DNA of 64,000 bases from an uncultured Chloroflexia bacterium (GTDB lineage Bacteria > Chloroflexota > Limnocylindria > Limnocylindrales > CSP1-4). Shown piece after piece: positions 1-64,000 of the stretch. The translations under genes and the position numbers were made by a program. Within the stretch, counting starts at the first letter, position 1. The number at the start of each line of letters is the position of its first letter. The notes under the pieces were generated by a model. That model saw only the letters and a program-made list of their open reading frames with translations, made no database searches and had not been told where the DNA came from. The DNA is taken from NCBI GenBank assembly GCA_963766735.1, contig CAVYBU010000008.1:128001-192000 (forward strand), written 5' to 3'.

Positions 1-801
1 CTCCGTGGTCTCGATCTTCCCGATGGCGTCGAACACGTAGTCCAGCCCCTCGGGAACCGCGGCCGCCAGTGCCTCGAGGACGGGCACCTCGGACGCGTTC
101 ACCGTGTCCGTGGCACCCAGGCGCAGGGCGAGCTCGAGCTTCGATCCCACCACGTCCACGGCAACGATCCGTGATGCCCCGGCCAGCCGTGCCCCCTGGA
201 TGCAGCACAGGCCGACGCCCCCGCAGCCGATGACGGCAACGGTCGCGCCCGCTTCCACGCGGGCGGTGTTCTGCACGGCGCCGACACCCGTGGACACCGC
301 GCAGCCGACCAGCGAGATCACGTCCAGCGGCGCGTCCTTGCGGACCCTGATCGCGCCGCTGGCGGGCACGACCACGCGTTCCGAGAAGGACGAGACCGCG
401 CAGTAGTGGTACGCAGCCTCCCCGCCGATGCTGAACCGGGACGTGCCGTCGAACAGGACGCCGTTGGGTGCGGTGACCGTGGCCGCCTTGCGGCACTGCG
501 ACGTCCGGCCCAGCCGGCAGTAGCGGCACTCGCCGCACGAGGGGACCCACGACAGAACGACGTGGTCGCCCTCGACCAGCCCCGTCACGCCCGCGCCGAC
601 CGCGGTCACGATGCCCGACCCCTCGTGGCCCAGGATCACTGGCGTGGGGACCTCCCACTCGCCGCGGATAAGGTGGAGGTCGGAGTGGCACACGCCTGCA
701 GCGGCGATCGTGACCTCCACCTCGCCTGCCTTCGGCGGCGCCAGGTCCACGTCCATGACGACCACCGGCTCGTTCGCGGTGCGCCACACGGCTGCCCTCA
801 C
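1..801 (-). CDS. Zn-dependent alcohol dehydrogenase (class III/formaldehyde-dehydrogenase-like MDR), 3' end runs off the window
   Basis: Not in the ORF track; manual translation from GTG at 801: VRAAVWRT...GVCHSDLH...LGHEGSG...CGECRYC...C...GCAVSTGVGA...VIGCGGVG (catalytic Zn, structural Zn and Rossmann motifs). Confidence 0.9.
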   Translation of the reverse strand, partial: MRAAVWRTANEPVVVMDVDLAPPKAGEVEVTIAAAGVCHSDLHLIRGEWEVPTPVILGHEGSGIVTAVGAGVTGLVEGDHVVLSWVPSCGECRYCRLGRTSQCRKAATVTAPNGVLFDGTSRFSIGGEAAYHYCAVSSFSERVVVPASGAIRVRKDAPLDVISLVGCAVSTGVGAVQNTARVEAGATVAVIGCGGVGLCCIQGARLAGASRIVAVDVVGSKLELALRLGATDTVNASEVPVLEALAAAVPEGLDYVFDAIGKIETTE

Positions 802-934
802 GCGCGAAGCCCCCAGAATGCGCGCGGCCGGGCCACGTCCCTGGCGTGCTTGACCATCCAGCCCTCCCGGCAGCGCTGATCCGCCTGCTGGCACGATCAC
901 GAATCCTAACCCGCCGGCACCTGCCGGCGACTTC

Positions 935-1111
935 GAAGGCTGCAAGGTGGGCTGGGACGCACAGGACGGCGTCCTGCTCTGCCCGTGCCACGGTGCCGCC
1001 TTTGATCCGACAGACCACGGCGCGGTCCTCGGCGGTCCCACGAACGCGCCGCTGATGGAGCTGCCGATCATCGTGGACCACCAGGCCGGGACGATCAGCC
1101 TCCGCGCCTGA
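935..1111 (+). pseudogene. C-terminal remnant of a Rieske [2Fe-2S] protein
   Basis: Frame reads EGCKVGWDAQDGVLLCPCHGAAFDPTDHGAVLGGPTNAPLMELPI...LRA*. The second Rieske box (CPCHG) is present. The first CxH box and a start codon are missing (in-frame stop at 851-853). Confidence 0.65.
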
Positions 1112-1610
1112 GGCCGGGGTCGAACGCCAGGACGCCCGCCTCGACGGCTCGTTGGTCCTGCTGGGAGTCTCCGCCGGAGACGCCGACGGCGCCGACGAGG
1201 ATCCCGTCCCGCTCGAGCGGCATGCCGCCGGCGAAGATGATCGTCCGGCCGCCGGCGACGGTGTGATAGCCGAAGAACTCGGTGCCGGGCTGGGTGATCG
1301 GCGGGAGGTCCGCCGTGGACATGTGGTTCGTGAGGGCCGTGTAGGCCTTGTCCCTGGCGAGCACGATCCCGGCCAGGTCCGCAGCGTCCATCCGCTCGAA
1401 GGCGACGAGCTGGTCGCCGGAGTCGACGACGGCGCAGCTCATCGCCACGCCGAGCGAGCGTGCCTCGGCCTGGACGGCGTCGATGATCGCCCGTGCCGCG
1501 GCCAGCGTGAGACCCGCCGCCTGCGATGCGGTCGGACCCCGCCAGCCGTCCACGTTGTCGATGCCCAGCGGGTCCAGCGGCTTGGTGTGTTCATCGCGAG
1601 ATGGGCTCAT
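1095..1610 (-). CDS. GlcG/HbpS (DUF336) heme-binding family protein
   Basis: AVVDSGDQLVAFERMD...ARDKAYTA...FAGGMPL...VGAVGVSGG...D signature; last gene of the ABC operon. Confidence 0.85.
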   Translation of the reverse strand: MSPSRDEHTKPLDPLGIDNVDGWRGPTASQAAGLTLAAARAIIDAVQAEARSLGVAMSCAVVDSGDQLVAFERMDAADLAGIVLARDKAYTALTNHMSTADLPPITQPGTEFFGYHTVAGGRTIIFAGGMPLERDGILVGAVGVSGGDSQQDQRAVEAGVLAFDPGLRRGG

Positions 1611-1620
1611 GGACGCTCCC

Positions 1621-2605
1621 TCATGGTTTCTCCGGCGCCGGGACGACGGTCACCTCGTCCGGCACCTCGTCCGGCACCCTCGCCGACTGCTTCGCCTGGC
1701 TCCGGAAGACCAGGTAGACGATCACCAGCGCCGTCAGCGTGACCAGCAGGATCAGCGAAGCGATGGCGTTGATCTGAGGGAGTGATGCCGCGCCGGATCG
1801 ACCCGAAGACGAAGAGGGGAAGCGTCGGCTGGCCGGGACCCTGCACGAACGAGGCGATGATGTAGTCATCGAAGCTGAAGGTGAACGAGAGGAGCGCGCC
1901 CGCCAGGATCGCCGGGCGGAGTTGCGGCAGCGTGACCTGGCGCAGGGTCCGCCAGGGGGTTGCGTAGAGGTCGGCCGACGCCTCGACGAGGGCGCGGTCC
2001 ATGCCGGACAGGCGCGCCCGCACCAGGACGAAGACGATCGCCGACGTGAACACGACGTGGGCGCCGATGATCGTGTGCAGGCCGGACTGGAGGACCGGTG
2101 CGGCGCCCATGCCCAGGCTTCCCCACACGTAGCTCAGCCACGGGTTGACCCAGGCGAAGAAGTTGACGTAGAAGATCAGGGTGGCGATCGCGATCACGAT
2201 CCCGGGGATGATGATCGCGACGTAGGTGACGGCCTCGAAGGCGACCCGGATCGGGCGCGCGGCCCGGTTGACGGCGAGGGCTGCGACGGTGCCCAGGGTG
2301 GTGGCGATGAGCGCCGTCCAGAGGCCGACGATGACGCTGTTGCCCAGCGCACCGAGCGCGAAGGCGTCGGACAGCGCCTTCTCGTACCAGCGCAGGGAGA
2401 GGCCACGCAGCTCGCCCGTGCGCTCCCCGGCGTTGAAGCTGAAGACCACGACGAGGGCGATCGGGACGTAGAGGAAGACGTAGAGGAGGATCGCATGGCC
2501 CCGGAAGACCCGGTCCACCCAGCGCCCGGCCGAGTCGACCGCGGCCCGCGCGCCGCCGGCACGAGCGGGGCCGCTGCCCGTCGGCGAGCCGGCCACGCTA
2601 GACAA
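1621..2605 (-). CDS. potC: Polyamine-type ABC transporter permease (PotC-like); apparent +1 frameshift near 1778
   Basis: FLYVPIALVVVFSFN, EASADLYA (EAA loop), SFDD. The C-terminus (ITP)QINAIASLILL continues in the 1621..1869 frame; removing one base gives 327 aa. Confidence 0.8.
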
Positions 2606-3482
2606 GGGAGATGTCCCGGCCGACCTGACCTCGCGCGCCGACCCTCAGGTACAGCGCGACGGCGATCAGCACGATGAGGATGAGCCCGACGGCCATCGCC
2701 GAGCCGAACGGCCAGTTGCGGGACTGCAGGAAGGCATCGACGAGTGCGTTGCCGACGAAGAAGACCTTGCCGCCGCCGAGGAGGGCAGGGATGAGGTACT
2801 CGCCCATGATCGGGATGAAGACGAGGACGACACCCGAGAGGACTCCAGGCAGGGTGAGCGGCAGCGTCACCTGGCGGAACGTGCGCCAGCGGGCCGCCCC
2901 CAGGTCCTTCGAGGCTTCGAGGAGCCGCTTGTCGAGCCGCTCGAGGCTGACGTACAGCGGGAAGACCATCAGGGGCAGGTAGTTGTAGACGATCCCGATC
3001 ATGACCGCGAGCGGCGAGTTGAGCAGGACCACCCTGCCGAACCCGAGGCTCTCGATCAAAGCGGGAATGCCGGTGCTGCCCAGGATCGTGAGCCACGCGT
3101 AGGTTCGAATGAGGAAGCTCGTCCAGAACGGGACGATGACCAGGACCAGGAGGAGGGTCTTCTTCGGCCCCGCCCGCGTCGCCAGGTAGTAGGCCAGGGG
3201 ATAGCCGACGAGCAGGCAGAGGGTGGTCCCGCCGAGGGCGAGAAGCAGCGTGTTCGTGAACGCGACCGAGCGCGTCGGCAGGTGTGCGTAGTTCTCCAGG
3301 GTGAACCCGGGTGCGTACCCGCCCTGCGGTGCTCGCTCGCCCACGCTGAAGACCAGGAGGATCCCGAGCGGCACGGCCAGGAGCAGGAAGTACCAGGCGC
3401 TCGTGGGCAGCAGGAACAGGGCGGTGGCGGCTCGCCGCCTCCATCGCCCTGCCTCGTGTCGCGGTCGCGCGACTGTGGTCAC
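2598..3482 (-). CDS. potB: Polyamine-type ABC transporter permease (PotB-like)
   Basis: PFWTSFLIRTYAW, EASKDLGA and RNWPFGSA motifs. Confidence 0.85.
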   Translation of the reverse strand: MTTVARPRHEAGRWRRRAATALFLLPTSAWYFLLLAVPLGILLVFSVGERAPQGGYAPGFTLENYAHLPTRSVAFTNTLLLALGGTTLCLLVGYPLAYYLATRAGPKKTLLLVLVIVPFWTSFLIRTYAWLTILGSTGIPALIESLGFGRVVLLNSPLAVMIGIVYNYLPLMVFPLYVSLERLDKRLLEASKDLGAARWRTFRQVTLPLTLPGVLSGVVLVFIPIMGEYLIPALLGGGKVFFVGNALVDAFLQSRNWPFGSAMAVGLILIVLIAVALYLRVGARGQVGRDISLV

Positions 3483-3513
3483 GGGCGCCAGGCCCTTGGG
3501 CGATCGGTCACCG

Positions 3514-4749
3514 TCAGGCCGACTTGAAGCGTGCCCAGAGCTCTGCCCGGTTCGGGTCGGTCAGCGTCACGGCTGCGCCGAACTCGAGCGGCGTCAGGAG
3601 CGCGTCGTCGGGGTAGATGATCGGGTTGCCGGTGAACGAAGCCGGCAGGAGCCCTGTGGCCACCTCATCGACAACCGGGTAGCCGTGGAACTCGGCGTCC
3701 TTGGCGGCGACCTTCGGAGTGCTCATGTAGTCCAGGAAGGCGTAGGCGGCCTCGCGGTGCGGAGCGTTGGCGATGACGGAGAAGAAGTCGGACCAGAGCT
3801 CGCCGCCCTCGCTGCCGATGACGTACTGGATCGCAGGGATGTCCCGGTTGAGCTGGACGCCGTCGCCGGTCCACGCCATGGCGATCCAGGCGTCGTTGTT
3901 GCGCATCGGGGGCTGGTAGTCGCTGGTGATCGCGAAGAAGTGCTTCTTCGCGTCGACGAGAAGCTCCTCCGCCTTGGCCAGCTCGGCCGTATCGACGGAG
4001 TTGAACGAGTAGCCGAAGTACTTGAGGGCATTGCCGATCCCGGTCAGCTGATAGTCGTGGATCGTCGCCTTGCCGGTGTAGTCGGTCCGGAGCAGGTCGA
4101 AGTAGTCCTTCCAGCTCGTCATCGGCTTGGTCACGAACTCAGTGTTCACGACGTAGCCCGTGGTCCCCCAGTCCTTGCTGACGCCAAGCAGGTCCGACGA
4201 GCCGGCGGGATACGTCGCCGGCTCGAGGAACCGGGCTTCGTAGCGGCTGGCATCGAAGCGGGGGAGCTTCGCCAGGTCGAGCGGTTCGAGCAGCTTGAGC
4301 TCGCCGTAGGTCTCGAAGGTGTAGTTGGTCGGGACGAGGACGTCCCATCCTGTGCCCCCGGCCTGGAGCTTGGCCAGCATCTCTTCGTTCGAACCGAAGA
4401 TCGTCAGGTTCACCTTGACCCCGGTGAGGTCGGTGAACGCCTGGATCGTCTGCGGGTCGTGGTAGTTCGGCCAGGTGGTGAGGTAGAGCTCGCTGCCCAG
4501 GTCGACGCCCTCCGGCGGCGTCCAATCGGCGAAGGGATCGATCGCCGGGGGGGCATCCGACGCGGCCGCAGCCGACGCCGGTGCCGCCGTGGCCGGTGCC
4601 GCCGTCGCGGGCGCGGACGTGGCCGTCGGTGCGCACGCGGCGATGACCGCTGCCGCCGTGGCGAGGCCCGTCGCCTCCATGAACCGGCGGCGTGAGATCT
4701 TGCCCTTCTGGAATGCCAGGTAGTGCTTCTGGAACTCTTGCTGATCCAC
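3514..4749 (-). CDS. potD: Spermidine/putrescine-type ABC substrate-binding lipoprotein (Tat signal)
   Basis: SRRRFM twin-arginine motif, IAAC lipobox, SNEEMLAKL, WGTTG and AWTGD. Start moved to GTG 4749 after a GGAAGGGG Shine-Dalgarno-like run. Confidence 0.8.
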   Translation of the reverse strand: MDQQEFQKHYLAFQKGKISRRRFMEATGLATAAAVIAACAPTATSAPATAAPATAAPASAAAASDAPPAIDPFADWTPPEGVDLGSELYLTTWPNYHDPQTIQAFTDLTGVKVNLTIFGSNEEMLAKLQAGGTGWDVLVPTNYTFETYGELKLLEPLDLAKLPRFDASRYEARFLEPATYPAGSSDLLGVSKDWGTTGYVVNTEFVTKPMTSWKDYFDLLRTDYTGKATIHDYQLTGIGNALKYFGYSFNSVDTAELAKAEELLVDAKKHFFAITSDYQPPMRNNDAWIAMAWTGDGVQLNRDIPAIQYVIGSEGGELWSDFFSVIANAPHREAAYAFLDYMSTPKVAAKDAEFHGYPVVDEVATGLLPASFTGNPIIYPDDALLTPLEFGAAVTLTDPNRAELWARFKSA

Positions 4750-4807
4750 GGTTCCCCTTCCTTCCCGGGCCGAGCCCGAACTCCCCTCCATGCGTGGACG
4801 ATGACGG

Positions 4808-5992
4808 TCAACTGATCAGGATGAGGTTTGCCTCCTCGTGCCAGCGGATGACGACGGGATCGCCGGGACCGATCCCGGCCACACCGGTGGCACCGTCCGA
4901 GTTCTGGCGCCGCGAGACCACCTCGCCGGCCACGTCGGTGGCGATCCGGAACTCGGTCTCGTCGCCGAGATACGTTCCCTGGCGGACACGCCCCTCGATG
5001 CTCGTCCAGCCGTCCCCGACGGGCTGCGCGTGCGCCGCGGCCTCCACCCGCATCCGCTCGGGGCGGATCGCGATGACGACCCGGGCGCCCGGCGCGGGCC
5101 GTGCGGCAGGGTCGGTGACCACGCCCGCGAGCCGGAGCCCGGTGTCGGCCTGGACGAGGCCCCGGCCGGTGGCCGGGTCGTGCTCGAGGAGGGCGCCCTC
5201 GATCGGGTTCGAGACGCCGATGAAGTCGGCCACGAACCGGTTGATCGGCCGCTCGTAGAGCTCCGTCGGCCGGCCCTGCTGCTGGATGCGGCCGTGCTGC
5301 ATGACCACGATGGTGTCGCTCATGGTCAGGGCCTCCTCCTGGTCGTGGGTCACGTACACGAACGTGATCCCGACCTCCTGCTGGAGGGCCTTGAGCTCGA
5401 GCTGCATCTCCTTGCGGAGCTTGAGGTCGAGCGCCCCGAGGGGCTCGTCGAGGAGCAGCACGGTCGGGTGGTTGATCAGGGCCCGGGCAAGCGCGACGCG
5501 CTGCTGCTGGCCGCCCGACATCTCCCAGGTGCGGCGCTGCTCGTAGCCCGCGAGGCGGACGAGCTCGAGGGCCTCGCCCACGCGGCGGGTCTCGTCCGCC
5601 TTGGTGGAGCCCTTCCTCTGGCGCAGGCCGTAGCCCACGTTCTGGGCCACGTTCATGTGCGGGAACAGGGCGTAGTGCTGGAAGACCGTGTTGACGCTCC
5701 GTCGGTAGGGCGGCACGCCGGCGACCGGCTCGCCCGCGAGGTAGATCTCGCCGCTGGTGGGCTGCTCGAAGCCCGCGATCATCCGCAGGGTCGTGGTCTT
5801 GCCGCAGCCCGACGGGCCCAGGAAGGAGTAGAAGGATCCGCGCTCGACCGAGAGGTCCATCGCGTCCACCGCGGTCACCGCGCCGAACCGCTTGGTGACG
5901 TTCGCGATCCGGACGTCCGGGACATCGGCCACCGGCTGCGGCTGGGAGATCGGTTGTTCGGTGACCTGGGCGGGATAGGCGGAACCGATCAC
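4808..5992 (-). CDS. potA: Polyamine ABC transporter ATP-binding subunit
   Basis: GPSGCGKT, MSGGQQQRVALARAL, LLLDEPLGALD, THDQEEA and a TOBE-like C-terminus. Start position is approximate. Confidence 0.85.
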   Translation of the reverse strand: MIGSAYPAQVTEQPISQPQPVADVPDVRIANVTKRFGAVTAVDAMDLSVERGSFYSFLGPSGCGKTTTLRMIAGFEQPTSGEIYLAGEPVAGVPPYRRSVNTVFQHYALFPHMNVAQNVGYGLRQRKGSTKADETRRVGEALELVRLAGYEQRRTWEMSGGQQQRVALARALINHPTVLLLDEPLGALDLKLRKEMQLELKALQQEVGITFVYVTHDQEEALTMSDTIVVMQHGRIQQQGRPTELYERPINRFVADFIGVSNPIEGALLEHDPATGRGLVQADTGLRLAGVVTDPAARPAPGARVVIAIRPERMRVEAAAHAQPVGDGWTSIEGRVRQGTYLGDETEFRIATDVAGEVVSRRQNSDGATGVAGIGPGDPVVIRWHEEANLILIS

Positions 5993-6092
5993 AGATGCCT
6001 CACGGCGAACGGGCACTCCTGGGGGAAGCGACGGATGAAGGGTTCGGCCGGGCGCCTGCAGGCCGAAGGTCATAACACCGTATTACCAATGG

Positions 6093-6130
6093 AGTGCCGG
6101 AATACTGCCGGAATGGCTGGCTCATGTCAA
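6093..6130 (-). promoter_or_regulatory. Sigma70-type promoter of the ABC operon with an overlapping 11-bp direct repeat (candidate operator)
   Basis: Minus strand: TTGACA (6125-6130), 17-nt spacer, CAGTAT (6102-6107). ATTCCGGCAGT/ATTCCGGCACT tandem at 6093-6114. Confidence 0.55.
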
Positions 6131-6340
6131 CACTCTTCCTTGATTTCGCGCACATGGCAGGCAAGGAGCCCTGTCGGCCGCCCGGCCCACGCCGAGAGCT
6201 CGACGCCCGCCCCCGCAGCCCCGGCCGCGGCCCGTTGGAGGATGGCGGCGCATGGCATCCTTGGCGGCGATGGATCTGGCTCTCCCCGACGCGGCTCGAG
6301 CGGATTCGGGAAGGACCCCCAGTCCTGGAGGGACCAACGG

Positions 6341-7180
6341 ATGGCACCTGAAGAACCGGTCCTGCTGACGGCCCCGACCCCATGGGGCGTCCGCCTGACC
6401 CTGAACCGCCCTGCCAAGCTGAACGCGCTATCCGGCGAGATGGTCGCCGCGCTGGACGCAGCACTTGTCGCGGCGGCCGCCGACCCGGAGGTTCGGGTCG
6501 TCGTGATCGAGGGTGCCGGGCGTGCCTTCTCGTCCGGCTACGACCTGACAGAAGGGGGGGAGGTGTCCCCGGGGCCGGTCGCGTGGCGCGCCGCGCTGGC
6601 TGCCGATGTCGCGGCGACGCTGCGGATCCTGGATTTCCCGAAGCCCGTCATCGCCCAGGTCCACGGTTACGCGCTCGCCGGCGGCCTGGAGATCGCGATG
6701 GCCTGTGACCTGGTGATCGCCGCCGAGGGCACCAAGCTCGGCGAGCCGGAGATCCGCTTCGGGTCGGCGCCGGTGACGCTGCTCATGCCGTACCTCATCG
6801 GCCAGAAGAAGACCCGTGAGCTGCTCCTCACCGGCAATCTCATCGACGCCACGGAAGCTGAACGGATCGGCCTGATCAATCGCGTCGTGCCGGCGGAGCA
6901 GTTGGCCGCGGAGGTGGACGCGCTGGCCGATCGCCTTGCCCGGACGCAGCCCGAGGTGATGGGCCTGACCAAGCTGATGCTCAACCGCGCGATGGATGCG
7001 GCCGGCTTCCGGACGGCCGTCGAGGCGGCGATCGACCTAGGCGCGATCATCAATGCGGCCGGCACGCCCGAGCAGCTCGAATGGGACACGATCGTCCGTC
7101 GCGATGGAATGAAGGCCGCCCTGGCCTGGCGAGACCGGCGCTATGACGAGCGGCTGGCCGAGAGCGGCCGGGGCGAATAG
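6341..7180 (+). CDS. Enoyl-CoA hydratase/isomerase (crotonase) family protein
   Basis: LTLNRPAKLNALS, AFSSGYDL, AQVHGYALAGG and GEPEIRFG. ATG at 6341 follows GGAGGG; the upstream part of the 780-aa ORF is a shadow of potA. Confidence 0.9.
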   Translation: MAPEEPVLLTAPTPWGVRLTLNRPAKLNALSGEMVAALDAALVAAAADPEVRVVVIEGAGRAFSSGYDLTEGGEVSPGPVAWRAALAADVAATLRILDFPKPVIAQVHGYALAGGLEIAMACDLVIAAEGTKLGEPEIRFGSAPVTLLMPYLIGQKKTRELLLTGNLIDATEAERIGLINRVVPAEQLAAEVDALADRLARTQPEVMGLTKLMLNRAMDAAGFRTAVEAAIDLGAIINAAGTPEQLEWDTIVRRDGMKAALAWRDRRYDERLAESGRGE

Positions 7181-7295
7181 GGCACGGCGTACCGCGCGAC
7201 TCGAGCTGATCCGGGAGCGCGGCCGGGACCCGCCCGACCGCCTCGAGCACCGCGATCATGCCCAGCATCCGACACGTCGGAGATCGGTTGGTGCC

Positions 7296-8675
7296 CTAGC
7301 GGGCCAGAGGCGCGAAGACCGCCGTGAAATGCCGGAGCGCAGTCGGCTGCTTCGGGATCCGGTAGCCGCGCAGGCTCGATGCCCGTGACGCCACGTCCCT
7401 GGCCACCTCGATCACGTAGTCCACGTGACTCTGGGTGTACGTCCGGCGCGGGATGGCGAGGCGCACCAGGTCCATCGCCGCGGGCGTCTCGGTCCCGTCC
7501 GGGTGGAGCCCGAACATCACGGTGCCGATCTCACACCCGCGGATGCCGCCGGCGCGGTACAGCTCGACCGCAAGCGCCTGGCCCGGGTACTCGAGCGGCG
7601 GGATGTGGGGGAGCATCGCCCGCGCATCGAGGTAGATGGCGTGGCCGCCGAACGGCTTGACCAGGGGGATCCCGGCCGCGTCCAGCGCGTCGCCCAGGTA
7701 GGCCGTGGACGTGATCCGGTAGCGCAGGTAGTCCTCGTCCACGACCTCCTTCAGCCCCTGGGCGATAGCCTCGAGATCGCGTCCGGCCAGCCCGCCGTAG
7801 GTCGGGAAGCCCTCGGTCAGGATGAGGAGGTTGCGACACCTCTCCGCCAGGCCGTCATCGTTCATGGCCAGCCAGCCGCCGATGTTCGCCATCCCGTCCT
7901 TCTTGGCCGACATCGTCATCCCGTCGGCCAGGCCGCCGATCTCACGGATGATGTCGATGACCGGACGGTCCGCCTGCCCCGGCTCGCGGGTCTTGATGAG
8001 CCACGCGTTCTCGGCGAAGCGGCAGCCATCCAGGAACAGGGGCTTGCCGAAGCGGTCGCACACCTCGCGCACCGCGTGCAGGTTGGCCAGGCTGACCGGC
8101 TGGCCGCCGCCCGAGTTGTTGGTGATGGTGACGACGACGACGGGGATGTCGTCACCGCGGGCCGTCAGCAGCGCCTCGAGCGCCGCGACGTCCATGTTGC
8201 CCTTGAACGGGTGGACCAGGGCGGGCTGGCGCCCCTCGGCGATCACGAGGTCCACCGCGTCGGCGCCGGTGAACTCCACGTTGGCGCGGGTCGTGTCGAA
8301 GTGGGTGTTGTTCGGGATGACCTTGCCGGGCCCGCCGATCGCGGTGAACAGGATCTTCTCGGCCGCACGCCCCTGGTGGGTGGGGATGACGTGCCGGAAC
8401 GGGAACAGGTTCTGTACGGCCTCGAGGAACACGAACCAGGACGGACTGCCCGCGTAGCTCTCGTCGCCGTGCTGGATGGCCGCCCACTGGTCCCGGCTCA
8501 TGGCGCCGGTGCCCGAGTCCGTCAGGAGGTCGATGAGGACGTCGTCGGCGTGAAGGCTGAACAGGTTCCAGCCTGCGGCCTCGAGGGCGCGCTCGCGCTC
8601 GGCCTCCGTGGTGAGCCGGATGGGCTCGACGGCGTGGATGCGGAAGGGTTCGATGATCGTCTGCCAGCGGTCCAT
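7296..8675 (-). CDS. tnaA: Tryptophanase (beta-eliminating lyase family)
   Basis: IDLLTDSGT, THQGRAAE, MSAKKD (PLP Lys), TYGGLAGRD and RLAIPRRTY. C-terminal LRHFT is TnaA-like; tyrosine phenol-lyase has LRFF. Confidence 0.85.
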   Translation of the reverse strand: MDRWQTIIEPFRIHAVEPIRLTTEAERERALEAAGWNLFSLHADDVLIDLLTDSGTGAMSRDQWAAIQHGDESYAGSPSWFVFLEAVQNLFPFRHVIPTHQGRAAEKILFTAIGGPGKVIPNNTHFDTTRANVEFTGADAVDLVIAEGRQPALVHPFKGNMDVAALEALLTARGDDIPVVVVTITNNSGGGQPVSLANLHAVREVCDRFGKPLFLDGCRFAENAWLIKTREPGQADRPVIDIIREIGGLADGMTMSAKKDGMANIGGWLAMNDDGLAERCRNLLILTEGFPTYGGLAGRDLEAIAQGLKEVVDEDYLRYRITSTAYLGDALDAAGIPLVKPFGGHAIYLDARAMLPHIPPLEYPGQALAVELYRAGGIRGCEIGTVMFGLHPDGTETPAAMDLVRLAIPRRTYTQSHVDYVIEVARDVASRASSLRGYRIPKQPTALRHFTAVFAPLAR

Positions 8676-8874
8676 CGGTCGAGGATACGCCGCGATGGGT
8701 GATGGAGGCGGCCCGGAGTCGCGGTGCTGGCCATGCGACCGGACGCCGGCTGATCGTCGGCAGCGCGACGTGTTGGCCCATGCCAAACTCAGTCCTAGCG
8801 GACGACATCACCGGACCGTGAACGCCGCCCGCCCCGTGCCGTATCCGACCCTCGAGCACAACGAGGACACCCGC

Positions 8875-10569
8875 GTGGAATCCCCAGGCGCCACGGGCGC
8901 AGCGATGCACGAGTCCGGCCGCGGCCGCTGGCTGGGCCTGGCGATGCTGAGCCTGGGCGTGTCCATGATCATCGTGGACACGACGATCGTGAACGTGGCC
9001 GTCCCGTCCATGATCCGCGACCTGGACCTGGACTCCACCACGGCCGAGTGGATCAACACCGTCTACGCGCTGGTCTTCGCGGCTCTCCTGATCACGCTCG
9101 GGCGCATTGGCGACCTCGTCGGCCGCCGGAAGCTGTACCTCCTCGGCCTGATCGTGTTCGGGATCGCATCCGTCATGGCCGGCCTGTCCCAATCGGGCGA
9201 GATGCTGATCCTCGCCCGCGTGCTGCAGGGCGTCGGCGGCGCGATGATCCTGCCGGCGACACAATCGATCCTGAACACGAACTTCCGGGGCCGGGATCGC
9301 GCGATCGCGTTCGGCATCTGGGGCGCCATGATCGGTGGCATGGCCGCAGTCGGGCCGCTCATCGGCGGCTGGCTGACCACCTACCTGTCCTGGCGCTGGG
9401 CGTTCTTCATCAACATCCCGGTGGCGCTCATCGCGATTGCCGGCACCCTCCGCTACATCGGCGAATCAAGGGACGAGGGCGCGCAGTCCGGGCTCGATCC
9501 CATCGGCTTCCTGCTGATCACCAGCGGCCTCGGGGCGTTCGTTTTCGGGCTCATCGAGGGCCGCAGCTACGGCTGGTGGGAGCCCACCAGGCCGTTCGAG
9601 ATCCTCGGCTGGACCTGGCCGTTGGAGAACATCTCGATCATCCCGTTCCTGCTCGCCTACGGCGTCCTGGCGCTGGCGATCTTCCTCGTCGTCGAGGGCC
9701 GCCGGTCCCGCGCAGGCAAGTTCTTCCTGTTCGACGTCGGCCTCTGGCTGTACCCGGCGTTCCGCTACGGGAACCTGGCTGGCACGATCGTTGCCCTGGG
9801 CGAGTTCGGCCTCCTGTTCGCGCTCCCGCTGTTCCTGCAGGCGGTCGTCGGCTACAGCGCGTTCGAGACGGGGCTCGTGTTCCTCGCGCTCGCGCTTGGC
9901 GCGTTCTTCGCAGCGCCCGTGTCGGCGCGGCTGGCGCACAAGTACGGTCCGCGGCGCGCGGTGACCCTGGGTATGGCCCTCGAGGCCGTGGGCATCATCA
10001 GCACATCCCTGCTCATCTCCTCAACCGTGAGCGGCCTCCAGCTGGCCGTGCCCCTGTTCGTGTACGGGGTCGGCGTTGGCCTCGCGACGGCGCAGCTGAC
10101 CAGCATCGTCCTGTCTGACATCCCGCCGGAGCGATCGGGCCTGGCCTCGGGGGCGAACTCCACGATGCGCCAGGTCGGCTCCGCGCTGGGTATCGCGATC
10201 CTGGGAACGGTCCTGTTCACCGCTCTCGGGAACGGCGTCCACGAGAACCTGTCGGCTGTTCCCGGCATCCCGCCCGCTGCAGTGGATGGCGTGGCCGAGG
10301 CGATGGAGCAGTCCGCGGGCCAGGCGCTGGTGGCAATCCGGCTTGAGCCCCAGTACGCGGCGGCTGTCGAGCCGATCGAGCAGGCCTTTGTGGACGCCAC
10401 CCGGCTCGCCGGGTTCGTCGCGAGCGGCTTCGTGCTGGTGGGGGTCGTCCTCACCCTCCTGCTGCCGGAGATGCCGCACGACCGGCTGCCGGAGCGTGAG
10501 CCCGTGGAGGACGGGGACGAGGCCGAAGAACCAGCGGACCCCGACAAGGTGGAGCCGGTGCCCGCCTGA
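8875..10569 (+). CDS. DHA2/EmrB-QacA family MFS efflux transporter
   Basis: DTTIVNVA, GRIGDLVGRRK, ARVLQGVGGA, GPLIGG and WRWAFFINIP, with about 14 hydrophobic segments. GTG start after GAGGA. Confidence 0.9.
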   Translation: MESPGATGAAMHESGRGRWLGLAMLSLGVSMIIVDTTIVNVAVPSMIRDLDLDSTTAEWINTVYALVFAALLITLGRIGDLVGRRKLYLLGLIVFGIASVMAGLSQSGEMLILARVLQGVGGAMILPATQSILNTNFRGRDRAIAFGIWGAMIGGMAAVGPLIGGWLTTYLSWRWAFFINIPVALIAIAGTLRYIGESRDEGAQSGLDPIGFLLITSGLGAFVFGLIEGRSYGWWEPTRPFEILGWTWPLENISIIPFLLAYGVLALAIFLVVEGRRSRAGKFFLFDVGLWLYPAFRYGNLAGTIVALGEFGLLFALPLFLQAVVGYSAFETGLVFLALALGAFFAAPVSARLAHKYGPRRAVTLGMALEAVGIISTSLLISSTVSGLQLAVPLFVYGVGVGLATAQLTSIVLSDIPPERSGLASGANSTMRQVGSALGIAILGTVLFTALGNGVHENLSAVPGIPPAAVDGVAEAMEQSAGQALVAIRLEPQYAAAVEPIEQAFVDATRLAGFVASGFVLVGVVLTLLLPEMPHDRLPEREPVEDGDEAEEPADPDKVEPVPA

Positions 10570-10686
10570 TCGAAGGGTTGCTGGCCGCGGGTCGGGTGCT
10601 CCCCGACGCGCCCCCCTGACCCGGTGCCGCTCGCGCTGCCCCATCTGCGCTGCTCCGCGTCGCGGCGCGCGAGGTACGCTGCGGGC

Positions 10687-10977
10687 ATGTGTCGCAGCAT
10701 CCGCCAGCTCCGCCGGGTCGAGGATGCCGGACCCGCCACCACGGGCGAGGCCCAGGCAGCCGCCCTCCAGTACGTCCGCAAGGTCAGCGGCTATCGCGCG
10801 CCCGCGGCCCGCAACGAAGCCGCCTTCCGGGAGGCCGTGGATGAGATCGCGGCCGCCACGGAGCGCCTCCTCCAGGCGATCGGCACGCCCGTGGCCGAGG
10901 GACCCGATCCGTTCGCCGACCCGGTGACCCGCGCCGCAATCCTCGCGGCGCGCCCGGCCCCGCGGGCGCGGGCGTGA
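10687..10977 (+). CDS. DUF2277 family protein
   Basis: MCRSI...AAALQYVRKVSG...N.AAF..AV.EI signature; leaderless TACGCT-N6-ATG. Confidence 0.8.
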   Translation: MCRSIRQLRRVEDAGPATTGEAQAAALQYVRKVSGYRAPAARNEAAFREAVDEIAAATERLLQAIGTPVAEGPDPFADPVTRAAILAARPAPRARA

Positions 10978-12272
10978 GCAACGCCCCGGGCGTGGACATG
11001 AGCCACGGCGCGGCACCGGCGCCCGCGCGTCCGGCACCGGCACCGGCGTGGTGGCGGCGCCCCGGGCTGGATGTCTCGGACGACCGGCTCGTGCTCAACG
11101 GCGCGGACCTCGAGGCCCTGGCGCGCACGCACGGCACGCCCCTGTTCGTCTACGACCTGGCCCGGCCGGTCGAGAACGTGCGGACGCTCCAGGCGGCGCT
11201 GACCCGCGCCGGCGTCCCGTTCGTCACGCGCTTCGCGCTCAAGTCCTGCCCGGACCCCAGGATCCTCGCCGTGCTTCGGCGCATGGGCGAGCCCGGCTCT
11301 CCGTCCGCCGTGGGGATCGACGCCTGCTCGCCCGGCGAGGTCCTCCACGCCCTCGCCAACGGTTGGGAGCCGGACGAGATCAGCCACACGGGCACGAACG
11401 TCTCCGAACGCGACCTGGACGTGCTCCTGGCGCACCCGATCCGGCTCAACCTCGACGGGGTCAGCCAGCTCGAGCGCGTCGGTCGCCGGTCGCCCGGCCG
11501 GACCGTTGGGATGCGGATCAACCCGGGGGCGGGTGCGGGCTACACCGAACACCTCGCCTATGCCGGGGAGCGGCCGACCAAGTTCGGCGTGACCGAAGAC
11601 CGGCTGGACGATGCGATCGCCGCCGCGCGCCGGTACGGACTGGTCGTGGACACGCTGCATTTCCACGCCGGGTCCGGCTGGCTGGGCCAGCAGCTGGATG
11701 GTTTCGAGGCCGCCCTCACCCGTGCCACGTGGTTCCTGGACCGGCTCCTGGACGCCGGTCTTCCGATCCGGGAGGTCAACGTCGGCGGTGGCCTGGGCAG
11801 GATCGCCCGCGACGGCGAGTTCCCAGTTGACCTGGACGCCTACGCGAGAACGATCCGCCGCCACCTGGAGCCGTACGGGGTGACCGCGGCGTTCGAGCCG
11901 GGCGACTTCGTGGTGAAGGACGCGGCCGTGCTCCTGGGCGAGGTCGTGACCGTGGAGCGCCGGGGTGAGACGACGTTCGTCGGGCTGGACATCGGGTGGA
12001 ACGTCAACTGCGCGTACTTCATCTACCGCTACGCCCAGGAGATCCTCCCGGTCCGGGACCCGCTCCGCGAGCGCACCCAGGTGGTCACGATTGCAGGGCA
12101 CATCAACGAGGCGGGCGACGTGTTCGCGGAGGACTACGCGTTCCCGGACGTCGCCGAGGGCGAGGTGGTGGCGATCCTCAACGCGGGCGGCTACCTGCAG
12201 GCGATGTCGATGACGCATTGTCTGCGGCCGGTCGGGCAGGCGATCTACCTGGAGCGAGAGCCCGCGGTGTGA
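10974..12272 (+). CDS. lysA: PLP-dependent fold-type III decarboxylase (diaminopimelate decarboxylase-like)
   Basis: GTPLFVYD, FALK (PLP Lys), RINP, TKFG, HFHAGSG, NVGGG, FEPG and NAGGY. Has GHINEAGD where the canonical motif is GxxCExxD. Confidence 0.7.
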   Translation: MSNAPGVDMSHGAAPAPARPAPAPAWWRRPGLDVSDDRLVLNGADLEALARTHGTPLFVYDLARPVENVRTLQAALTRAGVPFVTRFALKSCPDPRILAVLRRMGEPGSPSAVGIDACSPGEVLHALANGWEPDEISHTGTNVSERDLDVLLAHPIRLNLDGVSQLERVGRRSPGRTVGMRINPGAGAGYTEHLAYAGERPTKFGVTEDRLDDAIAAARRYGLVVDTLHFHAGSGWLGQQLDGFEAALTRATWFLDRLLDAGLPIREVNVGGGLGRIARDGEFPVDLDAYARTIRRHLEPYGVTAAFEPGDFVVKDAAVLLGEVVTVERRGETTFVGLDIGWNVNCAYFIYRYAQEILPVRDPLRERTQVVTIAGHINEAGDVFAEDYAFPDVAEGEVVAILNAGGYLQAMSMTHCLRPVGQAIYLEREPAV

Positions 12273-12502
12273 CGGACTGGGCGAGATAGTGTGCGTCGGG
12301 TGCCCGCTCGCCAGCGCGTAGGCACCGTGCCCGCTCGCCAACCGCTGCCATGCGATTGTTCTCTGTGAGCGAACGGCTCATCCTCGGGGGCGGGGTCTTC
12401 CACGACCCGGGGCACGGATCGGCGCCGTCGGCCGGCGGCAACCGCCGATGCGCCCCCAGGCTCTCCGGGGACACGTCACGGTACCCGCGATAGCATCCGC
12501 CC

Positions 12503-13364
12503 ATGACCACCCAGCCCGCGGACCCCTCCCTCGAGCGCCGCGCCACCCGCGCCGTCATCACGGCGTACCGCGCCGGCCGCGTCGAGACGCGCGAGGATCG
12601 CCTGTCGGGTGAGGAGCCCATGGCCATTCGCGTCTGCGGGCCTGGCCAGGCTCCCGTGGACGTCGCGGTGACCATGCGCACGCCCGGCAACGAGTCGGAG
12701 CTGGCGGCCGGGTTCCTCCGCACGGAGGGTCTGCTGGAGGATCCGGCGGACATCGTCGCAATCGAGGTTGCGGATCCGGCCACGCACGCCCACCCGGACG
12801 ACGACGTCATCGTCCGCTTGGCCCACCCGTTCGATGCCACGCGGATCGCCGCCCGCAACTTCGTGGCCACCGCGTCGTGCGGGATCTGTGGCAAGGCCTC
12901 CCTCGACGATGTCCAGGTCCGCTGCCGTCCGATCCCGGATGGCCCGGTGGTGACGCCTGAGACGCTCCTCGCGCTCCCGGGACGGTTGCGGGCGGCCCAG
13001 GACGTGTTCACCGCGACGGGCGGCATCCACGCCGCGGGCCTCTTCGACGCCGCGGGCGAGCTGCTCGATGTCAAGGAGGATGTTGGCCGCCACAATGCGC
13101 TGGACAAGCTCATCGGTGGCCGCTTCCTTGCCGGCGAGCTCCCGCTGAACGATCGCATCGTCCTCGTCTCGGGCCGCGCCAGCTTCGAGCTGGTCCAGAA
13201 GGCCGCGGTCGCCGGCATCCCGATCCTCGCCGCGGTGTCCGCCCCGAGCGATCTCGCGGTCGAGGCGGCGGAGCGGCTGGGTGTCACCCTGATCGGGTTC
13301 CTGCGCGCGGACGGCTTCAACGTCTACGCCCGACCCGGACCGGGTCGCGGTCGGGCCGGCGTAG
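12503..13364 (+). CDS. fdhD: Formate dehydrogenase accessory sulfurtransferase FdhD; apparent +1 frameshift at about 13332
   Basis: EEP, TMRTPG, SCGICGK, TGGIHAA, EDVGRHNALDK, SGRASFE and VSAPS. Deleting one base gives ...FNVYAHPDRVAVGPA* ending at 13364. Confidence 0.9.
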
Positions 13365-13391
13365 GGTTCGTCAGCGCCTGCGTGGGGATCG

Positions 13392-14981
13392 TCAGGGGCC
13401 GGGCGACGGCGGTGGCAGCGAAGGCGACGGCGGGGCCATCAGCGAACGCTCGAGCTCACGGTCCAGCCGGCGCTTGGTCAGCCACAGGTACGCAACCCCG
13501 AGCAGGATCAGCGCCAGGACGATCACCATCGCCGCGCGCCGGAAGTTCGTCTCATCGATCTTCGCGGTCGCGAGCGCCTTCGCGTCCCCGGCCTTGGTCA
13601 CGGCATCGGCGGACAGCTCGGCAATCGACGTGAGCTTGGTCGTGTGGACGGCCGCCTGGGCCTGGATCAGGCTCGTCTTGGCCCCGGCCAGCGCCACCTC
13701 GGCATCGGAGGTGATCATGCCCAGCCCCGCGGCATGCTGGATCTCGTCCTCCGCGTCCAGGTAGGCCTCCTCGGCGCTCGTGACCGCGTCCGAGATCCCC
13801 TCGATCTGCGAGTAGATCTGCGAATCCGGGTGGTGGCAGGTGTCGCACCGCCGGTTCTCCGGTTCCTGGAACTGGTCGAGCTCCAGGCGCAGCGTGTGGT
13901 TCTGCAGGTCATGGCACGTGACGCAGGCGTAGTCGGGCGGCGTGGGATGGAAGAAGAGCTCCGAACTCGGCTTGGTGACATCGTGGGTGCCGTGGCAGGT
14001 CCAGCACTTCGGGGCCACGGCCTGCAGCTCCGAGTGGCGGCTCTCCATGTACAGGTCCTGGGTCGCCGTGTGGCACTTGCCGCACACGTCGACCACGGTC
14101 GTCGACGTTGGCGGCTGGGCGTCGTGGGAGCCGTGGCAGCCCACGCAGGACGGTGCGCGAAGGTCCTTGTTGTCCAGGAGCGCGTGACCGTGAACGCTCT
14201 TGGAATAGACGTCGTACTGGTCGGTGGGGATCCCGTACGGCTCCATGCGCTTGGCGTCGGCGTGGCAGCTGGCGCACAGCTCCGGCACGTTGAGCGCAAA
14301 GGTCTTGGCCGTCGGGTCAGAGACCTTCTTGACGTCGTGCACCCCGTGGCAGTCGCTGCAGACGGCGACGCGAACGTCGTTGTTGACGATCAGCTGCTGG
14401 CCGTGGACGCTGGACCAGTACTTCGCGTACTGGTCGGTCGGCAGGCCGGACGCCTTCATCGTGTCGACGCTGGCGTGGCAGCTGCCGCACAGCCCCACCG
14501 TCCCCTGGCGGTCGGGCGCCCCCACGAAGCCGATCGCCGGGTCCATCGCCTTGGTGATCTGGTCCGATCCGGGATCGCCGCCGTGGCAGTCGGCGCAGGT
14601 CACGCCGCCCTGGCCATGGACGCTGTCCTGCCATTGGGCCGCGATATCCGCCTGCTTCGCGTTGACCGCGTTGTGGCAGTCGTAGCAGCCGTTCTCGCCC
14701 CCACCATCCGGGTGGGCGACCTGCGGCGGAACCGGCGGCGCGGTGGCAGGGGGGATCGTCGCCGTTGGAGCCGGCGTCGCGTACATCCACTCGGTGTCCG
14801 ACGGGCCGGGCGTCTGGGCGGCGGGCGCCGAAGCTGATGGGGACGGGGACCCCGCGGCGGCCGCCGACGGGCTCGGGCTCTCAGCGGAGGCCGAGAACGC
14901 GACCGCGAACCACGCGAGGCCGGCGAGGGCGAGCGTGCCGCCGAGCCGGACGAGCCGGCGCACCCTGGGCTGGTGGAGCAT
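13392..14981 (-). CDS. Membrane-anchored decaheme cytochrome c (partner of the Rieske/cytochrome b complex)
   Basis: Signal peptide, Ser/Pro-rich linker, 10 CxxCH motifs (CYDCH, CADCH, CGSCH, CSDCH, CASCH, CVGCH, CGKCH, CWTCH, CVTCH, CDTCH), a helical stalk and a C-terminal TM. Confidence 0.9.
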   Translation of the reverse strand: MLHQPRVRRLVRLGGTLALAGLAWFAVAFSASAESPSPSAAAAGSPSPSASAPAAQTPGPSDTEWMYATPAPTATIPPATAPPVPPQVAHPDGGGENGCYDCHNAVNAKQADIAAQWQDSVHGQGGVTCADCHGGDPGSDQITKAMDPAIGFVGAPDRQGTVGLCGSCHASVDTMKASGLPTDQYAKYWSSVHGQQLIVNNDVRVAVCSDCHGVHDVKKVSDPTAKTFALNVPELCASCHADAKRMEPYGIPTDQYDVYSKSVHGHALLDNKDLRAPSCVGCHGSHDAQPPTSTTVVDVCGKCHTATQDLYMESRHSELQAVAPKCWTCHGTHDVTKPSSELFFHPTPPDYACVTCHDLQNHTLRLELDQFQEPENRRCDTCHHPDSQIYSQIEGISDAVTSAEEAYLDAEDEIQHAAGLGMITSDAEVALAGAKTSLIQAQAAVHTTKLTSIAELSADAVTKAGDAKALATAKIDETNFRRAAMVIVLALILLGVAYLWLTKRRLDRELERSLMAPPSPSLPPPSPGP

Positions 14982-14998
14982 CGCTGTCCTCGGTCATC

Positions 14999-16079
14999 TC
15001 AGCTGACGTAGCCCCAGATCGTGAACACGATGAGGCCGACGATCACGAGGGTGGCTCCCGCGACGGCGATCTTGCGCCGGCGCATCACGACCTCCGGGTT
15101 CCGGTCCAGGAACGGCCAGATCACGAGCACCGCGACCCCGACGATGGGCACCATGATGCCGATCACCTTGATCGGGATGACCTTGAGCAGCTGGTAGACG
15201 CCGAGGTAGTACCACTCCGGCTTCGTGTGCTCCGGCGTCTGCAGCGGGTTCGCCTGCTCCTCCAGACCGGCCGGGAAGACCGAGGCGAGGACGACCAGGA
15301 TCGCCAGCAGGACGTACCAGGCCATCAGCTCGTCGATGATGTAGTGCGGGAAGAAGGGCCGCTGGGGCTCCTTCTCGATCTCGGGCGTCATGACGCGAGG
15401 CTCGGGGCGCTTGGGGTTCGCGAGGCCGAGCTGGTGCACGAGGATGAGGTGCACGGCGAGCAGCGCCACCAGGGCCAGCGGGCAGCACCAGGACGTGGAT
15501 CCCGAAGAAGCGGGTCATCGTGTCACCCGTGACATCCGCTCCGCCCCGGAGCAGCAGCAGCAGGGAGTCACCGATGAGCGGCACGCTGCCGGCGATCTCC
15601 GTGCCCACCACCGTCGCCCAGTAGGCGAGCTGGTCCCAGGGCAGCAGGTACCCGGTGAAGCCAAAGGCGAGCGTCACCATCAGGAGCAGCGAGCCGAAGA
15701 CCCAGGTGAGCTCGCGCGGGTACTTGTACGCGGCCTGCATGTAGACCCGCACCAGGTGCAGGACCACGAACAGGATCATCAGGTTGGCGGCCCAGTGGTG
15801 GACGGACCGGATCAGCCAGCCGAAGCTGACGTCGCTGGTGATGAACTTGACGCTCTCGTAGGCGGCTTCGGGCGTCGGCTTGTAGTACAGCGCCAGCAGG
15901 GTGCCGGTGGCCGCCTGGATGCCGAACAGGAACAGGGCGATGCCGCCGAAGTAGTACGTCTTCGCTGACATCGGGATGCGGACGTGCAGGCTGGCCCTGA
16001 TGACGGGACCGATCTTCGTCCGCTGGTCGAGCCAGCTGGTGGCCTTGCCGCCGGTGGGGGCCTTTGGGGTGGCCGCCAT
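14999..16079 (-). CDS. qcrB: Cytochrome b of a Rieske/cyt b (bc-type) complex, N- and C-domains in one gene; apparent +1 frameshift at about 15481
   Basis: GWLIRSVHHWAAN, LHLVRV, FTGYLLPWDQ and RFFGIHV; then PFFPH and KPEWY (Qo motif) in the next frame. Removing one C joins them (LPLALVALLAVH; 359 aa). Confidence 0.88.
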
Positions 16080-16080
16080 C

Positions 16081-16596
16081 TCAGGCCTCCGTCAGGTAGA
16101 TCTGGTCGCCCTCGACCGACACGGTGATCGGCGCCAGCGGTGCCGGCGGCGGGCCCGAGACGACCACGCCGGTCGCCGGGTTGAAGCGCCCGTCGTGGCA
16201 GGGACACTGGATGGCGCCGATCATGTCGTTCCAGGCGACGACACAGCCAAGGTGCGTGCAGATCGCGGAGAAGGCCTTCACGCCCTGGTCCGTGTTGACC
16301 ACGATCGCGGGCTTGCTCCCCATCGCGACGACCTTGCCGGCCCCGGCGGGGATATCCGCGGTCGTCCCGACCAGGACCTTGCCGCCGCCCGCGGAGGCGC
16401 CGTTCTTCGAGGGGATGAGAAACCCGATGACCGGGGTCAGGACCATGGCGGCCGTGGTCACGATGGTCAGGCCGCCCAGCCAGCGCAGGAAGCCTCGCCG
16501 CGTGGTCTGGCCGTCCGCCTCAGCCGGTGGACCACCACCCTCCGTGGCCGGACCACCACCCTCCGTGACCGATCCTGCGCGGGCCTCTGGTTCCAA
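16081..16596 (-). CDS. qcrA: Rieske iron-sulfur subunit (Tat-exported)
   Basis: TRRGFL Tat motif plus TM; CTHLGC and CPCHDG boxes; GPPPAPL. Start assigned to TTG 16596 after GGAGGG. Confidence 0.88.
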   Translation of the reverse strand: MEPEARAGSVTEGGGPATEGGGPPAEADGQTTRRGFLRWLGGLTIVTTAAMVLTPVIGFLIPSKNGASAGGGKVLVGTTADIPAGAGKVVAMGSKPAIVVNTDQGVKAFSAICTHLGCVVAWNDMIGAIQCPCHDGRFNPATGVVVSGPPPAPLAPITVSVEGDQIYLTEA

Positions 16597-16820
16597 TGCG
16601 CCCTCCGGGCGACGGGAGCACCAACCGCATGGTTGCAGCCCAATGGACGGATTGTGGGCGGTTGCACGGGCACAACAACCTATGGGTCGATATAGAAAAG
16701 GCACATTCCGGGTGACACATGGCCCGCCGCCGGAATGACCAGCGGCCCTGAGGCGCGCAGGCATCCCGCAGTCGCCGGTGCTCAGGCGCGCGCAGACGCC
16801 CGGCGCTCAGGCCCGGCGGG

Positions 16821-18575
16821 TCAGGATCTCGGGGTCAGTGGCCACGCGACACCAGTGGGAAGGTCCGGCAGCGTCGTGCCCTCCGTGCCTTCCTCGGCGC
16901 CTCCCTCCGTGCCGTGGAACGACGGCGACGTAACGGGCAGCACCGGATCCGCGTGGCAGCGGGCGCAGTACACGGGCTGGTGGCAGTAGGCGCACGCCGT
17001 GTTGCCCTGGTCGCGGATGACCTTGGCGTGGTTGGTCGACATCGTGTCGTGGTCCACGGTGACGGCGCCCGTGGCGTGGCAGTTGACGCAGTAGTCGCGG
17101 GCGTGGCACTCGCCGCACGAGTTTCCACCCGGGTCGATGTCGGTCGACACGTCCTTGTGGCTGAAGACCCACAGGTCATCGGCGTGCGTCGTCGGCGGCT
17201 CGCCGAGCGGCAGGCTGGCGACGGCCGGTCCGATCTGCGGGAACGTGTGGCAGGTGCTGCAGGCGGACGGGATGGTCTGCCTGGTGGCCACGCCATCCTT
17301 GACCAGGAAGTGGCCGCCGTCGTGGCAGCGGAAGCAGCCGGGGAAGTCCATGTGCCCCAGTTGGTTCGGGTACGTGCCGGGGGTGACGCTCATCTCCGGC
17401 GTCGACGACACGCGGTGGAGGGCCTTGATCTGCTCGATCGCATTGTCGATCTGGGCCGCCTTGGAGGCCGCGACGTCCGGGTAGTTGGCCGCGTAGAAGT
17501 TCTGCAGCTTGTCGATCTCGGCATCCGCCGTCGCGTCGTCCGGGTAGCCCGCCCACAGGAGCCGCATCCCTTCCCGTTTGATGTACGGGAGCGTGGAGTC
17601 GATATCGCCCTTGAACAGCTCGTAGTCCATGTCCGTGCGCGGGTTGGGGATGGCGTGCCCCGCCCGGTTGTGGCAGTCGTAGCACGTCATCAGGCTCATC
17701 GTCTCGGTTTCCAGGATCGCGTCGATGTCGGGCTGGACGTCCTCGGCAACGCTGATCTTGTCCTGGGCGATGAACTCCTGGGTCGATCCATCGCGACCCT
17801 CGGATACGACGTAGTCGATGGTGGCCTTGTGCTCGTCCGGCGAGGCGAACGTGAGCTCGCGGATGACATGCCAGTGCACGCCGCGCTCGGCATCGAGGGC
17901 ATCGCCGCCACCTGGGCGGATCATCAGCCCGACGAAGTTACGGGTGTTCGGCTCGTCCTCGAGGAACTGGGTGCTGGCCTTGAGGACCGCGAGGGCCTCC
18001 CGCTCAACGTCATGGCACTTGTCGCAGGTGTCGGACGCCTTGGGCAGGAGCGAGTGCTCGGGGGGCAGGATCGGCGTGGGGTAGGTGCCCAGGACGACGC
18101 TCACCAGCTGGCGGGTGCCGCTCATCTTGGCCTTGATCCAGCCGGCGATGCCCGGTTCCACGTGGCACTCGCCGCACGTGACCTCGGCGTGGGCGCCGGT
18201 CTTGTAGGCCTCGAGCTCGGGGTCCATGGTGTGGCAGCGTCCGCAGAAGTCGGCCGTCTCCGTCCAGTGGACCAGCGAGACGCCGGTGAACACGCCGACG
18301 AAGCCGAGCGCCCCCAGGATCAGCAGCAGGGCCAGCAACCCGCCCTTGGAGCTTGGGAGGTGGATCCGGCGGCCACGCAGGTAGAACGGGTTGCGGCGGC
18401 CACGCAGGTAGAACGGGTTGCGACGACGAGCCTTGGCGGGTTCAGAAACCCCCTCGGTCGCCACGGGCGCCTCCGCCCCCTTGGAAGGCCCGGCAACCGG
18501 CTCGTCACCGGCCCCCGGCGGCGTCACCCCCGCTTCGGCGGGCGGCAGGGCGTCGGGCGTCTCGGGGTCGCTCAT
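16821..18575 (-). CDS. NapC/NirT-domain multiheme cytochrome c, ImcH-like, 10 heme motifs
   Basis: N-terminal TM; WTETADFCGRCH, CGECH...AKMSG, CDKCH (NapC-like); GVHWHV, CYDCHNR, LPYIKR, GH...PGCFRCHDG, CSTCH; four more C-terminal CxxCH. Confidence 0.85.
   Translation of the reverse strand: MSDPETPDALPPAEAGVTPPGAGDEPVAGPSKGAEAPVATEGVSEPAKARRRNPFYLRGRRNPFYLRGRRIHLPSSKGGLLALLLILGALGFVGVFTGVSLVHWTETADFCGRCHTMDPELEAYKTGAHAEVTCGECHVEPGIAGWIKAKMSGTRQLVSVVLGTYPTPILPPEHSLLPKASDTCDKCHDVEREALAVLKASTQFLEDEPNTRNFVGLMIRPGGGDALDAERGVHWHVIRELTFASPDEHKATIDYVVSEGRDGSTQEFIAQDKISVAEDVQPDIDAILETETMSLMTCYDCHNRAGHAIPNPRTDMDYELFKGDIDSTLPYIKREGMRLLWAGYPDDATADAEIDKLQNFYAANYPDVAASKAAQIDNAIEQIKALHRVSSTPEMSVTPGTYPNQLGHMDFPGCFRCHDGGHFLVKDGVATRQTIPSACSTCHTFPQIGPAVASLPLGEPPTTHADDLWVFSHKDVSTDIDPGGNSCGECHARDYCVNCHATGAVTVDHDTMSTNHAKVIRDQGNTACAYCHQPVYCARCHADPVLPVTSPSFHGTEGGAEEGTEGTTLPDLPTGVAWPLTPRS
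18367..18420. repeat. Perfect 27-bp tandem duplication (RRNPFYLRG x2)
   Basis: cggcggccacgcaggtagaacgggttg repeated twice. Confidence 0.9.
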
Positions 18576-18582
18576 CGCGTCC

Positions 18583-19182
18583 TCAGTTCATCAGGGCCGC
18601 AACGGCGCGGTCCATCTCGTCCCTGGGGAGCGCACCGATCCGGACCTCCCGGACCTTCCCGTCAGGGCCGATGAAGAAGTGGGTCGGGATGCCCATCGAC
18701 CGGTAGGCCGCCGCAATGTCGGCATTCGGGTCCACCACGATGGGGAAGGTCAGCGCGGCCCTGCCGGCGTACCCGCTGACATCCTCGGCGGTCTCGTTGA
18801 TGAACACGCCCAGGACCACCAGGCCCTGGTCCTTGTTCGCGCGGTACGTGGCCTCCAGGTCCGCCGACTCGGTCCGGCAGTCGGGGCACCACGAGGCGCC
18901 GAACGTCAGCCAGACCGGCTTGCCGGCGTAGTCCGAGAGCGACACGGTCGTGCCGTCGTAGGTGACGCCGGTGAAGTCCGGCGGGACCGCGCCCACCACG
19001 GGGGCAGCGGCAGCCGCCCCCTCGCCCAGGTCGATCTGGGTCACGCCGTCCGATGGCCCCTGGCCGCTGGCCGCGTAGACGAGGACCCCGATCACGACGA
19101 CCGCGATCACGCCGATGCCGATCGTCTGCAGCCGGCCGGCCGTACGCCCGGAGGACCGGGCCGTGGTTCCCGCTGCGCTCAT
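18583..19182 (-). CDS. resA: ResA/TlpA-family membrane-anchored thiol-disulfide oxidoreductase
   Basis: N-terminal TM, ASWCPDC and GIPTHFFIGPDG; lies in the cytochrome c maturation operon. Confidence 0.85.
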   Translation of the reverse strand: MSAAGTTARSSGRTAGRLQTIGIGVIAVVVIGVLVYAASGQGPSDGVTQIDLGEGAAAAAPVVGAVPPDFTGVTYDGTTVSLSDYAGKPVWLTFGASWCPDCRTESADLEATYRANKDQGLVVLGVFINETAEDVSGYAGRAALTFPIVVDPNADIAAAYRSMGIPTHFFIGPDGKVREVRIGALPRDEMDRAVAALMN

Positions 19183-19211
19183 GGTGCCCTGACTCCCTTC
19201 GTGCCGTCGGC

Positions 19212-20123
19212 TCAGCCGAGGCCGGAGTAGCTGTGGAGCCCGCCGAAGAACAGGTTACCGAAGTAGGTGAACAGCGTGGCCGCGAAGCCGATCACGAGCA
19301 GCACTGCCGCCCGCTTGCCGCGCCAGCCGCGCATGACGCGGGCGTGGAGGTAGGCGCCGTAGATGAACCAGGTCACGAGCGACGCGGTCTCCTTGGGGTC
19401 CCAACTCCAGTAGCTGCCCCACGCCGTGTCTGCCCAGACTGCGCCGAGGACGATCGTCAGGGTGAGGAACGGGAAGCCGACGATGACCGCGCGGTACCCG
19501 ATGTCGTCCAGCACGTCCAGCCGCGGGAGGCCCCAGCCGCCGGGCTCGTCGCGGTTCGTGACCCAGGCGATGAACACCTGCAGCAGGTACAGGACCGACG
19601 CGGCGAAGGCGATGGTGAAGCTGCCGTAGGCGACGATTGCCACCGCGACGTGGACGGTCAGCAGGAGGTTGTTCTGCAGGGCCGGGACGAGCGGCGCGAT
19701 GTCGGCCGGAATGGTCCACGCGTAGAGCAGCATCGCGAGCGCGACCGGCATCGCGATCAGCGCGAGGATGCGCTGGTGATACCGGCGCTCGAACAGCATG
19801 TAGGCGAGCAGGATCCCGAACGCGAACGCCATCGAGAACTCGTACATGTTCGTGAACGGGCCGTAGCCGGTCGCGATGGTTCGGAACACGAGGCTGGCGA
19901 GGAGCGTGAACACTGCCAGCCAGCCCAGCATCGTGGCGTAGCGCCCGATGGCCGCCGTGCGGGGCCCGGAAGTGATGCCCACGGATCCGCTGGTCACGGG
20001 TGCACCGGCCGTCTGCATGCGGGCGGCCCGGAGTCCGGACACCGCGTACATCAGGTAGAAGATCGTGGCGAGCCCGGTGCTCAGCATCGCCGCGATGAAC
20101 ATGTACCCCGAGAGCTTTTCCAT
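19212..20123 (-). CDS. ccsA: System II cytochrome c synthase subunit ResC/CcsA
   Basis: WGSYWSWDPKET (WWD domain), PALQ, NMYE and C-terminal GLHSY. Confidence 0.92.
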   Translation of the reverse strand: MEKLSGYMFIAAMLSTGLATIFYLMYAVSGLRAARMQTAGAPVTSGSVGITSGPRTAAIGRYATMLGWLAVFTLLASLVFRTIATGYGPFTNMYEFSMAFAFGILLAYMLFERRYHQRILALIAMPVALAMLLYAWTIPADIAPLVPALQNNLLLTVHVAVAIVAYGSFTIAFAASVLYLLQVFIAWVTNRDEPGGWGLPRLDVLDDIGYRAVIVGFPFLTLTIVLGAVWADTAWGSYWSWDPKETASLVTWFIYGAYLHARVMRGWRGKRAAVLLVIGFAATLFTYFGNLFFGGLHSYSGLG

Positions 20124-20136
20124 GGCGGGGACTCCC

Positions 20137-21603
20137 TCAGCTCTGCGCCGGCGTCTGCAACGCCGCGCGAATGTCAGTGACCAGGTTCTCGAAATCGGTG
20201 GCCTGGGAAACGTCCTTGGTGGTCAGGGTGGCCATGCCGAGGACCGCGCCCCCGTTCGGGCGGGCGACGATGCGGCCCCAGACTCGCTTGTGGCGGATCA
20301 TAAAGCGGATCGAGAAGCCCCCGAACAGCAGGAGCGAGCCAATCCAGATGAACAGGACCCCGGGATCGCGGGCCACGTTGAGGCCGGTGAACTGGGTCTC
20401 GCGCTCGAAGGTGACCGTGAGATCACCCAGCTGGGTGGCCACGCCCTGGTCGATGATGCCGTCCGCGATCTGAGAACCCTCACCCGCGGTGTACAGCTCC
20501 GCCTGGATCTGGCCGGGCTTGATCATCCCGTCGCCGCTTCCCAGCGTGCCCACCAGCCAGATCACCTCGCCGGCGCCCGGGACGGTGAACGAGCCCACCG
20601 GCCGGTTGTCCGCGTTCGTCCGCCACGCGAGCGGCACGCCGCCCGAGTAGAGGATCTCGCCCGCGGCATCCTTGACCGTCATCACGGCCGCGGCCCCGAA
20701 GAAGGCCTGGTAGAAGGTGAGGTTTCCGTAGCGGTACGGATCGTTGACCCGCACGGTGTGGCGGTCGATCTCGGCCCCGTCCTTGAACACGACGATCTGG
20801 CTGGCGTAGTCGATCGGCGAACCCGTGACAGTGTCGTACTTGTCGGTGAAGTCGATCAGCTGGACGCTGAGGCCCGGTTCGGCGACCACGGGGAGCGTCT
20901 GCCCCTCGGCGACCGTGAACCCAGCGTCGCGATAGCCGAACATGCCGCCGATGATGGCGCCCGCCAGGATGACGACGATCGAGACGTGGGCGATCAGGCC
21001 CGCCCACGCTGCGTACCGGAAGCGGTCCCCGTAGAGGTGGATCGCGCCGTCGTCGGTCGAGAGGAAGCGGAAATGGCGGCCTCGCATGACGCTCTCCACG
21101 ATCGCCAGCGTCTCAGCGGGGGTATGCCGGACGACGATGGCCTCGTGCTGCGGGGCGTGCTCGAAGAACTGCGGCCCCACGTCCACGCGGGGCTTGGTGG
21201 TGGTCCGCCAGATTCCAGGGATCCGGTGGATCGAGCAGGCGATCAGGCTGATCGTCAGGCCCGCCACCAGGATCCGGAAGAGGATCGAGTTGAAGACCTC
21301 GAACATCTGGATGGTGTCCAGGAACCCGGTCCACCCGCCGTACTTGGGACGGATCTCATCCAGCCAGTTGGCCTTCGCGTCGGCACTGACCAGGACCCCG
21401 GGAGGCGCCTGGATGATGAGCGATCCGACGACGCCGAGCGCGGCGATGGCCAGCATGAGCACCATGGCCGTGCGCATGGACGAGAGGAAGTGCCACAGCC
21501 CTTCCAGCGCCCGGTCGACGCGATCCATGAACGAGGGCCCCGCCGCCGCGGCGGCCGGAGCGCCATTCGGCGGAAGCGGCCGGGTGTGGACCTCTTCGGT
21601 CAT
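20137..21603 (-). CDS. resB: System II cytochrome c biogenesis protein ResB/CcsB
   Basis: FLSSMRTAMVLM...GSLIIQ, IACS, H in the third TM, RVNDPYRY, FYQA and RDPG before the last TM. Confidence 0.88.
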   Translation of the reverse strand: MTEEVHTRPLPPNGAPAAAAAGPSFMDRVDRALEGLWHFLSSMRTAMVLMLAIAALGVVGSLIIQAPPGVLVSADAKANWLDEIRPKYGGWTGFLDTIQMFEVFNSILFRILVAGLTISLIACSIHRIPGIWRTTTKPRVDVGPQFFEHAPQHEAIVVRHTPAETLAIVESVMRGRHFRFLSTDDGAIHLYGDRFRYAAWAGLIAHVSIVVILAGAIIGGMFGYRDAGFTVAEGQTLPVVAEPGLSVQLIDFTDKYDTVTGSPIDYASQIVVFKDGAEIDRHTVRVNDPYRYGNLTFYQAFFGAAAVMTVKDAAGEILYSGGVPLAWRTNADNRPVGSFTVPGAGEVIWLVGTLGSGDGMIKPGQIQAELYTAGEGSQIADGIIDQGVATQLGDLTVTFERETQFTGLNVARDPGVLFIWIGSLLLFGGFSIRFMIRHKRVWGRIVARPNGGAVLGMATLTTKDVSQATDFENLVTDIRAALQTPAQS

Positions 21604-21617
21604 ATCCGACTACCTCC

Positions 21618-22410
21618 TCAGAGACCGAAGGGCGACCCGAGGGTCGCCAGCCGGCCGAGTGTGTTGGTGAGCATCAGGACGCCGAGCAGCACGAGCAGGA
21701 AGCCCGTGACCACGTCGACGGCACGGTGGTGGCGCCCGACCACGGTCAGCCGCCGGGAGACCCAGGACGCGCCCAGGGCCACCGCCAGGAACGGGATCGC
21801 GAGGCCCGCGGCGTACGCGACCAGGAGCACGGTCCCCTGCAGGACGCTCGACGTGGCCGTGGCCAGGCCGAGGATCCCGCCCAGGATCGGGCCGATGCAG
21901 GGGCTCCAGCCCGCCGCGAACAGCAGGCCGAACAGGAAGGACCGCGGGTAGCCGGGCCGCTCGCCCGGGCTGGCGATCGACGCGAAGCGCGAGCCCGCCG
22001 GAGGCGCCACCGTTGTCGTCGGAGCCGCCGCCGGCCATCACCAGCCCGCCGCCCATCGAGGGCATGGCGCGAGTGTCGCGCCACAGGGCACGAACGTTGA
22101 TCACGCCCGCCACCTGAAGGCCGAGGAAGACCAGGAGCGCTCCACCGATGGTCGTGAGCACGCGGCGGTCGATGAAGGCCCCCAGGGCGCCGATCACGGC
22201 GTAGAAGGCGACGAACACGAGCGAGAAGCCGATGACGAACGAGAGCCCGTGCATGAAGGCCGGGCGGCGACCGGTGGTGCCCTCACCGGTCGCGCCCATC
22301 ATGTAGCCGAGGTACGCCGGCACGAGCGGGAGGCAGCAGGGGGACGCGAAGGACACGACGCCGCCGATGAAGGCGATGCCGATGCCCAGGATGCTGCCGA
22401 GCTCGTTCAC
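21618..22410 (-). CDS. ccdA: Cytochrome c biogenesis protein CcdA; apparent +1 frameshift at about 21995
   Basis: FASPCCLPLVPAYL in one frame; GWSPCIGPILG...YAAGLAIPF in the next. Removing one G gives 263 aa. The GTG start overlaps the upstream stop. Confidence 0.85.
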
Positions 22411-23624
22411 GGCACCGTGCTCGCCGCAGGCGATGCGGAGGGGGCCGGGGTGGTGCTGAGGGCCGGGGATGCGGCGGGCGAGTTGCCGGGGATCATCGAG
22501 GACTGGGCCAGCGAGTCGAGATGCGACCGGACGGTCTGGGCAAGAGGCGAGGTCGGGTCCAGGTCGATGACCGTGTTCCACTCGCGCTGGACCGCGGTCC
22601 AGTCCGGGGGCGTCTGGTTCAGGTACAGGAAGCCCAGGTCGTAGTGGGCCTCCGCGTTCTTCGGGTCGATGACCAGGACCTTCTTCCAGGTCGTCTCGGC
22701 GGCCGGCAGGCTGCCCAGGTTGAAGCTGACGGCGCCACGGGCCAGCATGGCGTCGACGTTCTCAGGCTCAATGGCGAGGAGCTTGTCGAGCCAGTTGCCG
22801 GCGTCCGCGTACTGCTCACCCGCGTAGTACTCGTCGGCGAGGGCGAGGAGTGCGACCGTGTCATTGGGGTTGGCGGCAAGGCTTTCCATCAGCGAGCTGA
22901 CCTTGGCGAGATCGACCGCCGGCGGCCCCTGGGTGGCCTGGGCCACGGCGCCGGGCTCCTGGGAATCGCCACCGATCGCGCCGACGACCTGTATCCCGCC
23001 GAACCCGACGGCGACGATGGCGATCACGGCGACGCTGGCGATCACGAGCCGCTTCCAGGGGTTGGCGGCCTGGGGAGCCGTGGCCGCTGCGGCGGCTGCC
23101 GGGCGGATGGCCTTGCGATGCTGGATCGGTGCCGCGACCGGGCGCGTGGCGGCCTTCGGCTTCGGCTTGGCATCCGGGAGCATGTCCGGGTGGGCGCTCG
23201 GGGTCACCGATGCGTAGAGCAGCGCGAGGTCGTCCGTGTCCGGGTCATCGGCTGTGGGCTCGATTCCGGCGTCCGCTGCCGCCAACGCTGCTGCGGGGAT
23301 GGGGTCTGTTGCCGGAGCGGAGCCCCGGCGGGCCGGAGGTGTCGCCGGCCCGCCGGGTACGACCGCAGGCGGCCTGGCCGGGCTCCTGAGGGCCGAGCCC
23401 TGGAGGCCGACTGGGTCGGTCAATTGGAGGTACGCCTCGTCCAGCGCCGTGGCCTGGGCGTGAGCCCACCGTCGGAGCTCGGGAGGCGCGGACGCGAGGT
23501 ACTGGCTCGCGGCCTGGTGGAGGTTGTCGAGATCCTCGGGGGAGGCGCTCTTCGGGAGTCCGAGCCGGGCCAGCAGCTCGTTCTCTGCAGCGGACCCTGA
23601 GGTGGGGAGGCCGGGGCCGGTCAT
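22407..23624 (-). CDS. Membrane protein with a J-like N-terminal domain, central TM and extracytoplasmic TPR domain (CycH/CcmH-like accessory of cytochrome maturation)
   Basis: TPR repeats (NPNDTVALLALADEYY, DPKNAEAHYDLGFLY) after a TM; translationally coupled to ccdA. Confidence 0.75.
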   Translation of the reverse strand: MTGPGLPTSGSAAENELLARLGLPKSASPEDLDNLHQAASQYLASAPPELRRWAHAQATALDEAYLQLTDPVGLQGSALRSPARPPAVVPGGPATPPARRGSAPATDPIPAAALAAADAGIEPTADDPDTDDLALLYASVTPSAHPDMLPDAKPKPKAATRPVAAPIQHRKAIRPAAAAAATAPQAANPWKRLVIASVAVIAIVAVGFGGIQVVGAIGGDSQEPGAVAQATQGPPAVDLAKVSSLMESLAANPNDTVALLALADEYYAGEQYADAGNWLDKLLAIEPENVDAMLARGAVSFNLGSLPAAETTWKKVLVIDPKNAEAHYDLGFLYLNQTPPDWTAVQREWNTVIDLDPTSPLAQTVRSHLDSLAQSSMIPGNSPAASPALSTTPAPSASPAASTVP

Positions 23625-23821
23625 CGAAGACCTCCCCGGGGGCGCGGGCGGGAAGCGGCGCGCGCCGACGTGCGATACATCGTGGAACCCTCATCTGATG
23701 CCGCGGGGGACCGCGGCTTGACACCTGCCCTGATTGTCGGCGGCAAGCACCCATGCGCCCATCCGTCGGGGCGCACATTTCGGCCGGGACCTGGACGGGC
23801 TAATGGGTGGAGAGAATCGAA

Positions 23822-23849
23822 ACCCCCTGTACCGGTCGATACAGGGGGT
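23822..23849 (-). terminator. Probable intrinsic terminator after the octaheme cytochrome gene
   Basis: Perfect 10-bp stem ACCCCCTGTA-N8-TACAGGGGGT, about 30 nt past the stop at 23882, followed by TTCGATTCT on the minus strand. Confidence 0.6.
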
Positions 23850-23881
23850 GATTGGAGAGGCTCGGATGCGGGCGCAGAGGA

Positions 23882-26254
23882 TCAGGGGCTCGTCGGCAGC
23901 GCGTAGGTGTAGTCGACGTGAGACTTGCCGTGGCAGGTGAGGGTGCAGCTGCCCCATGCGGTCGGCGTCGCGGCCCTGAACATCTCGTTCGCGCCGTGCG
24001 GGATTACGTTGGGAGCGAAGTTCACCAGGCCGGTCGCTGGCGCCTGCCCATTCACGGCGAGGGCAGACCCGTGGATACGGAAGTGGCACTCCGCGCAGAT
24101 GGCGTTGCCCTGGCCGGCGCCGCGGACGTCGATGTCGCGGCCACCGACACCGTTGCCGGAGATCTCGTTCATGTGGTAGCCGTGCCAGTTGAAGTTCGTG
24201 TCGGCTCGGTAGTCGGCGCTATCGTCGACCATCGGCGCTTCCGCATGGCACACGTAGCAGAGCGCGAAGTCCTGCGCCTGGTAGAGCCCGCGCGGCCTGA
24301 GGTCTCGATCCCTGTACGGCGCGATCAGGATCCCGCGGTTCGGTGAGGCATGGTTGCTCAGGATCGCGTCCGCGGCCGGCTTCGGGACCTGAACGGTCGC
24401 CGAGGCGTCGCCGTGGCAGTTCTCGCAGCGGACGGTGTCCTGGGTTCCAAAGACCCACAGCTTGTAGGGGGACGTCCCGGCAAGGCTGAGCGCCATTGCG
24501 TTCGTCTGGTTCTTCCCCGCGGCCTCCACTGGGTGATAGGAGACGTTCGCCGGGTTCAGCTCGATGCCCTTGTCAAGCGACCAGCGACTCGGATGGGTCG
24601 GATCCTGCGCGGGCAGCTTCGTGAAACCGGAGTGGCATTTGAAGCACAGCTGGTACTCGAAGCCGGACGTGTTCTGAAGCGTGTAGGTCGGCGCCTCACC
24701 GGCCGCGCCGTTGACCACCGCGACGCCGGACGCACCGGCGATCGCACCGGAGGCCGACCAGCCGCCGACGCTGTTCACGGGTCGCGTGGCGTCCGCGAGG
24801 TGCGGCTGGTGACAGTCTCCACAGGCGCTGTGCCGGTCCAGCGTGGCGCCGAACTCATCCTCCTTGCCCGAAACGTGGCTTGAGGGCGACGTGGCCGGGT
24901 GCGAGTACCACGACGACGTCGTCGGGTCGTTCGCCGGGAGCGACGAGCTGGACCAGTCGCTCTGGACGTCGCTCGACGCGCCCGTGCCGTCGTGGCAGAC
25001 GAAGCAGGTCGTCGACTGGGGGCCGGACTGCTGGAGCAGCATCAGCCCCTGGGCATCGTGGGCCGCGTGGCACGAGGCGCACGCGTCTGAGGCCAACCCG
25101 GAGATGATGTGCGGCGAACCTCCGGCGGCGGCTGCCGCGACGGACGTCTGCAGCGCGTACGTGGCCGTCGCGCCCCTGCCGGTCGACGCTGCCAGAGAGC
25201 GGGCGGTCGAACCGATGGAGGGGTCCAGCCGGTAGAGGGGGACGGGCTTGTCAACGGGCTTGCCCTTGCGCTGTCCGGGCGACAGGTCGAGGGACGGCTT
25301 GGTTCCCAGGGCCAACTCCGCCTCGGCCCCGGGAAGCTCGGTGGACCCGTCCATGAGGCGGAACAGGTAGTGCGCGCCCCAGTTCGCATCCACGGTGGCC
25401 CGGATGGCGAATTCGATCTCGGTGAAGCTGTGGGCGGGGAGCGTGATTTCCGTGAGCTCCCGGCCGGCGCTGGTCCTGCCCTGGACGGGCGTCGCCAGCG
25501 GATCGGTGGCCTGGCCGAGGCGCAAACCGGCGGCCTCGATCGGCTCCTGGCGCGGATCGAAGACTCGGCCGTCGTCGGACGCGCCGTAGAACGCCTTGCC
25601 CAGATCCGGGTCCACCATGGGCAGGGTCATCCAGTCGGCGGACGCGCCGGAGAACTGAAGCGCCGGCGCGATCGCGGCGTCGGCATCGGAATCGTTGACA
25701 ACCTGGAACCGGACTCGGTACACGGTGAACCGCTGCGCCGCGTCGAGGGGTGCGTCCAGCTGACCTGGGTCGGTCACCGCACCGGCCTCGCTGACGGTAT
25801 CGATCCAGACATGGTCCACACGCGGACCGGTGGGCTCGACCGAGGGCTCAGCGGACGGTTCAACCGACGGCTCGACCGAGGGCTCAGCGGACGGTTCGAC
25901 CGACGGCTCGACCGACGGCTCAACCGACGGCTCGACCGACGGCTCGACCGACGGCTCGACCGAGGGAGCCGCGGTGGGTGCAGCAGACGGCTGGACCGAC
26001 GGAGCCGGGGTGGGCTCGACCGAGGGAGCCGGGGTGGGCTGGACCGACGGAGCCGGGGTGGGCTGGACCGACGGAGCCGGGGTGGGCTGGACCGACGGAG
26101 CCGGGGTGGGCTGGACCGACGGAGCCGGGGTGGGGTCCAGGGCGCGTGCGGCCGGCACGGCGGGAGTCAGCGCTCCCACGGCGCCCGCAAGGACGAGGAG
26201 CACCCCAAACAGGGGACCGGCCCGGCGGCTTGCGGGTCGTTGCTGGCGGTTCAT
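23882..26254 (-). CDS. Secreted or surface multiheme cytochrome c (7 CxxCH + 1 CxxxCH) with a Pro-rich stalk and a beta-rich non-heme domain
   Basis: Signal/TM, (PTPAPSVQ)n and (PSVE)n repeats, then CASCH, CFVCH, CGDCH, CFKCH, CENCH, CYVCH, CAECH and CTLTCH. Confidence 0.88.
25828..26135. repeat. Coding tandem repeats: about 6 x 24-bp (PTPAPSVQ) and about 11 x 12-bp (PSVE/PSAE) units
   Basis: ggctggaccgacggagccggggtg and ggctcgaccgac arrays, in frame within the cytochrome gene. Confidence 0.9.
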
Positions 26255-26416
26255 GCTGGCGAGGTCTTCGTCATGGCGAGGGGTTGGACGTACACCCGTA
26301 GAGGCGGTTGACCCGATCGGTTCTCGGCATTGTGACGGACTGTGAGCTGCGCGGAGGAGACGTCAAGCGTCGGCTTTGGCGGCTCTTCGGCGAGGCCCGT
26401 GCCGGTGAGGGTTGCG

Positions 26417-26445
26417 GGTGGCCGGGACGATCGTCGCCGGCCACC
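26417..26445 (-). terminator. Stem-loop immediately downstream of the OmcS-like gene (terminator or mRNA stabiliser)
   Basis: ggtggccgg-gacgatcgtcg-ccggccacc inverted repeat 12 nt after the stop; no U-tract. Confidence 0.5.
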
Positions 26446-26457
26446 GCGCGCTGGTGG

Positions 26458-27673
26458 TTACGGAAGGTACGGGTTCGGGGTCGGTCCGACGAAGTCGCCG
26501 ACCACCATCGTCCCCGTGGGATCGTGACAAGCCTGGCACGTGCCGCGGTTGTCGATCTTCAGGAGGCGAGAGTCGCCCACCGGGGCAGCCGCGCCGCCCG
26601 GGAAGTCCATGTTGGCGGAGTTGTAGCCCGTCATCTGGGCGTTGGAACCGTGCGACACGTGGCACGTGATGCAGTTCCGGGTGGGGTTGAGGGACGTGTG
26701 CCGATACTTGAAGATCGCATCGGCTTCCTCCACATCCCACCCCTGGCTCAGGTAGCGGGAGTGGCACGTGGTGCACCAGTTGGCGATCTCCGTGGTGAAC
26801 GTCGAGGGCATGCCGTTGGGCGCGTCGTTGGACCCGCCGCTCGCGGCATCCCACGGGACGTAGCGCCGGAAGTAGTCACCAGCCGTTGATGACAGGCCGA
26901 GCCCAACAACCTGGCTCGCGTAGAGCGTTCCGGTGCCGCCGGCGGTCTGGATGATGGTGAAGTTGCGCGAGTCGTCGTTCCGGGAGCGGCGCGTCCTGGA
27001 CGACCACTCCTGCAGCCGCAGGCACAAATGCATCGGTGCCGATGGCGACCGGTGCGGGGATGGGGTTGAGGATTCGGTAGTTGCCGTTGCCGTGCGGGTT
27101 GTGGCAGGTGCCACATTCCATCTCGACTTCGGGTCCCGCGTACGCGGCGAGGTCGTTGGGGCCGTTGCCCCAGGCGACGCCGTCGGCCGGTCCCACCACG
27201 CCTGCCACGTTGGGCAGGTGGGCGGAGGTCACCGGCTGCGATCCGGCGGTCCGGACCGGCACCTTGGCTCGCTGGGAGACGTTTGACGTGCCTCTCGGAA
27301 CCGAGAGACGCGCAGCCTCACCCGACCCAATGCGGGCATTGACGAAGCCGCCACCTCGGAGATAGCCAAGAACGACGGAGCCACGGTATGTCGTGGTCCC
27401 GACGCGGTACTGGATGCCGCTCTCGACATCGATCTTGGAACCGAGGCCGGTGGCCCCGTGGCAGGACAGGCAGAGCGCAGTCCCCTCTTCGACGAGGAGG
27501 AACATGCCCTGCGCCGTGTGGGCGCGGTGGCAGCCAGCGCAGTTATCGGAGTTGATCCCGTTTACGCCGCTGTTGTTCGCAGCCACATGTGGTCCACTGT
27601 CTGCGAAGACGGGGACCGCGGCAAGGAACAGCCAAAGACTTCCGGCTGCAATCAGCAACATCAGCCTTCTCAA
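26458..27673 (-). CDS. OmcS/CwcA-family hexaheme cytochrome c (candidate cytochrome nanowire subunit); apparent frameshift at about 26980
   Basis: TTG start after AAAGGAGGTGA; Sec signal ending VFA|DSGPH. Joined frames give CAGCHRAH...LL...CLSCH...GGGF...SAH...CGTCHNPHG..NYRIL...NWCTTCH...YRH...CITCHVSHGS...NRGTCQACH (about 404 aa), the motif order I recall for OmcS. Confidence 0.8.
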
Positions 27674-27777
27674 ACTGTCCTCACCTCCTTTCTCTGTGCT
27701 ACGTGGGCTTGACATTGGCCGCCACGATTGGCGGCGGCGCAGAACTCCGGTATCCACCTCCCTTTGCTGGTTCGGGT

Positions 27778-28848
27778 TCAGTAGCTCCACAACTGCACAC
27801 GGTTGTTGGCGGAGTCGGCGATGTACAGCCGGCCTCGTGCATCGACCGTGATGCCGTTGGGGTAGGCGAAGGCTCCGTCGCCCGAGCCCTGGCTCCCGAA
27901 GCTGCCCAGGTACTCGAGTCGCGACGACCCTTCTTGGTAGCGTCCGAAGACGAAGACGGTGTGACCGGTCGAGTCAGCGACGTAGACCCGACCCTGTCCG
28001 TCCAGGGCCACCCCTCGCGGCAGGCCAAGGTTCCCCTCGCCGGCTCCCCGTCCAACACGGGCGACGATGGCCCCATCCTGACCGTAGACCAGCAGGCGGC
28101 CGTTGTTGCTGTCGGTCACGTACGCGTAGCCGGCATCGTCGATGGCCACGCCGTTGGGAAAGTCGAGGTCATCGTTCTCGCCGAAGATGCGGACCTGCGC
28201 GCCGGATGGATCGAACACCCGCACCCGGCCCGGGACGTCGCCGACGTCGGTGACGTACAGGTTGCCCGCCGCATCGAACGCGAGCCCCAGCGGCTGCCAG
28301 CCCGGGGCGTCCGCTGGCGGGGAAAACGCCCGCAGATAGGCGCCCTGGGTGTCGTAGATGTAGATCGATGCCGTCTGACGGTCCGAGACATAGATCTCGC
28401 CCGTGAGCGGGTTGAGCGCGAGGTAGGTCGGCACGTGGTCGGTGCCCGTGGAACTCGGCGGCAACATGGCCTGCACCTCGTTGCCACCGGTGTCGTAGAT
28501 GCCCGCCGTCTGGTCCCCGGCGGTCTCGCCGATGTAGATCCGCTCGCCGTCAGGCGTCACGGCGACGCTCATCGGACGTGAGGCGCCGTAGATCGACGTC
28601 GTGTACGTGGGCATGATCGTCTCGCCCGGGATCGTCGGGACGGGGATCGGCTGGCGGAACAGCAGGTACCAGATCGCGAGGCCGAGCAGCGCCAGGAAGG
28701 CCAGCAGCAGCATCAGCAGCAGCAGCAGCCGGCGGCGCCGGCGGTTGTCCTCCTCCTCGAGGACGTCCTCCGGAGGGGCCGTGTCGCCCGGTGATGCCGC
28801 CGCGCCTGTCGGGGGGATGGCATCCACGTCGTCGCCGGGAGCGGTCAT
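27778..28848 (-). CDS. NHL-repeat six-bladed beta-propeller protein with N-terminal membrane anchor
   Basis: Repeated PxGvAvD motifs (PLGLAFD, PNGVAID, PRGVALD, PNGITVD) with YVxDS. Confidence 0.9.
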   Translation of the reverse strand: MTAPGDDVDAIPPTGAAASPGDTAPPEDVLEEEDNRRRRRLLLLLMLLLAFLALLGLAIWYLLFRQPIPVPTIPGETIMPTYTTSIYGASRPMSVAVTPDGERIYIGETAGDQTAGIYDTGGNEVQAMLPPSSTGTDHVPTYLALNPLTGEIYVSDRQTASIYIYDTQGAYLRAFSPPADAPGWQPLGLAFDAAGNLYVTDVGDVPGRVRVFDPSGAQVRIFGENDDLDFPNGVAIDDAGYAYVTDSNNGRLLVYGQDGAIVARVGRGAGEGNLGLPRGVALDGQGRVYVADSTGHTVFVFGRYQEGSSRLEYLGSFGSQGSGDGAFAYPNGITVDARGRLYIADSANNRVQLWSY

Positions 28849-29906
28849 CAGTTGCTCCCTTCGGCGCTGGGTGACGGCATGACATCCGGGTGAGCCTGTG
28901 TGCCGTCACTCACGCGGCTCAGCCCGAGCTGCGCGGCCTGGCTCTCGGCGTCCAGCTCGAGGGCCTTCCGGTACCAGACCGCGGCCGTTGCCGGGTCGCC
29001 GCTCGCCTCGGCCAGCAGCCCCAGCCCGATCCGGGCATCGACCCCAGCATCACCGTCCGCGATGGCCTCGAGGCGGGCAACCGAGTCGGCCGGGGCGGAG
29101 GACTCACCGGCCGCGAGTACCGCCATCGCGGTGGCCATGGCGTCCGCCCACTCGGCCTCCCCCGCGTCGCCCGTCGCCGTGTAGGCGTCGGCCAGCGACC
29201 GGTACGGATCCGGCCAGCGCGTGGGCACGAACAGGATGGCCTTCCGCAGGGGTTCGAACGCCTCCTCCGGCTTGCCGGCCTTCACGTACGCGGCGCCGAG
29301 AAGGTTCATCGCGTCCGCGTCGGTGCGCTTGATCGCCAGGGCCCTGAGGAGGTTGTCCACGGCGTCGTCCGGCCGGTCCTGCTGCAGCGCGATCTCGCCG
29401 AGCCCGTAGTAGGCGGTCTGAAGCATCGGGTCCACGTTGGCCTGCTCGGTGTCCCTGGCGATCTCGACGACCTTCGCGAAGTCGGCCGCCGCCGCGTCGG
29501 CGTCGCCGGTCTTCTGGAACGCGAGGCCGCGGCTGATGTAGGCGGCCTCGTCCCGCTTCCCGGTCCTGATGATCTCCGAGTACTGCGCAATCGCATCCTC
29601 GTACCGACCTGCCGTGAAGTACAGGTCTCCGAGCCGGCCCCGTGACGCGATGTCGGTTGGGTCCGTGCGGACAGCCTCCTCGACCACCGCCATCTCGCGG
29701 TTCACGATCGAGGGCGCCGGCGCGCGGAATCTGTCAACGGCGTAGAAGGCGACGAAGGCGACGATACCGACGAACAGCAGCAGCGCGAGCCGCTTGATCC
29801 AGCGGTTCAGCTGCGCCTCGGGCATCGAGGTCAGGGACGTGACCCGGGACATGAATGGCACCTGTACTCCTTGGCCGGCGGAATCAGGGAGACCGACCTG
29901 CGTCAA
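28848..29906 (-). CDS. Membrane-anchored TPR protein
   Basis: Single TM followed by multiple TPR motifs (RLGDLYFTAGRYEDAIAQY, AYYGLGEIALQQ, AMNLLGAAYVKAG). Confidence 0.85.
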   Translation of the reverse strand: MTQVGLPDSAGQGVQVPFMSRVTSLTSMPEAQLNRWIKRLALLLFVGIVAFVAFYAVDRFRAPAPSIVNREMAVVEEAVRTDPTDIASRGRLGDLYFTAGRYEDAIAQYSEIIRTGKRDEAAYISRGLAFQKTGDADAAAADFAKVVEIARDTEQANVDPMLQTAYYGLGEIALQQDRPDDAVDNLLRALAIKRTDADAMNLLGAAYVKAGKPEEAFEPLRKAILFVPTRWPDPYRSLADAYTATGDAGEAEWADAMATAMAVLAAGESSAPADSVARLEAIADGDAGVDARIGLGLLAEASGDPATAAVWYRKALELDAESQAAQLGLSRVSDGTQAHPDVMPSPSAEGSN

Positions 29907-30081
29907 TCATCGCGCACGCGCCCCCCCAGTTGCATCCGTCGGGGGATAGAACTGCGATACAGGGCGGTGCCGGGACGCACCGGGAAGCCTGTATCCTCCG
30001 GCCCTCCCATGGATCGCGCGCACGCGTGAGAGGGGCCGGATGGCCCGTGCACGGCCCCGGAGCGATCCGACAGCAGCGCCG

Positions 30082-30600
30082 TCAGGCCGGCAGCAATTCC
30101 TTGGGCGTGTCGAAGTTGCCGGGCACGTCCACCTCGATGACGTCGCCGGTGATCCGGATCGGGAACTGCCGGAGGGGCGTGGTGGGCTTGCCGGAGATCA
30201 CGCTTCCGTCCAGGGCGAACTGGCCGTCGTGGCAGTGGCAGGAGAACTGCCCGACGTCCGGGAGCCAGCCGTAGGAGCACAGCCCGTGGGTGCAGCGCGG
30301 GTCGTAGGCGATGATCTCCCCGGAGGACTTCTTCACCAGCCACACGGAGGCGGCCGTCGGCCTGCCGCCCAGGTCCACGGTGAACTCGACCTCCGTGGGG
30401 GTGCCCGGGACGAGGTCGTCCGGGTCGGTGTCCAGCTCCACGGGGACGGGCGGCCCGGCGCAGCCGGCGAGGATGCTGCCCAGGCTGCCCGCCGCCAGCG
30501 CGCCGACGCCGATGAGCAGCAGGACACGACGCCTTGGGACCGGCGTGGTGCGTGGATCGAAGGCCGGTGCGGTCTGCGGCCGGCGGAGGTCGTCGCCCAT
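30082..30600 (-). CDS. Second Rieske [2Fe-2S] protein (Tat-like lipoprotein)
   Basis: RRRVLL, LAGC lipobox, CTHGLC and CHCHDGQF; start ATG 30600. Confidence 0.8.
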   Translation of the reverse strand: MGDDLRRPQTAPAFDPRTTPVPRRRVLLLIGVGALAAGSLGSILAGCAGPPVPVELDTDPDDLVPGTPTEVEFTVDLGGRPTAASVWLVKKSSGEIIAYDPRCTHGLCSYGWLPDVGQFSCHCHDGQFALDGSVISGKPTTPLRQFPIRITGDVIEVDVPGNFDTPKELLPA

Positions 30601-30613
30601 AACGGGCGACAGA

Positions 30614-31024
30614 CTAGCCCGGAATCGGCGAGGGCTGCAGGCTGGGGTCCGCGTCGGCGGCAGGTGCGGGCTTGCCGGCGGCACCGACCACCGCGCGGAT
30701 CGCGGCCAGGAAGTCGTCCGGGCGGGTGGACAGGGTCTCGCGGCGAAGGGTCCAGGCGCGGGTGGTGGTGATGTCCACGTCCAGCACCACGGGGCAGTCG
30801 GACCGGCGGACGACATCTGCGGCATCAACCGCGCCGCCCTCCTCCACCACGATCACGTCCGGGTCCAGGGCGATGGCGGCATCAACCGCCTCCGTGATGC
30901 CGATGTCCACGGCATCCACGGCCACCCCGGGCTCGGCGGCGAGCATCTTCAGCAGCCCCTCCCCCATCAGGGGATGGCTGTACAGGAGAAGCACGCGCAC
31001 CGGATCTGGCGACACGATGGGCAT
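30614..31024 (-). CDS. Stand-alone degenerate receiver-like domain protein
   Basis: VRVLLLYSHPLMGEGL...DPDVIVVE follows the NarL-type receiver pattern, but the acidic pair and phospho-Asp are not conserved. Confidence 0.6.
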   Translation of the reverse strand: MPIVSPDPVRVLLLYSHPLMGEGLLKMLAAEPGVAVDAVDIGITEAVDAAIALDPDVIVVEEGGAVDAADVVRRSDCPVVLDVDITTTRAWTLRRETLSTRPDDFLAAIRAVVGAAGKPAPAADADPSLQPSPIPG

Positions 31025-31174
31025 CCTCGAGCGCGCGGGTCGCTGACGTACGTCCCGTAATGGGATGCTAGGGGTACGGGGCGTTCAATCCAATCCGTCG
31101 CCCGGCACAACCTGCGCCGGGGCCGGATGTATCCGACGGGGGACGCCGGGGTGTGCCCGATCCGCCCTTCGAGG

Positions 31175-31867
31175 TCAATCCCGGTTCGGCTCCTGGTTCG
31201 CGTAGCCCTGCCGAACCGCGTAGGCGGCCGCCTGCACCCGGTTGGTGAGGTGGAGCTTCTCCAGGGCGTTGTGGACGTGGTTCTTGACCGTGCCCTCGGT
31301 GATCGTCAGCTCGTTGGCGATCTCCTTGTTGGACATCCCCGCGGCGACCAGCTGGAGGATCTCCGACTCGCGGCGGGTCAGGACGGTGGGCTGGGGTGCT
31401 GCCGCGGCCTGGCCGCGCGTGGGGATCCCGCCGGTGCGCAGGGCCTCCAGCAGCCGGGTGGCCACCGCGGGGGCGATGGGCGCCTCGCCGCGCATCACGC
31501 CGCGCATGTCCTCGAACAGCTGCTCTGGGCGGACGTTCTTGAGCAGGTAGCCGTTGGCGCCGGCCTTGATCGACTCGAACAGGTCGTCGTCGTCCTCGGA
31601 CACCGTGAGCATGACGATGGGCGTCTTGATCCCGGCAGCACGGATGGCCGCAACGCCGTCAACGCCCGAGGCGACAGGCATGTTCACGTCCATGATCACG
31701 AGATCGGGATGGAGCGCGCGGACCTTCTCCAGGGCGTCGCGACCGTTCTCACCCTCGCCCACGACCGTCATGTCGAACTGGGCGCTGATCAGGGTCGCGA
31801 GCGCCCTGCGGAACAGGGGCTGGTCATCGACGAGCAGCACCCGGAGCTTCGGAGGAAGGTGTTCCAC
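31175..31867 (-). CDS. NarL/FixJ family response regulator (REC + LuxR HTH)
   Basis: VLLVDD, PDLVIMDVNMP, GANGYLLK, LTRRESEIL...GMSNKEIA...TVKNH. Confidence 0.92.
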   Translation of the reverse strand: MEHLPPKLRVLLVDDQPLFRRALATLISAQFDMTVVGEGENGRDALEKVRALHPDLVIMDVNMPVASGVDGVAAIRAAGIKTPIVMLTVSEDDDDLFESIKAGANGYLLKNVRPEQLFEDMRGVMRGEAPIAPAVATRLLEALRTGGIPTRGQAAAAPQPTVLTRRESEILQLVAAGMSNKEIANELTITEGTVKNHVHNALEKLHLTNRVQAAAYAVRQGYANQEPNRD

Positions 31868-33635
31868 GCATGTCCTCTGGGTCGAGCTGGACGACGATCG
31901 TCGTCCCGTGTTGCGGGGCAGTCTGCACATCGATGCTGCCACCGATCTGCTCGACCCGCTCGCGCATGGACTTCAGGCCGAAGCCGCCTTCCATGGAGCT
32001 GGCGATGGTCGAAGGGTCGAAGCCTACGCCATCGTCCTCGATCGTGAGCGTGGCGCCGGCGCCGAGGCAGTCGATCCGAATGCTGACGCGGTGCGCCTGC
32101 GAGTGCTTGCGCGTGTTGGTGAGCGCCTCCTGGACCACGCGCAGCAGCTGGACCTCTGACCGCGGCGTCAGGGCGCGGCGGGTGTCGCCCTCGCAGGTGA
32201 GCGTGGCGACGATGCCCGTCTGGCGGCTGTACTTGCGCAGGTATTCGCGGAGCGAGCCCTCAAGGCCGTCATCCTCGCGAACGGTCTCGCGCAGACCCAG
32301 GATGGCCTCACGGACGTCGCGGTAGGCCTCGTCAGCGGTCTCCGCGATGGCGGACAGCTCGTCCGCGATGCCGAGGCTCGCCTCGTCCTTGGCCCGGGCC
32401 TCAAGCGACCTGAGCTGGAGGTGGATCACGCCCAGGACCTGGGCGAGGCTGTCGTGAAGCTCCCGGGCGATGCGGTCGCGTTCGGCGTGGATCGTCCACT
32501 GCTCCTCGGCCTCGTGGAGGCGCGCGGTGCGGACGGCGATCGAGGCCATGTCCGCGAGGGCACCCAGGAGGCTGCGCTCCTGGGCCGTGAATGGGGCGCC
32601 TGGACGGACCACGCACAGCTCGCCCAGCGTTCCGTCGGGCCCGCGCATCGGACGGGCGGCCCAGGTGTCCGCCTCGTTCATGACCGGGAGCGGACAGAGC
32701 GGGTTCCGCGGGTGCTGGGCGGAGGCATCCTCGTGGGCGAGGAAGCAGACGCTGCCGTCGTCGGACATCGCCAGGCGCTCGCGGCTGGTGGCGGTGCGCG
32801 CGACGGTGTCGCGGACCTCGCTGAGGCAGACCACGGCCCGCTCCGCCCCGAGGAGGTCCCGGGCGTGGGAGGTGATGGTGTCGAGGGTGTCGCGCAGGTC
32901 GTTGCGGCTGGTCAGCTGGAGGGCGACGGCGTACAGAGCCTCTCGCTCCAGCTCGCGGCGGTGGAGGTCCGCGACGGTGATGCCCAGCTGGGCGGCGCCG
33001 GCGATCTCGCCCGCGATGTCCGCGAGGGCAGCCTCAGAGACATCCGGCTCCACGGGCGGGTGGAACGCGAGCCGGACATGGCCGATGCGATCGGTGCCGC
33101 GGATGAGCGGGAGGTCCAGGACGCCGGTGTCCACCCCCGGACGCTGGCTGTAGCGCGGGGCGTCCACGGCCGGGTCCAGGGGCTCGGCCAGAATGGAGCC
33201 GACCCAGGTGAGGCCTTGTGGGAGCGTGGCGGGGCGCTGGATCACGAGCGGACGGCCGTCGGTGCCGCGGACGGTGATGCTGCCCGCCAGGGCGCCGGTC
33301 TGGGTGGCGAGACGGTCCAGCGACTGTTCCAGGAGGTCGGGCAGAGAGTGGCCGCCCCGGACGGCGGAGCTGACCGCGTGGGTGACCGTGAGGTCCTTGT
33401 TCTGCGCGACCAGCTGCTTCTGCGCCCGGTCGAGGTAGATGGACACGATGGTGGCGAACACGACGATCGCCCCGCCCATGATCATCGCGGAGGCGACGTG
33501 GCTGGAGTCGTTGCTGGACGTGGGGTCCAGGACCAGGAAGCGGCCGAGCTCGAACAGCCAGACGAAGACGATCGGCAGGATCATCGTCGCCCACTTGAGG
33601 CGGTTGAGGTCGCGGGTGCCCAGGGGATCGCTCAT
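31824..33635 (-). CDS. NarX-like sensor histidine kinase (2 TM, GAF-like domains, HisKA_3, HATPase_c)
   Basis: ERDRIARELHDSLAQ, QEALTNTRKH, IEDDGVGF and GFGLKSMRER. Confidence 0.9.
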   Translation of the reverse strand: MSDPLGTRDLNRLKWATMILPIVFVWLFELGRFLVLDPTSSNDSSHVASAMIMGGAIVVFATIVSIYLDRAQKQLVAQNKDLTVTHAVSSAVRGGHSLPDLLEQSLDRLATQTGALAGSITVRGTDGRPLVIQRPATLPQGLTWVGSILAEPLDPAVDAPRYSQRPGVDTGVLDLPLIRGTDRIGHVRLAFHPPVEPDVSEAALADIAGEIAGAAQLGITVADLHRRELEREALYAVALQLTSRNDLRDTLDTITSHARDLLGAERAVVCLSEVRDTVARTATSRERLAMSDDGSVCFLAHEDASAQHPRNPLCPLPVMNEADTWAARPMRGPDGTLGELCVVRPGAPFTAQERSLLGALADMASIAVRTARLHEAEEQWTIHAERDRIARELHDSLAQVLGVIHLQLRSLEARAKDEASLGIADELSAIAETADEAYRDVREAILGLRETVREDDGLEGSLREYLRKYSRQTGIVATLTCEGDTRRALTPRSEVQLLRVVQEALTNTRKHSQAHRVSIRIDCLGAGATLTIEDDGVGFDPSTIASSMEGGFGLKSMRERVEQIGGSIDVQTAPQHGTTIVVQLDPEDMRGTPSSEAPGAARR

Positions 33636-33865
33636 CGCATCGAATGTGCCTTTCGATAGACATGGTGCCATAGGGCCGGGTGGCCCGTGCTCGCCCGGGT
33701 CACGTGGCCTGCAGCGGCGGGCTCGGTCACGGGCTGCCGCGCGCGGCGTTGAGGCGGACGGTTGCCGCCGAGGGTTGCGCGGGCCGCTGCGGTGTTGCCG
33801 TCGGCGTGTTGCCGTCGGCGGAAGGCGAGCTCCGCCGGATCAGAGCCGGATCAGCGCCTGGGGTC

Positions 33866-34939
33866 TCAGGATCGCGCCTCGTCCTCGCGCTGGCCCTTCG
33901 GGCGCACCTGCACGAACTCGAAGCCGAACCGGCCCTTGATGCACAAGTTGCCTTCCGTCACGTCGGAGTCGGCCGGCGAGAGCACCTTGACGATCCGGTT
34001 GTCCTGGACGTGCAACTCGAGCGTGCAGCCCACGCCGCAATACGGGCAGATCGTGTTCGTGACCGTCTGCGCGGACTCGTCCCAGGTGCCCGCCTGTCGC
34101 AGCTCGTACTCGGAGCTGAACATCAGCGCCCCGGTCGGGCAGACGTTGATGCAGTTGCCGCAGAAGACGCAGGCACCCTCGGCGAGCGGGATGTCGTACT
34201 CGGTCGAGATCCGGGCATCGAAGCCGCGCCCGGCGACCGAGATCGCGAAGCTGTTCTGGGCGTCAACACCGCACGCCTCGACGCACTTGTAGCAGAGGAT
34301 GCAGCGCGCGTAGTCCCGGACGAAGAGGTTGTTGTCCACCTTCACGGGCTGGGCGACGGTCTCGGCCGCGGACCCGTCGAGGGCGTGGTGGTGGCCGGCA
34401 TCGCGCCTGTCGCGCTCACCCGCCGCGGCCGGGGGGGCCGGCGGCCCGAACCGCGCGGGATCTGCCTCGTACTCCGCCATGTACGCGGCGATGGACCCAT
34501 CCGGCAGCGCGGGACCGGCGAGGTCCACGTCCACCGACGAGCCGAGCAGCTCCAGGACGAGCTTCCGCGAGACCCTGACGCGCTCGTTCTCGGTGCTGAC
34601 GCTCATGCCCTGCGAGACCTTGGCCGAGCAGGACGGGGCGAGAACCCGGCCTCCGGTGTCGACGACGCACAGGCGGCAGACGCCCTCTGGCTGCACCGTC
34701 TCGCCGTAGCAGAGCGTGGGAATGTCGATGCCCTGGGCGCGGCATGCCTCGAGGATCGTGGTGCCGGCGGCGACCGTCACGGGCTCGCCGTCGATGGTCA
34801 GCTCGACCTGCTTCGGCTCCGGGCGCACGGGCCTGGTGGGGAGCACGGGCGAGCGGGCCGGCTGGCTCGTGAAGATGACCGGGTCAACGCCCGTGTACGG
34901 GACCTTCGGCGCCGTCACGCCGGCATCCTCGAGGCTCAT
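33866..34939 (-). CDS. Fe-S subunit of a split formate dehydrogenase (NuoG/FdsA N-terminal-like)
   Basis: IPTLC...CRLC...C (2Fe-2S); CILCYKC and CVFCGNC (2 x 4Fe-4S); CPYCGVGC...LCIKGRFG (Mo-bisPGD proximal 4Fe-4S). ATG overlaps the upstream TGA. Confidence 0.88.
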   Translation of the reverse strand: MSLEDAGVTAPKVPYTGVDPVIFTSQPARSPVLPTRPVRPEPKQVELTIDGEPVTVAAGTTILEACRAQGIDIPTLCYGETVQPEGVCRLCVVDTGGRVLAPSCSAKVSQGMSVSTENERVRVSRKLVLELLGSSVDVDLAGPALPDGSIAAYMAEYEADPARFGPPAPPAAAGERDRRDAGHHHALDGSAAETVAQPVKVDNNLFVRDYARCILCYKCVEACGVDAQNSFAISVAGRGFDARISTEYDIPLAEGACVFCGNCINVCPTGALMFSSEYELRQAGTWDESAQTVTNTICPYCGVGCTLELHVQDNRIVKVLSPADSDVTEGNLCIKGRFGFEFVQVRPKGQREDEARS

Positions 34940-36855
34940 GCGAGCACCCCCTGCAGGCGCAGGCCGCTTGCGACCGCGTCGTTGGCGGTCTGGCCCAGGC
35001 CGCAGATCGAGGCGTCCCGCAGGACCTGACCGAGATCCTTGAGAAGCGCCAGCTCGTCTGCGGGCGTCCCTCGCGGCTTGCCGGCGATCAGCCGAGCCAG
35101 GAGCTCCTCCTGGCGGACCGTGCCCACACGGCACGGGACGCACTGGCCGCACGACTCGTCTCGGAAGAACTCGGCGATGCGGCGGAGGATGTCGAGCACG
35201 TCGGCCGTCTCGTCGAAGACGACCACCGCGCCGGCGCCGATCGTGGCACCCGCCGCCTTGGTGTCCTCGAACGTGAGCGGCATGTCGAGAGCCTCCGGCC
35301 CGACGAACACGCCGGCAGCGCCGCCCAGGTTGACCGCCTTCAGCGCACGACCGCCCGCCATCCCGCCGGCAAGCTCGATCAGGTCGCGGAGCGTGATCCC
35401 GAACTCCGTCTCGTAGACGCCCGGCCGGGCGACGTGACCCGAGACGCTGAACAGCTTGTGGCCCGCGGACTTCGCCGTGCCCAGGGCCGCGTACGCCGCG
35501 CCGCCCTCGAGCACGATCCCCGGGATGTTGGCGAGGGTCTCGACGTTGTTCATGACGGTCGGCTTCTGGAACAGGCCTGCCGTGGTGGATCGGGCGGCCT
35601 TGTTGCGCGGCTCGCCGCGCTTGCCCTCGATCAATTCGTACAGGGCCGTGCCCTCGCCGCAGATGTAGGCGCCGCCGCCACGGCGGATCTCGATGTCGAA
35701 GGCGAAACCGCTGTTCATCACATCCGGACCGAGAAGCCCGGCTTCCCGCGCCCGGGCGATGGCGTTGGCCATCCGCGCTTCACCCAGCGGGTACTCGCCG
35801 CGGATGTAGAGGTAGCCCCGCTCGGCGCCGAACGCGAAGCCGCCGATCGTCATCGCCTCGACCAGCGAGAACGGATCCTCCTCGAGGATCGCCCGGTCCT
35901 TGAACGTGCCGGGCTCTGCCTCGTCCGCGTTGCACACGAGGTACTTGACCGGTCCCGGGGATGCGGCGGCCGCCTTCCACTTCGTCCCGGCGGGGACCGC
36001 AGCACCGCCGCGGCCGAGGACCCCGGCCGTGACGACCTCCTCGATGACCCGCTGTGGCCCGACGTCGATGGCCGCCTTCAGGGCCCGGTAGCCGTTGTTG
36101 GCGAGGTAGTCCGTGAGGCTCGTGGGATCGATGCGGCCGACCCGGGCGAGGAGGCGGAGCCCGCCCTCCCCGACCTGGGGCATGAACCTTCGCAGGGCCT
36201 CGAGGCGCTCCGGGCTGGGGACCGTGTCCAGGGTCCCGGCCAGCGCGTCCGAGTGCTCCAGGCCGCGGAGACCGGCCTCGAGGTGGGCGATGATCGCCGG
36301 CGCATCGACCGGGCCGATGGAGCGGCGGACGGGGGGATCGCCGGCGACAGTGAACATGGCCGCGGGTGCACGCTCGCACTGGCCGAGGCACGGACTCCGC
36401 TTCCAGGTCATCGTCGCCCCCGGGGCGGGCTCTCCGGCCGGACCCAGCTCACGTTCGAGGGCCTCGCAGACGTCCTCGGCGCCGGCGAGCCGGCAGGCCA
36501 TGTCGTCGCAGACGTGGACGACGGCTGGGGGCGTGGATACGGTCGACAGCAGCGCGTAGAAGGAGGCGACGCCGTAGGCCTCGGCGGGTGGGACGGTCAG
36601 GCGCCGGCAGATGTAGGCGAGCGCGCCGGGGCTGATCCAGCCGACAGCATCCGTGGCCGCGTGGAACGCGGGCAGGAGCATGTCACGGTGGGACCTGGCC
36701 TCGTGGCCGCCGCGGGCGACGCGCCCGTCCTTCTCGATATCCCGGTCGCCGCCGTCCCAGCCCCCGTGGACGGAGCCGATATCCGGATCGAGGACGGCGT
36801 CGATTGCAGCCCGTTCTGCCGTTGTTGCGGCGGTGTCGACGATGTGGAGATCCAT
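34936..36855 (-). CDS. NuoE-NuoF fusion flavoprotein (NAD(P)H-linked subunit of FDH)
   Basis: GVASFY, VCDDMAC and CLGQC (NuoE-like); GRGGA, CNADEAEPG, YICGE, NNVET, ESCGQCVPCRVG and SICGLG (NuoF-like). Confidence 0.9.
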   Translation of the reverse strand: MDLHIVDTAATTAERAAIDAVLDPDIGSVHGGWDGGDRDIEKDGRVARGGHEARSHRDMLLPAFHAATDAVGWISPGALAYICRRLTVPPAEAYGVASFYALLSTVSTPPAVVHVCDDMACRLAGAEDVCEALERELGPAGEPAPGATMTWKRSPCLGQCERAPAAMFTVAGDPPVRRSIGPVDAPAIIAHLEAGLRGLEHSDALAGTLDTVPSPERLEALRRFMPQVGEGGLRLLARVGRIDPTSLTDYLANNGYRALKAAIDVGPQRVIEEVVTAGVLGRGGAAVPAGTKWKAAAASPGPVKYLVCNADEAEPGTFKDRAILEEDPFSLVEAMTIGGFAFGAERGYLYIRGEYPLGEARMANAIARAREAGLLGPDVMNSGFAFDIEIRRGGGAYICGEGTALYELIEGKRGEPRNKAARSTTAGLFQKPTVMNNVETLANIPGIVLEGGAAYAALGTAKSAGHKLFSVSGHVARPGVYETEFGITLRDLIELAGGMAGGRALKAVNLGGAAGVFVGPEALDMPLTFEDTKAAGATIGAGAVVVFDETADVLDILRRIAEFFRDESCGQCVPCRVGTVRQEELLARLIAGKPRGTPADELALLKDLGQVLRDASICGLGQTANDAVASGLRLQGVLA

Positions 36856-36990
36856 GATGATCGAGTGTACGACCGAGGCCTATCGCGCCGCTGGGCGATT
36901 CCCGCTCCCGCAACCCAACCCGGTGTGGAACCGAGAGGCGGGCCCCCGGTCGGGAGCCCGCCTGATGCGAGGGGGAGACGCGCTGTCGCG

Positions 36991-38250
36991 CTAGCCTGCC
37001 GACCTCGGCACCTGCATTCCCTGCTTGACCTGGTGCGGCTTCCCGGCCGTGTTGGGACGGACGTCGAAGTCGAAGATCCGCGTGGGGATGTAGACGGTTG
37101 CACACGAGTTGGGGATGTCCACCACGCCGGAGAACCGTCCCTCGACTGGTGCCGACCCCAGGATCATGTAGGCCTGGATATCGGTATAGCCGAACTTCAT
37201 CAGGTAGTCGATGGCGTGGTGGCAGGCGCGCTCGTAGGACAGCTGGCTGTCCAGGTAGTGCTGCTTGCCCGACTCCAGCTCGACCGACACGCCCGAGAAC
37301 GCGATCCACTCGGAGTACTGGGGGTCGCGGATGCCGGGCAGGAAGATCGCGTTCTCGCCGACGCCGTAGGTGGCCATGCCGCCCTTGATGACGTCAACGC
37401 GCAGGTCCATGAACCCGCCCATCTCGATTGCGCCGCAGAAGGTGATCTCGCCATCTCCCTGGGAGAAGTGCAGGTCACCGAACGACAGCTTGGCACCCTT
37501 GACGTAGACCGGATAGAAGATCCGGCTCCCCGCCGTGAGGTTCTTGATGTCCTGGTTGCCGCCATTCTCGCGAGGCGGGGCCGTCCGGGCTGCCTCGGCG
37601 GCGACCCGGTCGAACTCGGCGCCCTTGAGCGTCCCCAGGATCGCGCTGTCCGGGAGCGGCGGGAGCGCCAGCGGCGGTACCCGGAGCGGGTCGGTCTTGA
37701 TCAGATCGGTCTCGCGCTTGGTCCACCGCGCCAGGAGCTCGGCCGAAGGAGCCGTGCCCATCAGGCCCGGGTGGTGAATGCCCACGTACGAGCATTCCGG
37801 GATGTGACGCGAGGTGGCGACGTCGCCCGTGAAGTCCCAGATCACCTTGTAGGCATCGGGGAACCGCTCGGTCAGGAAGCCACCGCCGTTCGACTTGGCG
37901 AACACGCCCGTGTAGCCCCAGCCCATGCCGGCGTACGGCCCCGAGTCCTCCTGGTCGCAGGCGTCGATCTCGAGGATGTCGACGACGAGCAGGTCGCCGG
38001 GCTCTGCCCCTTCGACGTTGAAGGGTCCACTGAGAACGTGCACGCCGGGAAGCGGGGCGTTGAGGACGTCATCTGCCGAGTCGTCGTTGTGGATGGCACC
38101 GTCGAACCACTCGCGGATGTCCGCCCGGAAGACGTCGCCCGGCTTGACGGTCACGTTCGCCGGGATGTCCGGGTGCCACCGGTTGTGGCCGACGTACTTC
38201 TGGTCGATGAACTTCTTGGTGTTGTCCAGCGGGAACAGGTTTCGAGGCAT
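36991..38250 (-). CDS. fmdA: Formamidase (FmdA/AmdA family)
   Basis: HNRWHPDIP, GWGYTG, HPGLMGTAPS, PPRENGGNQDIKNL, GDLHFSQGDGEITFCGAIEM and SGVVDIPN. Confidence 0.92.
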   Translation of the reverse strand: MPRNLFPLDNTKKFIDQKYVGHNRWHPDIPANVTVKPGDVFRADIREWFDGAIHNDDSADDVLNAPLPGVHVLSGPFNVEGAEPGDLLVVDILEIDACDQEDSGPYAGMGWGYTGVFAKSNGGGFLTERFPDAYKVIWDFTGDVATSRHIPECSYVGIHHPGLMGTAPSAELLARWTKRETDLIKTDPLRVPPLALPPLPDSAILGTLKGAEFDRVAAEAARTAPPRENGGNQDIKNLTAGSRIFYPVYVKGAKLSFGDLHFSQGDGEITFCGAIEMGGFMDLRVDVIKGGMATYGVGENAIFLPGIRDPQYSEWIAFSGVSVELESGKQHYLDSQLSYERACHHAIDYLMKFGYTDIQAYMILGSAPVEGRFSGVVDIPNSCATVYIPTRIFDFDVRPNTAGKPHQVKQGMQVPRSAG

Positions 38251-38372
38251 CGATACTCCTTTGCCACGCGCCGACCTTCGTCGGCGCTACGCGCAAGAAA
38301 CGTTGCGGTGGCTGGTGATCACCCCGCTTTCTTGTCTGCCTCTCCACCGCAGAGGCACCTTGTGGATGGCGA

Positions 38373-39038
38373 TCAGGCCGCGGCCGCGCTCACAGGGGCC
38401 GAGCCGGCGGCAGGCGTCTTCACCGTGAAGAAGTAGAGGACGGAGAGGGCGGCGAGGATGACGAAGATCGCGATCGCGAGCTCGTTCGTGATCTTGATCG
38501 GGAGCAGATCCCCACCAAGGAGCAGCAGCGCCGGGAGCCATCCCGTGAGAAGCCCCTGCGTCGCGCACACGGCCCCGGTGTACCGGGTCAGGGACGTCAT
38601 GCCCAGGCTGAGAACCAGCCAGAACAGGAACCACAGGAAGGCCCAGTTGAGCCACAGGACGCCGAGGACGTTGCTGACCGCATCCACCGGGCCACCAGCG
38701 TCGACGAGCCAGCCGGTCCGGAAGTTGAGGTATGCGTAGACGAGGGCGGCGATCACGACATAGCCGCAGAACCAGCCAAGGCCGCTGCCGTCCAGGTCAA
38801 AGGCGTTGTTCATGGCCACGTACAGGTACGTGAAACCAAAGAGGAACAGGCCCGATGCACCGAGGATCACGCCTGGATCGCCATCCGACGTGAAGATCAG
38901 GAACAAGGGCGTGACGACCTGGAGCAAGCCGACGAACACGTTCATCGGGATGAGCGACTTGCCCTTGACCCACCCGACCAGGCTCAGCCCGTTGATGAAC
39001 AGAACCGCACCGACATAGAGGAGCCCCACAGCGGCCAT
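38373..39038 (-). CDS. AmiS/UreI family amide/urea channel
   Basis: GLLYVGAVLFING, FLFGFTYLY, GLGWF and WAFLW motifs; adjacent to formamidase. Confidence 0.88.
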   Translation of the reverse strand: MAAVGLLYVGAVLFINGLSLVGWVKGKSLIPMNVFVGLLQVVTPLFLIFTSDGDPGVILGASGLFLFGFTYLYVAMNNAFDLDGSGLGWFCGYVVIAALVYAYLNFRTGWLVDAGGPVDAVSNVLGVLWLNWAFLWFLFWLVLSLGMTSLTRYTGAVCATQGLLTGWLPALLLLGGDLLPIKITNELAIAIFVILAALSVLYFFTVKTPAAGSAPVSAAAA

Positions 39039-39183
39039 TCGAAACGTCTCCCTTCTCACTCGGTTGACGGGAGTTGCGTTGACGATGCTTCAGCTCCCGG
39101 TCGGTCGCCTCGCAGGGACGGTCACCCAAGCGCAGGTCACACCGCGGCGGTGCCGCCGGTGCGTGAGCAACCCCGGCAGGCGG

Positions 39184-39474
39184 TCATGGCCGGGGGAGCC
39201 TGGCTCGAGCCGGCGTCATCGTGGCCATCCGCGGTGGCCTCCGCGCGCCGGCCGAGGGTATGGAAGTCACGACCTCGGGCTCGTCGCGGCTCTTGTCCGC
39301 GCGATCGAGGGCGGCCATCACCTCTCGGGCAGGTGAGCGGAGCATCGGGGCTGAGAAGACGCGTCTCGCTTCGCTACTGCACGACTCGCACACGATCGTG
39401 GCGGGGGCGGTACCGATCGGCCGCGTGATCTCGAGTACCCCGTCGGTTTCGCACCGATACTCGTAGATCGCCAA
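39184..39474 (-). CDS. fmdB: FmdB family zinc-ribbon protein
   Basis: (M)AIYEYRC...CESC...RRVFSAP; TTG start after AGGAG. Confidence 0.8.
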   Translation of the reverse strand: MAIYEYRCETDGVLEITRPIGTAPATIVCESCSSEARRVFSAPMLRSPAREVMAALDRADKSRDEPEVVTSIPSAGARRPPRMATMTPARARLPRP

Positions 39475-39703
39475 CAGCAACTCCTGGTTCCTGAGCCTAG
39501 ATCAGCTGCTCAGGGCAGACCAAGAGGAGGATGGCCCCAACCCGCGGTCCCATGGGACCACGCCGCCTTGCGGCCGTGCACGTTGCCGACATCCGCAACG
39601 CAGACGCGACGAGCGCGTGCGAAGACCGCGCCGGCTGGACTACTGTTGAGTCGCCGGCCCAGGGCGGGTCAGGTGCCCGGCACGGGGCCAGGGAGGTCAG
39701 GGC

Positions 39704-40087
39704 ATGGTGCAGGCCGAGGCCGCGATCCTCGTCGGGATCGGGGGGCTCCTGGGGGCCAACGCCCGCTACCTCGTCTCTGTCTGGGCGGCCCGGCGGATCG
39801 GTCCAAACTTCCCGTACGGAACCTTGATCGTCAACCTGAGCGGCAGCCTGCTGCTCGGCTTCCTGGTGACCGTGATTGCCGGCCTCGCCGCGTATGAGCG
39901 CGAGGTCCAGCTGCTGGTCCCGGTGGGCTTCGTCGGCGCCTACACGACCTTCTCGACGTTCGCGTACGAGTCAGTCGGCCTCGTGCGCCGTCGCGCGTAC
40001 GGCCTGGCCGTCACGAACGTGCTGGGATCCACGATGCTCGGGCTGCTCGGGGCGTGGATCGGGATCGTGGTCGCCCGTGCGATCTAG
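39704..40087 (+). CDS. crcB: Fluoride channel Fluc/CrcB
   Basis: GGLLGANARY, FPYGTLIVNLSGS and GFVGAYTTFSTF. Confidence 0.9.
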   Translation: MVQAEAAILVGIGGLLGANARYLVSVWAARRIGPNFPYGTLIVNLSGSLLLGFLVTVIAGLAAYEREVQLLVPVGFVGAYTTFSTFAYESVGLVRRRAYGLAVTNVLGSTMLGLLGAWIGIVVARAI

Positions 40088-40166
40088 CAGGCCGGCGGCC
40101 GCGGGCGACCAGGCGGGCGGCGGCGCGGCCGGGAGGGAACCGCAGCCGATTGGTGACGACGGCGTC

Positions 40167-40616
40167 GTGGCGACGAATCGCTGGAGGGTCGTCTTCGGTC
40201 GGCTGACGCCATTCCTGGCGATCAGCGTGGGTGGCGTCCTGGGCGCCAATGCCCGCTACTTCCTGGGGCTGTGGGGGACGGCCTGGCTGGGGTCGGGCTT
40301 CCCCGCTGCGACCATGCTGATCAACGTCACTGGAAGCTTCGGCCTCGGCCTCTACCTCACGCTCGTGGCCGAGCGCTACACGGGACATCAGGCCATCCGG
40401 CTTCTTGTGGCGACCGGATTCTTCGGTGCCTACACCACCTTCTCGACCTTCAGCGTGGAGGCGATCCACCTCCTGGAATCCGGCGACGGCGCAGCAGCGC
40501 TTGCGTACGTGGTCGGTAGCGTCGTGCTCAGCATCGCTGCCGCTGCGATCGGGATCGGGGTGGCCCACATTGCGCTGGCCCGTCTCGCCGGCGGCGTGAA
40601 AGGCCCGCCGGCGTGA
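40167..40616 (+). CDS. crcB: Second fluoride channel Fluc/CrcB (paired)
   Basis: GGVLGANARY, FPAATMLINVTGS and GFFGAYTTFSTF; start approximate. Confidence 0.85.
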   Translation: MATNRWRVVFGRLTPFLAISVGGVLGANARYFLGLWGTAWLGSGFPAATMLINVTGSFGLGLYLTLVAERYTGHQAIRLLVATGFFGAYTTFSTFSVEAIHLLESGDGAAALAYVVGSVVLSIAAAAIGIGVAHIALARLAGGVKGPPA

Positions 40617-40704
40617 TGACTGCGTTTGCGATCTGCCGGACGGGGTTGCCCCAGTGCCGATCGGTCGGTCCGGGACCGGTGGCGGTTGCCCGGGAGGTGC
40701 AGTG

Positions 40705-41559
40705 ATGCGAGTTCTGATCGCCTACGACGGGTCTGAGGCGGCGGACGAGGCCTGTGATCTCGTCGCGACGATCGACTGGCCGCGCGGGAGCGAGCTGCGG
40801 GTCGTGACGGCGTACGCTCCCTACCTCCCGGGTGAGCTCGAGCCGGTCGAGCTGTTCGATCCGGCGACGCCCGTCATCGCCTTCGAGGCGGAGCGTGAAG
40901 CCGCGGAGTGCTGTGCGGGGACCGCCGCCAGCCGTCTCGGCCGACCAGGCATCACGGTGACCTCGACGGCGATCATGGGCCGGCCGTCGAGTGTCATCCT
41001 CGATCAAGCCGCCGCGGCGGCGGCCGATCTCCTCGTCACCGGATGTCGTGGCATGGGCCCGATCACCTCGGCGCTCCTCGGATCCGTGTCGGCCGAGATC
41101 GTCGACCACGCGGCCTGCCCGGTGCTCGTGGCTCGGCGGTCCTCGATCGACCGCGTCGTTCTCGCTGACGATGGGTCAGCAGGCGCCCGGACGGCGGCGG
41201 CGCTACTCGCCTGGCCGGTCTTCGTCGGCAGCAGGGTGCGCGTGGTGACAGTCGCCGCCGCGATCCCGCTCACGCCCGAGGGCGACCTGGTCGAGGCCGT
41301 GCTTGACAAGGCCGAGGCCGTGGCTGCCGGGGCGGCCGCCGAGCTCCGGACCGCAGGTCTGGCGGCCGAGACCGATGTTCGCGCGGGCGACCCGGCGCAC
41401 GAGATCGTGCGATCGACGGTGGGCTGGGATGCCGATCTCATCGTCATGGGCAAACGGGGCCGGACTGGGCTGGATCGCCACCTTCTCGGGAGCGTCACCC
41501 GCAAGGTCCTGGCGCACGCGACGTGCTCGGTCCTTGTCGCGCGATCGCCGGTCCGGTAG
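40705..41559 (+). CDS. Tandem-domain universal stress protein
   Basis: VLIAYDGS, G.RG.G...LLGSVS, then a second domain with MGKRGRTG...LLGSVT; GGAGG RBS. Confidence 0.9.
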   Translation: MRVLIAYDGSEAADEACDLVATIDWPRGSELRVVTAYAPYLPGELEPVELFDPATPVIAFEAEREAAECCAGTAASRLGRPGITVTSTAIMGRPSSVILDQAAAAAADLLVTGCRGMGPITSALLGSVSAEIVDHAACPVLVARRSSIDRVVLADDGSAGARTAAALLAWPVFVGSRVRVVTVAAAIPLTPEGDLVEAVLDKAEAVAAGAAAELRTAGLAAETDVRAGDPAHEIVRSTVGWDADLIVMGKRGRTGLDRHLLGSVTRKVLAHATCSVLVARSPVR

Positions 41560-41633
41560 GGGCCGACGCGCGGGCCGGAGCGGCAAGCCTGACCTGAGGG
41601 CCCCCGGTCCGCCGCCCGGGGGCCCTGGTGGGA

Positions 41634-41954
41634 TCAGGCGCCCGGTGCCCGGTAGGCTGTCCGGCGCCCGAACGCATCGTCGACCTCGCTCGCCGCCAGG
41701 AGCACCGTCGTCTTCACGTTGACCGAGCCGCTGGCCCCGACGGTCGCCGCGATCGCCATCGCCGCCGCGTTGTCCGGCAGCTCGGCGATCGCGATGAAGT
41801 CGTCATCACCGAACGCCCAGTACGCGGAGTCGATGCGACCACCGACACTCGCGGCCATCTCGGAAACGGTCGTGACGCGGCTGGCGGCCCCCTCCTTCAT
41901 GACTCCCTGGATGCCCTGCTGCGTGTAGGACGCGCGGAACAAGTAGAACGGCAT
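41634..41954 (-). CDS. GYD domain protein
   Basis: MPFYLFRASYT..G..G...R...GG.I...YWAFGDDD...IAELPDN. Confidence 0.8.
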   Translation of the reverse strand: MPFYLFRASYTQQGIQGVMKEGAASRVTTVSEMAASVGGRIDSAYWAFGDDDFIAIAELPDNAAAMAIAATVGASGSVNVKTTVLLAASEVDDAFGRRTAYRAPGA

Positions 41955-42000
41955 TGGCCGAGCCCTCCGATACCCCCGGCGGCCGCGGGACGCGAACAGC

Positions 42001-42042
42001 TCAGGGTGAGGGAAAGTCTCCCACCCTGATAGCCGATGTCAA
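42001..42042 (-). promoter_or_regulatory. Inverted repeat overlapping a candidate promoter of the GYD gene (or terminator for the FDH gene)
   Basis: TCAGGGTG-N13-CACCCTGA at 42001-42029; minus-strand TTGACA at 42037-42042. Confidence 0.4.
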
Positions 42043-42132
42043 GGCGGCCGACGGTGGCAAGGCGGCCGGCGTGGCGGCGCGGGACAAGAGAGGCGGCGCC
42101 TGACTCAGCTCCATCGGCGGGCCGACCGGCGC

Positions 42133-44055
42133 TCAGCCGACCGCGACGGGCGCCTCGAGCTTCTCGATCCGGATCGCCGTCGCCTTGAACTCGGCCGTGC
42201 CGGACTTGGGGTCCGTGGCGTCGATCGTGAGGAGGTTGACCTCCACGTCATCGGGGTAGTGGAAGGTCATGAACGCCAACCCGGGGCGGAGGGCGCGATC
42301 GGCACGAACCGGCGCCTCGACGGCTCCGCGCCGGGAGACCACCCGAACGACCTCGCCCTCGGCGAGGCCGAACCGCACGATGTCCTCCGGGCACAGGTCC
42401 AGGGTCTCGTGACGGCGCTTGGGGGACGAGAACCCGCCCGATTGGACCCCGGTGTTGTAGGCATCGAGGTGGCGGCCCGTGGTGAGCCGGACCGGGAAGT
42501 CCTCGCTGAGCGCGTCCACCGGCGGTTCATGCTCCACGGGGACGAACGGGGCGCGGTTGCCCGGGACCGGGTCCGCCCAAAGACGCGAGTGGAGGAACGG
42601 CTCGCCCGGGTGCGTCTCGTCGTAGCAGGGCCACTGGAGCCCGTCCTCTGCCTCGAGGCGCGCGTAGCTCATGCCCCGGTGGGACGGGCAGAGCGCTCGC
42701 ATCTCGTTCCAGGCGGCCTCGGCGCTCGCCTCGCCCCAGTCGTGGCCCATGCGTCGCGCGATCTCGTAGATGATCCAGAGGTCGTCGCGCGCCTCGCCGG
42801 GAGGATCGAGGGCCTTGCGGACACGCTGGACGCGGCGCTCGGAGTTCGTGACCGTGCCCTCGCACTCGGCCCAGGAGGCCGCGGCCGGCAGCACGACATC
42901 CGCCATCTCGGCCGTGGCCGTGAGGAAGATGTCCTGGACGACCATGAACTCGAGGCCGCCGAGCAGTCGCTTCACGCGGTGGACATCCGCCTCCGACTGG
43001 ACCGGGTTCTCGCCGATGCAGTACAGGGCGGTCAGGTCGCCCCGCTCCATGGCGTCGTACATGACGCTCAGGTTCCAGCCGCGCTTGGGCGGGACGGTGA
43101 CGTTCCAGGCCTTGTCGAAGGGTGCCCGGAGCTCGTCGTTCTCCACGTGCTGGAAGCCCGGCAGGCGGTCCGGCAGGGCGCCGCTGTCGCCGCCGCCCTG
43201 GACGTTGTTCTGGCCGCGGAGCGGGTTGAGCCCGCTGCCCCACTTGCCGACGTGCCCGCACAGGAGGGCGAGGTTGATCAGTGCCAGGACGTTGTCCACC
43301 GCGTTGTGGTGCTCGGTGATGCCCAGCGTCCAGCAGATCATCGCCTTGTCGGCCTGGGCGTAGGCATGGGCCGTCTCGCGGATGGCCTGGGCCGGGACGC
43401 CGGTCTCGCGCTCCGCGCGCTCGAGGGTGTACGGCTCCACGCCCGCCTTGTACGCCTCGAAGCCGGACGTGGCGCGGTTGACGAACTCCTCGTTGGCCAG
43501 GCCGGCAGCAATGATCTCGCGGCCGATCGCATTGGCCATGATGATGTCGGTTCCGACATCGAGGCCCAGCCAGAGATCCGCCCACTCCGCGGACGATGTC
43601 CGACGCGGGTCCATGGCGATCAGGCGCGCGCCGTTCCGGACCCCCTTCAGGAGGTGGTGGAAGATGATCGGATGCGTCTCCCGGGCGTTGCTGCCCCAGA
43701 GGAGAATGACATCCGTCTCCTCGAACTCACGATATGAGCTGGTGCACCCACCAGCGCCGAACACGGTCGCCAGACCGGCGACAGATGGGGCGTGTCAGGT
43801 GCGGTTGCAGCTGTCGATGTTGTTGCTGCCCAGGACGACACGGGAGAGCTTCTGAGCCGCGTAGTTGACCTCGTTGGTCGAGCGGCTGCAGCTGAACATC
43901 CCGTAGGTCCTGGAGCCGTGCGCCTCGCCCGCTGCCCGGAGCCCGGCAACCACCCGCTCCAGCGCCTCGTCCCAGCTGGCTGGGCGGAGAGGACTGGTCT
44001 GGCGATCGCCGTCGCGTACGAGCGGCGTAGTCAGGCGGACGTACTCCTTCGGCAC
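42133..44055 (-). CDS. fdhF: Selenocysteine-containing formate dehydrogenase catalytic (Mo/W-bisPGD) subunit
   Basis: The 43795..44574 and 42133..43764 ORFs are in the same frame, separated by one TGA (43795-43797) in NNIDSCNRT-U-HAPSVAGL. Also PLRGQNNVQG, GTVTNSERR and LTTGR. GTG start 44055 after GAGGT; 640 aa. Confidence 0.92.
43766..43797 (-). promoter_or_regulatory. Sec codon and bacterial SECIS element
   Basis: mRNA: UGA CAC GCC CCA UCU GUCGCC-GGUCU-GGCGAC. A 6-bp stem with a GGUCU loop starts 12 nt after the UGA, closely resembling the E. coli fdhF SECIS. Confidence 0.85.
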
Positions 44056-44278
44056 TGGCGTACCTCTAGGGTGGGGTCCGATGGGGAGAGTGTAGTGCGC
44101 CGCGCCAGCTTGTGGGGTGGCGAAGTCGCGGCGATCGGGGACGGGGATCGCCCGTGGTGCACGCTGCGGACCCGGCCGGTGCGCGGGGATCGCCCGGTGG
44201 TAGCGTCGCAACACGGCGCGGGCAATGGCGCATCGGGACGGTTGCGCTGCCCGGCTGCCGCTGACCGGAGCCTGCCCG

Positions 44279-45724
44279 ATGCCGATCTCCATGCGTGTTC
44301 TCTCGGACGACGACCGGACGAACGTCCACGAGCAGTCGCTGGCCGTCCTCGCGAGGACGGGGATGCGGATCGATTCGGAGCGCGCGCGCCGGATCCTGGA
44401 AGCAGCCGGCGCGCAGGTGAACGAGGCCGACCGCAGGGTCCGGTTCCCGCGCGCGCTCGTGGAGGCGGCGCTCGCATCGGCCCCGAAGCAGTTCTCGCTC
44501 GGCGGCCGCCGCCCCGGGTACGCGCTGCCCATGAACGTCGGCGAATGCACGCTCATCCCGGACGGCGAGTCCACGACGTTCTACGACCCGGTCACCGGCG
44601 TCCGGCGCGACGCGACGCGCGAGGACTGGGCCGCCGCGACGAAGCTCGTGGACACGATGGACGAGGTCGGCGCGTACTGGCAGATGGTGACCGCCGGCGA
44701 GGATGCCCGGGGGATTGGCGCGCTCGTCTCCCACCTGGTGGAGACGTTCCGCCTGTTCTCCAAGCACGTCCAGGACGCCCCGGGAACCGTGGAGGAGGCT
44801 CGCTGGCTGCTGGAGCTGCTGGCGGCGATCTTCGGCGGCCGTGAGGCCGTTCGACGGGACCACCCGTACTCCGTCCTGTACTGCCCGGTCTCGCCGCTGG
44901 CAATGGAGGAGGAGCACACGGACGCCTATCTCGCGACGGTCGGCTGGGACATCCCGATCGCGATCATGCCCATGCCGATGATGGGCAGCTCGGCACCGAC
45001 CGGGCTGAGGTCCACCGTGGTCTCCGGCAACGCCGAGGTGCTGGGCACGATCTGCCTCGTGCAGGCGGCAGCGCCCGGGACGCCGGTCATCTACGCGCCC
45101 GCGCTGGCGGCGATGGAGCCGCGATCAGGGAGGTGGGGTGGCGGCAGCCCGGAGCACTCGCTGCTGGGCGCGGCGACCACCGAGATGGCCCGGTTCTACG
45201 GGCTGCCCGCCATCGCGTCCAACGGCGGCACCGATCACTTCGTCACCGGGGTCCAGGCCGCCTACGAGCGGACGCTGAACTGGGTGCTGCCGATGGTCTC
45301 GTGGCCGGACATCCTGATCGGCCCCGGATCTCTCGGCGGTGCGTCCACCCTGTGCCTGGAGCAGATGGTGCTCGACGTGGAGATCTACCGCGCCTGTCGA
45401 CGGCTCCGGGCGGGGATCGGGACGGGCGTCGGCGAGGCAGACGTGGTCGCGGCGCTGGATGAGGTGGGTCCGGTCGGCGACTTCCTCAGCCGGACGGCCA
45501 CCCGGGACGCGGTCCGCGGCGGCGAGTTCTTCAAGCCGAAGCTTGGGAATCACGGAACCTTCGATCACTGGGAGGCGGCCGGCCGCCCGGACATCCTGGA
45601 CGAGGCGCGGGAGAAGGCGTACGCGGCCATCGCCGGCCACCAACCGATCCCGTTCCCGGACGACGTGGCCGCGGAGCTGGCACGGCTGGAGACTGCGGCC
45701 CGGACGTCGACCGCGAAGAATTGA
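44279..45724 (+). CDS. MttB-superfamily (trimethylamine methyltransferase-like, non-pyrrolysine) methyltransferase 1
   Basis: VHEQSLAVLARTG, RVRFPRALVE.AL..AP, SKHV, CPVSPL, APT...GNAEVL and GGSPE...MARFYGLP. Confidence 0.85.
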   Translation: MPISMRVLSDDDRTNVHEQSLAVLARTGMRIDSERARRILEAAGAQVNEADRRVRFPRALVEAALASAPKQFSLGGRRPGYALPMNVGECTLIPDGESTTFYDPVTGVRRDATREDWAAATKLVDTMDEVGAYWQMVTAGEDARGIGALVSHLVETFRLFSKHVQDAPGTVEEARWLLELLAAIFGGREAVRRDHPYSVLYCPVSPLAMEEEHTDAYLATVGWDIPIAIMPMPMMGSSAPTGLRSTVVSGNAEVLGTICLVQAAAPGTPVIYAPALAAMEPRSGRWGGGSPEHSLLGAATTEMARFYGLPAIASNGGTDHFVTGVQAAYERTLNWVLPMVSWPDILIGPGSLGGASTLCLEQMVLDVEIYRACRRLRAGIGTGVGEADVVAALDEVGPVGDFLSRTATRDAVRGGEFFKPKLGNHGTFDHWEAAGRPDILDEAREKAYAAIAGHQPIPFPDDVAAELARLETAARTSTAKN

Positions 45725-45731
45725 GGCGACC

Positions 45732-47168
45732 ATGCGGTACGAGGCGGCATTCCTGAGCGCGGATGAGCGGGGGAGGGTCCACGAGGAGTCCCTCCGGATC
45801 CTTGCCGACGTCGGGATCAGGGTCCACGGGGAGGTGGCGCTGCCCCTGCTCGCCGAGGCAGGCGCGGAGGTGGACCCCGAGACCCGGCTGGTGAGGATCC
45901 CGCCCTCCCTGGTGGAGGCGGCGCTGTCGAAGGCACCGCGGTCGTTCGTCTGCGGCGCCCGGAACCCGATCCACGACTACGCGGTGCCGTCCCCGGTGAC
46001 CCGCTTCGCGATGGACGGGACGGCTGCCTTCACGCGGGATTTCACAACCGGGGAGCGGCGGTACGGCACCCGGCAGGACATCGTGGATGCCATGCGGGTC
46101 TTCGGGTCGTGCGACCTCACCGTGATGGGCTGGCCGCCCGTGGCTGCGAACGACAGGCCGGTGGCGTCGCGTCCGCTCCACGAGTTCACGGCCATGCTCA
46201 CGAGCACCTCCAAGCATGGCCAGCACGAGCTCCATCGCCGCGACCAGGCGCCATATCTGGGGGCGATCATCTCGGCGCTGGCCGGCGGCGAGGACCGCGC
46301 CCGGGAGCGCCATGAGGCGTCGGTCGTCTACTGCCCGGTGGCGCCCCTCGTGCACGACGGCGAGATGCTGGACGCGTACCTGGACCTCGGGGCGTGGGAT
46401 GTCCCGGTGTGCGTGCTGCCGATGCCCGTGCCGGGAACCACCGGCCCGGCGTCGGTGCTGGGGAACATCGCGCTCGCGAACGCCGAGGCGCTCTCTTCGA
46501 TCGTCATCTTCCAGGTCGCCCGGCCCGGGCGACCGCTGATGTACGGCAGCGCCGTGGGCTCGATGGACTTCCGGAGCGGAGCGTTCCTGGCCGGCACGCC
46601 CGAGATGGGGATCCAGTCAGCGGCCCTGACCACGATGGGCCGCTTCTACGGGCTGCCCACGATGGGTGCCGGCTGTGCCACGGATGCGCACGACATCGGG
46701 CCCGAGGCCTGCATCGAGAAGCTGATCACCATGCTGCCGTCGCTCTCGGCAGGGGCCGACATCGTGGTGGGGTACGGGGAGCTGGACGGTGACCAGACGC
46801 TGGTCCTGGAGCAGATTCTCGTGGACAACGAGCTCGCCCACCTCGCGCTTCGCATGTACGAGGGCGTGGACGGGCGAGACGGCGCCGAGCTGTACGAGGA
46901 CATCGCGGAGGTTGGGCCGGGCGGAAACTTCCTGGCCATGCAGGCGACGCGAAAGGCGGCCCGGAGCGGCGAGTTCTACGAGCCGGCGATGATCGGTCGG
47001 GCAAGCTACGACGCGTGGCACGCGCTGGGCAAGCCCACGATGTACGACCGGGCGCGGGAGCGGGTGCGAGAGATCCTGGACGGACCGATGGTGGACCCGG
47101 TGCCGGATGCGACGCTCGAGGACCTGGCCCGGATTCTGGCGGAGGCGGACCGGGCGCTCGTGGAGTAG
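45732..47168 (+). CDS. MttB-superfamily non-pyrrolysine methyltransferase 2
   Basis: VHEESLRILADVG, GARNP, TSKH, CPVAPL, GTTGPAS, GTPE...MGRFYGLP and VGPGGNFL. Confidence 0.85.
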   Translation: MRYEAAFLSADERGRVHEESLRILADVGIRVHGEVALPLLAEAGAEVDPETRLVRIPPSLVEAALSKAPRSFVCGARNPIHDYAVPSPVTRFAMDGTAAFTRDFTTGERRYGTRQDIVDAMRVFGSCDLTVMGWPPVAANDRPVASRPLHEFTAMLTSTSKHGQHELHRRDQAPYLGAIISALAGGEDRARERHEASVVYCPVAPLVHDGEMLDAYLDLGAWDVPVCVLPMPVPGTTGPASVLGNIALANAEALSSIVIFQVARPGRPLMYGSAVGSMDFRSGAFLAGTPEMGIQSAALTTMGRFYGLPTMGAGCATDAHDIGPEACIEKLITMLPSLSAGADIVVGYGELDGDQTLVLEQILVDNELAHLALRMYEGVDGRDGAELYEDIAEVGPGGNFLAMQATRKAARSGEFYEPAMIGRASYDAWHALGKPTMYDRARERVREILDGPMVDPVPDATLEDLARILAEADRALVE

Positions 47169-47268
47169 GCGGAGGAGGCGGGCCCGCCGGTCGCGACCGT
47201 CGCGGATCGACCGCTTGCCATCGGGCGCCGGGGGCGTCACCATCTGCGCCAGGAGGTGCGTCCCCACC

Positions 47269-47562
47269 ATGTACGGCACGATCGCGCGACTACACCCCAA
47301 GGCCGACCGGACCGACGAGCTCTACGCCTACGGCAGGCGGATGGAGCACGCCTCGGTCCCGGGCTTCAGGGCCAGCTACCTCTTCCGTCCCGACACGGAT
47401 CCCTACGAGACACCGACCGTGTTCCTCGTCGCCGTCTTCGACGACAAGGCCTCGTATCAGGCCAACGCGGCCAGCCCGGAGCAGCACGACCGCTACCTCG
47501 AGCTGCGCGCGCTGCTCGACGACGACCCGGACTGGATGGACGGGACGTTCGAGGGAGCCTGA
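47269..47562 (+). CDS. Small dimeric alpha-beta barrel (ABM-like) protein
   Basis: AGGAGGT RBS; MYGTIARL...PGF...LVAVFDDKASYQANA.SPEQH..Y...RALL..DP.W.DG. Confidence 0.7.
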   Translation: MYGTIARLHPKADRTDELYAYGRRMEHASVPGFRASYLFRPDTDPYETPTVFLVAVFDDKASYQANAASPEQHDRYLELRALLDDDPDWMDGTFEGA

Positions 47563-47704
47563 GAGGCGTTCCAGGGCGGCCGGTGGACGACCTCGATCCG
47601 TCGGCCTGCCCCCGACCCTGACGGGCGGCGCATCACCGAGAGTGCTTGTTGGCGCCCGAGCGAGCGCCACGATCCCGTCTGGCGTCGTCCTGATCACCCT
47701 GCGT

Positions 47705-47764
47705 GATCTCGGCGCATGTTTCCGCCCGTTTGCCGCCCCGTTTGGTGGCAGACCGGCCGAGATC
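47705..47764. repeat. Imperfect intergenic palindrome (REP-like) between convergent genes
   Basis: gatctcggc ... gccgagatc outer arms; inner tgccgcc/ggtggca arms. Confidence 0.4.
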
Positions 47765-47832
47765 CCGTGCAGATAGCATCCCAGGTGATGCCGGCCGCTG
47801 GTGGTCGCTGCCGGCCGCTGGCGGTGGCGCGG

Positions 47833-47930
47833 GCTAGCGGAGTTCGACGCCGGGCTGCCCCGCTGGCCGCTGCCGGCCGCTGCCGACCGCTGGCGCGGAG
47901 CTAGCGGAGTTCGACGCCGGGCTGCCCCGC
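47833..47930. repeat. Direct duplication of the selD 3' end (31 bp identical, 67-bp period)
   Basis: gctagcggagttcgacgccgggctgccccgc at 47833-47863 and 47900-47930. Confidence 0.85.
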
Positions 47931-48973
47931 CTCCACCGCACCGACTCGCCAGGCCGAGACGCCGGCGGCGGCGAGGGCCGCGGTGACCGCCGCGACATCG
48001 GCTGGGCGCAATGGCCGCCAGGAGGCCGCCGGAGGTCTGCGGGTCGTGGGCGAGGGTGACCATCTCGGGGGAGACGCCGTCGCCGATCGTCAGCGCCGGT
48101 GCCGTGAACCGACGGTTGTGACCGGCGCCGTCGGTCTCCGACGCCCGCACGCGCCAGGTCCAGGGAGCCGTCCAGGGCGGGCAGCGCGGCTGCCTCGAAG
48201 GAGAGCCGTGCTCCTGACGCCCGTGCCATCTCCAGCCCGTGTCCAAGCAGCCCGAAGCCGGTCACGTCGGTCGCCCCGCGGATACCGTGCCGAACGAAGA
48301 CCTCGGACGCGGCACGGTTGAGGGATCGCATCTGGTCGATCGCCGCATCCAGGTGGGCCTGCTGGACCCGGCCCTGGCGCTGTCCGCTCACCAGCAACCC
48401 GGTGCCCAGGCGCTTGGTCAGAAGCAGGACGTCGCCGGGCCGCGCACCCCCCTTGCGGAACAGGCGATCCGGGTGCGCGGCCCCGATCACCGCCAGCCCG
48501 TACTTCGGCTCCGGGTCCCGGATGGTGTGACCCCCGGCCAGTAGCCCGCCGGCCTCGCGGACCTTCGACGCTGCGGCTTCGAACACGGCCGCAAGGGCGG
48601 CCTGCGGGAAGTCCTCCGGGAAGGCCGCGATCGACAGCGCGAACAGGACGCGCCCGCCCATCGCGAACACGTCCGAGAGCGCGTTGGCCGCGGCGATCTC
48701 CCCGTAGGTGGCCGGGTCGTCCACGAGCGGCGGGAAGAAGTCGAGGGTTCCGAGGATGGCGAGGTCGTCCGAGACGCGCCAGGCGGCGGCGTCATCGGGT
48801 GGCTCGAGGCCCGCGATGAGCGCCGGATCGGCAGGGCCCGAACCTGCCCCGCCGCCGGCACCCAGGCCGGCGAGCGCCTCGGTCAGCAGGTCCGCGCCGA
48901 GCTTCGCAGCGCAGCCGCCGCAATCGGTCATCTCGGTCAGGCGGATGGGCGGGAGGTCGGGGCGCGTCGTCAT
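47901..48973 (-). CDS. selD: Selenide, water dikinase (Cys form); two apparent +1 frameshifts (about 48139 and 48005)
   Basis: RLT...CGGCAAK, DDAA, TLDFFPP, ANALSDVFAMGG, GGHT and TDVTGFGLLGH; DPQTSGGLL in the next frame. Removing two bases gives 356 aa ending WRVGAVEAGQPGVELR*. Confidence 0.9.
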
Positions 48974-49075
48974 GACCGCGATCATAGGCGGGCGAGCGAC
49001 CCGACGGACCGCGACCCGCTGGCGCGTCGCGCGTTACGCTGGCGGCTCGCCGGTGTGCACCACCGGCGGATGCGC

Positions 49076-49172
49076 GGGAGCGGAGGGGTCCCGGTGGGCC
49101 TCCCGGTCTTCAAAACCGGTGGCGCGGCGCCCGGCGTCGCGCGGTGGGTTCGACTCCCATGCGCTCCCGCCA
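49076..49172 (+). tRNA. selC: tRNA-Sec (anticodon TCA)
   Basis: GGGAGCG/CGCTCCC acceptor, extended D stem, CCGGT-CTTCAAA-ACCGG anticodon arm, long variable arm, GTGGG-TTCGACT-CCCAT T arm and 3' GCCA; divergent from selD. Confidence 0.93.
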
Positions 49173-49247
49173 CGCGCATGCGCTCCGGCCAATCGCCGCG
49201 TATCGGCCCGCCAACTACCCGCTGACTGGGCGCCGATCAGGCGCCGA

Positions 49248-50435
49248 CTAGGCCCCCGGGGTTCCGAACCGACCGGGATCCAGCTCGGCGGGTATCGCCG
49301 GCGCGCGGCCGAGGATCAGGTCCGTGACCAGGCGCGCTGACGCCGGTCCAGTCGAGATCCCCCACGGTCCGTGTCCCGCGCAGACGAACAGGTTCCGCTT
49401 GCCCGGAACCAGGCCCACCAGCGGCCGCCCGTCGTCGCTGAGCGGCCGGGCACAGGCGCGGACGCCACGGATCGGTGCCTCCGAGATGGCCGGGAGGAAC
49501 CTGGACGCCCGCACCAGGATCGGTTCGATCCAGGCGGCCGGGTCCGGTTCGAGCGCCAGGTGCGTGGCCCCGATCGATGCGGTCCCGGGCGTCGGGGCGA
49601 CGGTGGGCCTCACCGCGTCGTGCGTGGGCGCCTCGCTCTCCGCCGAGGCTGCGGGGTCGAGCTCCCAGCGCTGCCCGTGGCCGCTTGCCATGGCGATCAT
49701 GTCCGCGGCGGCATCCTCCCCGATCTCATCGACGATGTGCCGGGTCTGCGCCCGCAGCTCGACCTCGACCACGACGCCCCACAGGGGCCGGATGGGAGCC
49801 CAGGCGGCGGTGGGGTCCAGCAGCGCCGGCGTCCATGGCCCGGCGGCGGCCACCACGGCTCCGGCGGCGATCAGCTCGCCGTCGATCCGAACGCCGGCGA
49901 CGCCGTCGCCCTTGATCTCGAGCGTCGCCGCCCGCCCCATTCGAACGACGGTGCCGCGCGCCTCTGCGAGCGTCGCGTAGGCGTAGGTGGACGACGCCGG
50001 TGCGATCGGGTAGCCGAGCTCCGAGCGACATCCCCAGTAGCCTGCCGCGATCCCTGGTTCGGCCTCGCGCAGGGCTGCCTCATCGAGCACCGTCGCCCCG
50101 AGCTCCGGGTAGTACGCCTCGAGCGCCGCCTGCTGCGTGCGCACCGCCCTCTCCGACGTGGATACCTCGAGCAGGCCCGTGGGCCGCTCGCCGATGCGGA
50201 ACGAGCCCGAGCTGCTCGCGAGCTCCCGGTACAACACCACCGTTTCGTGATAGAGCGCGACCATCACCGGGTCGTACGGGTGCCAGACCACGCCCGAGTT
50301 GGCTCCGGACGCACCCGAGGCCAGCCCGTCGCGCTCGACCAGGAGGACGCTGGCACCGGCGGCGGAGAGGAACGCCGCCGCGGACGTCCCGACGATGCCG
50401 CCGCCAACGATGACGACGTCGACCGCCTCACCCAT
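49248..50435 (-). CDS. FAD-dependent oxidoreductase, DAO/sarcosine oxidase beta/glycine oxidase family
   Basis: VVIVGGGIVG, ASGASGANSG, AAGPW, RPLSDDGRPLVG and GHGPWGIS. Confidence 0.85.
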   Translation of the reverse strand: MGEAVDVVIVGGGIVGTSAAAFLSAAGASVLLVERDGLASGASGANSGVVWHPYDPVMVALYHETVVLYRELASSSGSFRIGERPTGLLEVSTSERAVRTQQAALEAYYPELGATVLDEAALREAEPGIAAGYWGCRSELGYPIAPASSTYAYATLAEARGTVVRMGRAATLEIKGDGVAGVRIDGELIAAGAVVAAAGPWTPALLDPTAAWAPIRPLWGVVVEVELRAQTRHIVDEIGEDAAADMIAMASGHGQRWELDPAASAESEAPTHDAVRPTVAPTPGTASIGATHLALEPDPAAWIEPILVRASRFLPAISEAPIRGVRACARPLSDDGRPLVGLVPGKRNLFVCAGHGPWGISTGPASARLVTDLILGRAPAIPAELDPGRFGTPGA

Positions 50436-51894
50436 GCGAACCGGCGCCGGCCTCCCGATCCGCCGTCGCCACGATCCGCGCCAGCTCCGCCGCCGCTCGT
50501 TCGTCCAGTGGCTCGGGCCGGTGCTCCCGGAGCAGCCGGTCCACCGTCGCCAGGGCAACGTCCCGTGGCGGGATCGGCGTCCCGTCCGGCGTGCTGCGGC
50601 CCGTCATGGCCGAGAAGTGCATGGCGCGCAGGCCGTCACGCGTGTGCTGCTGGTACAGGAAGTGGCCGCGCGGCCCAACCTCGCGAATGACGTCCATGGC
50701 CAGCGCCGCCGGGCTCGTGTCAAGCCCCGCGAGGTTGACGCGTACACGCTCGTGGAGGTCGGCGTCGAGCACGATCTGCTCGTGATGGAGGACGGTGCAG
50801 GCGTCCAGCAGCCCCATGCCGCTTCCCGTCTCGGCGCCCAGCAGGCTGCACAGCGTCAGGTTCACCGCGGACTCGGCCGCGACCTGCCAGCCGGGCTCGG
50901 GCGCGTCGGTCCCAAAGACGCCGGCGAGCGTGGGGACGCCCCAGGCGTGCGCCATCTCGACGCCCGCCCCGTAGGCCACCTCGCCCGACATGCTCGTCGT
51001 GAGGAACCCGCCGGTCCGCAGGTTCATGACCCCGGTCATGAGCGAGTGGAACACGGGCGCCCCGGGGTGGACCAGCTGGATCAGGACGAGCGCGGCGATG
51101 ATCTCCGCATCGCCCTGGACCAGAGTTCCGGCGATGGTCGCCGGGCCCGTGGTCCCGCAGTTCGCCATGGACATGAGCCCGACCGGCACGCCCGCCGCGG
51201 CGAAGACCAGCGCTGCCTCCATGCCCTCGTCGTCCTGGGCGAGGGGCGAGATCGCACAGATCAACGATGAGAGCGGCGGCCGGGACCGCATGACACCCTC
51301 GGATCCCGCCAGGACCCGCGCCATCTCCACCGCGTGGCGGGCCTGCGTCGCCCCCATCACCGTCTCGGTCTGGACGTGCTTGATGGTGTTGGTGTACGAG
51401 GCGAGCAGCTCGTGGAGGGGTGCCGTCGCCGGGTGATCGGAGGCGGACACGATCGGCCAGTAGAAGCCCAGCGCGGGCAGGGCGTCGGCCACACGGGCCA
51501 TGTCGGCCACGTCCGCGACGGTGGACGGACGGACCTGACCGGTGACCCGGTCCACGACGCGGATCCCGCTCCCGTCCGTCCCCACGTAGAACGCGGACCC
51601 GTCCAGGAGGAGATCCCAGCCGGCCGTGCGCGCGCCAAGGGTGTACGACCGCGGCGCCCTCGCCATCGCCGCCAGCACGAGATCCGGCGGGAGCCGGACG
51701 ATCCGGCTCCCGTGGTCCACGGTGGCTCCGTGGTCCTCGTACAGCCGGCGGACGCGCCCGGACGGCACGTGGATGCCGACGGTCTCGAGGATCTCGAGCG
51801 TCGCGGCCCGAAGGTCGGCCAGCTGCCCGTCGTCGAGCAGCCGGAGGCGGCGCACGGACCGGATCGGCGCCAGCGGCGGCGTGACCGCAGACAT
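50428..51894 (-). CDS. MttB-superfamily non-pyrrolysine methyltransferase 3
   Basis: ATLEILETVG, GTDGSG, NTIKHVQ, CAISPL, TTGPATIAG and VGPRGHFL. Confidence 0.85.
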   Translation of the reverse strand: MSAVTPPLAPIRSVRRLRLLDDGQLADLRAATLEILETVGIHVPSGRVRRLYEDHGATVDHGSRIVRLPPDLVLAAMARAPRSYTLGARTAGWDLLLDGSAFYVGTDGSGIRVVDRVTGQVRPSTVADVADMARVADALPALGFYWPIVSASDHPATAPLHELLASYTNTIKHVQTETVMGATQARHAVEMARVLAGSEGVMRSRPPLSSLICAISPLAQDDEGMEAALVFAAAGVPVGLMSMANCGTTGPATIAGTLVQGDAEIIAALVLIQLVHPGAPVFHSLMTGVMNLRTGGFLTTSMSGEVAYGAGVEMAHAWGVPTLAGVFGTDAPEPGWQVAAESAVNLTLCSLLGAETGSGMGLLDACTVLHHEQIVLDADLHERVRVNLAGLDTSPAALAMDVIREVGPRGHFLYQQHTRDGLRAMHFSAMTGRSTPDGTPIPPRDVALATVDRLLREHRPEPLDERAAAELARIVATADREAGAGSHG

Positions 51895-51899
51895 GACCG

Positions 51900-53396
51900 T
51901 TACCCGAGCTGGCGCCCGGCGGCTCCGAGGATCCGCGTCAGCTCCGCCTTCTCCGCGGCGCCCAGCGGCTCCGGGTGGTGGTTCGCCCGGACCCACGCCG
52001 CCTTCTCGCGGGCAACCTCGATCGGGTCGCGGTAGCGGCCGTTGACCAGGTCGTGCTCGAGGCCGCGCACGAGCGACGTCCTCATGTGGGTGCGGGTGTG
52101 CTCCTCCGCCAGGAAGTGCCCGCCCGGGCCGACGGCCGCGATCACGTCCAGCGCCAGTGTCTCGTCACTGACGTCCGCTGCCATGAGCGCGTAGCGCGCC
52201 CGCTCGTAGAGCTCGTTGTCGAGGAAGATCCCCTCCGGGTAGAGCAGCGTGTACGTGCGGTCGAGGCCCATGCCCGTGACCAGCTCCGCGCCCGCCAGGC
52301 CGCCCAGGAGCGGGTCCAGCGCGACGTCCGCAGCCGCGAGCCAGGTGCCCGCGGCCGGCGAATCCGTGCCGAAGCACGCGCCCATCGACGGGACGCCCCA
52401 GTGGTGCGCCATCTCGACCGGCGCGTAGCGGATCCGGCCGTCGAGGGAGTACCCGACGTAGTTCCCGGTCCGCGGATCCGCCCAGGCCTTCATGATCGAG
52501 TGGAAGACCGGCGTGCCCGGGTAGGCCAGCTGCAGCAGCACGATGCCGGAGATCACCTCCGCGTCGCCCACCACCAGGGCTCCGGCCGAGGTGGACGGCG
52601 CCGTCGTGCCCAGGGTCGGCATCGAGAGGAAGCCCACCGGGATGCCGGCTTCGGCCATGACCAGCGCGGACTCGAGGCCTGCGTGGTCCTGCGCCAGCGG
52701 CGCGATGGAGCAGATGAGGTTCGAGAAGGCCGGCCTGCTGCGGAGCGCCTCGCGGCTGCCGGCGATGACGGTGGCCATCTCGACGGCGAAGCGGGCCGCC
52801 TCGTCGCCCATGACCATGCCCTGGAAGTGCTTGACGGTGTTGTTGTAGGCGGCGTCCATCTCGTGGAGCTGCGACGTGCGGCCCATGTCCTGGGCGCTCA
52901 CCGTCGCCCACATGAAGCCGATCGACGGCAGGTAGTCGGCCACCCGGGCCATCCGGGCGACGTCCTCCTTGCGCGACGGCCGCTCGAGGCCGGTGTCGGG
53001 GTCGATGGCCGCGACCCCGCAGCCGTCGGTGGTGTAGTAGGAGGTGCCCTCCTCCAGCGCAAGGTCGAAGGCCGGGTTGCGGGCGGCCATCGTGAACTGC
53101 CGCGGGGCGGCGGCCATCGCCTTCCGGACGAGGTCCCGCGGGAACTTCACGATCTGGGTGGCCGCGTCCACCTGCGCCCCGTGATCGCCCAGGATCTCCA
53201 GCGAGCGCTGGTTCGGGAACCGGACCCCGACCGTCTCCAGCACGTGGAGCGTGGCGTCCTGCAACCGGTCGAGCTGCTCGTCCTCGAGGAACCGGACGCG
53301 GCGGGTCGTGCGGATGGGCTCCAGCGGCGGCGTCGGGCTGAAGGTCGCGCCCGTGGTCTCGTCCGTGGGGGTCATGGTCTGATCGTCTCCCGTCAT
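51900..53396 (-). CDS. MttB-superfamily non-pyrrolysine methyltransferase 4
   Basis: ATLHVLETVG, AARNP, TTDGCG, NTVKH, CSIAPL, GTTAPST and VGPGGHFL.EEHT. Confidence 0.85.
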   Translation of the reverse strand: MTGDDQTMTPTDETTGATFSPTPPLEPIRTTRRVRFLEDEQLDRLQDATLHVLETVGVRFPNQRSLEILGDHGAQVDAATQIVKFPRDLVRKAMAAAPRQFTMAARNPAFDLALEEGTSYYTTDGCGVAAIDPDTGLERPSRKEDVARMARVADYLPSIGFMWATVSAQDMGRTSQLHEMDAAYNNTVKHFQGMVMGDEAARFAVEMATVIAGSREALRSRPAFSNLICSIAPLAQDHAGLESALVMAEAGIPVGFLSMPTLGTTAPSTSAGALVVGDAEVISGIVLLQLAYPGTPVFHSIMKAWADPRTGNYVGYSLDGRIRYAPVEMAHHWGVPSMGACFGTDSPAAGTWLAAADVALDPLLGGLAGAELVTGMGLDRTYTLLYPEGIFLDNELYERARYALMAADVSDETLALDVIAAVGPGGHFLAEEHTRTHMRTSLVRGLEHDLVNGRYRDPIEVAREKAAWVRANHHPEPLGAAEKAELTRILGAAGRQLG

Positions 53397-54193
53397 GACT
53401 CGGTGGCTTTCTGGCGAGCCTTCCTCGACTGGTACGAGGTCGCGGCCAGGATCACGATGCCGGTGACGACCACGATGATCGTCGAGATCGCGTTGATCTC
53501 CGGGGTCACGCCGAACCGGATGCGCGAGTAGATGTAGAGCGGCAGGGTCGAGGATCCGACGCCCGCGTTGAACGAGGTGATGATCAGGTCGTCGAACGAC
53601 AGAGCGAATGCGATGAGGGCGCCGGCGAGAACAGCCGGCGTGATCAGGGGCAGCGTCACATGCAGGAACGCGGCGCGCGGCGTGGCACCCAGGTCCCGGG
53701 CAGCCTCCTCCATTCGCGGGTCAAGGGAGATCGCCCGCGACCGCACGATGATCGCGACGTAGCTGATCGAGAAGGCGATGTGGGCGACGGCGATCTGGAG
53801 GATCGACCCGTTGGCGCCGAACAGGACGGCGAAGAACAGCAGCAGGCTGATGCCGATGACGACCTCGGGCGTCACCATCGGCAGCAGGATGAGCGCGTCG
53901 GAGGCGCCCGCCGCCCGGCTGGACCGGATCCGGGCGAGGCCCAGGCCCAGCAGCGTGCCGAGCATGGTCGTGACGATCACCGAGATCAACGCGACCTGCA
54001 GAGTCACGCCGAGGGCGGACAGCAGGGCATCGTTGCCGAACAGCTCCGGGTACCACTTGAGGGTGAAGCCGCGCCAGGCAAAGTTGCGCTTCGAATCGTT
54101 GAACGAGAACAGGATGAGGATGACGATCGGCGCGAACAGGAACGCGTAGACGGCGTACGCGAAGCCGGTGAGGATCGGGTTGCGCGCCCGCAT
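53393..54193 (-). CDS. potC: Polyamine-type ABC permease (PotC-like)
   Basis: FSFN, EEAARDLGA, SFDD, TLP and GVTPEINAIS. Confidence 0.85.
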   Translation of the reverse strand: MRARNPILTGFAYAVYAFLFAPIVILILFSFNDSKRNFAWRGFTLKWYPELFGNDALLSALGVTLQVALISVIVTTMLGTLLGLGLARIRSSRAAGASDALILLPMVTPEVVIGISLLLFFAVLFGANGSILQIAVAHIAFSISYVAIIVRSRAISLDPRMEEAARDLGATPRAAFLHVTLPLITPAVLAGALIAFALSFDDLIITSFNAGVGSSTLPLYIYSRIRFGVTPEINAISTIIVVVTGIVILAATSYQSRKARQKATES

Positions 54194-55038
54194 CAGCCGA
54201 TCACCTCGCGGCGGAGGAAGCGCAGCCCGGCGAGCATGCCCGCGATCGTGACCAGGATCAGCAGGAACCCGAGCGCCGCCCCGAATGGCCAGTCTCGGGC
54301 GGACATGAACAGCACCTGGATGATCTTGGCGATCGTGGTGGTCTGGGCACCACCAAGCAGGTCGGGGGTCACGAAGTCGCCGATCGCCGGGATGAAGGTG
54401 AGGATCGCGGCGGCGATGATCCCGGGCATGGTCAGCGGCAGCGTCACGTGGAAGAACGCCGCGCGGCCGCTGGCATACAGGTCGCGGGCGGCGTGAACGA
54501 GCGCCGGGTCCAGGCGGTCGATCGAGACGTAGAGGGGCAGGATCGCGAACGGCAGGAAGCCGTAGGTCATGCCCAGGACGACGGCCAGGTCCGTGTTCAG
54601 GAGCTGGACCGGCTCGCCGACCCCCATCGCCCCCAGCAGGGAGTTCACGACGCCGTTGTCACGCAGGATGATCATCCAGGCGTAGGTCCGGATCACGAAG
54701 CTCGTCCAGAACGGCAGCATGACCAGCACGATCAGCAGGGTCTTGCGCCGGCCGCCGTAGCGACTGATCCAGTACGCCACCGGGTAGGCGATGGCGATCG
54801 AGAAGATCGTGGTCAATGACGCGTACTTGAGCGAGTTGACGGCTGTCGGCAGGAAGTCGGGCTCCAGGGCCCGCCGGTAGTTCTGGAGCCCGAACCCCTC
54901 GAACAGGACGCCGCCGTACTGGTCGCGAGTCGCCAGGCTCACGATGAAGATCACCGCCAGCGGCGCGAGGAAGAAGACAAGCAGCCACGAGAGGCCGGGC
55001 GCGAACAGGGCCGCGTCGCGGAACCGCTGCTGACCCAC
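54193..55038 (-). CDS. potB: Polyamine-type ABC permease (PotB-like)
   Basis: LPFWTSFVIRTYAW, AARDLYA and RDWPFGAA. Confidence 0.85.
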   Translation of the reverse strand: MGQQRFRDAALFAPGLSWLLVFFLAPLAVIFIVSLATRDQYGGVLFEGFGLQNYRRALEPDFLPTAVNSLKYASLTTIFSIAIAYPVAYWISRYGGRRKTLLIVLVMLPFWTSFVIRTYAWMIILRDNGVVNSLLGAMGVGEPVQLLNTDLAVVLGMTYGFLPFAILPLYVSIDRLDPALVHAARDLYASGRAAFFHVTLPLTMPGIIAAAILTFIPAIGDFVTPDLLGGAQTTTIAKIIQVLFMSARDWPFGAALGFLLILVTIAGMLAGLRFLRREVIG

Positions 55039-55075
55039 GGTCGATCGGGGCGTGGTGGCTCGTCGTCGCCGGCGG

Positions 55076-56266
55076 TCAGCCGCCCGCCCGCAGCGTCGTC
55101 CAGCGATCCGAGTACTTCTGCTCGTCGGCCCCGAGGTCCAGGATCTCCTGGAGCTTCGCGACCAGTTCCGGGGTGGGGTTCACGGTCGGGTCAGCCAGGA
55201 TCTCCGGGTCGATGTAGGCCTTGGCGGCCTCGTTGGGGCCCATGTAGCCGATGTAGTTGGTGTTCGCGGCGGCGACCTCGGCGTCGAGCATGAAGTTGAT
55301 GAACGCGTGGGCCGCGATCGGGTGCTGTGCGCCGGCCAGCAGGACCATCGTGTCCGAGCCCCGGACCCCACCTTCCTCCGGGATGTAGTAGGTGACGGTG
55401 TCGCGCTCCTCCTGGACCTGGTAGACGTCCGCGCCCCAGGCCTGCATGAGCCAGACGTCGCCGGTGGACAGGACGCCGATGTCGTCCGTCGTGTACGTGC
55501 GCAGGAGCGGCTGCTGCTGCTGCAGCAGGGCCAGCGCCTCGTCAAGCTCCGCATCACTCGTCGTGTTGGCGCTGTAGCCGAGGATGATCAGGGCGGCCGC
55601 GAACGCCTCGCGCATGTCGTCGAGCATGGCCATCTTGCCCGACCACTGCTCGTCCCAGAGGGCCTTGTAGGAGGTCAGCTCGTCCTTGATCTTGGCGGTG
55701 TCGTAGGCGACCCCGGTGGTCCACCACATGTACGGCATGGAGTGCTGGTTGCCGGGGTCATAGCCCGGGTTCTGCCATTCCGCGCCCAGGTTGACGGCGT
55801 TCGGCAACAGGCTCAGGTCGAGGGGCAGGATGAGGTTCCGATCGAGGTAGCCCTTGATGTACGTCGAGGTGGGGAACGTCACGTCGTAGCCGCTGTTCCC
55901 GGTCGCGATCTTCGCGCCTTGAGTCTCCGCGCTGTCGAAGAAGTCGTAGGTGACCTTGATCCCGGTCTGGTCCTGGAACTTGCCGATCGTCTCCTCGCCG
56001 ATGTAGTCCGCCCAGTTGTAGATGTAGAGCTCGCCTTCCGGCTTGGGAACCGGCGTCGGCTCGGCTGTCGGCTCGGTCGTCGGCCCACCCGTCGGGCCAG
56101 GCGTCGCGGCGGGCGGCGAGGTCGGGTCCGGCGACGCCGCTCCGGCGGCGCACGCGGCCAGGGTCGGACCGAACGCCGCTGCGGCGCCGACACCGGCCAT
56201 GCCACGGAGGATCGTGCGGCGGCTCATCGGACGCCGCGGCCGGTAGATCTGGTCGAACTGACTCAT
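55076..56266 (-). CDS. potD: Spermidine/putrescine-type ABC substrate-binding lipoprotein (Tat)
   Basis: SRRTIL, LAAC, IYNWADYI, TGIKVTYD, PYMWWTTG and IPEEG. Confidence 0.85.
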   Translation of the reverse strand: MSQFDQIYRPRRPMSRRTILRGMAGVGAAAAFGPTLAACAAGAASPDPTSPPAATPGPTGGPTTEPTAEPTPVPKPEGELYIYNWADYIGEETIGKFQDQTGIKVTYDFFDSAETQGAKIATGNSGYDVTFPTSTYIKGYLDRNLILPLDLSLLPNAVNLGAEWQNPGYDPGNQHSMPYMWWTTGVAYDTAKIKDELTSYKALWDEQWSGKMAMLDDMREAFAAALIILGYSANTTSDAELDEALALLQQQQPLLRTYTTDDIGVLSTGDVWLMQAWGADVYQVQEERDTVTYYIPEEGGVRGSDTMVLLAGAQHPIAAHAFINFMLDAEVAAANTNYIGYMGPNEAAKAYIDPEILADPTVNPTPELVAKLQEILDLGADEQKYSDRWTTLRAGG

Positions 56267-57399
56267 CGTCGTTCCTCCTCCTTCGTCTGCGTCTCGGCGG
56301 CACGCTCGATGACGAGCACGTCCGAGGGTTCCCAGTCGAGCCTGACCCGGTCCCCCTGGGCCGGTCGCTCAGCCGATCGCGGTACGACGACACTCAGCAC
56401 GAGGCCGCCGTCCGTCCGGACCTGGTGGCTCACCGACGTCCCCAGGTAGGCGCTCTGCAGCACACGGCCGCGGAGCGCCGGCACGGGTCCGTCGGCCTCC
56501 ATGGATTGGTCGTCCGGGACGATGGTGATCGCCTCCGGGCGGATGGCAAGGTCGACGGCCGTCCCCACGGCTACCCCTCCGGCGGCCACGCAGCGCTCTC
56601 CGCCGTCCAGCCGCACCACGACCGCGCCGGGTTCCTTGGCTTCGATGGTCCCGGCCAGCAGATTGCTGGTGCCGATGAAGCCGGCGACGAACTGCGTGGC
56701 GGGCCGGTCGTAGAGCTCCTCGGGCGAGCCCAGCTGCTCGACGCGCCCGACGCGCATCACGGCGATCCGGTCCGAGAGGGCCAGCGCCTCCTCCTGGTCA
56801 TGGGTCACGTAGATGAACGTGATGCCCACCTCGAGCTGGATGCGCTTGAGCTCGACCTGGAGCTGCCGCCGGAGCTTGAGGTCCAGCGCACCCAGCGGCT
56901 CGTCCAGGAGCAGGACCGTCGGCTCGCACACCAGCGCCCGGGCGAGAGCGACGCGCTGTTGCTGGCCGCCCGAGAGCTGGTCCGGCTTGCGACCCCCGAA
57001 GTCGGGGAGGCGGACGAGCTCCAGGGCGGCGCCGACGCGGCGCGAGATCTCGGGCTTGTCCGTGCCCCGGCGCCGAAGGCCGAACGCGACGTTCTCGAAC
57101 ACCGTGAGGTGCGGGAAGAGCGCGTAGCTCTGGAAGACCATGTTGACCGGGCGCCGCTCGGGCGGTTCCTGCGTGATGTCCTGGCCCCGGAGCAGGATCT
57201 GCCCGCCGGTCGGCATCTCGAAGCCGCCGATCATGCGCAGAGTGGTGGTCTTGCCGCAGCCGGACGGCCCGAGGAGTGAGAAGAACTCGCCCGCCCGGAT
57301 GTCGATGGAGACGCCGTCCACCGCGGTGACCTCGCCGAAGGTCTTGCGGAGGTCAACCAGCCGCACGTCGGCTGCAGTGTCATCGCGTCTCGCCGGCAT
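56263..57399 (-). CDS. potA: Polyamine ABC transporter ATP-binding subunit
   Basis: GPSGCGKT, LSGGQQQRVALARAL, DEPLGALD and THDQEEA; start ATG 57399. Confidence 0.85.
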   Translation of the reverse strand: MPARRDDTAADVRLVDLRKTFGEVTAVDGVSIDIRAGEFFSLLGPSGCGKTTTLRMIGGFEMPTGGQILLRGQDITQEPPERRPVNMVFQSYALFPHLTVFENVAFGLRRRGTDKPEISRRVGAALELVRLPDFGGRKPDQLSGGQQQRVALARALVCEPTVLLLDEPLGALDLKLRRQLQVELKRIQLEVGITFIYVTHDQEEALALSDRIAVMRVGRVEQLGSPEELYDRPATQFVAGFIGTSNLLAGTIEAKEPGAVVVRLDGGERCVAAGGVAVGTAVDLAIRPEAITIVPDDQSMEADGPVPALRGRVLQSAYLGTSVSHQVRTDGGLVLSVVVPRSAERPAQGDRVRLDWEPSDVLVIERAAETQTKEEERR

Positions 57400-57628
57400 C
57401 GTCCCCAACGCGCATCCTCGTCCAGTCGGTCGTCGGCGAGAGGTGTTCCGCGCCGGCGGCCGGTCGTCATGTCTGCTGGATGGGGAGGTTGCGACCGGGG
57501 ACGCCGGCGCTGCAACGGCCATTCGGCAGGGGTCGACCGCACCCCGGAGTCTGGGCGATCGAGCGCCGAACAGACGGCCCGTCCCGCATGGTGCGCCACG
57601 GGTTTCCCCGGCCTGCGATCATCGCGCC

Positions 57629-59023
57629 ATGCCGGAGCAGCTCATTCAGCCATCCACGCACCCCCCGAGCGTCGAGCGGATCCTTGTCCTCGTGCGCGAC
57701 GCGGCGGAGGTCTCCGAGCCGGCCGCCCTGAGCGCGCTGGTCCGCGAGGTCATCGACGAGGAGCGGCGGCGGCTGGGGGCGGGCGCGCCGCCCACAGCCG
57801 AGGGCGACCTGGCGGACGCGGTCCTGGCCCGCCTGGACGACCTGTCCGATCCGGCCCTGACGATCCCGCCGAGCGTGATCAACGCGACGGGCATCGTGCT
57901 GCACACGAACCTCGGGCGGGCGCCGTGGCCCCTGGCCGCCCGGGCAGCAGCGCTCGCCGCAGCCCGCTCGTACGGCTACCTGGAGCTGGACGAGGGAACC
58001 GGGCGTCGCGGCGCGCGGTTCCGGGTGGCCGAGGAGCACCTGGTTGCGCTGACGGGTGCCGAGGACGCGATGGTCGTCACCAACAACGCGGCTGCGCTGC
58101 TGCTGGCCGTGGGGCTTGTGGGGCGACGAGGCTCGGTGGTGGTGTCGCGCGGGGAGCTGGTGGAGATCGGTGGCGGGGTGCGAATCCCGGAGATTGTCGC
58201 GCGCGCCGGGGCTCGCCTGGTCGAGGTGGGGACGACGAACCGGACCCGAGCAGCGGACTTCGAGACTCCGCTGGCGGAGGGGCGCGCTTCGGCGGTCCTG
58301 CGGGTCCACCCATCGAACTTCGCGCAGTCCGGGTTCACGGAGGCAGCCGACCTGGCGGAGACGGCCGAGTTCGCCCGCAAGCACGGCGCGATCGTCATCG
58401 ACGACCTGGGGTCCGGTGCGCTCCTCGACACCGCCCTCTTCGGCCTGGCGCACGAGCCGACGCCCACGGAGCGGCTTGCGGCGGGCGCCGACCTGGTCCT
58501 GTTCAGTGGCGACAAGCTGGTCGGCGGGCCGCAGGCGGGGCTGCTTGTCGGCCGGGCGGACCTGGTGGCCAGGCTGAGGCGGGATCCACTGGCACGGGCG
58601 ATCCGCGCGGACAAGGCGATCCTCGCCGGGGTCGCGGCGACGCTGGCGATCTACCGTGCCGGGCGCGCGGCGCTGGACATCCCCGTCTGGCGGACGATCT
58701 CGATCGAGGCCGAGGCGTTACGGGCGCGGGCGGAGTGGGTTCGCGGCGCCGCCGCCGCGGCCGGGCGAGCCGATGTCTCGGTGGTGCCGCTCGAGTCGCC
58801 GGTGGGGGGCGGCTCGCTGCCGGGGCAGGTCCTGCCGTCGTTCGGGGTGTCGGTGCCGGCGGCGTCACCGTCACGGGCTGCCGCGGCCCTGCGTCGGGAG
58901 CCGGACCGGATCCTGGCCCGCATCGTCGACGGTGCGGTTGTGTTCGACCTTCGCACGGTTCCCGCGTTCGCCGACGACGTCATCGTGCGGCGGCTCGCGG
59001 ACGTTCCGCCGCCGCGCTCGTGA
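57629..59023 (+). CDS. selA: L-seryl-tRNA(Sec) selenium transferase
   Basis: VINATGIVLHTNLGRAP, NNAAA, SRGELVEIGG, EVGTTNRT, HPSNF, DLGSG and FSGDKLVGGPQAG. Confidence 0.95.
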   Translation: MPEQLIQPSTHPPSVERILVLVRDAAEVSEPAALSALVREVIDEERRRLGAGAPPTAEGDLADAVLARLDDLSDPALTIPPSVINATGIVLHTNLGRAPWPLAARAAALAAARSYGYLELDEGTGRRGARFRVAEEHLVALTGAEDAMVVTNNAAALLLAVGLVGRRGSVVVSRGELVEIGGGVRIPEIVARAGARLVEVGTTNRTRAADFETPLAEGRASAVLRVHPSNFAQSGFTEAADLAETAEFARKHGAIVIDDLGSGALLDTALFGLAHEPTPTERLAAGADLVLFSGDKLVGGPQAGLLVGRADLVARLRRDPLARAIRADKAILAGVAATLAIYRAGRAALDIPVWRTISIEAEALRARAEWVRGAAAAAGRADVSVVPLESPVGGGSLPGQVLPSFGVSVPAASPSRAAAALRREPDRILARIVDGAVVFDLRTVPAFADDVIVRRLADVPPPRS

Positions 59024-59036
59024 CCCCGCCCGCGTC

Positions 59037-60929
59037 GTGAGCGTCGTCGTCGGGACCGCCGGGCACATCGACCACGGCAAGACCACGCTGCTGCGCGCCG
59101 TCACGGGCATCGACGCGGACCGGCTGCCCGAGGAGCGCCGGCGCGGCATGACGATCGACGTGGGGTATGCGCACCTCGTCCTGCCCGATGGATCGGTGCT
59201 GGACTTCGTGGACGTACCGGGCCACGACCGCCTGGTCGGCAACATGCTTGTTGGAGCGGGCGAGATCGACGCCGCGCTGGTCGTGGTGGCGGCCGACGAC
59301 GGGCCGAACGCCCAGACGATCGAGCACCTGGAGCTGCTGGACGCGCTCGGGATCCGCGAGGGCGTGGTGGCGGTGACGAAGGCGGACATGGTGGCGCCGG
59401 AGCGGGTGGCGGAGGTGATCGCCGAGGTCGAGGGCCTGGTGGGGAGGACGAGCCTGGCCGGGGTGCCGGTCGTCGCGGTGAGCGCGGTGACCGGCGAGGG
59501 GATCGAGGCGCTGCGGGCCGAGCTGGCGGTGCTGCGGGACCGCGTGGCGGAGGCTCCACCGGCTTCTGCGCCGCACAACCGGCCCCGGCTCGCCATCGAC
59601 CGGGTGTTCGCGGTCCGGGGACGGGGCACGGTCGTGACCGGCAGCCTGCGGGGCGGGCGCGTTGCAGCGGGCGACGTGCTCCGACTGCTGCCCGACGGGC
59701 TCGAGGGGCGGGTCCGGGAGGTCCAGGTCCGGGGCGCGACGGTCGATGCCGCCGATGGAGGACGGACGGCGCTGCTGGTCGGGGGGGTTGAGGCGGCGGT
59801 GCTCCGGCGCGGCCAGGTTCTGGCGACGGACCCCGCCGTGGTGGCGACCTCGCGCGTGCTGGTGGCGATCCGCGCACCGGCCGGGCTGGGCGGGCTCGCC
59901 GGTGCCGCCGCTCCGGCGCCGGGGGATCGTGATCGCCTGCGGCTGCACCTCGGGACCGACCAGGCGGCCGCGCTCGTGGTGCGCGGGCCACGCGAGGCGA
60001 TCGATCTACCGGACGGGTCGCTCCTGGCGATCCTGCGGCTGGATGCACCGATCGCGGCCGCAGCCGGGGACCGGTTCGCGCTGCGGCGGCCGTCGCCAGG
60101 GTCCGCGGCGGGTGGTGGTGTGATCCTGGACCCGGCGCCACCGCGCGGGGTTGCGCGGCGTCGCCTCACCGCGGGGCGCGTGGCGGCGCTGGCCGCTGCC
60201 GTGGGCGATGCGGACGCGCGGCTGGATCTGCACGGGGCGATCCGATCCGGGTCTCGCTGGAGCCTGGCGCCGGACGTGGCCGCGGCGCTGGCGGACCGGG
60301 CGCGGGCGATCGTGGCGGAGCATCACCGGAAGGAGGCGGCCTCGCCGGGGATCTCGAGCGCCGTCCTTCGCCAATCCCTGGCGATCGCGACGCGGAGGCT
60401 GGTCACCGTGGGCCGCGTTGGCGCCGACGAGGTGGCCCGCCAGGTCGTGGAGGACATGCTGATTGCCGGAGCCCTCGCCCGGGACGGAGAGACGATCCGG
60501 GACGCCGCCCGCGCCGCCGGACTGCCGCCCGAAACCCTCGCGGCGATGGACCGCCTGGAGACTGCCCTCTCGGTCGCCGCGCCCCCGTCCCTCGCGGACG
60601 CGTCGCGCGCGGCGGGATGTCCGCCCGATGGCGTGCGTGCGCTGGAAGCCACAGGTCGTATCGTCCGACTCGAGGACGACATGGCCTGGGCCTCGGGTGT
60701 CTACCGGGATCTTGTCAAACGCGCGCTGGCGATGGCCGCGACCGCGCCCCTCACCCCTGCCGCCTTCCGCGACGCCACGGGCTCCAGCCGCAAGTACGTC
60801 ATGGTCATCCTCGAAGACCTTGACCGGCGCGGGCTCCTCCGCCGGACGGACGCCGGGCACGTCCTCGGCCCGAAGGCGATCGCCCGCATGCAGGCCCGGG
60901 CGGCCGCAGCGAGCAGGGAGGGGTCGTGA
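59037..60929 (+). CDS. selB: Selenocysteine-specific translation elongation factor
   Basis: GTAGHIDHGKT, DRLPEE.RRGMTID, DVPGH, TKAD, IDRVF and C-terminal SRKY winged helix. Confidence 0.95.
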   Translation: MSVVVGTAGHIDHGKTTLLRAVTGIDADRLPEERRRGMTIDVGYAHLVLPDGSVLDFVDVPGHDRLVGNMLVGAGEIDAALVVVAADDGPNAQTIEHLELLDALGIREGVVAVTKADMVAPERVAEVIAEVEGLVGRTSLAGVPVVAVSAVTGEGIEALRAELAVLRDRVAEAPPASAPHNRPRLAIDRVFAVRGRGTVVTGSLRGGRVAAGDVLRLLPDGLEGRVREVQVRGATVDAADGGRTALLVGGVEAAVLRRGQVLATDPAVVATSRVLVAIRAPAGLGGLAGAAAPAPGDRDRLRLHLGTDQAAALVVRGPREAIDLPDGSLLAILRLDAPIAAAAGDRFALRRPSPGSAAGGGVILDPAPPRGVARRRLTAGRVAALAAAVGDADARLDLHGAIRSGSRWSLAPDVAAALADRARAIVAEHHRKEAASPGISSAVLRQSLAIATRRLVTVGRVGADEVARQVVEDMLIAGALARDGETIRDAARAAGLPPETLAAMDRLETALSVAAPPSLADASRAAGCPPDGVRALEATGRIVRLEDDMAWASGVYRDLVKRALAMAATAPLTPAAFRDATGSSRKYVMVILEDLDRRGLLRRTDAGHVLGPKAIARMQARAAAASREGS

Positions 60930-61585
60930 GCACGCCCGGCGTCGACGCGATCGTGCTCGCCGGCGGCGCATCGTCCCGGTTCGGCTCGGACAAGCTGGCG
61001 GCATCGCTCGACGGTCGTCCGCTGCTCCACCACGCTCTGGAGGCGGTGGGTGTGGTCGCCGATCGCATCGTCGTCGTCATCGGACCGGAGGCGCCGTCGC
61101 CGTCGGTTCCGCAGGACCTTGCCGCTCGCGTGGTGTTCGCCCGGGACGCCGCCGCCCACGGCGGACCGCTGGCCGGGCTGGCCGCAGGGCTCGCGGCCGC
61201 TGTCACCCCGGCGGCTGATGAGCCTCCGCGCATCGCCCTCGTCGTCGGAGGCGATGCCCGCCTCGCCCTCGTCGTCGGCGGCGACATGCCGGCACTCGTG
61301 CCCGCCGTGCTCCGGCTCCTTGTCGAGAGACTGGCCGCGGAACCCGCCCTCGACGCGATGACCCTCGCCGCACCACGCCCGGCTCCGCTCCCGGCAGCCG
61401 TGCGTCCCGACGCCGTCCTGGTTGCCGTGGACGCCATCCTGGCCTCAGGCGGCCGCCGCAGCCTCCTGGCACCCCTCGGGATCGTCCGCTCGGCCACGCT
61501 GGCCGCCGAGGAGTGGCGGGCGCTCGACCCGGAGGGTGACACCCTCCGCGACATCGATACGCCGGCCGACCTCCCGCAACCCTGA
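60926..61585 (+). CDS. mobA: Molybdenum cofactor guanylyltransferase
   Basis: IVLAGGASSRFGSDK, GPLAGL, GDMP and DIDTPADL; overlaps the selB stop. Confidence 0.85.
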   Translation: MSTPGVDAIVLAGGASSRFGSDKLAASLDGRPLLHHALEAVGVVADRIVVVIGPEAPSPSVPQDLAARVVFARDAAAHGGPLAGLAAGLAAAVTPAADEPPRIALVVGGDARLALVVGGDMPALVPAVLRLLVERLAAEPALDAMTLAAPRPAPLPAAVRPDAVLVAVDAILASGGRRSLLAPLGIVRSATLAAEEWRALDPEGDTLRDIDTPADLPQP

Positions 61586-61726
61586 CGCTGACTCTCACCG
61601 GCTGATCCCGCCGGGCGCCGCGAAGACCTCCGCGTCGCCGCGGATCGCTCTGTTCGGGCCTCAGGGGGAGGGCGTCCGAAGCATGCCGTCGTCCTGCCTC
61701 TGCCCCTGGTGGTCGCGCGGGCCCCC

Positions 61727-63373
61727 CTAGTCCAGGCCCGCTACCTCGTGCACGACGACGCCATCGACGAACGTGGCCAGGACGTGCGTCTCGCCGATCG
61801 GTCCCTCGCCCGGATCGAACAGGTCGCGGTCCAGGATCGCCAGGTCAGCCAGACGGCCGACCGCCAGCACACCGGTCTCGTCAAGGTGGTTGGCATAGGC
61901 GGACCCGGCCGTGGCCGCGGTGAGGATGTCCACGAGCTCGAGGCGCTCGTCTGGCAGGAACGGCTCCCGGGCGCCGCGTGACTCGTCGCTGACCCGGGTG
62001 ACGGCCACCTCCATCTGGAGGAACGGATCCGGCGTTGACACGCTCCAGTCGGAGCCCATCACCAGCGTGGCGCCATTCGCGCGCAGCGAGCGGAAGGGGT
62101 ACTGACGTGCGGAGACCTCGGGACCGAGGAAGGGCAGGGTCAGCTCCTCCATCTGGTCCTCGAGGACGGCCCAGTACGGCTGGGCGTTGGCGAGCGCGCC
62201 GAGCCGCCGGAACCGCGCGTAATCGTCCGGGTGGACGACCTGGATGTGCGCCAGGTGCGGCCGCGTGTCGGACCAGCCGTTTGCGTTGCGTGCCGCCTCC
62301 ACGGCGTCGAGCGCCTGGCGGACCGCGCGGTCGCCAAGGGCGTGGAAGTGGGGCTGGAACCCGAGGGCGTCGATGCGAGTGACGACCTCCTTCAGCACCT
62401 GGGGATCGATGAAGTCGATGCCCCGGTTGTCGGTCGCGTGGCCGTGGCTGTCGAAGTAGGGCTGGGTCATCGAGGCCGTCTGGTTCTCGACGATGCCGTC
62501 CGTCATGAGCTTGACGCTGGTGGCGGCGAAGCGGCCGGCGATGCCGTTCGCCCGGCGCTCGACCATCTCGTCGATCTGCTCGAGGCCGCGCTCGCGCTCC
62601 CACCACTGCGCACCGACGACCCGCGCGGTGAGCTCGCCACTCGCCGCCAGGGCCATGTAGGCCTCCTGGTTGGGCGGGGTGAGCCAGGCGTCCTGCCACG
62701 CGGTGATGCCCAGGGAGTGGAGGTATCGCTGGCTCTCGAGGGTCGCGCGCCTCAGGTCGGCATCGGTGGTCGGCGGAACGTGGCGGTCCACGAGCGTCAT
62801 CGCGCCCTCGTGGAGGGTTCCCATCGGGGTGCCGTCCGGGTCGCGGGCGATGCGGCCGTCATCCGGGTCTGGGGTGCCGTGCCCGATGCCGGCGATCTCC
62901 AGCGCCTTCGAGTTCACCCAGGCATCGTGCCCGTCGCGGTTGACCAGGAACACGGGGCGGTCCGGGACAATCCGGTCGAGGTCCTCGCGGCCGGGCCTGC
63001 CACCGGGGAAATCAGAGAGCGTCCAGCCGCCACCCAGGACCCAGGGCACATCCGGGTTGGCAGTGGCGTAGGCGGCGATGATGCCCAGGTACGCGTCCTT
63101 GCCTCGAGCGTCGTGGAGCTCGCACTGGATTCGCGCGAGCCCGGCCATCGGCGGATGGACGTGCGCATCCTGGAAGCCGGGCGTCACCGTCCGGCCGCGG
63201 AGCTCGACGTGGCGCGTGCCGGGGCCGATGAGGCTCCGCACATCGCGGTCGCCTCCGATGGCTACGATGCGGCCGTCCTTCACGGCCAGCGCCTCCGCCC
63301 ACGTCTTCGCGGCATCGGCGGTGAAGAGGCGACCCCCGGTCAGGACGAGATCGGCGTGCTGGGCGTTCGTCAT
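61727..63373 (-). CDS. YtcJ-like amidohydrolase (amidohydro_3 family)
   Basis: PGFQDAHVH, GHDAWVNSKAL, GTLHE, VKLMTDG, HALGDRA, AHIQ, GSDWSV and GRLADL. Confidence 0.88.
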   Translation of the reverse strand: MTNAQHADLVLTGGRLFTADAAKTWAEALAVKDGRIVAIGGDRDVRSLIGPGTRHVELRGRTVTPGFQDAHVHPPMAGLARIQCELHDARGKDAYLGIIAAYATANPDVPWVLGGGWTLSDFPGGRPGREDLDRIVPDRPVFLVNRDGHDAWVNSKALEIAGIGHGTPDPDDGRIARDPDGTPMGTLHEGAMTLVDRHVPPTTDADLRRATLESQRYLHSLGITAWQDAWLTPPNQEAYMALAASGELTARVVGAQWWERERGLEQIDEMVERRANGIAGRFAATSVKLMTDGIVENQTASMTQPYFDSHGHATDNRGIDFIDPQVLKEVVTRIDALGFQPHFHALGDRAVRQALDAVEAARNANGWSDTRPHLAHIQVVHPDDYARFRRLGALANAQPYWAVLEDQMEELTLPFLGPEVSARQYPFRSLRANGATLVMGSDWSVSTPDPFLQMEVAVTRVSDESRGAREPFLPDERLELVDILTAATAGSAYANHLDETGVLAVGRLADLAILDRDLFDPGEGPIGETHVLATFVDGVVVHEVAGLD

Positions 63374-63473
63374 GGCGCGCAGTCTGTCACCCGGGAGCAG
63401 CGCCGCGGCACGCCTGTTGCGCCCCGCGGCCGTGGATTCCGGTCTCGGGCGGACGGCCGGGTACGCTGCGGCC

Positions 63474-64000
63474 ATGACCACCGTCCACCTTCTCCACGCC
63501 GGCTACGCGGGCGACCGCGTGGGCTCGTCCATCGTCCTCGTCCGCGACGCGGATGCCCTGATCGTCGTGGACCCCGGGATGGTCGCGCGACGATCGCTGA
63601 TCCTGGACCCGCTTGCCGCCTTGGGGGTGGCTCCGGAGGCCGTCACGCACGTGTTCCTCAGCCACCACCACCCGGACCACACGATCAACATCGCCCTCTT
63701 CCAGAACGCAGAGGTCGTGGACTTCTGGGCTCGCTACAGGGACGACCTGTGGCTGGATCACGCTGGCGATGGGTACCACCTCTCGCCGAGGAGCCGGCTC
63801 TGGCTGACGCCCGGGCACACGGAAGAGGACGCAACGCTCGTCGTGGAGGCGGACGATGCCGTCTACGCGATGACGCACCTCTGGTGGCGCGAGGACCGAA
63901 CGCCGGTCGAGGATCCGCTGGGCTGGGACCAGGGCGCGATCGACCAGAATCGGGAGCGCGTGCTTGCGGCGGCAGACATCGTGATCCCGGGCCACGGCCC
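63474..64000 (+). CDS. Metallo-beta-lactamase-fold hydrolase, 3' end runs off the window
   Basis: Manual translation: MTTVHLLHAGY...IVVDPG...FLSHHHPDH...TPGHT...IPGHG; leaderless TACGCT-N6-ATG. Confidence 0.85.
   Translation, partial: MTTVHLLHAGYAGDRVGSSIVLVRDADALIVVDPGMVARRSLILDPLAALGVAPEAVTHVFLSHHHPDHTINIALFQNAEVVDFWARYRDDLWLDHAGDGYHLSPRSRLWLTPGHTEEDATLVVEADDAVYAMTHLWWREDRTPVEDPLGWDQGAIDQNRERVLAAADIVIPGHG

Follow-up and report, generated by a model that had tools for sequence, protein, structure and literature searches.

The cluster design found in the literature that comes nearest to the locus analysed here is uet, a property of electron-uptake autotrophs which, according to its description (bioRxiv 10.1101/2022.05.06.490989), comprises multihaem cytochromes, two NHL proteins, a dedicated CcsAB and a TPR protein. 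Concerning OmcS, one account (PMC7911101) gives the ligand of haem 5 as a histidine from another subunit, and a second (PMC9070056) implicates the NHL gene GSU2505, which adjoins omcS, in OmcS assembly or expression. A literature search yielded no paper describing a cluster such as the one considered below, which occupies positions 13392–33671 of the window (i.e., the whole 64,000-nucleotide stretch of DNA that was analysed).

The locus consists of 17 co-oriented genes, all on the minus strand and in the order given by an earlier, sequence-only reading, whose parts list proved right and whose count of 34 haem motifs is made up of 33 CXXCH (10 + 10 + 7 + 3 + 3) and one CX3CH in the octahaem cytochrome; no barrel gene is found within these 17. 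Its 34 haems probably form a link between the quinol pool of the membrane and the outside of the cell, and the best explanation of the whole, which we hold to be somewhat more likely than not, is that of an accessory respiratory module in which a multihaem relay would connect the quinol pool with outside partners, outward flow being favoured.

Judged by the source names of the homologues, the host belongs to the Chloroflexota, class Limnocylindria; the “Actinomycetota-like” option previously entertained is not supported. Neither Omp85 (PF01103) nor LpxC (PF03331) was found in the host genome, which is 93.85% complete, and a search of 81 genomes of the class yielded no Omp85. With no barrel gene in the locus and the BAM machinery missing, the claim of a monoderm host is supported, and a diderm host having porin–cytochrome genes elsewhere did not emerge. 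In a cell without outer membrane, multihaem c-type cytochromes would relay electrons from the quinol pool to outside redox partners.

Electrons would enter this relay via a membrane-anchored decahaem (16821–18575) whose N-terminal module resembles the NrfH/NapC quinol dehydrogenases (PF03264, 42.1 bits, the cut-off being 24.1); residues 76–202 match NrfH (2j7a_C, E 3.2e-9) and the first haem motif is CXXCHxM. A second entry, where present, may be provided by a Rieske/cytochrome b complex consisting of Rieske protein 2 (16081–16764; Pfam), which has a PetC-type TM anchor, b6f Rieske matches below cut-off in NCBIfam and a true start that is probably internal to its ORF, of a cytochrome b (14999–16079; PF00033, 173 bits) in which a b6-like part is fused to a subunit-IV-like part, and of a decahaem (13392–14981) in which sequence and hydropathy point to a signal peptide, then a helical stalk and, at the C-terminus, a TM anchor. 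The latter occupies the cytochrome c1/f position of the operon and would be the c subunit of the complex. Rieske protein 1 (30082–30606; PF00355) carries a twin-arginine-like leader and a lipobox-like LAGC and, if these are read as TAT and lipobox signals, is probably exported and lipid-anchored.

The same proteins could also be taken to serve the respiration of some soluble substrate outside the cytoplasm (such as nitrite, hydroxylamine, selenite/tellurite or sulfite), with one large cytochrome as the catalytic reductase or oxidase, a proposal to which we attach a very small probability. Indeed, the best NCBIfam match of the cytochrome b is ExtP of the “selenite/tellurite reduction operon” (223.6 bits), but this score lies below the cut-off of 290 and is about equalled by that of a plain cytochrome b6 model (221.7 bits); likewise, the short local match of the anchored decahaem to NrfA (E 1.2e-3, 56 residues) is countered by the finding that no cytochrome of the locus meets an NrfA, HAO, OTR or MccA type model in Pfam or NCBIfam and that the only NrfA-type solved match of the octahaem profile, cytochrome c-552, is not significant (E 1.9). 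Furthermore, no CXXCK motif was seen in the translations, and the conserved histidines of hexahaem and octahaem would be enough for bis-His ligation. A grouping of the cytochromes with catalytic terminal reductases, which would have spoken against extracellular electron transfer, did not materialise, no significant likeness being found.

That the secreted hexahaem cytochrome (26458–27715; 3 + 3 CXXCH over two frames) builds a nanowire, as the sequence-only reading had claimed, is partly supported. Its broad profile A3 has OmcS (6ef8_A) as the top solved match (E 2.7e-6, 30 bits), positions 153–278 being aligned to OmcS 109–249, which span haems 3 and 4. This match is partial, covering about a third of the profile, and modest; it is seen neither with the narrow profile A1 nor with single sequences, and is of a kind whose scores are inflated in motif-rich cytochromes, MtrA (2.6e-5) and OmcE (7.5e-5) coming next after OmcS. 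The haem-1 motif of the hexahaem and residues 9–16 of OmcS both read CxGCHxxH, and the six haems are matched by six conserved non-motif histidines, one of which, H29, does not vary across the broad alignment A3. From these likenesses the hexahaem is inferred to be a distant relative of OmcS, the nanowire protein of Geobacter.

When modelled as two copies, the hexahaem docks head to tail with ipSAE values of 0.37, 0.46 and 0.58 (median 0.46; best control 0.00). In the calibration the mark used was attained for 20 of 30 solved homo-pairs and for 1 of 23 single chains; the pLDDT of the partner is at least 90 and at least 94% of the contacts agree between runs. The interface is asymmetric, with residues 308–398 of one copy facing 28–60 and 195–197 of the other, and residues 51 and 52 contact 339, 323 and 326, which adjoin the haem-5 motif. 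The model, computed with the author's own alignment, held only 4 of the 12 haems and may merely reproduce a memorised OmcS filament, which has been solved. Taken together, the partial profile match and the head-to-tail dimer model make polymerisation of the hexahaem plausible: subunits would stack head to tail, the +3 histidine of CxGCHxxH at haem 1 reaching haem 5 of the next subunit, to form a haem wire through the wall.

A real conduit with a non-polymeric hexahaem is given a considerable chance, somewhat short of even. The hexahaem would then remain a monomer, either embedded in the wall or acting as a shuttle, and the chain would be a hetero-complex in which NHL and TPR scaffolds keep decahaem, hexahaem and octahaem together. 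The weakness and partial nature of the OmcS likeness, unseen with the narrow profile, would fit this arrangement, as would the presence in many loci of two or three divergent hexahaem paralogues (at least two in 29 of 73 loci), which might follow one another in the relay instead of building a single polymer; moreover, the dimer mark is also reached by one of the 23 single chains and the pass may stem from a memory of OmcS. On the other hand, the model brings the histidine region of CxGCHxxH up to the partner's haem-5 motif, all six haems have a conserved distal histidine, and tandem paralogues (omcT and oscC) also accompany omcS (PMC13194489).

Beyond the hexahaem, the distal contact would be the octahaem cytochrome (23882–26254), in which a signal or anchor helix is followed by a stalk of some 100 residues made of Pro/Thr/Ser/Glu-rich repeats (tandem repeats at 25833–26134), a middle domain of unknown fold and, at the C-terminus, a domain bearing 7 CXXCH and the single CX3CH, the latter being invariant in the 35-sequence alignment A2. 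The membrane-anchored NHL-repeat β-propeller (27778–28848; PF01436, 105.9 bits; TM helix) and the TPR proteins may scaffold or assemble the cytochromes. Of the two TPR proteins, identified by Pfam and both weakly similar to the TPR domain of CcmH/CycH, one (28848–29906) is membrane-anchored by a single N-terminal TM helix with its TPR domain outside, by hydropathy, whereas the other (22407–23624) is bitopic, with a TM helix at 193–211, an outer TPR domain and a cytoplasmic N-domain. The “J-like” domain attributed to the bitopic protein gave no DnaJ match at E ≤ 0.01 in Pfam; the protein itself, encoded beside CcdA, is probably a chaperone of apocytochromes.

The locus also carries a second System II set, namely the thiol-reductant transporter CcdA (about 21618–22419; PF02683), ResB/CcsB (20137–21603; PF05140, 225 bits), ResC/CcsA (19212–20123; PF01578) and a membrane-anchored ResA-type thioredoxin (18583–19182; AhpC-TSA/Redoxin in Pfam; TM helix), in agreement with the idea of dedicated maturation. 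Other copies of CcdA, ResA, ResB, ResC and cytochrome b exist elsewhere in the host genome, the other ResC/CcsA being on contig C30, and no paralogues of the hexahaem, the octahaem, the two decahaems or the NHL protein were found in that genome. Regulation of its own is likewise provided, in the form of a GAF-kinase/NarL-type pair: a sensor histidine kinase (31824–33671; GAF, HisKA_3 and HATPase_c in Pfam; two N-terminal TM helices by hydropathy scan), whose ORF extends beyond its second Met at 33635, previously taken as its end, and a NarL/LuxR-type response regulator (31175–31942; Pfam REC and GerE HTH). The adjacent pseudo-receiver (30614–31024) has a receiver-like fold, no Pfam match and weak NarL/NarP N-terminal matches in NCBIfam; aligned by BLASTP to the neighbouring response regulator, it shows YS in place of DD and Glu in place of the phospho-acceptor Asp.

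In this assembly cytochrome b (near 15483), CcdA (near 21996–22007) and the hexahaem (near 26979) are each split over two frames. That these frameshifts are real, the locus decaying and the conduit not being made, seems highly improbable, despite the occurrence of three breaks within 20 kb, two of which amount to 2-nt differences rather than homopolymer slips (CcdA aligned to relative L069), and despite contigs of run X3 that cover 15483 (depth 13.3) without the deletion shown by the X4 contig. In fact, both halves of each gene are open and match the frames of relatives with 70–90% amino-acid identity, a single frame is kept in 58 of 59 hexahaem, 43 of 46 CcdA and 7 of 8 cytochrome b relatives (the intact hexahaem orthologue P0001 has 406 aa), and each site is covered by one independent short-read contig with a frame-restoring indel (−1 at 15483 in X4, −10 at 21996–22007 in X3 and +2 at 26979 in X4). 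The cytochrome b frame is broken by a single surplus C within a C-run that is one base shorter in 3 of 3 relatives, and split genes of the same kind are scattered over several related MAGs. The three frameshifts are thus probably assembly errors.

The gene order recurs in all five same-genus genomes examined (entire in four, the fifth lacking the last three genes) and across 73 related loci, so that the arrangement is not due to chance; the absence of conserved synteny, which would have undermined the sequence-only reading, was not observed. Among the 44 related loci with full flanks, 39 hold the core gene set, 43 the histidine kinase, 43 the response regulator, 44 the TPR protein at 28848–29906, 44 the NHL protein and 41 the bitopic TPR protein. 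The NapC-type decahaem is present in 20 of 24 same-genus genomes as opposed to 0 of 16 in the sister family, and the trait is patchy, hexahaem profile matches being confined to 16 of the 201 genomes of the class. The anchored decahaem, sometimes on a different contig from the hexahaem, occurs in 11 of the 16 hexahaem-positive and 1 of the 185 hexahaem-negative genomes of this one class sample, in which kin are not independent. The Rieske/cytochrome b/decahaem module is optional and mobile, dispensable in some relatives and yet co-occurring with the hexahaem; the claim of a self-contained whole path was overstated insofar as this module is missing or elsewhere in many relatives.

The host environment is soil and sediment. 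Of the 21 listed runs, which come from 10 studies and represent sediment, aquatic, marine-sediment and estuary metagenomes, 20 contain near-identical DNA. In an RNA library from sediment, near-identical contigs fall on the NapC-type decahaem (1 other letter in 227), CcdA (2 in 246) and the octahaem (1 in 259); since DNA can occur in such libraries, they are not proof of transcription.

As to direction, the same hardware could take in electrons from Fe(II), Mn(II), reduced humics, cathodic surfaces or partner cells and pass them to terminal oxidases and, via the Rieske/cytochrome b complex in reverse, to the quinone pool, a reading that we regard as rather unlikely. Rieske centres are comparatively high-potential carriers, the single haem-copper oxidase (COX1) and the single cytochrome bd of the host genome could receive such electrons, and one related MAG (L068) is titled “Mn-Chloroflexi”, though by name only; in addition uet, as noted above, belongs to electron-uptake autotrophs. 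Against this, the role known for NrfH-type modules is quinol oxidation, most of the holders are metagenomes from sediment, for which anoxic electron disposal fits at least as well, and RuBisCO, the sole carbon-fixation marker searched, has no match in the 93.85% complete genome, so that lithoautotrophy on donors of the Fe(II)/Mn(II) type is not indicated. The outward direction is favoured: for a host that appears, from its gene content, to be a heterotroph, Fe(III) or Mn(IV) minerals, humics or partner cells would serve as electron sinks under O2 scarcity.

The locus consists of 17 genes, all on the minus strand between positions 13392 and 33671 of the window, and their order (kinase, response regulator, pseudo-receiver, Rieske 1, TPR, NHL, hexahaem, octahaem, second TPR, CcdA, ResB, ResC, ResA, NapC-type decahaem, Rieske 2, cytochrome b and anchored decahaem) is exactly that proposed in the sequence-only reading. 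Since the G+C content of the window is 70%, the reading frames were chosen from third-position G+C together with conservation. The earlier count of 34 haem motifs was reproduced, with 10 + 10 CXXCH in the two decahaem proteins, seven CXXCH and one CX3CH in the octahaem protein and 3 + 3 in the hexahaem protein, the CX3CH being invariant in a 35-sequence alignment of the octahaem family (A2). The pseudo-receiver is a genuine one: when aligned to the adjoining regulator its acidic pair is replaced by YS and its phospho-acceptor Asp by Glu. The “J-like” domain that had been attributed to the second TPR protein has to be abandoned, no DnaJ match being found with Pfam, and of the lineages initially considered the names of close homologues and related contigs uphold Chloroflexota, class Limnocylindria, and eliminate the Actinomycetota-like option. 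All 17 ORFs could be assigned in the Pfam scan and, in keeping with what had been claimed, none of them is a barrel gene.

Concerning the boundaries of the cluster, a candidate eighteenth gene, a 380-aa minus-strand ORF at 12178–13320 that appeared conserved by tblastn, was rejected as the shadow of a plus-strand FdhD gene. Upstream of the cluster lie a NuoE/F-like flavoprotein and the N-terminal portion of a formate-dehydrogenase-type subunit, neighbours that also flank roughly half of the related loci (18 of the 44 with full flanks have NuoEF and 21 have FdhA-N) and that are not counted as parts of the cluster because they are missing from the more distant loci. The formate-dehydrogenase-type subunit (33866–35152, minus strand) ends after its Fe-S domains, ~200 nt before the kinase gene, while relatives carry an additional 1.1–1.4 kb at this place, and a separate molybdopterin ORF at 42133–43794 (minus strand), 7 kb away, begins at profile position 99; the two may represent a truncated or rearranged fdh gene. 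Two MttB-family (trimethylamine methyltransferase-like) ORFs, at 44204–45724 and 45318–47168 on the plus strand, adjoin, each spanning nearly the whole profile, and a formamidase with an AmiS/UreI transporter is found at 36991–39089. Outside the cluster the source genome carries multihaem ORFs at C17:2716–5079 (locus L098), C2:159066–159902, C25:87356–88102 and C25:90330–91082, C denoting its contigs; one of them encodes 788 aa with 27 CXXCH and c7/c3-type repeats.

Three of the genes, those for cytochrome b, CcdA and the hexahaem protein, are each split across two frames in the assembly, and we read these breaks as assembly errors. In relatives the genes occupy a single frame in nearly every locus (hexahaem 58 of 59, CcdA 43 of 46, cytochrome b 7 of 8), both halves of every split gene are open and the frames are 70–90% identical to relatives at the amino acid level. 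The cytochrome b break consists of one surplus C within a C-run, which is one base shorter in three of three relatives, while the CcdA and hexahaem breaks consist of two missing bases located in variable linkers. Furthermore, when the contigs of four public sequencing runs were aligned to the locus at 90% likeness, frame-restoring indels were found at each of the three sites in one short-read contig apiece, namely a deletion of one base at 15483 (run X4), a deletion of ten bases in all at 21996–22007 (run X3) and an insertion of two bases at 26979 (X4). A real decay of the locus would be favored by the X3 contigs covering 15483 (depth 13.3), which are without the deletion, even if at 90% likeness the cytochrome b genes of other organisms also align there; weighed against the open halves, the single-frame relatives and the frame-restoring contigs, decay appears very improbable. 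Scattered splits of like kind occur in several related MAGs.

In the same alignments a peak of contig depth at 28641–29307 (866 and 1316 in two runs) was discarded as an artefact, a Leu-rich stretch of CTG/CAG repeats encoding the Leu-rich TM helix of the NHL protein and drawing unrelated DNA at 90% likeness. One short-read contig (X4) carries an extra C at 16707, inside an N-terminal, poorly protein-like stretch of the Rieske 2 ORF; the gene probably begins further downstream, the other reading being a fourth small assembly indel.

The synteny of the cluster is conserved in relatives. The NapC-type decahaem is present in 20 of 24 same-genus genomes and in 0 of 16 genomes of a small-genome sister family, and among five same-genus genomes compared over 28 kb four have all 17 genes in order, the fifth being without Rieske 2, cytochrome b and the anchored decahaem. 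When species-representative genomes were scanned with the hexahaem alignment, 174 relatives emerged, from which 73 loci were kept, nearly all of them Chloroflexi, Chloroflexota or Limnocylindrales by title. A core set, defined as kinase, regulator, pseudo-receiver, TPR, NHL, hexahaem, octahaem, second TPR, ResB, ResC, ResA and NapC-type decahaem, is found in 39 of the 44 loci having full 10-kb flanks, and at least two tandem hexahaem copies are present in 29 of the 73 loci.

The module made of Rieske 2, cytochrome b and anchored decahaem is mobile, yet travels with the cluster: it is located at the 3′ end in the window and in the related loci L091 and L092, upstream of the kinase in L060, L062 and L078, and between regulator and pseudo-receiver in L057, L058 and L083, while in L021, L023, L033, L040 and L089 it is missing and FdhD follows straight after the NapC-type gene. 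In 201 genomes of the class the hexahaem profile was found in 16 and the anchored decahaem in 12, 11 having both, and the latter occurs in 1 of 185 hexahaem-negative genomes; in three genomes the two genes are on different contigs. This co-occurrence should be taken as a pattern and not as a statistic, kin not being independent. The trait itself is patchy within the class (13 of 60 genomes in family f1, 2 of 66 in f4, 0 of 66 in f3 and 0 of 7 in f2).

A second type of mobility is displayed by locus L069, whose DNA is 92–95% identical to that of the window from the kinase to a point two-thirds into the TPR gene and again from the second TPR gene to the NapC-type decahaem. Over the intervening part, window positions 23845–29178, L069 has no nucleotide match; it carries instead, at L069:6825–13864, a different 7-kb version of the TPR C-terminus, NHL, hexahaems and octahaem, with a hexahaem closest (65–66% amino acid identity) to loci whose core genes are just ~50% identical to those of the window. 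With near-identical flanks, a different cassette and a hexahaem nearest to distant loci, it follows that the surface part moves as a unit. This argues for a joint action of its four products and for pressures on the exposed part that differ from those on the membrane part. L069 also contains, between response regulator and pseudo-receiver, an extra 168-codon ORF (L069:3925–4428) and ~1 kb of DNA absent from the window.

The hexahaem protein is the element of the cluster that most directly recalls the OmcS filament. Its intact orthologue (P0001) has 406 aa, a cleavable signal peptide and six CXXCH, which in the window copy are distributed 3 + 3 over two frames, and its family is large, with 1687 clusters at E ≤ 1e-3 and 362 at E ≤ 1e-30 among 1.84 billion cluster representatives. 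No OmcS match was obtained in the PDB with the single hexahaem halves, with the octahaem protein or, at E ≤ 10, with a narrow profile made of 42 orthologues (A1), and the sole solved likeness detected by the single sequences and A1 was the paired CXXCH of MtrA. With a broad alignment of diverse family members (A3, 24% mean column identity) the best solved match was OmcS (6ef8_A, also 6nef; E 2.7e-6, 30 bits), over profile positions 153–278, which amount to about a third of the protein, the main stretch reaching from haem motif 3 to haem motif 4; next came MtrA (2.6e-5) and OmcE (7.5e-5). No OmcS-named NCBIfam or Pfam family was matched, and the look-alikes by ESM Atlas features were generic “doubled CXXCH” clusters, including, at 0.93–0.94, a Bacillota cluster that is to be taken as a lead. 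The evidence for homology with OmcS thus seems real but modest, cytochrome motifs being known to inflate such scores.

Two features at the level of motifs are in line with this evidence. The element CxGCHxxH, corresponding to residues 9–16 of OmcS, is also the haem-1 motif of the hexahaem family, in which the +3 histidine is nearly invariant; in OmcS the inter-subunit ligand of haem 5 is presumably His16. The family has six conserved non-motif histidines for its six haems, one of them being invariant and placed five residues past the point where the signal peptide is predicted to be cleaved. According to the literature, haem 5 of OmcS receives a histidine ligand from another subunit (PMC7911101).

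A complex model was computed for two copies of the mature hexahaem orthologue with four haems, using a custom alignment. The ipSAE values were 0.37, 0.46 and 0.58 (median 0.46), the best of three controls being 0.00, with the verdict “supports binding”; the pLDDT of the partner reached at least 90 and the contacts agreed by at least 94% between runs. In the calibration the same mark was attained by 20 of 30 solved homo-pairs and by 1 of 23 single chains, counts that are just approximate here because a custom alignment and ligands were used. The modelled interface is asymmetric and head to tail, residues 308–398 (the C-terminal region of haems 4–6) facing residues 28–60 and 195–197 (the N-terminal haem-1 region), and residues 51 and 52 of copy two contact residues 339, 323 and 326 of copy one, beside the haem-5 motif. 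The predicted geometry is that required for an open polymer and matches the OmcS-type contact between subunits; on the other hand, it may be a memory of OmcS on the part of the model.

Two modules of the cluster could oxidize quinol. The NapC-type decahaem protein (584 residues) has a cytoplasmic N-terminus and, according to a hydropathy scan, one TM helix (81–99); it matches PF03264 with 42.1 bits (cut-off 24.1) and its residues 76–202 align with residues 6–134 of NrfH (2j7a_C) at E 3.2e-9. Its haem-1 motif is CXXCHxM and six more haems follow beyond the NrfH-type module. As the NCBIfam equivalogs NrfH, NapC and TorC all remain under cut-off, the protein appears to be a new, long member of the family and not a subunit of the NrfH, NapC or TorC enzymes, and is predicted to be a quinol dehydrogenase prolonged into a wire. 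A perfect 27-nt tandem duplication (2.1 copies, 18367–18422) in the part encoding its cytoplasmic N-terminus specifies a nine-residue Arg-rich peptide, and the repeat is found also in L069.

The second module, formed by Rieske 2, cytochrome b and the 529-residue decahaem protein, has the arrangement of a bc-type operon in which a ten-haem c subunit, held by a C-terminal TM helix, takes the position of c1 or f; cytochromes c1 and f are likewise held by a C-terminal helix. Rieske 2 matches PF00355 and, weakly, the PetC-type TM anchor PF25471 (19.9 bits, cut-off 37.1), while cytochrome b, which combines a b6 part with a subunit-IV-like part, matches PF00033 with 173 bits and has the subunit-IV-like part in the second frame. 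Rieske 1, in whose sequence a twin-arginine-like leader and a lipobox-like LAGC can be read, would be an exported, lipid-anchored iron-sulfur carrier.

With regard to the known systems, the membrane decahaem shares with the NrfH/NapC/CymA/ImcH-type quinol oxidoreductases the N-terminal TM helix and the NrfH-like haem module, but has ten haems whereas these have four to seven; the other module shares with the bc and b6f operons the gene order Rieske, cytochrome b, c-type subunit and the C-terminal anchor of the latter, but its c subunit has ten haems instead of one or two. Unlike the known quinol oxidoreductases of extracellular electron transfer and the Rieske/cytochrome b complexes, both entry modules are here within one locus.

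The cluster contains a complete System II, with PF05140, PF01578 and AhpC-TSA/Redoxin above their cut-offs and CcdA (PF02683) at 25.9 bits, just below the cut-off of 27.1 because the gene is split. CcdA, ResA, ResB and ResC, as well as cytochrome b, are encoded a second time elsewhere in the source genome, so that the maturation set of the cluster is an additional, dedicated one; for the four cytochromes and the NHL protein no further copy was found in this genome.

That the host has no outer-membrane machinery, as suspected earlier, agrees with the profile searches, in which neither Omp85 nor LpxC was found in the source genome (93.85% complete) and Omp85 in none of a sample of 81 genomes of the class (of which 73 are of high quality), both profiles giving matches in the control genomes where these were expected. 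Within the reach of profile tools, a conduit based on a porin is therefore excluded. MtrCAB, PioAB/MtoAB and Pcc accomplish a like task, the transfer of electrons across the envelope through closely packed haems, and MtrA has paired CXXCH motifs similar to those of the hexahaem family; however, MtrCAB and Pcc have an outer-membrane beta-barrel around a periplasmic multihaem cytochrome, whereas the present locus has no porin gene.

The hydropathy scan assigns a single TM helix to the NHL propeller and to each of the two TPR proteins, the bulk of which lies outside. The octahaem protein is composed of an N-terminal hydrophobic helix, ~100 residues of repeats (Pro/Thr/Ser/Glu) that stem from two tandem arrays in the DNA, a middle domain without matches and the eight-haem domain; its PDB matches to the circumsporozoite protein were dismissed as low-complexity matches stemming from the repeats of the stalk. 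For none of the four cytochromes was there a Pfam or NCBIfam match to the NrfA, HAO/OTR or MccA families, PDB searches yielded short or non-significant matches to catalytic multihaem reductases, and the histidines are numerous enough for bis-His ligation. A catalytic role thus finds no support, and no significant likeness of the cytochromes to catalytic terminal reductases was detected, in accordance with the initial assignment.

The hexahaem protein and OmcS of Geobacter sulfurreducens (6EF8/6NEF) are both secreted, have ~400 residues, six CXXCH and the haem-1 motif CxGCHxxH, and the modelled self-contact is head to tail at the haem 5 of the partner, as in OmcS, even if the similarity emerges only with the broad profile and is limited to about one third of the protein. 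Geobacter requires an outer-membrane secretion step whereas the present host, having no outer membrane, does not; the NHL and TPR partners are here anchored in the cytoplasmic membrane, and the cluster, unlike the OmcS system, includes its own System II genes and quinol-oxidizing modules. A neighboring NHL gene and tandem paralogues are common to both. In Geobacter the NHL-repeat gene GSU2505 directly follows omcS on its downstream side and has been linked to the assembly or expression of OmcS (PMC9070056), and omcS is described as part of an “omcS companion” (osc) operon together with paralogues and with factors proposed to act in folding and secretion (PMC13194489). Desulfovibrio ferrophilus is another organism in which NHL propellers are found alongside surface cytochromes (PMC5815863).

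For single-membrane cells the closest functional parallel, by analogy, is the ImdcA-PdcA-CwcA-OcwA pathway of Thermincola potens and T. ferriacetica, where a hexahaem cytochrome, CwcA, modelled on OmcS at 18% identity, is proposed to stack through the wall as OmcS does (PMC7911101). Judging from the published description, the logic of membrane decahaem, wall hexahaem and surface multihaem cytochrome is the same, but Thermincola belongs to a phylum other than Chloroflexota and the present locus adds, in one operon-like block, NHL and TPR proteins, maturation genes, the Rieske lipoprotein, the Rieske/cytochrome b/decahaem module and a two-component system. The uet cluster of “Ca. Tenderia electrophaga” (Tenderiales), assigned to electron uptake, is reported to comprise the UetC beta-barrel, the UetB PPIase, the UetF cupredoxin, trihaem c7 proteins, an undecahaem, NHL, CcsAB and TPR proteins (bioRxiv 10.1101/2022.05.06.490989). 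By that account, the two clusters share multihaem cytochromes with NHL proteins, dedicated CcsA/CcsB beside the main maturation system and an NrfG-like TPR protein, and uet has neither an NrfH-type nor a Rieske/cytochrome b module, both of which are present here; the Pfam scan of our locus revealed no barrel, PPIase or cupredoxin domain. A literature search thin in subscription journals and bioRxiv supplements yielded no published description of the cluster in this lineage and nothing on OmcS homologues or filaments of Chloroflexi concerning Limnocylindria; in one paper large cytochromes are counted for Anaerolineae only. The locus is of a known kind, that of multihaem envelope conduits with an OmcS-like element, and its interest resides in the lineage, in a host devoid of an outer membrane and in how compact the operon is.

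With its parts, topology, conservation and co-inheritance established, the function of the locus stands as a well-supported prediction. Electrons would exit menaquinol at the NrfH-type decahaem and, in carriers of the second module, also at the Rieske/cytochrome b complex, which could conserve energy where the potential of the acceptor permits. They would then be conveyed across the wall by a stack of hexahaem subunits, reaching the stalked octahaem and finally the outside; the Rieske lipoprotein, the part with the least certain role, may act as a bridge or modulate this path. As to direction, the conduit could also carry electrons inward, but we regard uptake as rather unlikely and outward flow as the probable course. 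In the source genome a haem-copper oxidase and a bd oxidase were found, one of each, and no RuBisCO match, which suggests a facultative heterotroph that needs an electron sink when O2 is missing. Near-identical DNA occurs mostly in sediment-type metagenomes (20 of the 21 runs among the matches listed, from 10 studies), and near-identical contigs covering three genes of the locus in a sediment RNA library hint that it is expressed there.

It is conceivable, in a tentative and still rather doubtful proposal, that Limnocylindria form an OmcS-type polymer without having an outer membrane, that the membrane-anchored NHL and TPR proteins constitute its assembly platform and the stalked octahaem its tip, that the NrfH-type and Rieske/cytochrome b modules are two alternative quinol entries, which would suit acceptors of differing potential, and that lineages exchange the entire surface part, from the TPR C-terminus through NHL and hexahaems to the octahaem, as one cassette. 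Extracellular electron transfer is known chiefly from diderm Proteobacteria, Desulfuromonadia and a few Bacillota, while Limnocylindria are common in soils, aquifers and sediments. The operon unites quinol entry, wall-crossing cytochromes, an OmcS relative with its NHL neighbor and dedicated maturation genes, and offers a testable model for how single-membrane bacteria are wired to minerals and for which accessory proteins a cytochrome polymer requires; with it, Chloroflexota would join the candidate drivers of the redox cycling of Fe, Mn and humic substances. If the proposal is true, cytochrome nanowires would be an ancient trait extending beyond Geobacter into an abundant phylum of soils and sediments, and the minimal machinery for assembling such a polymer would be legible from a single operon.

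Follow-up and report, generated by a model that had tools for sequence, protein, structure and literature searches.

A frame-broken hexaheme cytochrome gene in a Limnocylindria genome leads to a large, mainly Chloroflexota family with a predicted, distant OmcS-like fold

What is encoded by a minus-strand locus at which two overlapping open reading frames (26876..27790 and 26458..27114 in the ORF listing) each carry part of a multiheme cytochrome? The window that we analyzed, by which we mean the whole stretch of 64,000 nucleotides, comes from an uncultured Chloroflexota bacterium of the order Limnocylindrales (contig CAVYBU010000008.1, positions 128,001 to 192,000). Our analysis confirmed that both frames are parts of a single gene, interrupted by a frame break, whose product is a Sec-exported hexaheme c-type cytochrome. 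Taken as a whole, we find it fairly probable that this gene stands for a large, almost wholly Chloroflexota family of secreted six-heme proteins with a predicted fold matched almost only by OmcS, a conserved gene cluster and a role in extracellular electron transfer, and that the break is an assembly error.

The two halves can be joined with single-codon precision. A Shine-Dalgarno-like GGAGG, read from the sequence (27684..27688, minus strand), lies ~10 nt 5' of a TTG start, and the start and the 24-residue signal peptide that follows it occupy 27602..27673 on the minus strand; orthologues begin with MKKLMLL or MRRLxLL at the equivalent position, and the probable cleavage site, read from the sequence, falls after VFA and before DSGPH. 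The frame opened by the TTG at 27673 yields 231 good residues up to ...QDAPLP (26981), followed by 34 unrelated codons and a stop. The second frame, which is +1 relative to the first, starts with unrelated sequence and gives family-like residues from NDDSRNFTIIQ at 26979 onward (n = 173). The N-terminal half (26981..27673, minus strand; 231 codons, hemes 1 to 3) is 94% identical over 202 aa to the closest intact relative, protein P0006, and the C-terminal half (26461..26979, minus strand; 173 codons, hemes 4 to 6), closed by the stop codon at 26458-26460 on the same strand, is 88% identical to it over 173 aa. Because exactly one residue of P0006, a Gly, separates its two half-alignments, the break was placed at 26979..26980 (minus strand), where a Gly codon is represented by its first G alone (26980), the last two bases being absent. 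The joined protein is ~405 aa long (~381 residues when mature), with three CxxCH motifs in the N-terminal half (residues 45, 68, and 187) and three in the C-terminal half (residues 69, 103, and 148); the first, CAGCHRAH, lies at 27518..27541 (minus strand). A preliminary description of this DNA, made from the letters and the reading frames, had joined the halves at about 26980 into a secreted hexaheme of roughly 404 aa, and both the junction and the protein were borne out, including the signal peptide, the six CxxCH motifs and all eight of the motifs listed for the window protein (six of them CxxCH).

Does the break exist in the bacterium or only in its assembly? Logan contigs of four public runs were placed on the window, the best run sharing at most 0.49 of sampled words, and several bins of the window are uncovered by contigs of these four runs. 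The break is spanned by two contigs from related strains, 97% and 92% alike, each of which has two letters more than the window behind 26979 (AC or GC, plus strand); on the coding strand these complete the orphan G at 26980 to GGT or GGC, a Gly codon, and the window therefore lacks two bases. Within the four runs, no contig of the exact strain spans 26979/26980, and the identical contig in run X1 begins at 26993. That no exact-strain contig bridges the site is one point in favor of a real break, namely, a recently inactivated pseudogene with a true 2-base deletion in this strain; another is that a clean loss of two bases does not resemble the classic homopolymer error. We nevertheless regard a pseudogene as unlikely. 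The window copy has no further defects, retaining 29/29 invariant and 54/55 near-invariant family residues (the sole change is Tyr to Phe), and its C-terminal half, with 73 to 80% identity to orthologues, is no more diverged than the C-terminal halves of intact orthologues, which are 76 to 89% identical among themselves. Matches were found in 14 of the 18 same-genus genomes searched, and six of these genomes have the gene intact, at full length and in one open frame. The orthologue in genome G009 is itself broken into four frame pieces.

The same orthologues bear on programmed +1 ribosomal frameshifting, by which the cell itself would join both frames. The second frame does have the appropriate +1 offset, but all six full-length orthologues of the genus are encoded in a single frame, the contigs of related strains show a normal Gly codon there, and a conserved shift site was not found. 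Programmed frameshifting was excluded on the basis of these in-frame orthologues and contigs, and its probability is negligible.

The rest of the genome proved more informative about the cause. We scanned all 35 contigs (3.6 Mb) for strongly coding frames that pass to another strongly coding frame well before their own stop. The initial scan, by GC periodicity alone, returned 229 sites, a number raised by shadow ORFs on the antisense strand; a six-frame codon-model filter then reduced it to 95 candidate split genes, the hexaheme gene among them. Ten sites were drawn at random from the other 94 candidates and checked by Pfam domains. At five of them, a single Pfam family or domain architecture is divided into two pieces: Peptidase_M6 (5-126 and 124-293 of 294), Beta_elim_lyase (1-161 and 157-287 of 288), a transketolase with truncated pyrimidine-binding and C-terminal domains, HisKA_3 (1-27 of 68, then HATPase) and an MFS transporter. 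One site consisted of two whole genes, and four were ambiguous. Since dozens of ordinary genes are split in the same assembly, we consider an error of assembly or sequencing the likeliest origin of the break, and likely in its own right; the frequency of split genes also counts against a pseudogene. Hence the idea that the protein was hidden by a frameshift stands only in the sense that the break is there: it is most likely a defect of the assembly, intact orthologues are common, and their annotations already read "cytochrome c3 family" or "CXXCH cytochrome family". The frameshift itself is without biological interest, which lies with the family behind the gene.

How large is this family, and who carries it? 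Paired_CXXCH_1 (PF09699) was the only Pfam domain above its cut-off (54.4 bits for the N-terminal half and 31.9 bits for the C-terminal half versus 20.6), NCBIfam contained nothing specific for the hexaheme, and TIGR03508, the DmsE/MtrA decaheme model, scored 45.7 bits, well below its curated cut-off of 192.2. Among 8000 scored candidates, 977 matched at E<=0.001, nearly all of them 400 to 420 aa long, and in a 50%-identity representative library 1791 clusters did so, with 359 matching at E<=1e-30. We retrieved 76 loci from species-representative genomes: 75 are labeled Chloroflexota, many of them Limnocylindria/Limnocylindrales, and one Actinomycetota. No match came from 12 small genomes of a second family within the same order. 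A protein atlas placed the sequences in generic "doubled CXXCH / cytochrome c3" clusters only, from Chloroflexota, Actinomycetota, Bacillota, and others. Members share a mature N terminus, D-G-G-P-H, that is at least 90% conserved, and most of them have a conserved Pro-rich C-terminal tail, GPTPxPxLP.

The preliminary description had assigned the protein to the OmcS family by pairing its motifs with those of Geobacter sulfurreducens OmcS. The OmcS motifs quoted there are all present in the OmcS chain as printed by HMMER: CEGCHTMH, CLNCH, CSSCHDPHG, YRIL, EWCANCH, and CLSCHRAH in the alignment with profile A3 (113 members), and GGDFG, LRH, and RALCNKCH in that with profile A4 (17 distant members). 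The overall similarity in sequence is marginal. Searches of PDB sequences by phmmer with either half and by the narrow profile A1 returned no OmcS at E<=10. The broad profile A3 reached OmcS at an E value of 0.0036 by two stretches in matching order, one over hemes 1-2 and one over hemes 3-4, and A4 did so at 0.0078 in one colinear stretch, positions 53-345 versus 7-338, running through hemes 1, 3, 4, and 5. These matches fall outside the ordinary sequence-homology criterion for the OmcS family, E<1e-5 and >75% coverage, as given for OmcS homologues in the relevant section of PMC10954620.

Could the likeness to OmcS be non-specific, the family being another kind of paired-CXXCH multiheme cytochrome whose order of six hemes arose by coincidence or convergence? 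The E values allow for it, since those of MtrA (4.5e-4 with A3 and 8.7e-6 with A4) and OmcE (0.0042 and 1.8e-4) are as good as or better than those of OmcS, and Paired_CXXCH_1 as the sole Pfam domain above cut-off points the same way. However, the MtrA and OmcE matches are confined to the paired-CXXCH motif, 35 to 40 residues in length, whereas OmcS is aligned colinearly over at least 290 profile positions. For the structure, we modeled the intact mature orthologue P0003 in place of the window protein, which is 86% and 80% identical to the two window halves. The AF2 model from the 113-sequence alignment, which contains no hemes, has a pLDDT of 89.1 and a pTM of 0.88, with low confidence (~50 to 60) only in the first 40 residues, where heme 1 and His28 lie. 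When it was compared by VIA-align with 48,161 representative chains, only two reached Z>=2. OmcS (6ef8_A) was first, with a Z of 8.0, which VIA grades as "middling", an rmsd of 4.6 A, and 208 residues aligned at 26% identity between positions 1-364 of the model and 3-407 of the chain; MtrA was second, with a Z of 5.3. OmcE, OmcZ, and the archaeal filaments stayed below Z 2 in this wide search, which could still miss a likeness to them. An earlier AF2 model, from 73 close sequences and with the signal peptide kept, was poor (pLDDT 63.7): its VIA matches were mostly helices aligned to the signal peptide, and OmcS scored a Z of 3.6. Foldseek against the PDB gave nothing at E<=0.001 with either model, which favors a non-specific likeness, and listed OmcS only with the poor model, at rank 11 and E 2.9.

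Against this, 208 residues superposed in three dimensions at 26% identity, with one other chain of 48,161 above Z 2, make a non-specific likeness improbable, in our judgment quite so. We read the modeled structure as a true but distant OmcS-like fold, that is, a resemblance of fold and ligand pattern rather than membership by sequence criteria. The label "OmcS-family" accordingly keeps a near-unique fold match and a colinear, marginal profile match on its side and fails by ordinary sequence criteria.

The ligand pattern was examined in the family alignments, with positions numbered on mature P0003. In A3, every member has the six CxxCH motifs as well as H128, H170, and H319, while H5, H28, and H303 reach a conservation of 90% or more. 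The His of the window protein number exactly 12, every one at a conserved position, and these twelve, with none to spare, fit six bis-His hemes as far as a sequence can indicate. The His three residues past the first CxxCH (His52 of the window protein, encoded at 27518-27520) recurs in 90% or more of the A3 sequences and in all of those in A4. In the first domain of the A3 alignment, the family's sCAgCHRah lies on OmcS residues 8-16, ECEGCHTMH, so that CHRAH falls on C12-H13...H16. The statement that an equivalent of OmcS His16 is present was therefore upheld by the HMMER alignment of His52. In OmcS filaments, His16 is the ligand of a heme in the neighboring subunit.

Does the family polymerize head to tail, as OmcS does? 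If so, heme 5 of a subunit would receive its missing ligand from His52 of the preceding one. The family has several features that an OmcS-type polymer requires: the conserved His at the position of His16, a conserved mature N terminus with its own His, no spare His, and an N-terminal arm that the monomer model leaves unplaced. They fall short of proof, because CxxCHxxH is generic to paired-CXXCH cytochromes and is used within one chain in MtrA; the presence of the motif is by itself no proof of polymerization. The different gene neighborhood of Geobacter omcS also speaks against a polymer. In dimer predictions with two copies and four hemes, three runs scored 0.26, 0.40, and 0.45, a median of 0.40 against a mark of 0.42, and the controls scored 0.00; this result weighs on neither side. 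We judge polymerization to be possible, with the balance tilted slightly against it. According to the part of PMC12954529 that concerns these filaments, both OmcS and OmcE have a heme at the subunit interface to which two subunits contribute His ligands.

An OmcS-like fold could also serve without a polymer, as a surface electron carrier or a terminal reductase or oxidase that is either monomeric or bound to its NHL and octaheme neighbors. In that case, the N-terminal arm would fold back and His52 would ligate a heme of its own chain, much as MtrA uses CxxCHxxH within one chain. The loops around hemes 4 to 6, much shorter than in OmcS, are consistent with such a protein. So are its partners: the NHL-repeat protein, present at 71/76 loci, and the octaheme, at 70/76, suggest a fixed complex, and in the Uet pathway extracellular cytochromes likewise occur together with NHL proteins (PMC10734462). 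On the other hand, no fold match but OmcS extends over the full length, each of the six candidate distal His has a colinear counterpart in OmcS, and the N-terminal arm is precisely the one part that the monomer model does not place. A protein that works without polymerizing is a plausible alternative that we would still call somewhat doubtful.

The gene neighborhood was compared across the 76 loci, where many are interrupted by contig ends, which affects the counts of neighbors. The conserved order is TPR, NHL propeller, hexaheme, 790-aa cytochrome, TPR, CcdA-like, ResB, CcsB, and ResA. In the window, where all of these genes lie on the minus strand, the hexaheme is preceded by the TPR protein (28848..29906; 65/76 loci) and the NHL-repeat beta-propeller protein (27778..28848; Pfam NHL, 105.9 bits), its immediate upstream neighbor. 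Downstream follows the 790-aa cytochrome (23882..26254), which has an N-terminal hydrophobic anchor or signal, a long Pro/Thr/Ser-rich linker and eight heme motifs (seven CxxCH and one CxxxCH). The next block, 18583..23624, contains a second TPR protein (60/76), a CcdA/DsbD-like protein (50/76), ResB (55/76; 225 bits), CcsB (54/76; TIGR03144, 231.5 bits versus a cut-off of 187.6) and ResA (38/76), that is, system II cytochrome c maturation genes found at 38 to 60 of the 76 loci. Beyond it, at 13392..18575 on the minus strand, are a NapC/NirT-like decaheme (584 aa), a Rieske protein, a cytochrome b, and a further decaheme (529 aa), which together probably form a quinol-oxidizing module. The genome, which is 93.85% complete, gave no match to Omp85 or LptD, and the controls were positive. 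We take the hexaheme for a probable distant variant of the OmcS type, in a genome where outer-membrane genes were looked for and not found.

From this arrangement we infer an electron path through the octaheme and the hexaheme. Quinol would be oxidized at the Rieske/cytochrome b/NapC-like module, the electrons would pass to the linker-tethered octaheme, which may span the wall, and from there to the secreted hexaheme outside the single membrane. The hexaheme would then exchange electrons with extracellular acceptors or donors, and the direction could be either way, reduction or uptake. A further step would be that Limnocylindria-type Chloroflexota build OmcS-type nanowires, with the NHL and TPR proteins as the assembly or anchoring apparatus and the tethered octaheme as the feeding base; this is a tentative and rather doubtful proposal.

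How does the family compare with systems already described? It resembles OmcS of G. sulfurreducens (PDB 6EF8/6NEF) in being secreted, in having ~380 to 410 mature residues and six CxxCH motifs in the same order (a 407-residue chain with six motifs in OmcS versus ~405 aa in the joined window protein), and in the placement of its other His: at +3 after hemes 1, 3, and 5, near the mature N terminus, and in an xRH between hemes 4 and 5. The first Cys of the heme motifs stands at 9, 47, 140, 239, 328, and 400 in OmcS and at 21, 44, 163, 278, 312, and 357 in the mature family protein, and the spacings differ most visibly toward the C terminus, with 34 residues between hemes 4 and 5 in the family versus 89 in OmcS, and 45 versus 72 between hemes 5 and 6. 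There is no BLAST-level similarity between the two. Unlike OmcS, the family mostly carries the Pro-rich tail and is hosted by a Chloroflexota-labeled organism in whose genome Omp85 and LptD were not found. OmcS forms filaments, whereas the hexaheme family is known here from genes and a predicted model. The gene neighborhoods also differ: Geobacter omcS is accompanied by omcT, a spermidine synthase, a hypothetical protein, and a regulator, according to the portion of PMC10599522 on this locus (GSU2505, beside omcS, is not an NHL protein), and in place of this omcS-omcT context the window has NHL, TPR, octaheme, and system II maturation genes.

The tetraheme OmcE (PDB 7TFS) shares with the family a signal peptide and a His early in the mature chain followed by CxxCHxxH, but it has four hemes and 232 residues, and its alignment is limited to paired-CXXCH stretches. 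MtrA/DmsE-type decahemes (PDB 6R2Q chain A) share the Paired_CXXCH_1 motifs, provide the second fold match, and have the best profile E values, but they carry ten hemes and match only by a repeated short motif. OmcS homologues have been listed from Geobacter and relatives, Anaeromyxobacter, and Geoalkalibacter in the section of PMC10954620 devoted to them, and an extract of PMC7399161 describes one in a Coriobacteriales (Actinobacteria) genome, with 28% identity by BLASTP and all six CxxCH motifs. Going by that description, the Coriobacteriales protein is likewise an OmcS-like hexaheme outside the Geobacter group, but it was found by BLASTP, whereas the window family escapes single-sequence search. 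NHL-repeat proteins beside extracellular multiheme cytochromes have been described in clusters of Desulfovibrio ferrophilus (PMC5815863) as well as in the Uet pathway (PMC10734462, in the passages on its gene clusters); by these descriptions, both differ from the window in having hosts with outer-membrane porins and other cytochromes. In the literature searched, with supplementary tables outside its scope, no description was found of an OmcS-like protein from Limnocylindria or other Chloroflexota.

Why does a distant likeness of this kind matter? Claims of widespread cytochrome nanowires rest mostly on sequence homologues found by BLAST, and the solved OmcS-type wires are, to our knowledge, from Geobacter only. 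Here, a very large family (1791 clusters) escapes single-sequence search, and its confident model finds OmcS as nearly the only match. For annotation, the lesson is that such genes are filed only as "cytochrome c3 family" and become fragmented in indel-rich assemblies. For biology, the tightly conserved cluster lies in an abundant uncultured lineage of soils, sediments, and groundwater that apparently has no outer membrane, as no outer-membrane genes were found. If the hexaheme polymerizes, a major group of soils and sediments would join those capable of long-range extracellular electron transfer, and the NHL and TPR neighbors would be the first candidates for wire-assembly machinery. Should the nanowire reading be true, these bacteria would possess a complete system for nanowires that had evolved, or been inherited, far from the Geobacter lineage.

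Across the whole genome assembly that holds the window (G000; 3.6 Mb in 35 contigs), about 95 candidate frame-split genes were found, such as those on contig C8 at positions 60440-62129 (L083) and 215506-216593 (L084) and on contig C25 at 55626-57153 (L087). In 5 of 10 randomly sampled candidates, Pfam searches revealed a single family or domain architecture cut in two, suggesting that the indel error rate is high throughout this assembly.

In most members of the hexaheme family, the C-terminus is formed by a conserved tail rich in Pro, GPTPxPxLP (window 26461-26490, minus strand), whereas in the 17 distant members the chain ends directly after heme 6, as it does in OmcS. The best tblastn matches of the N- and C-terminal halves of the window hexaheme fall at different places in several related loci, namely, L038, L045, L051, L053, L057, L062, and L064, where the separate matches lie ~1.5 to 2.7 kb upstream of the main match, suggestive of a putative second, tandem hexaheme paralogue. 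Hexaheme orthologues in several frame pieces also occur in a genome of the same genus (G009:C2:58714-59933), and the database protein P0240 is a mistranslated orthologue in which frames are mixed. The orthologue used for the AlphaFold model, P0003, is encoded exactly by L003, a 4162-base contig labelled Actinomycetota. The arrangement of NHL, hexaheme, and octaheme genes on L003 is the same as in the Chloroflexota loci, and this contig may have been wrongly binned or labelled.

The 790-aa octaheme cytochrome (window 23882-26254, minus strand) carries a long, repetitive Pro/Thr/Ser/Val/Glu linker with the units PTPAPSVQ and PSVE after its N-terminal hydrophobic segment, and the ~200 residues between this linker and the heme domain have no Pfam match. 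The cytochrome cluster stands in one gene string with a respiratory module (window 13392-18575, minus strand), in which a 584-aa NapC/NirT-like protein (10 CxxCH motifs) and a 529-aa decaheme cytochrome accompany a Rieske protein and a cytochrome b. Just upstream of the cluster, a second Rieske-domain protein (window 30082-30828) and a GAF/HisKA_3 histidine kinase (window 31824-33671), both encoded on the minus strand, may be regulatory or redox partners.
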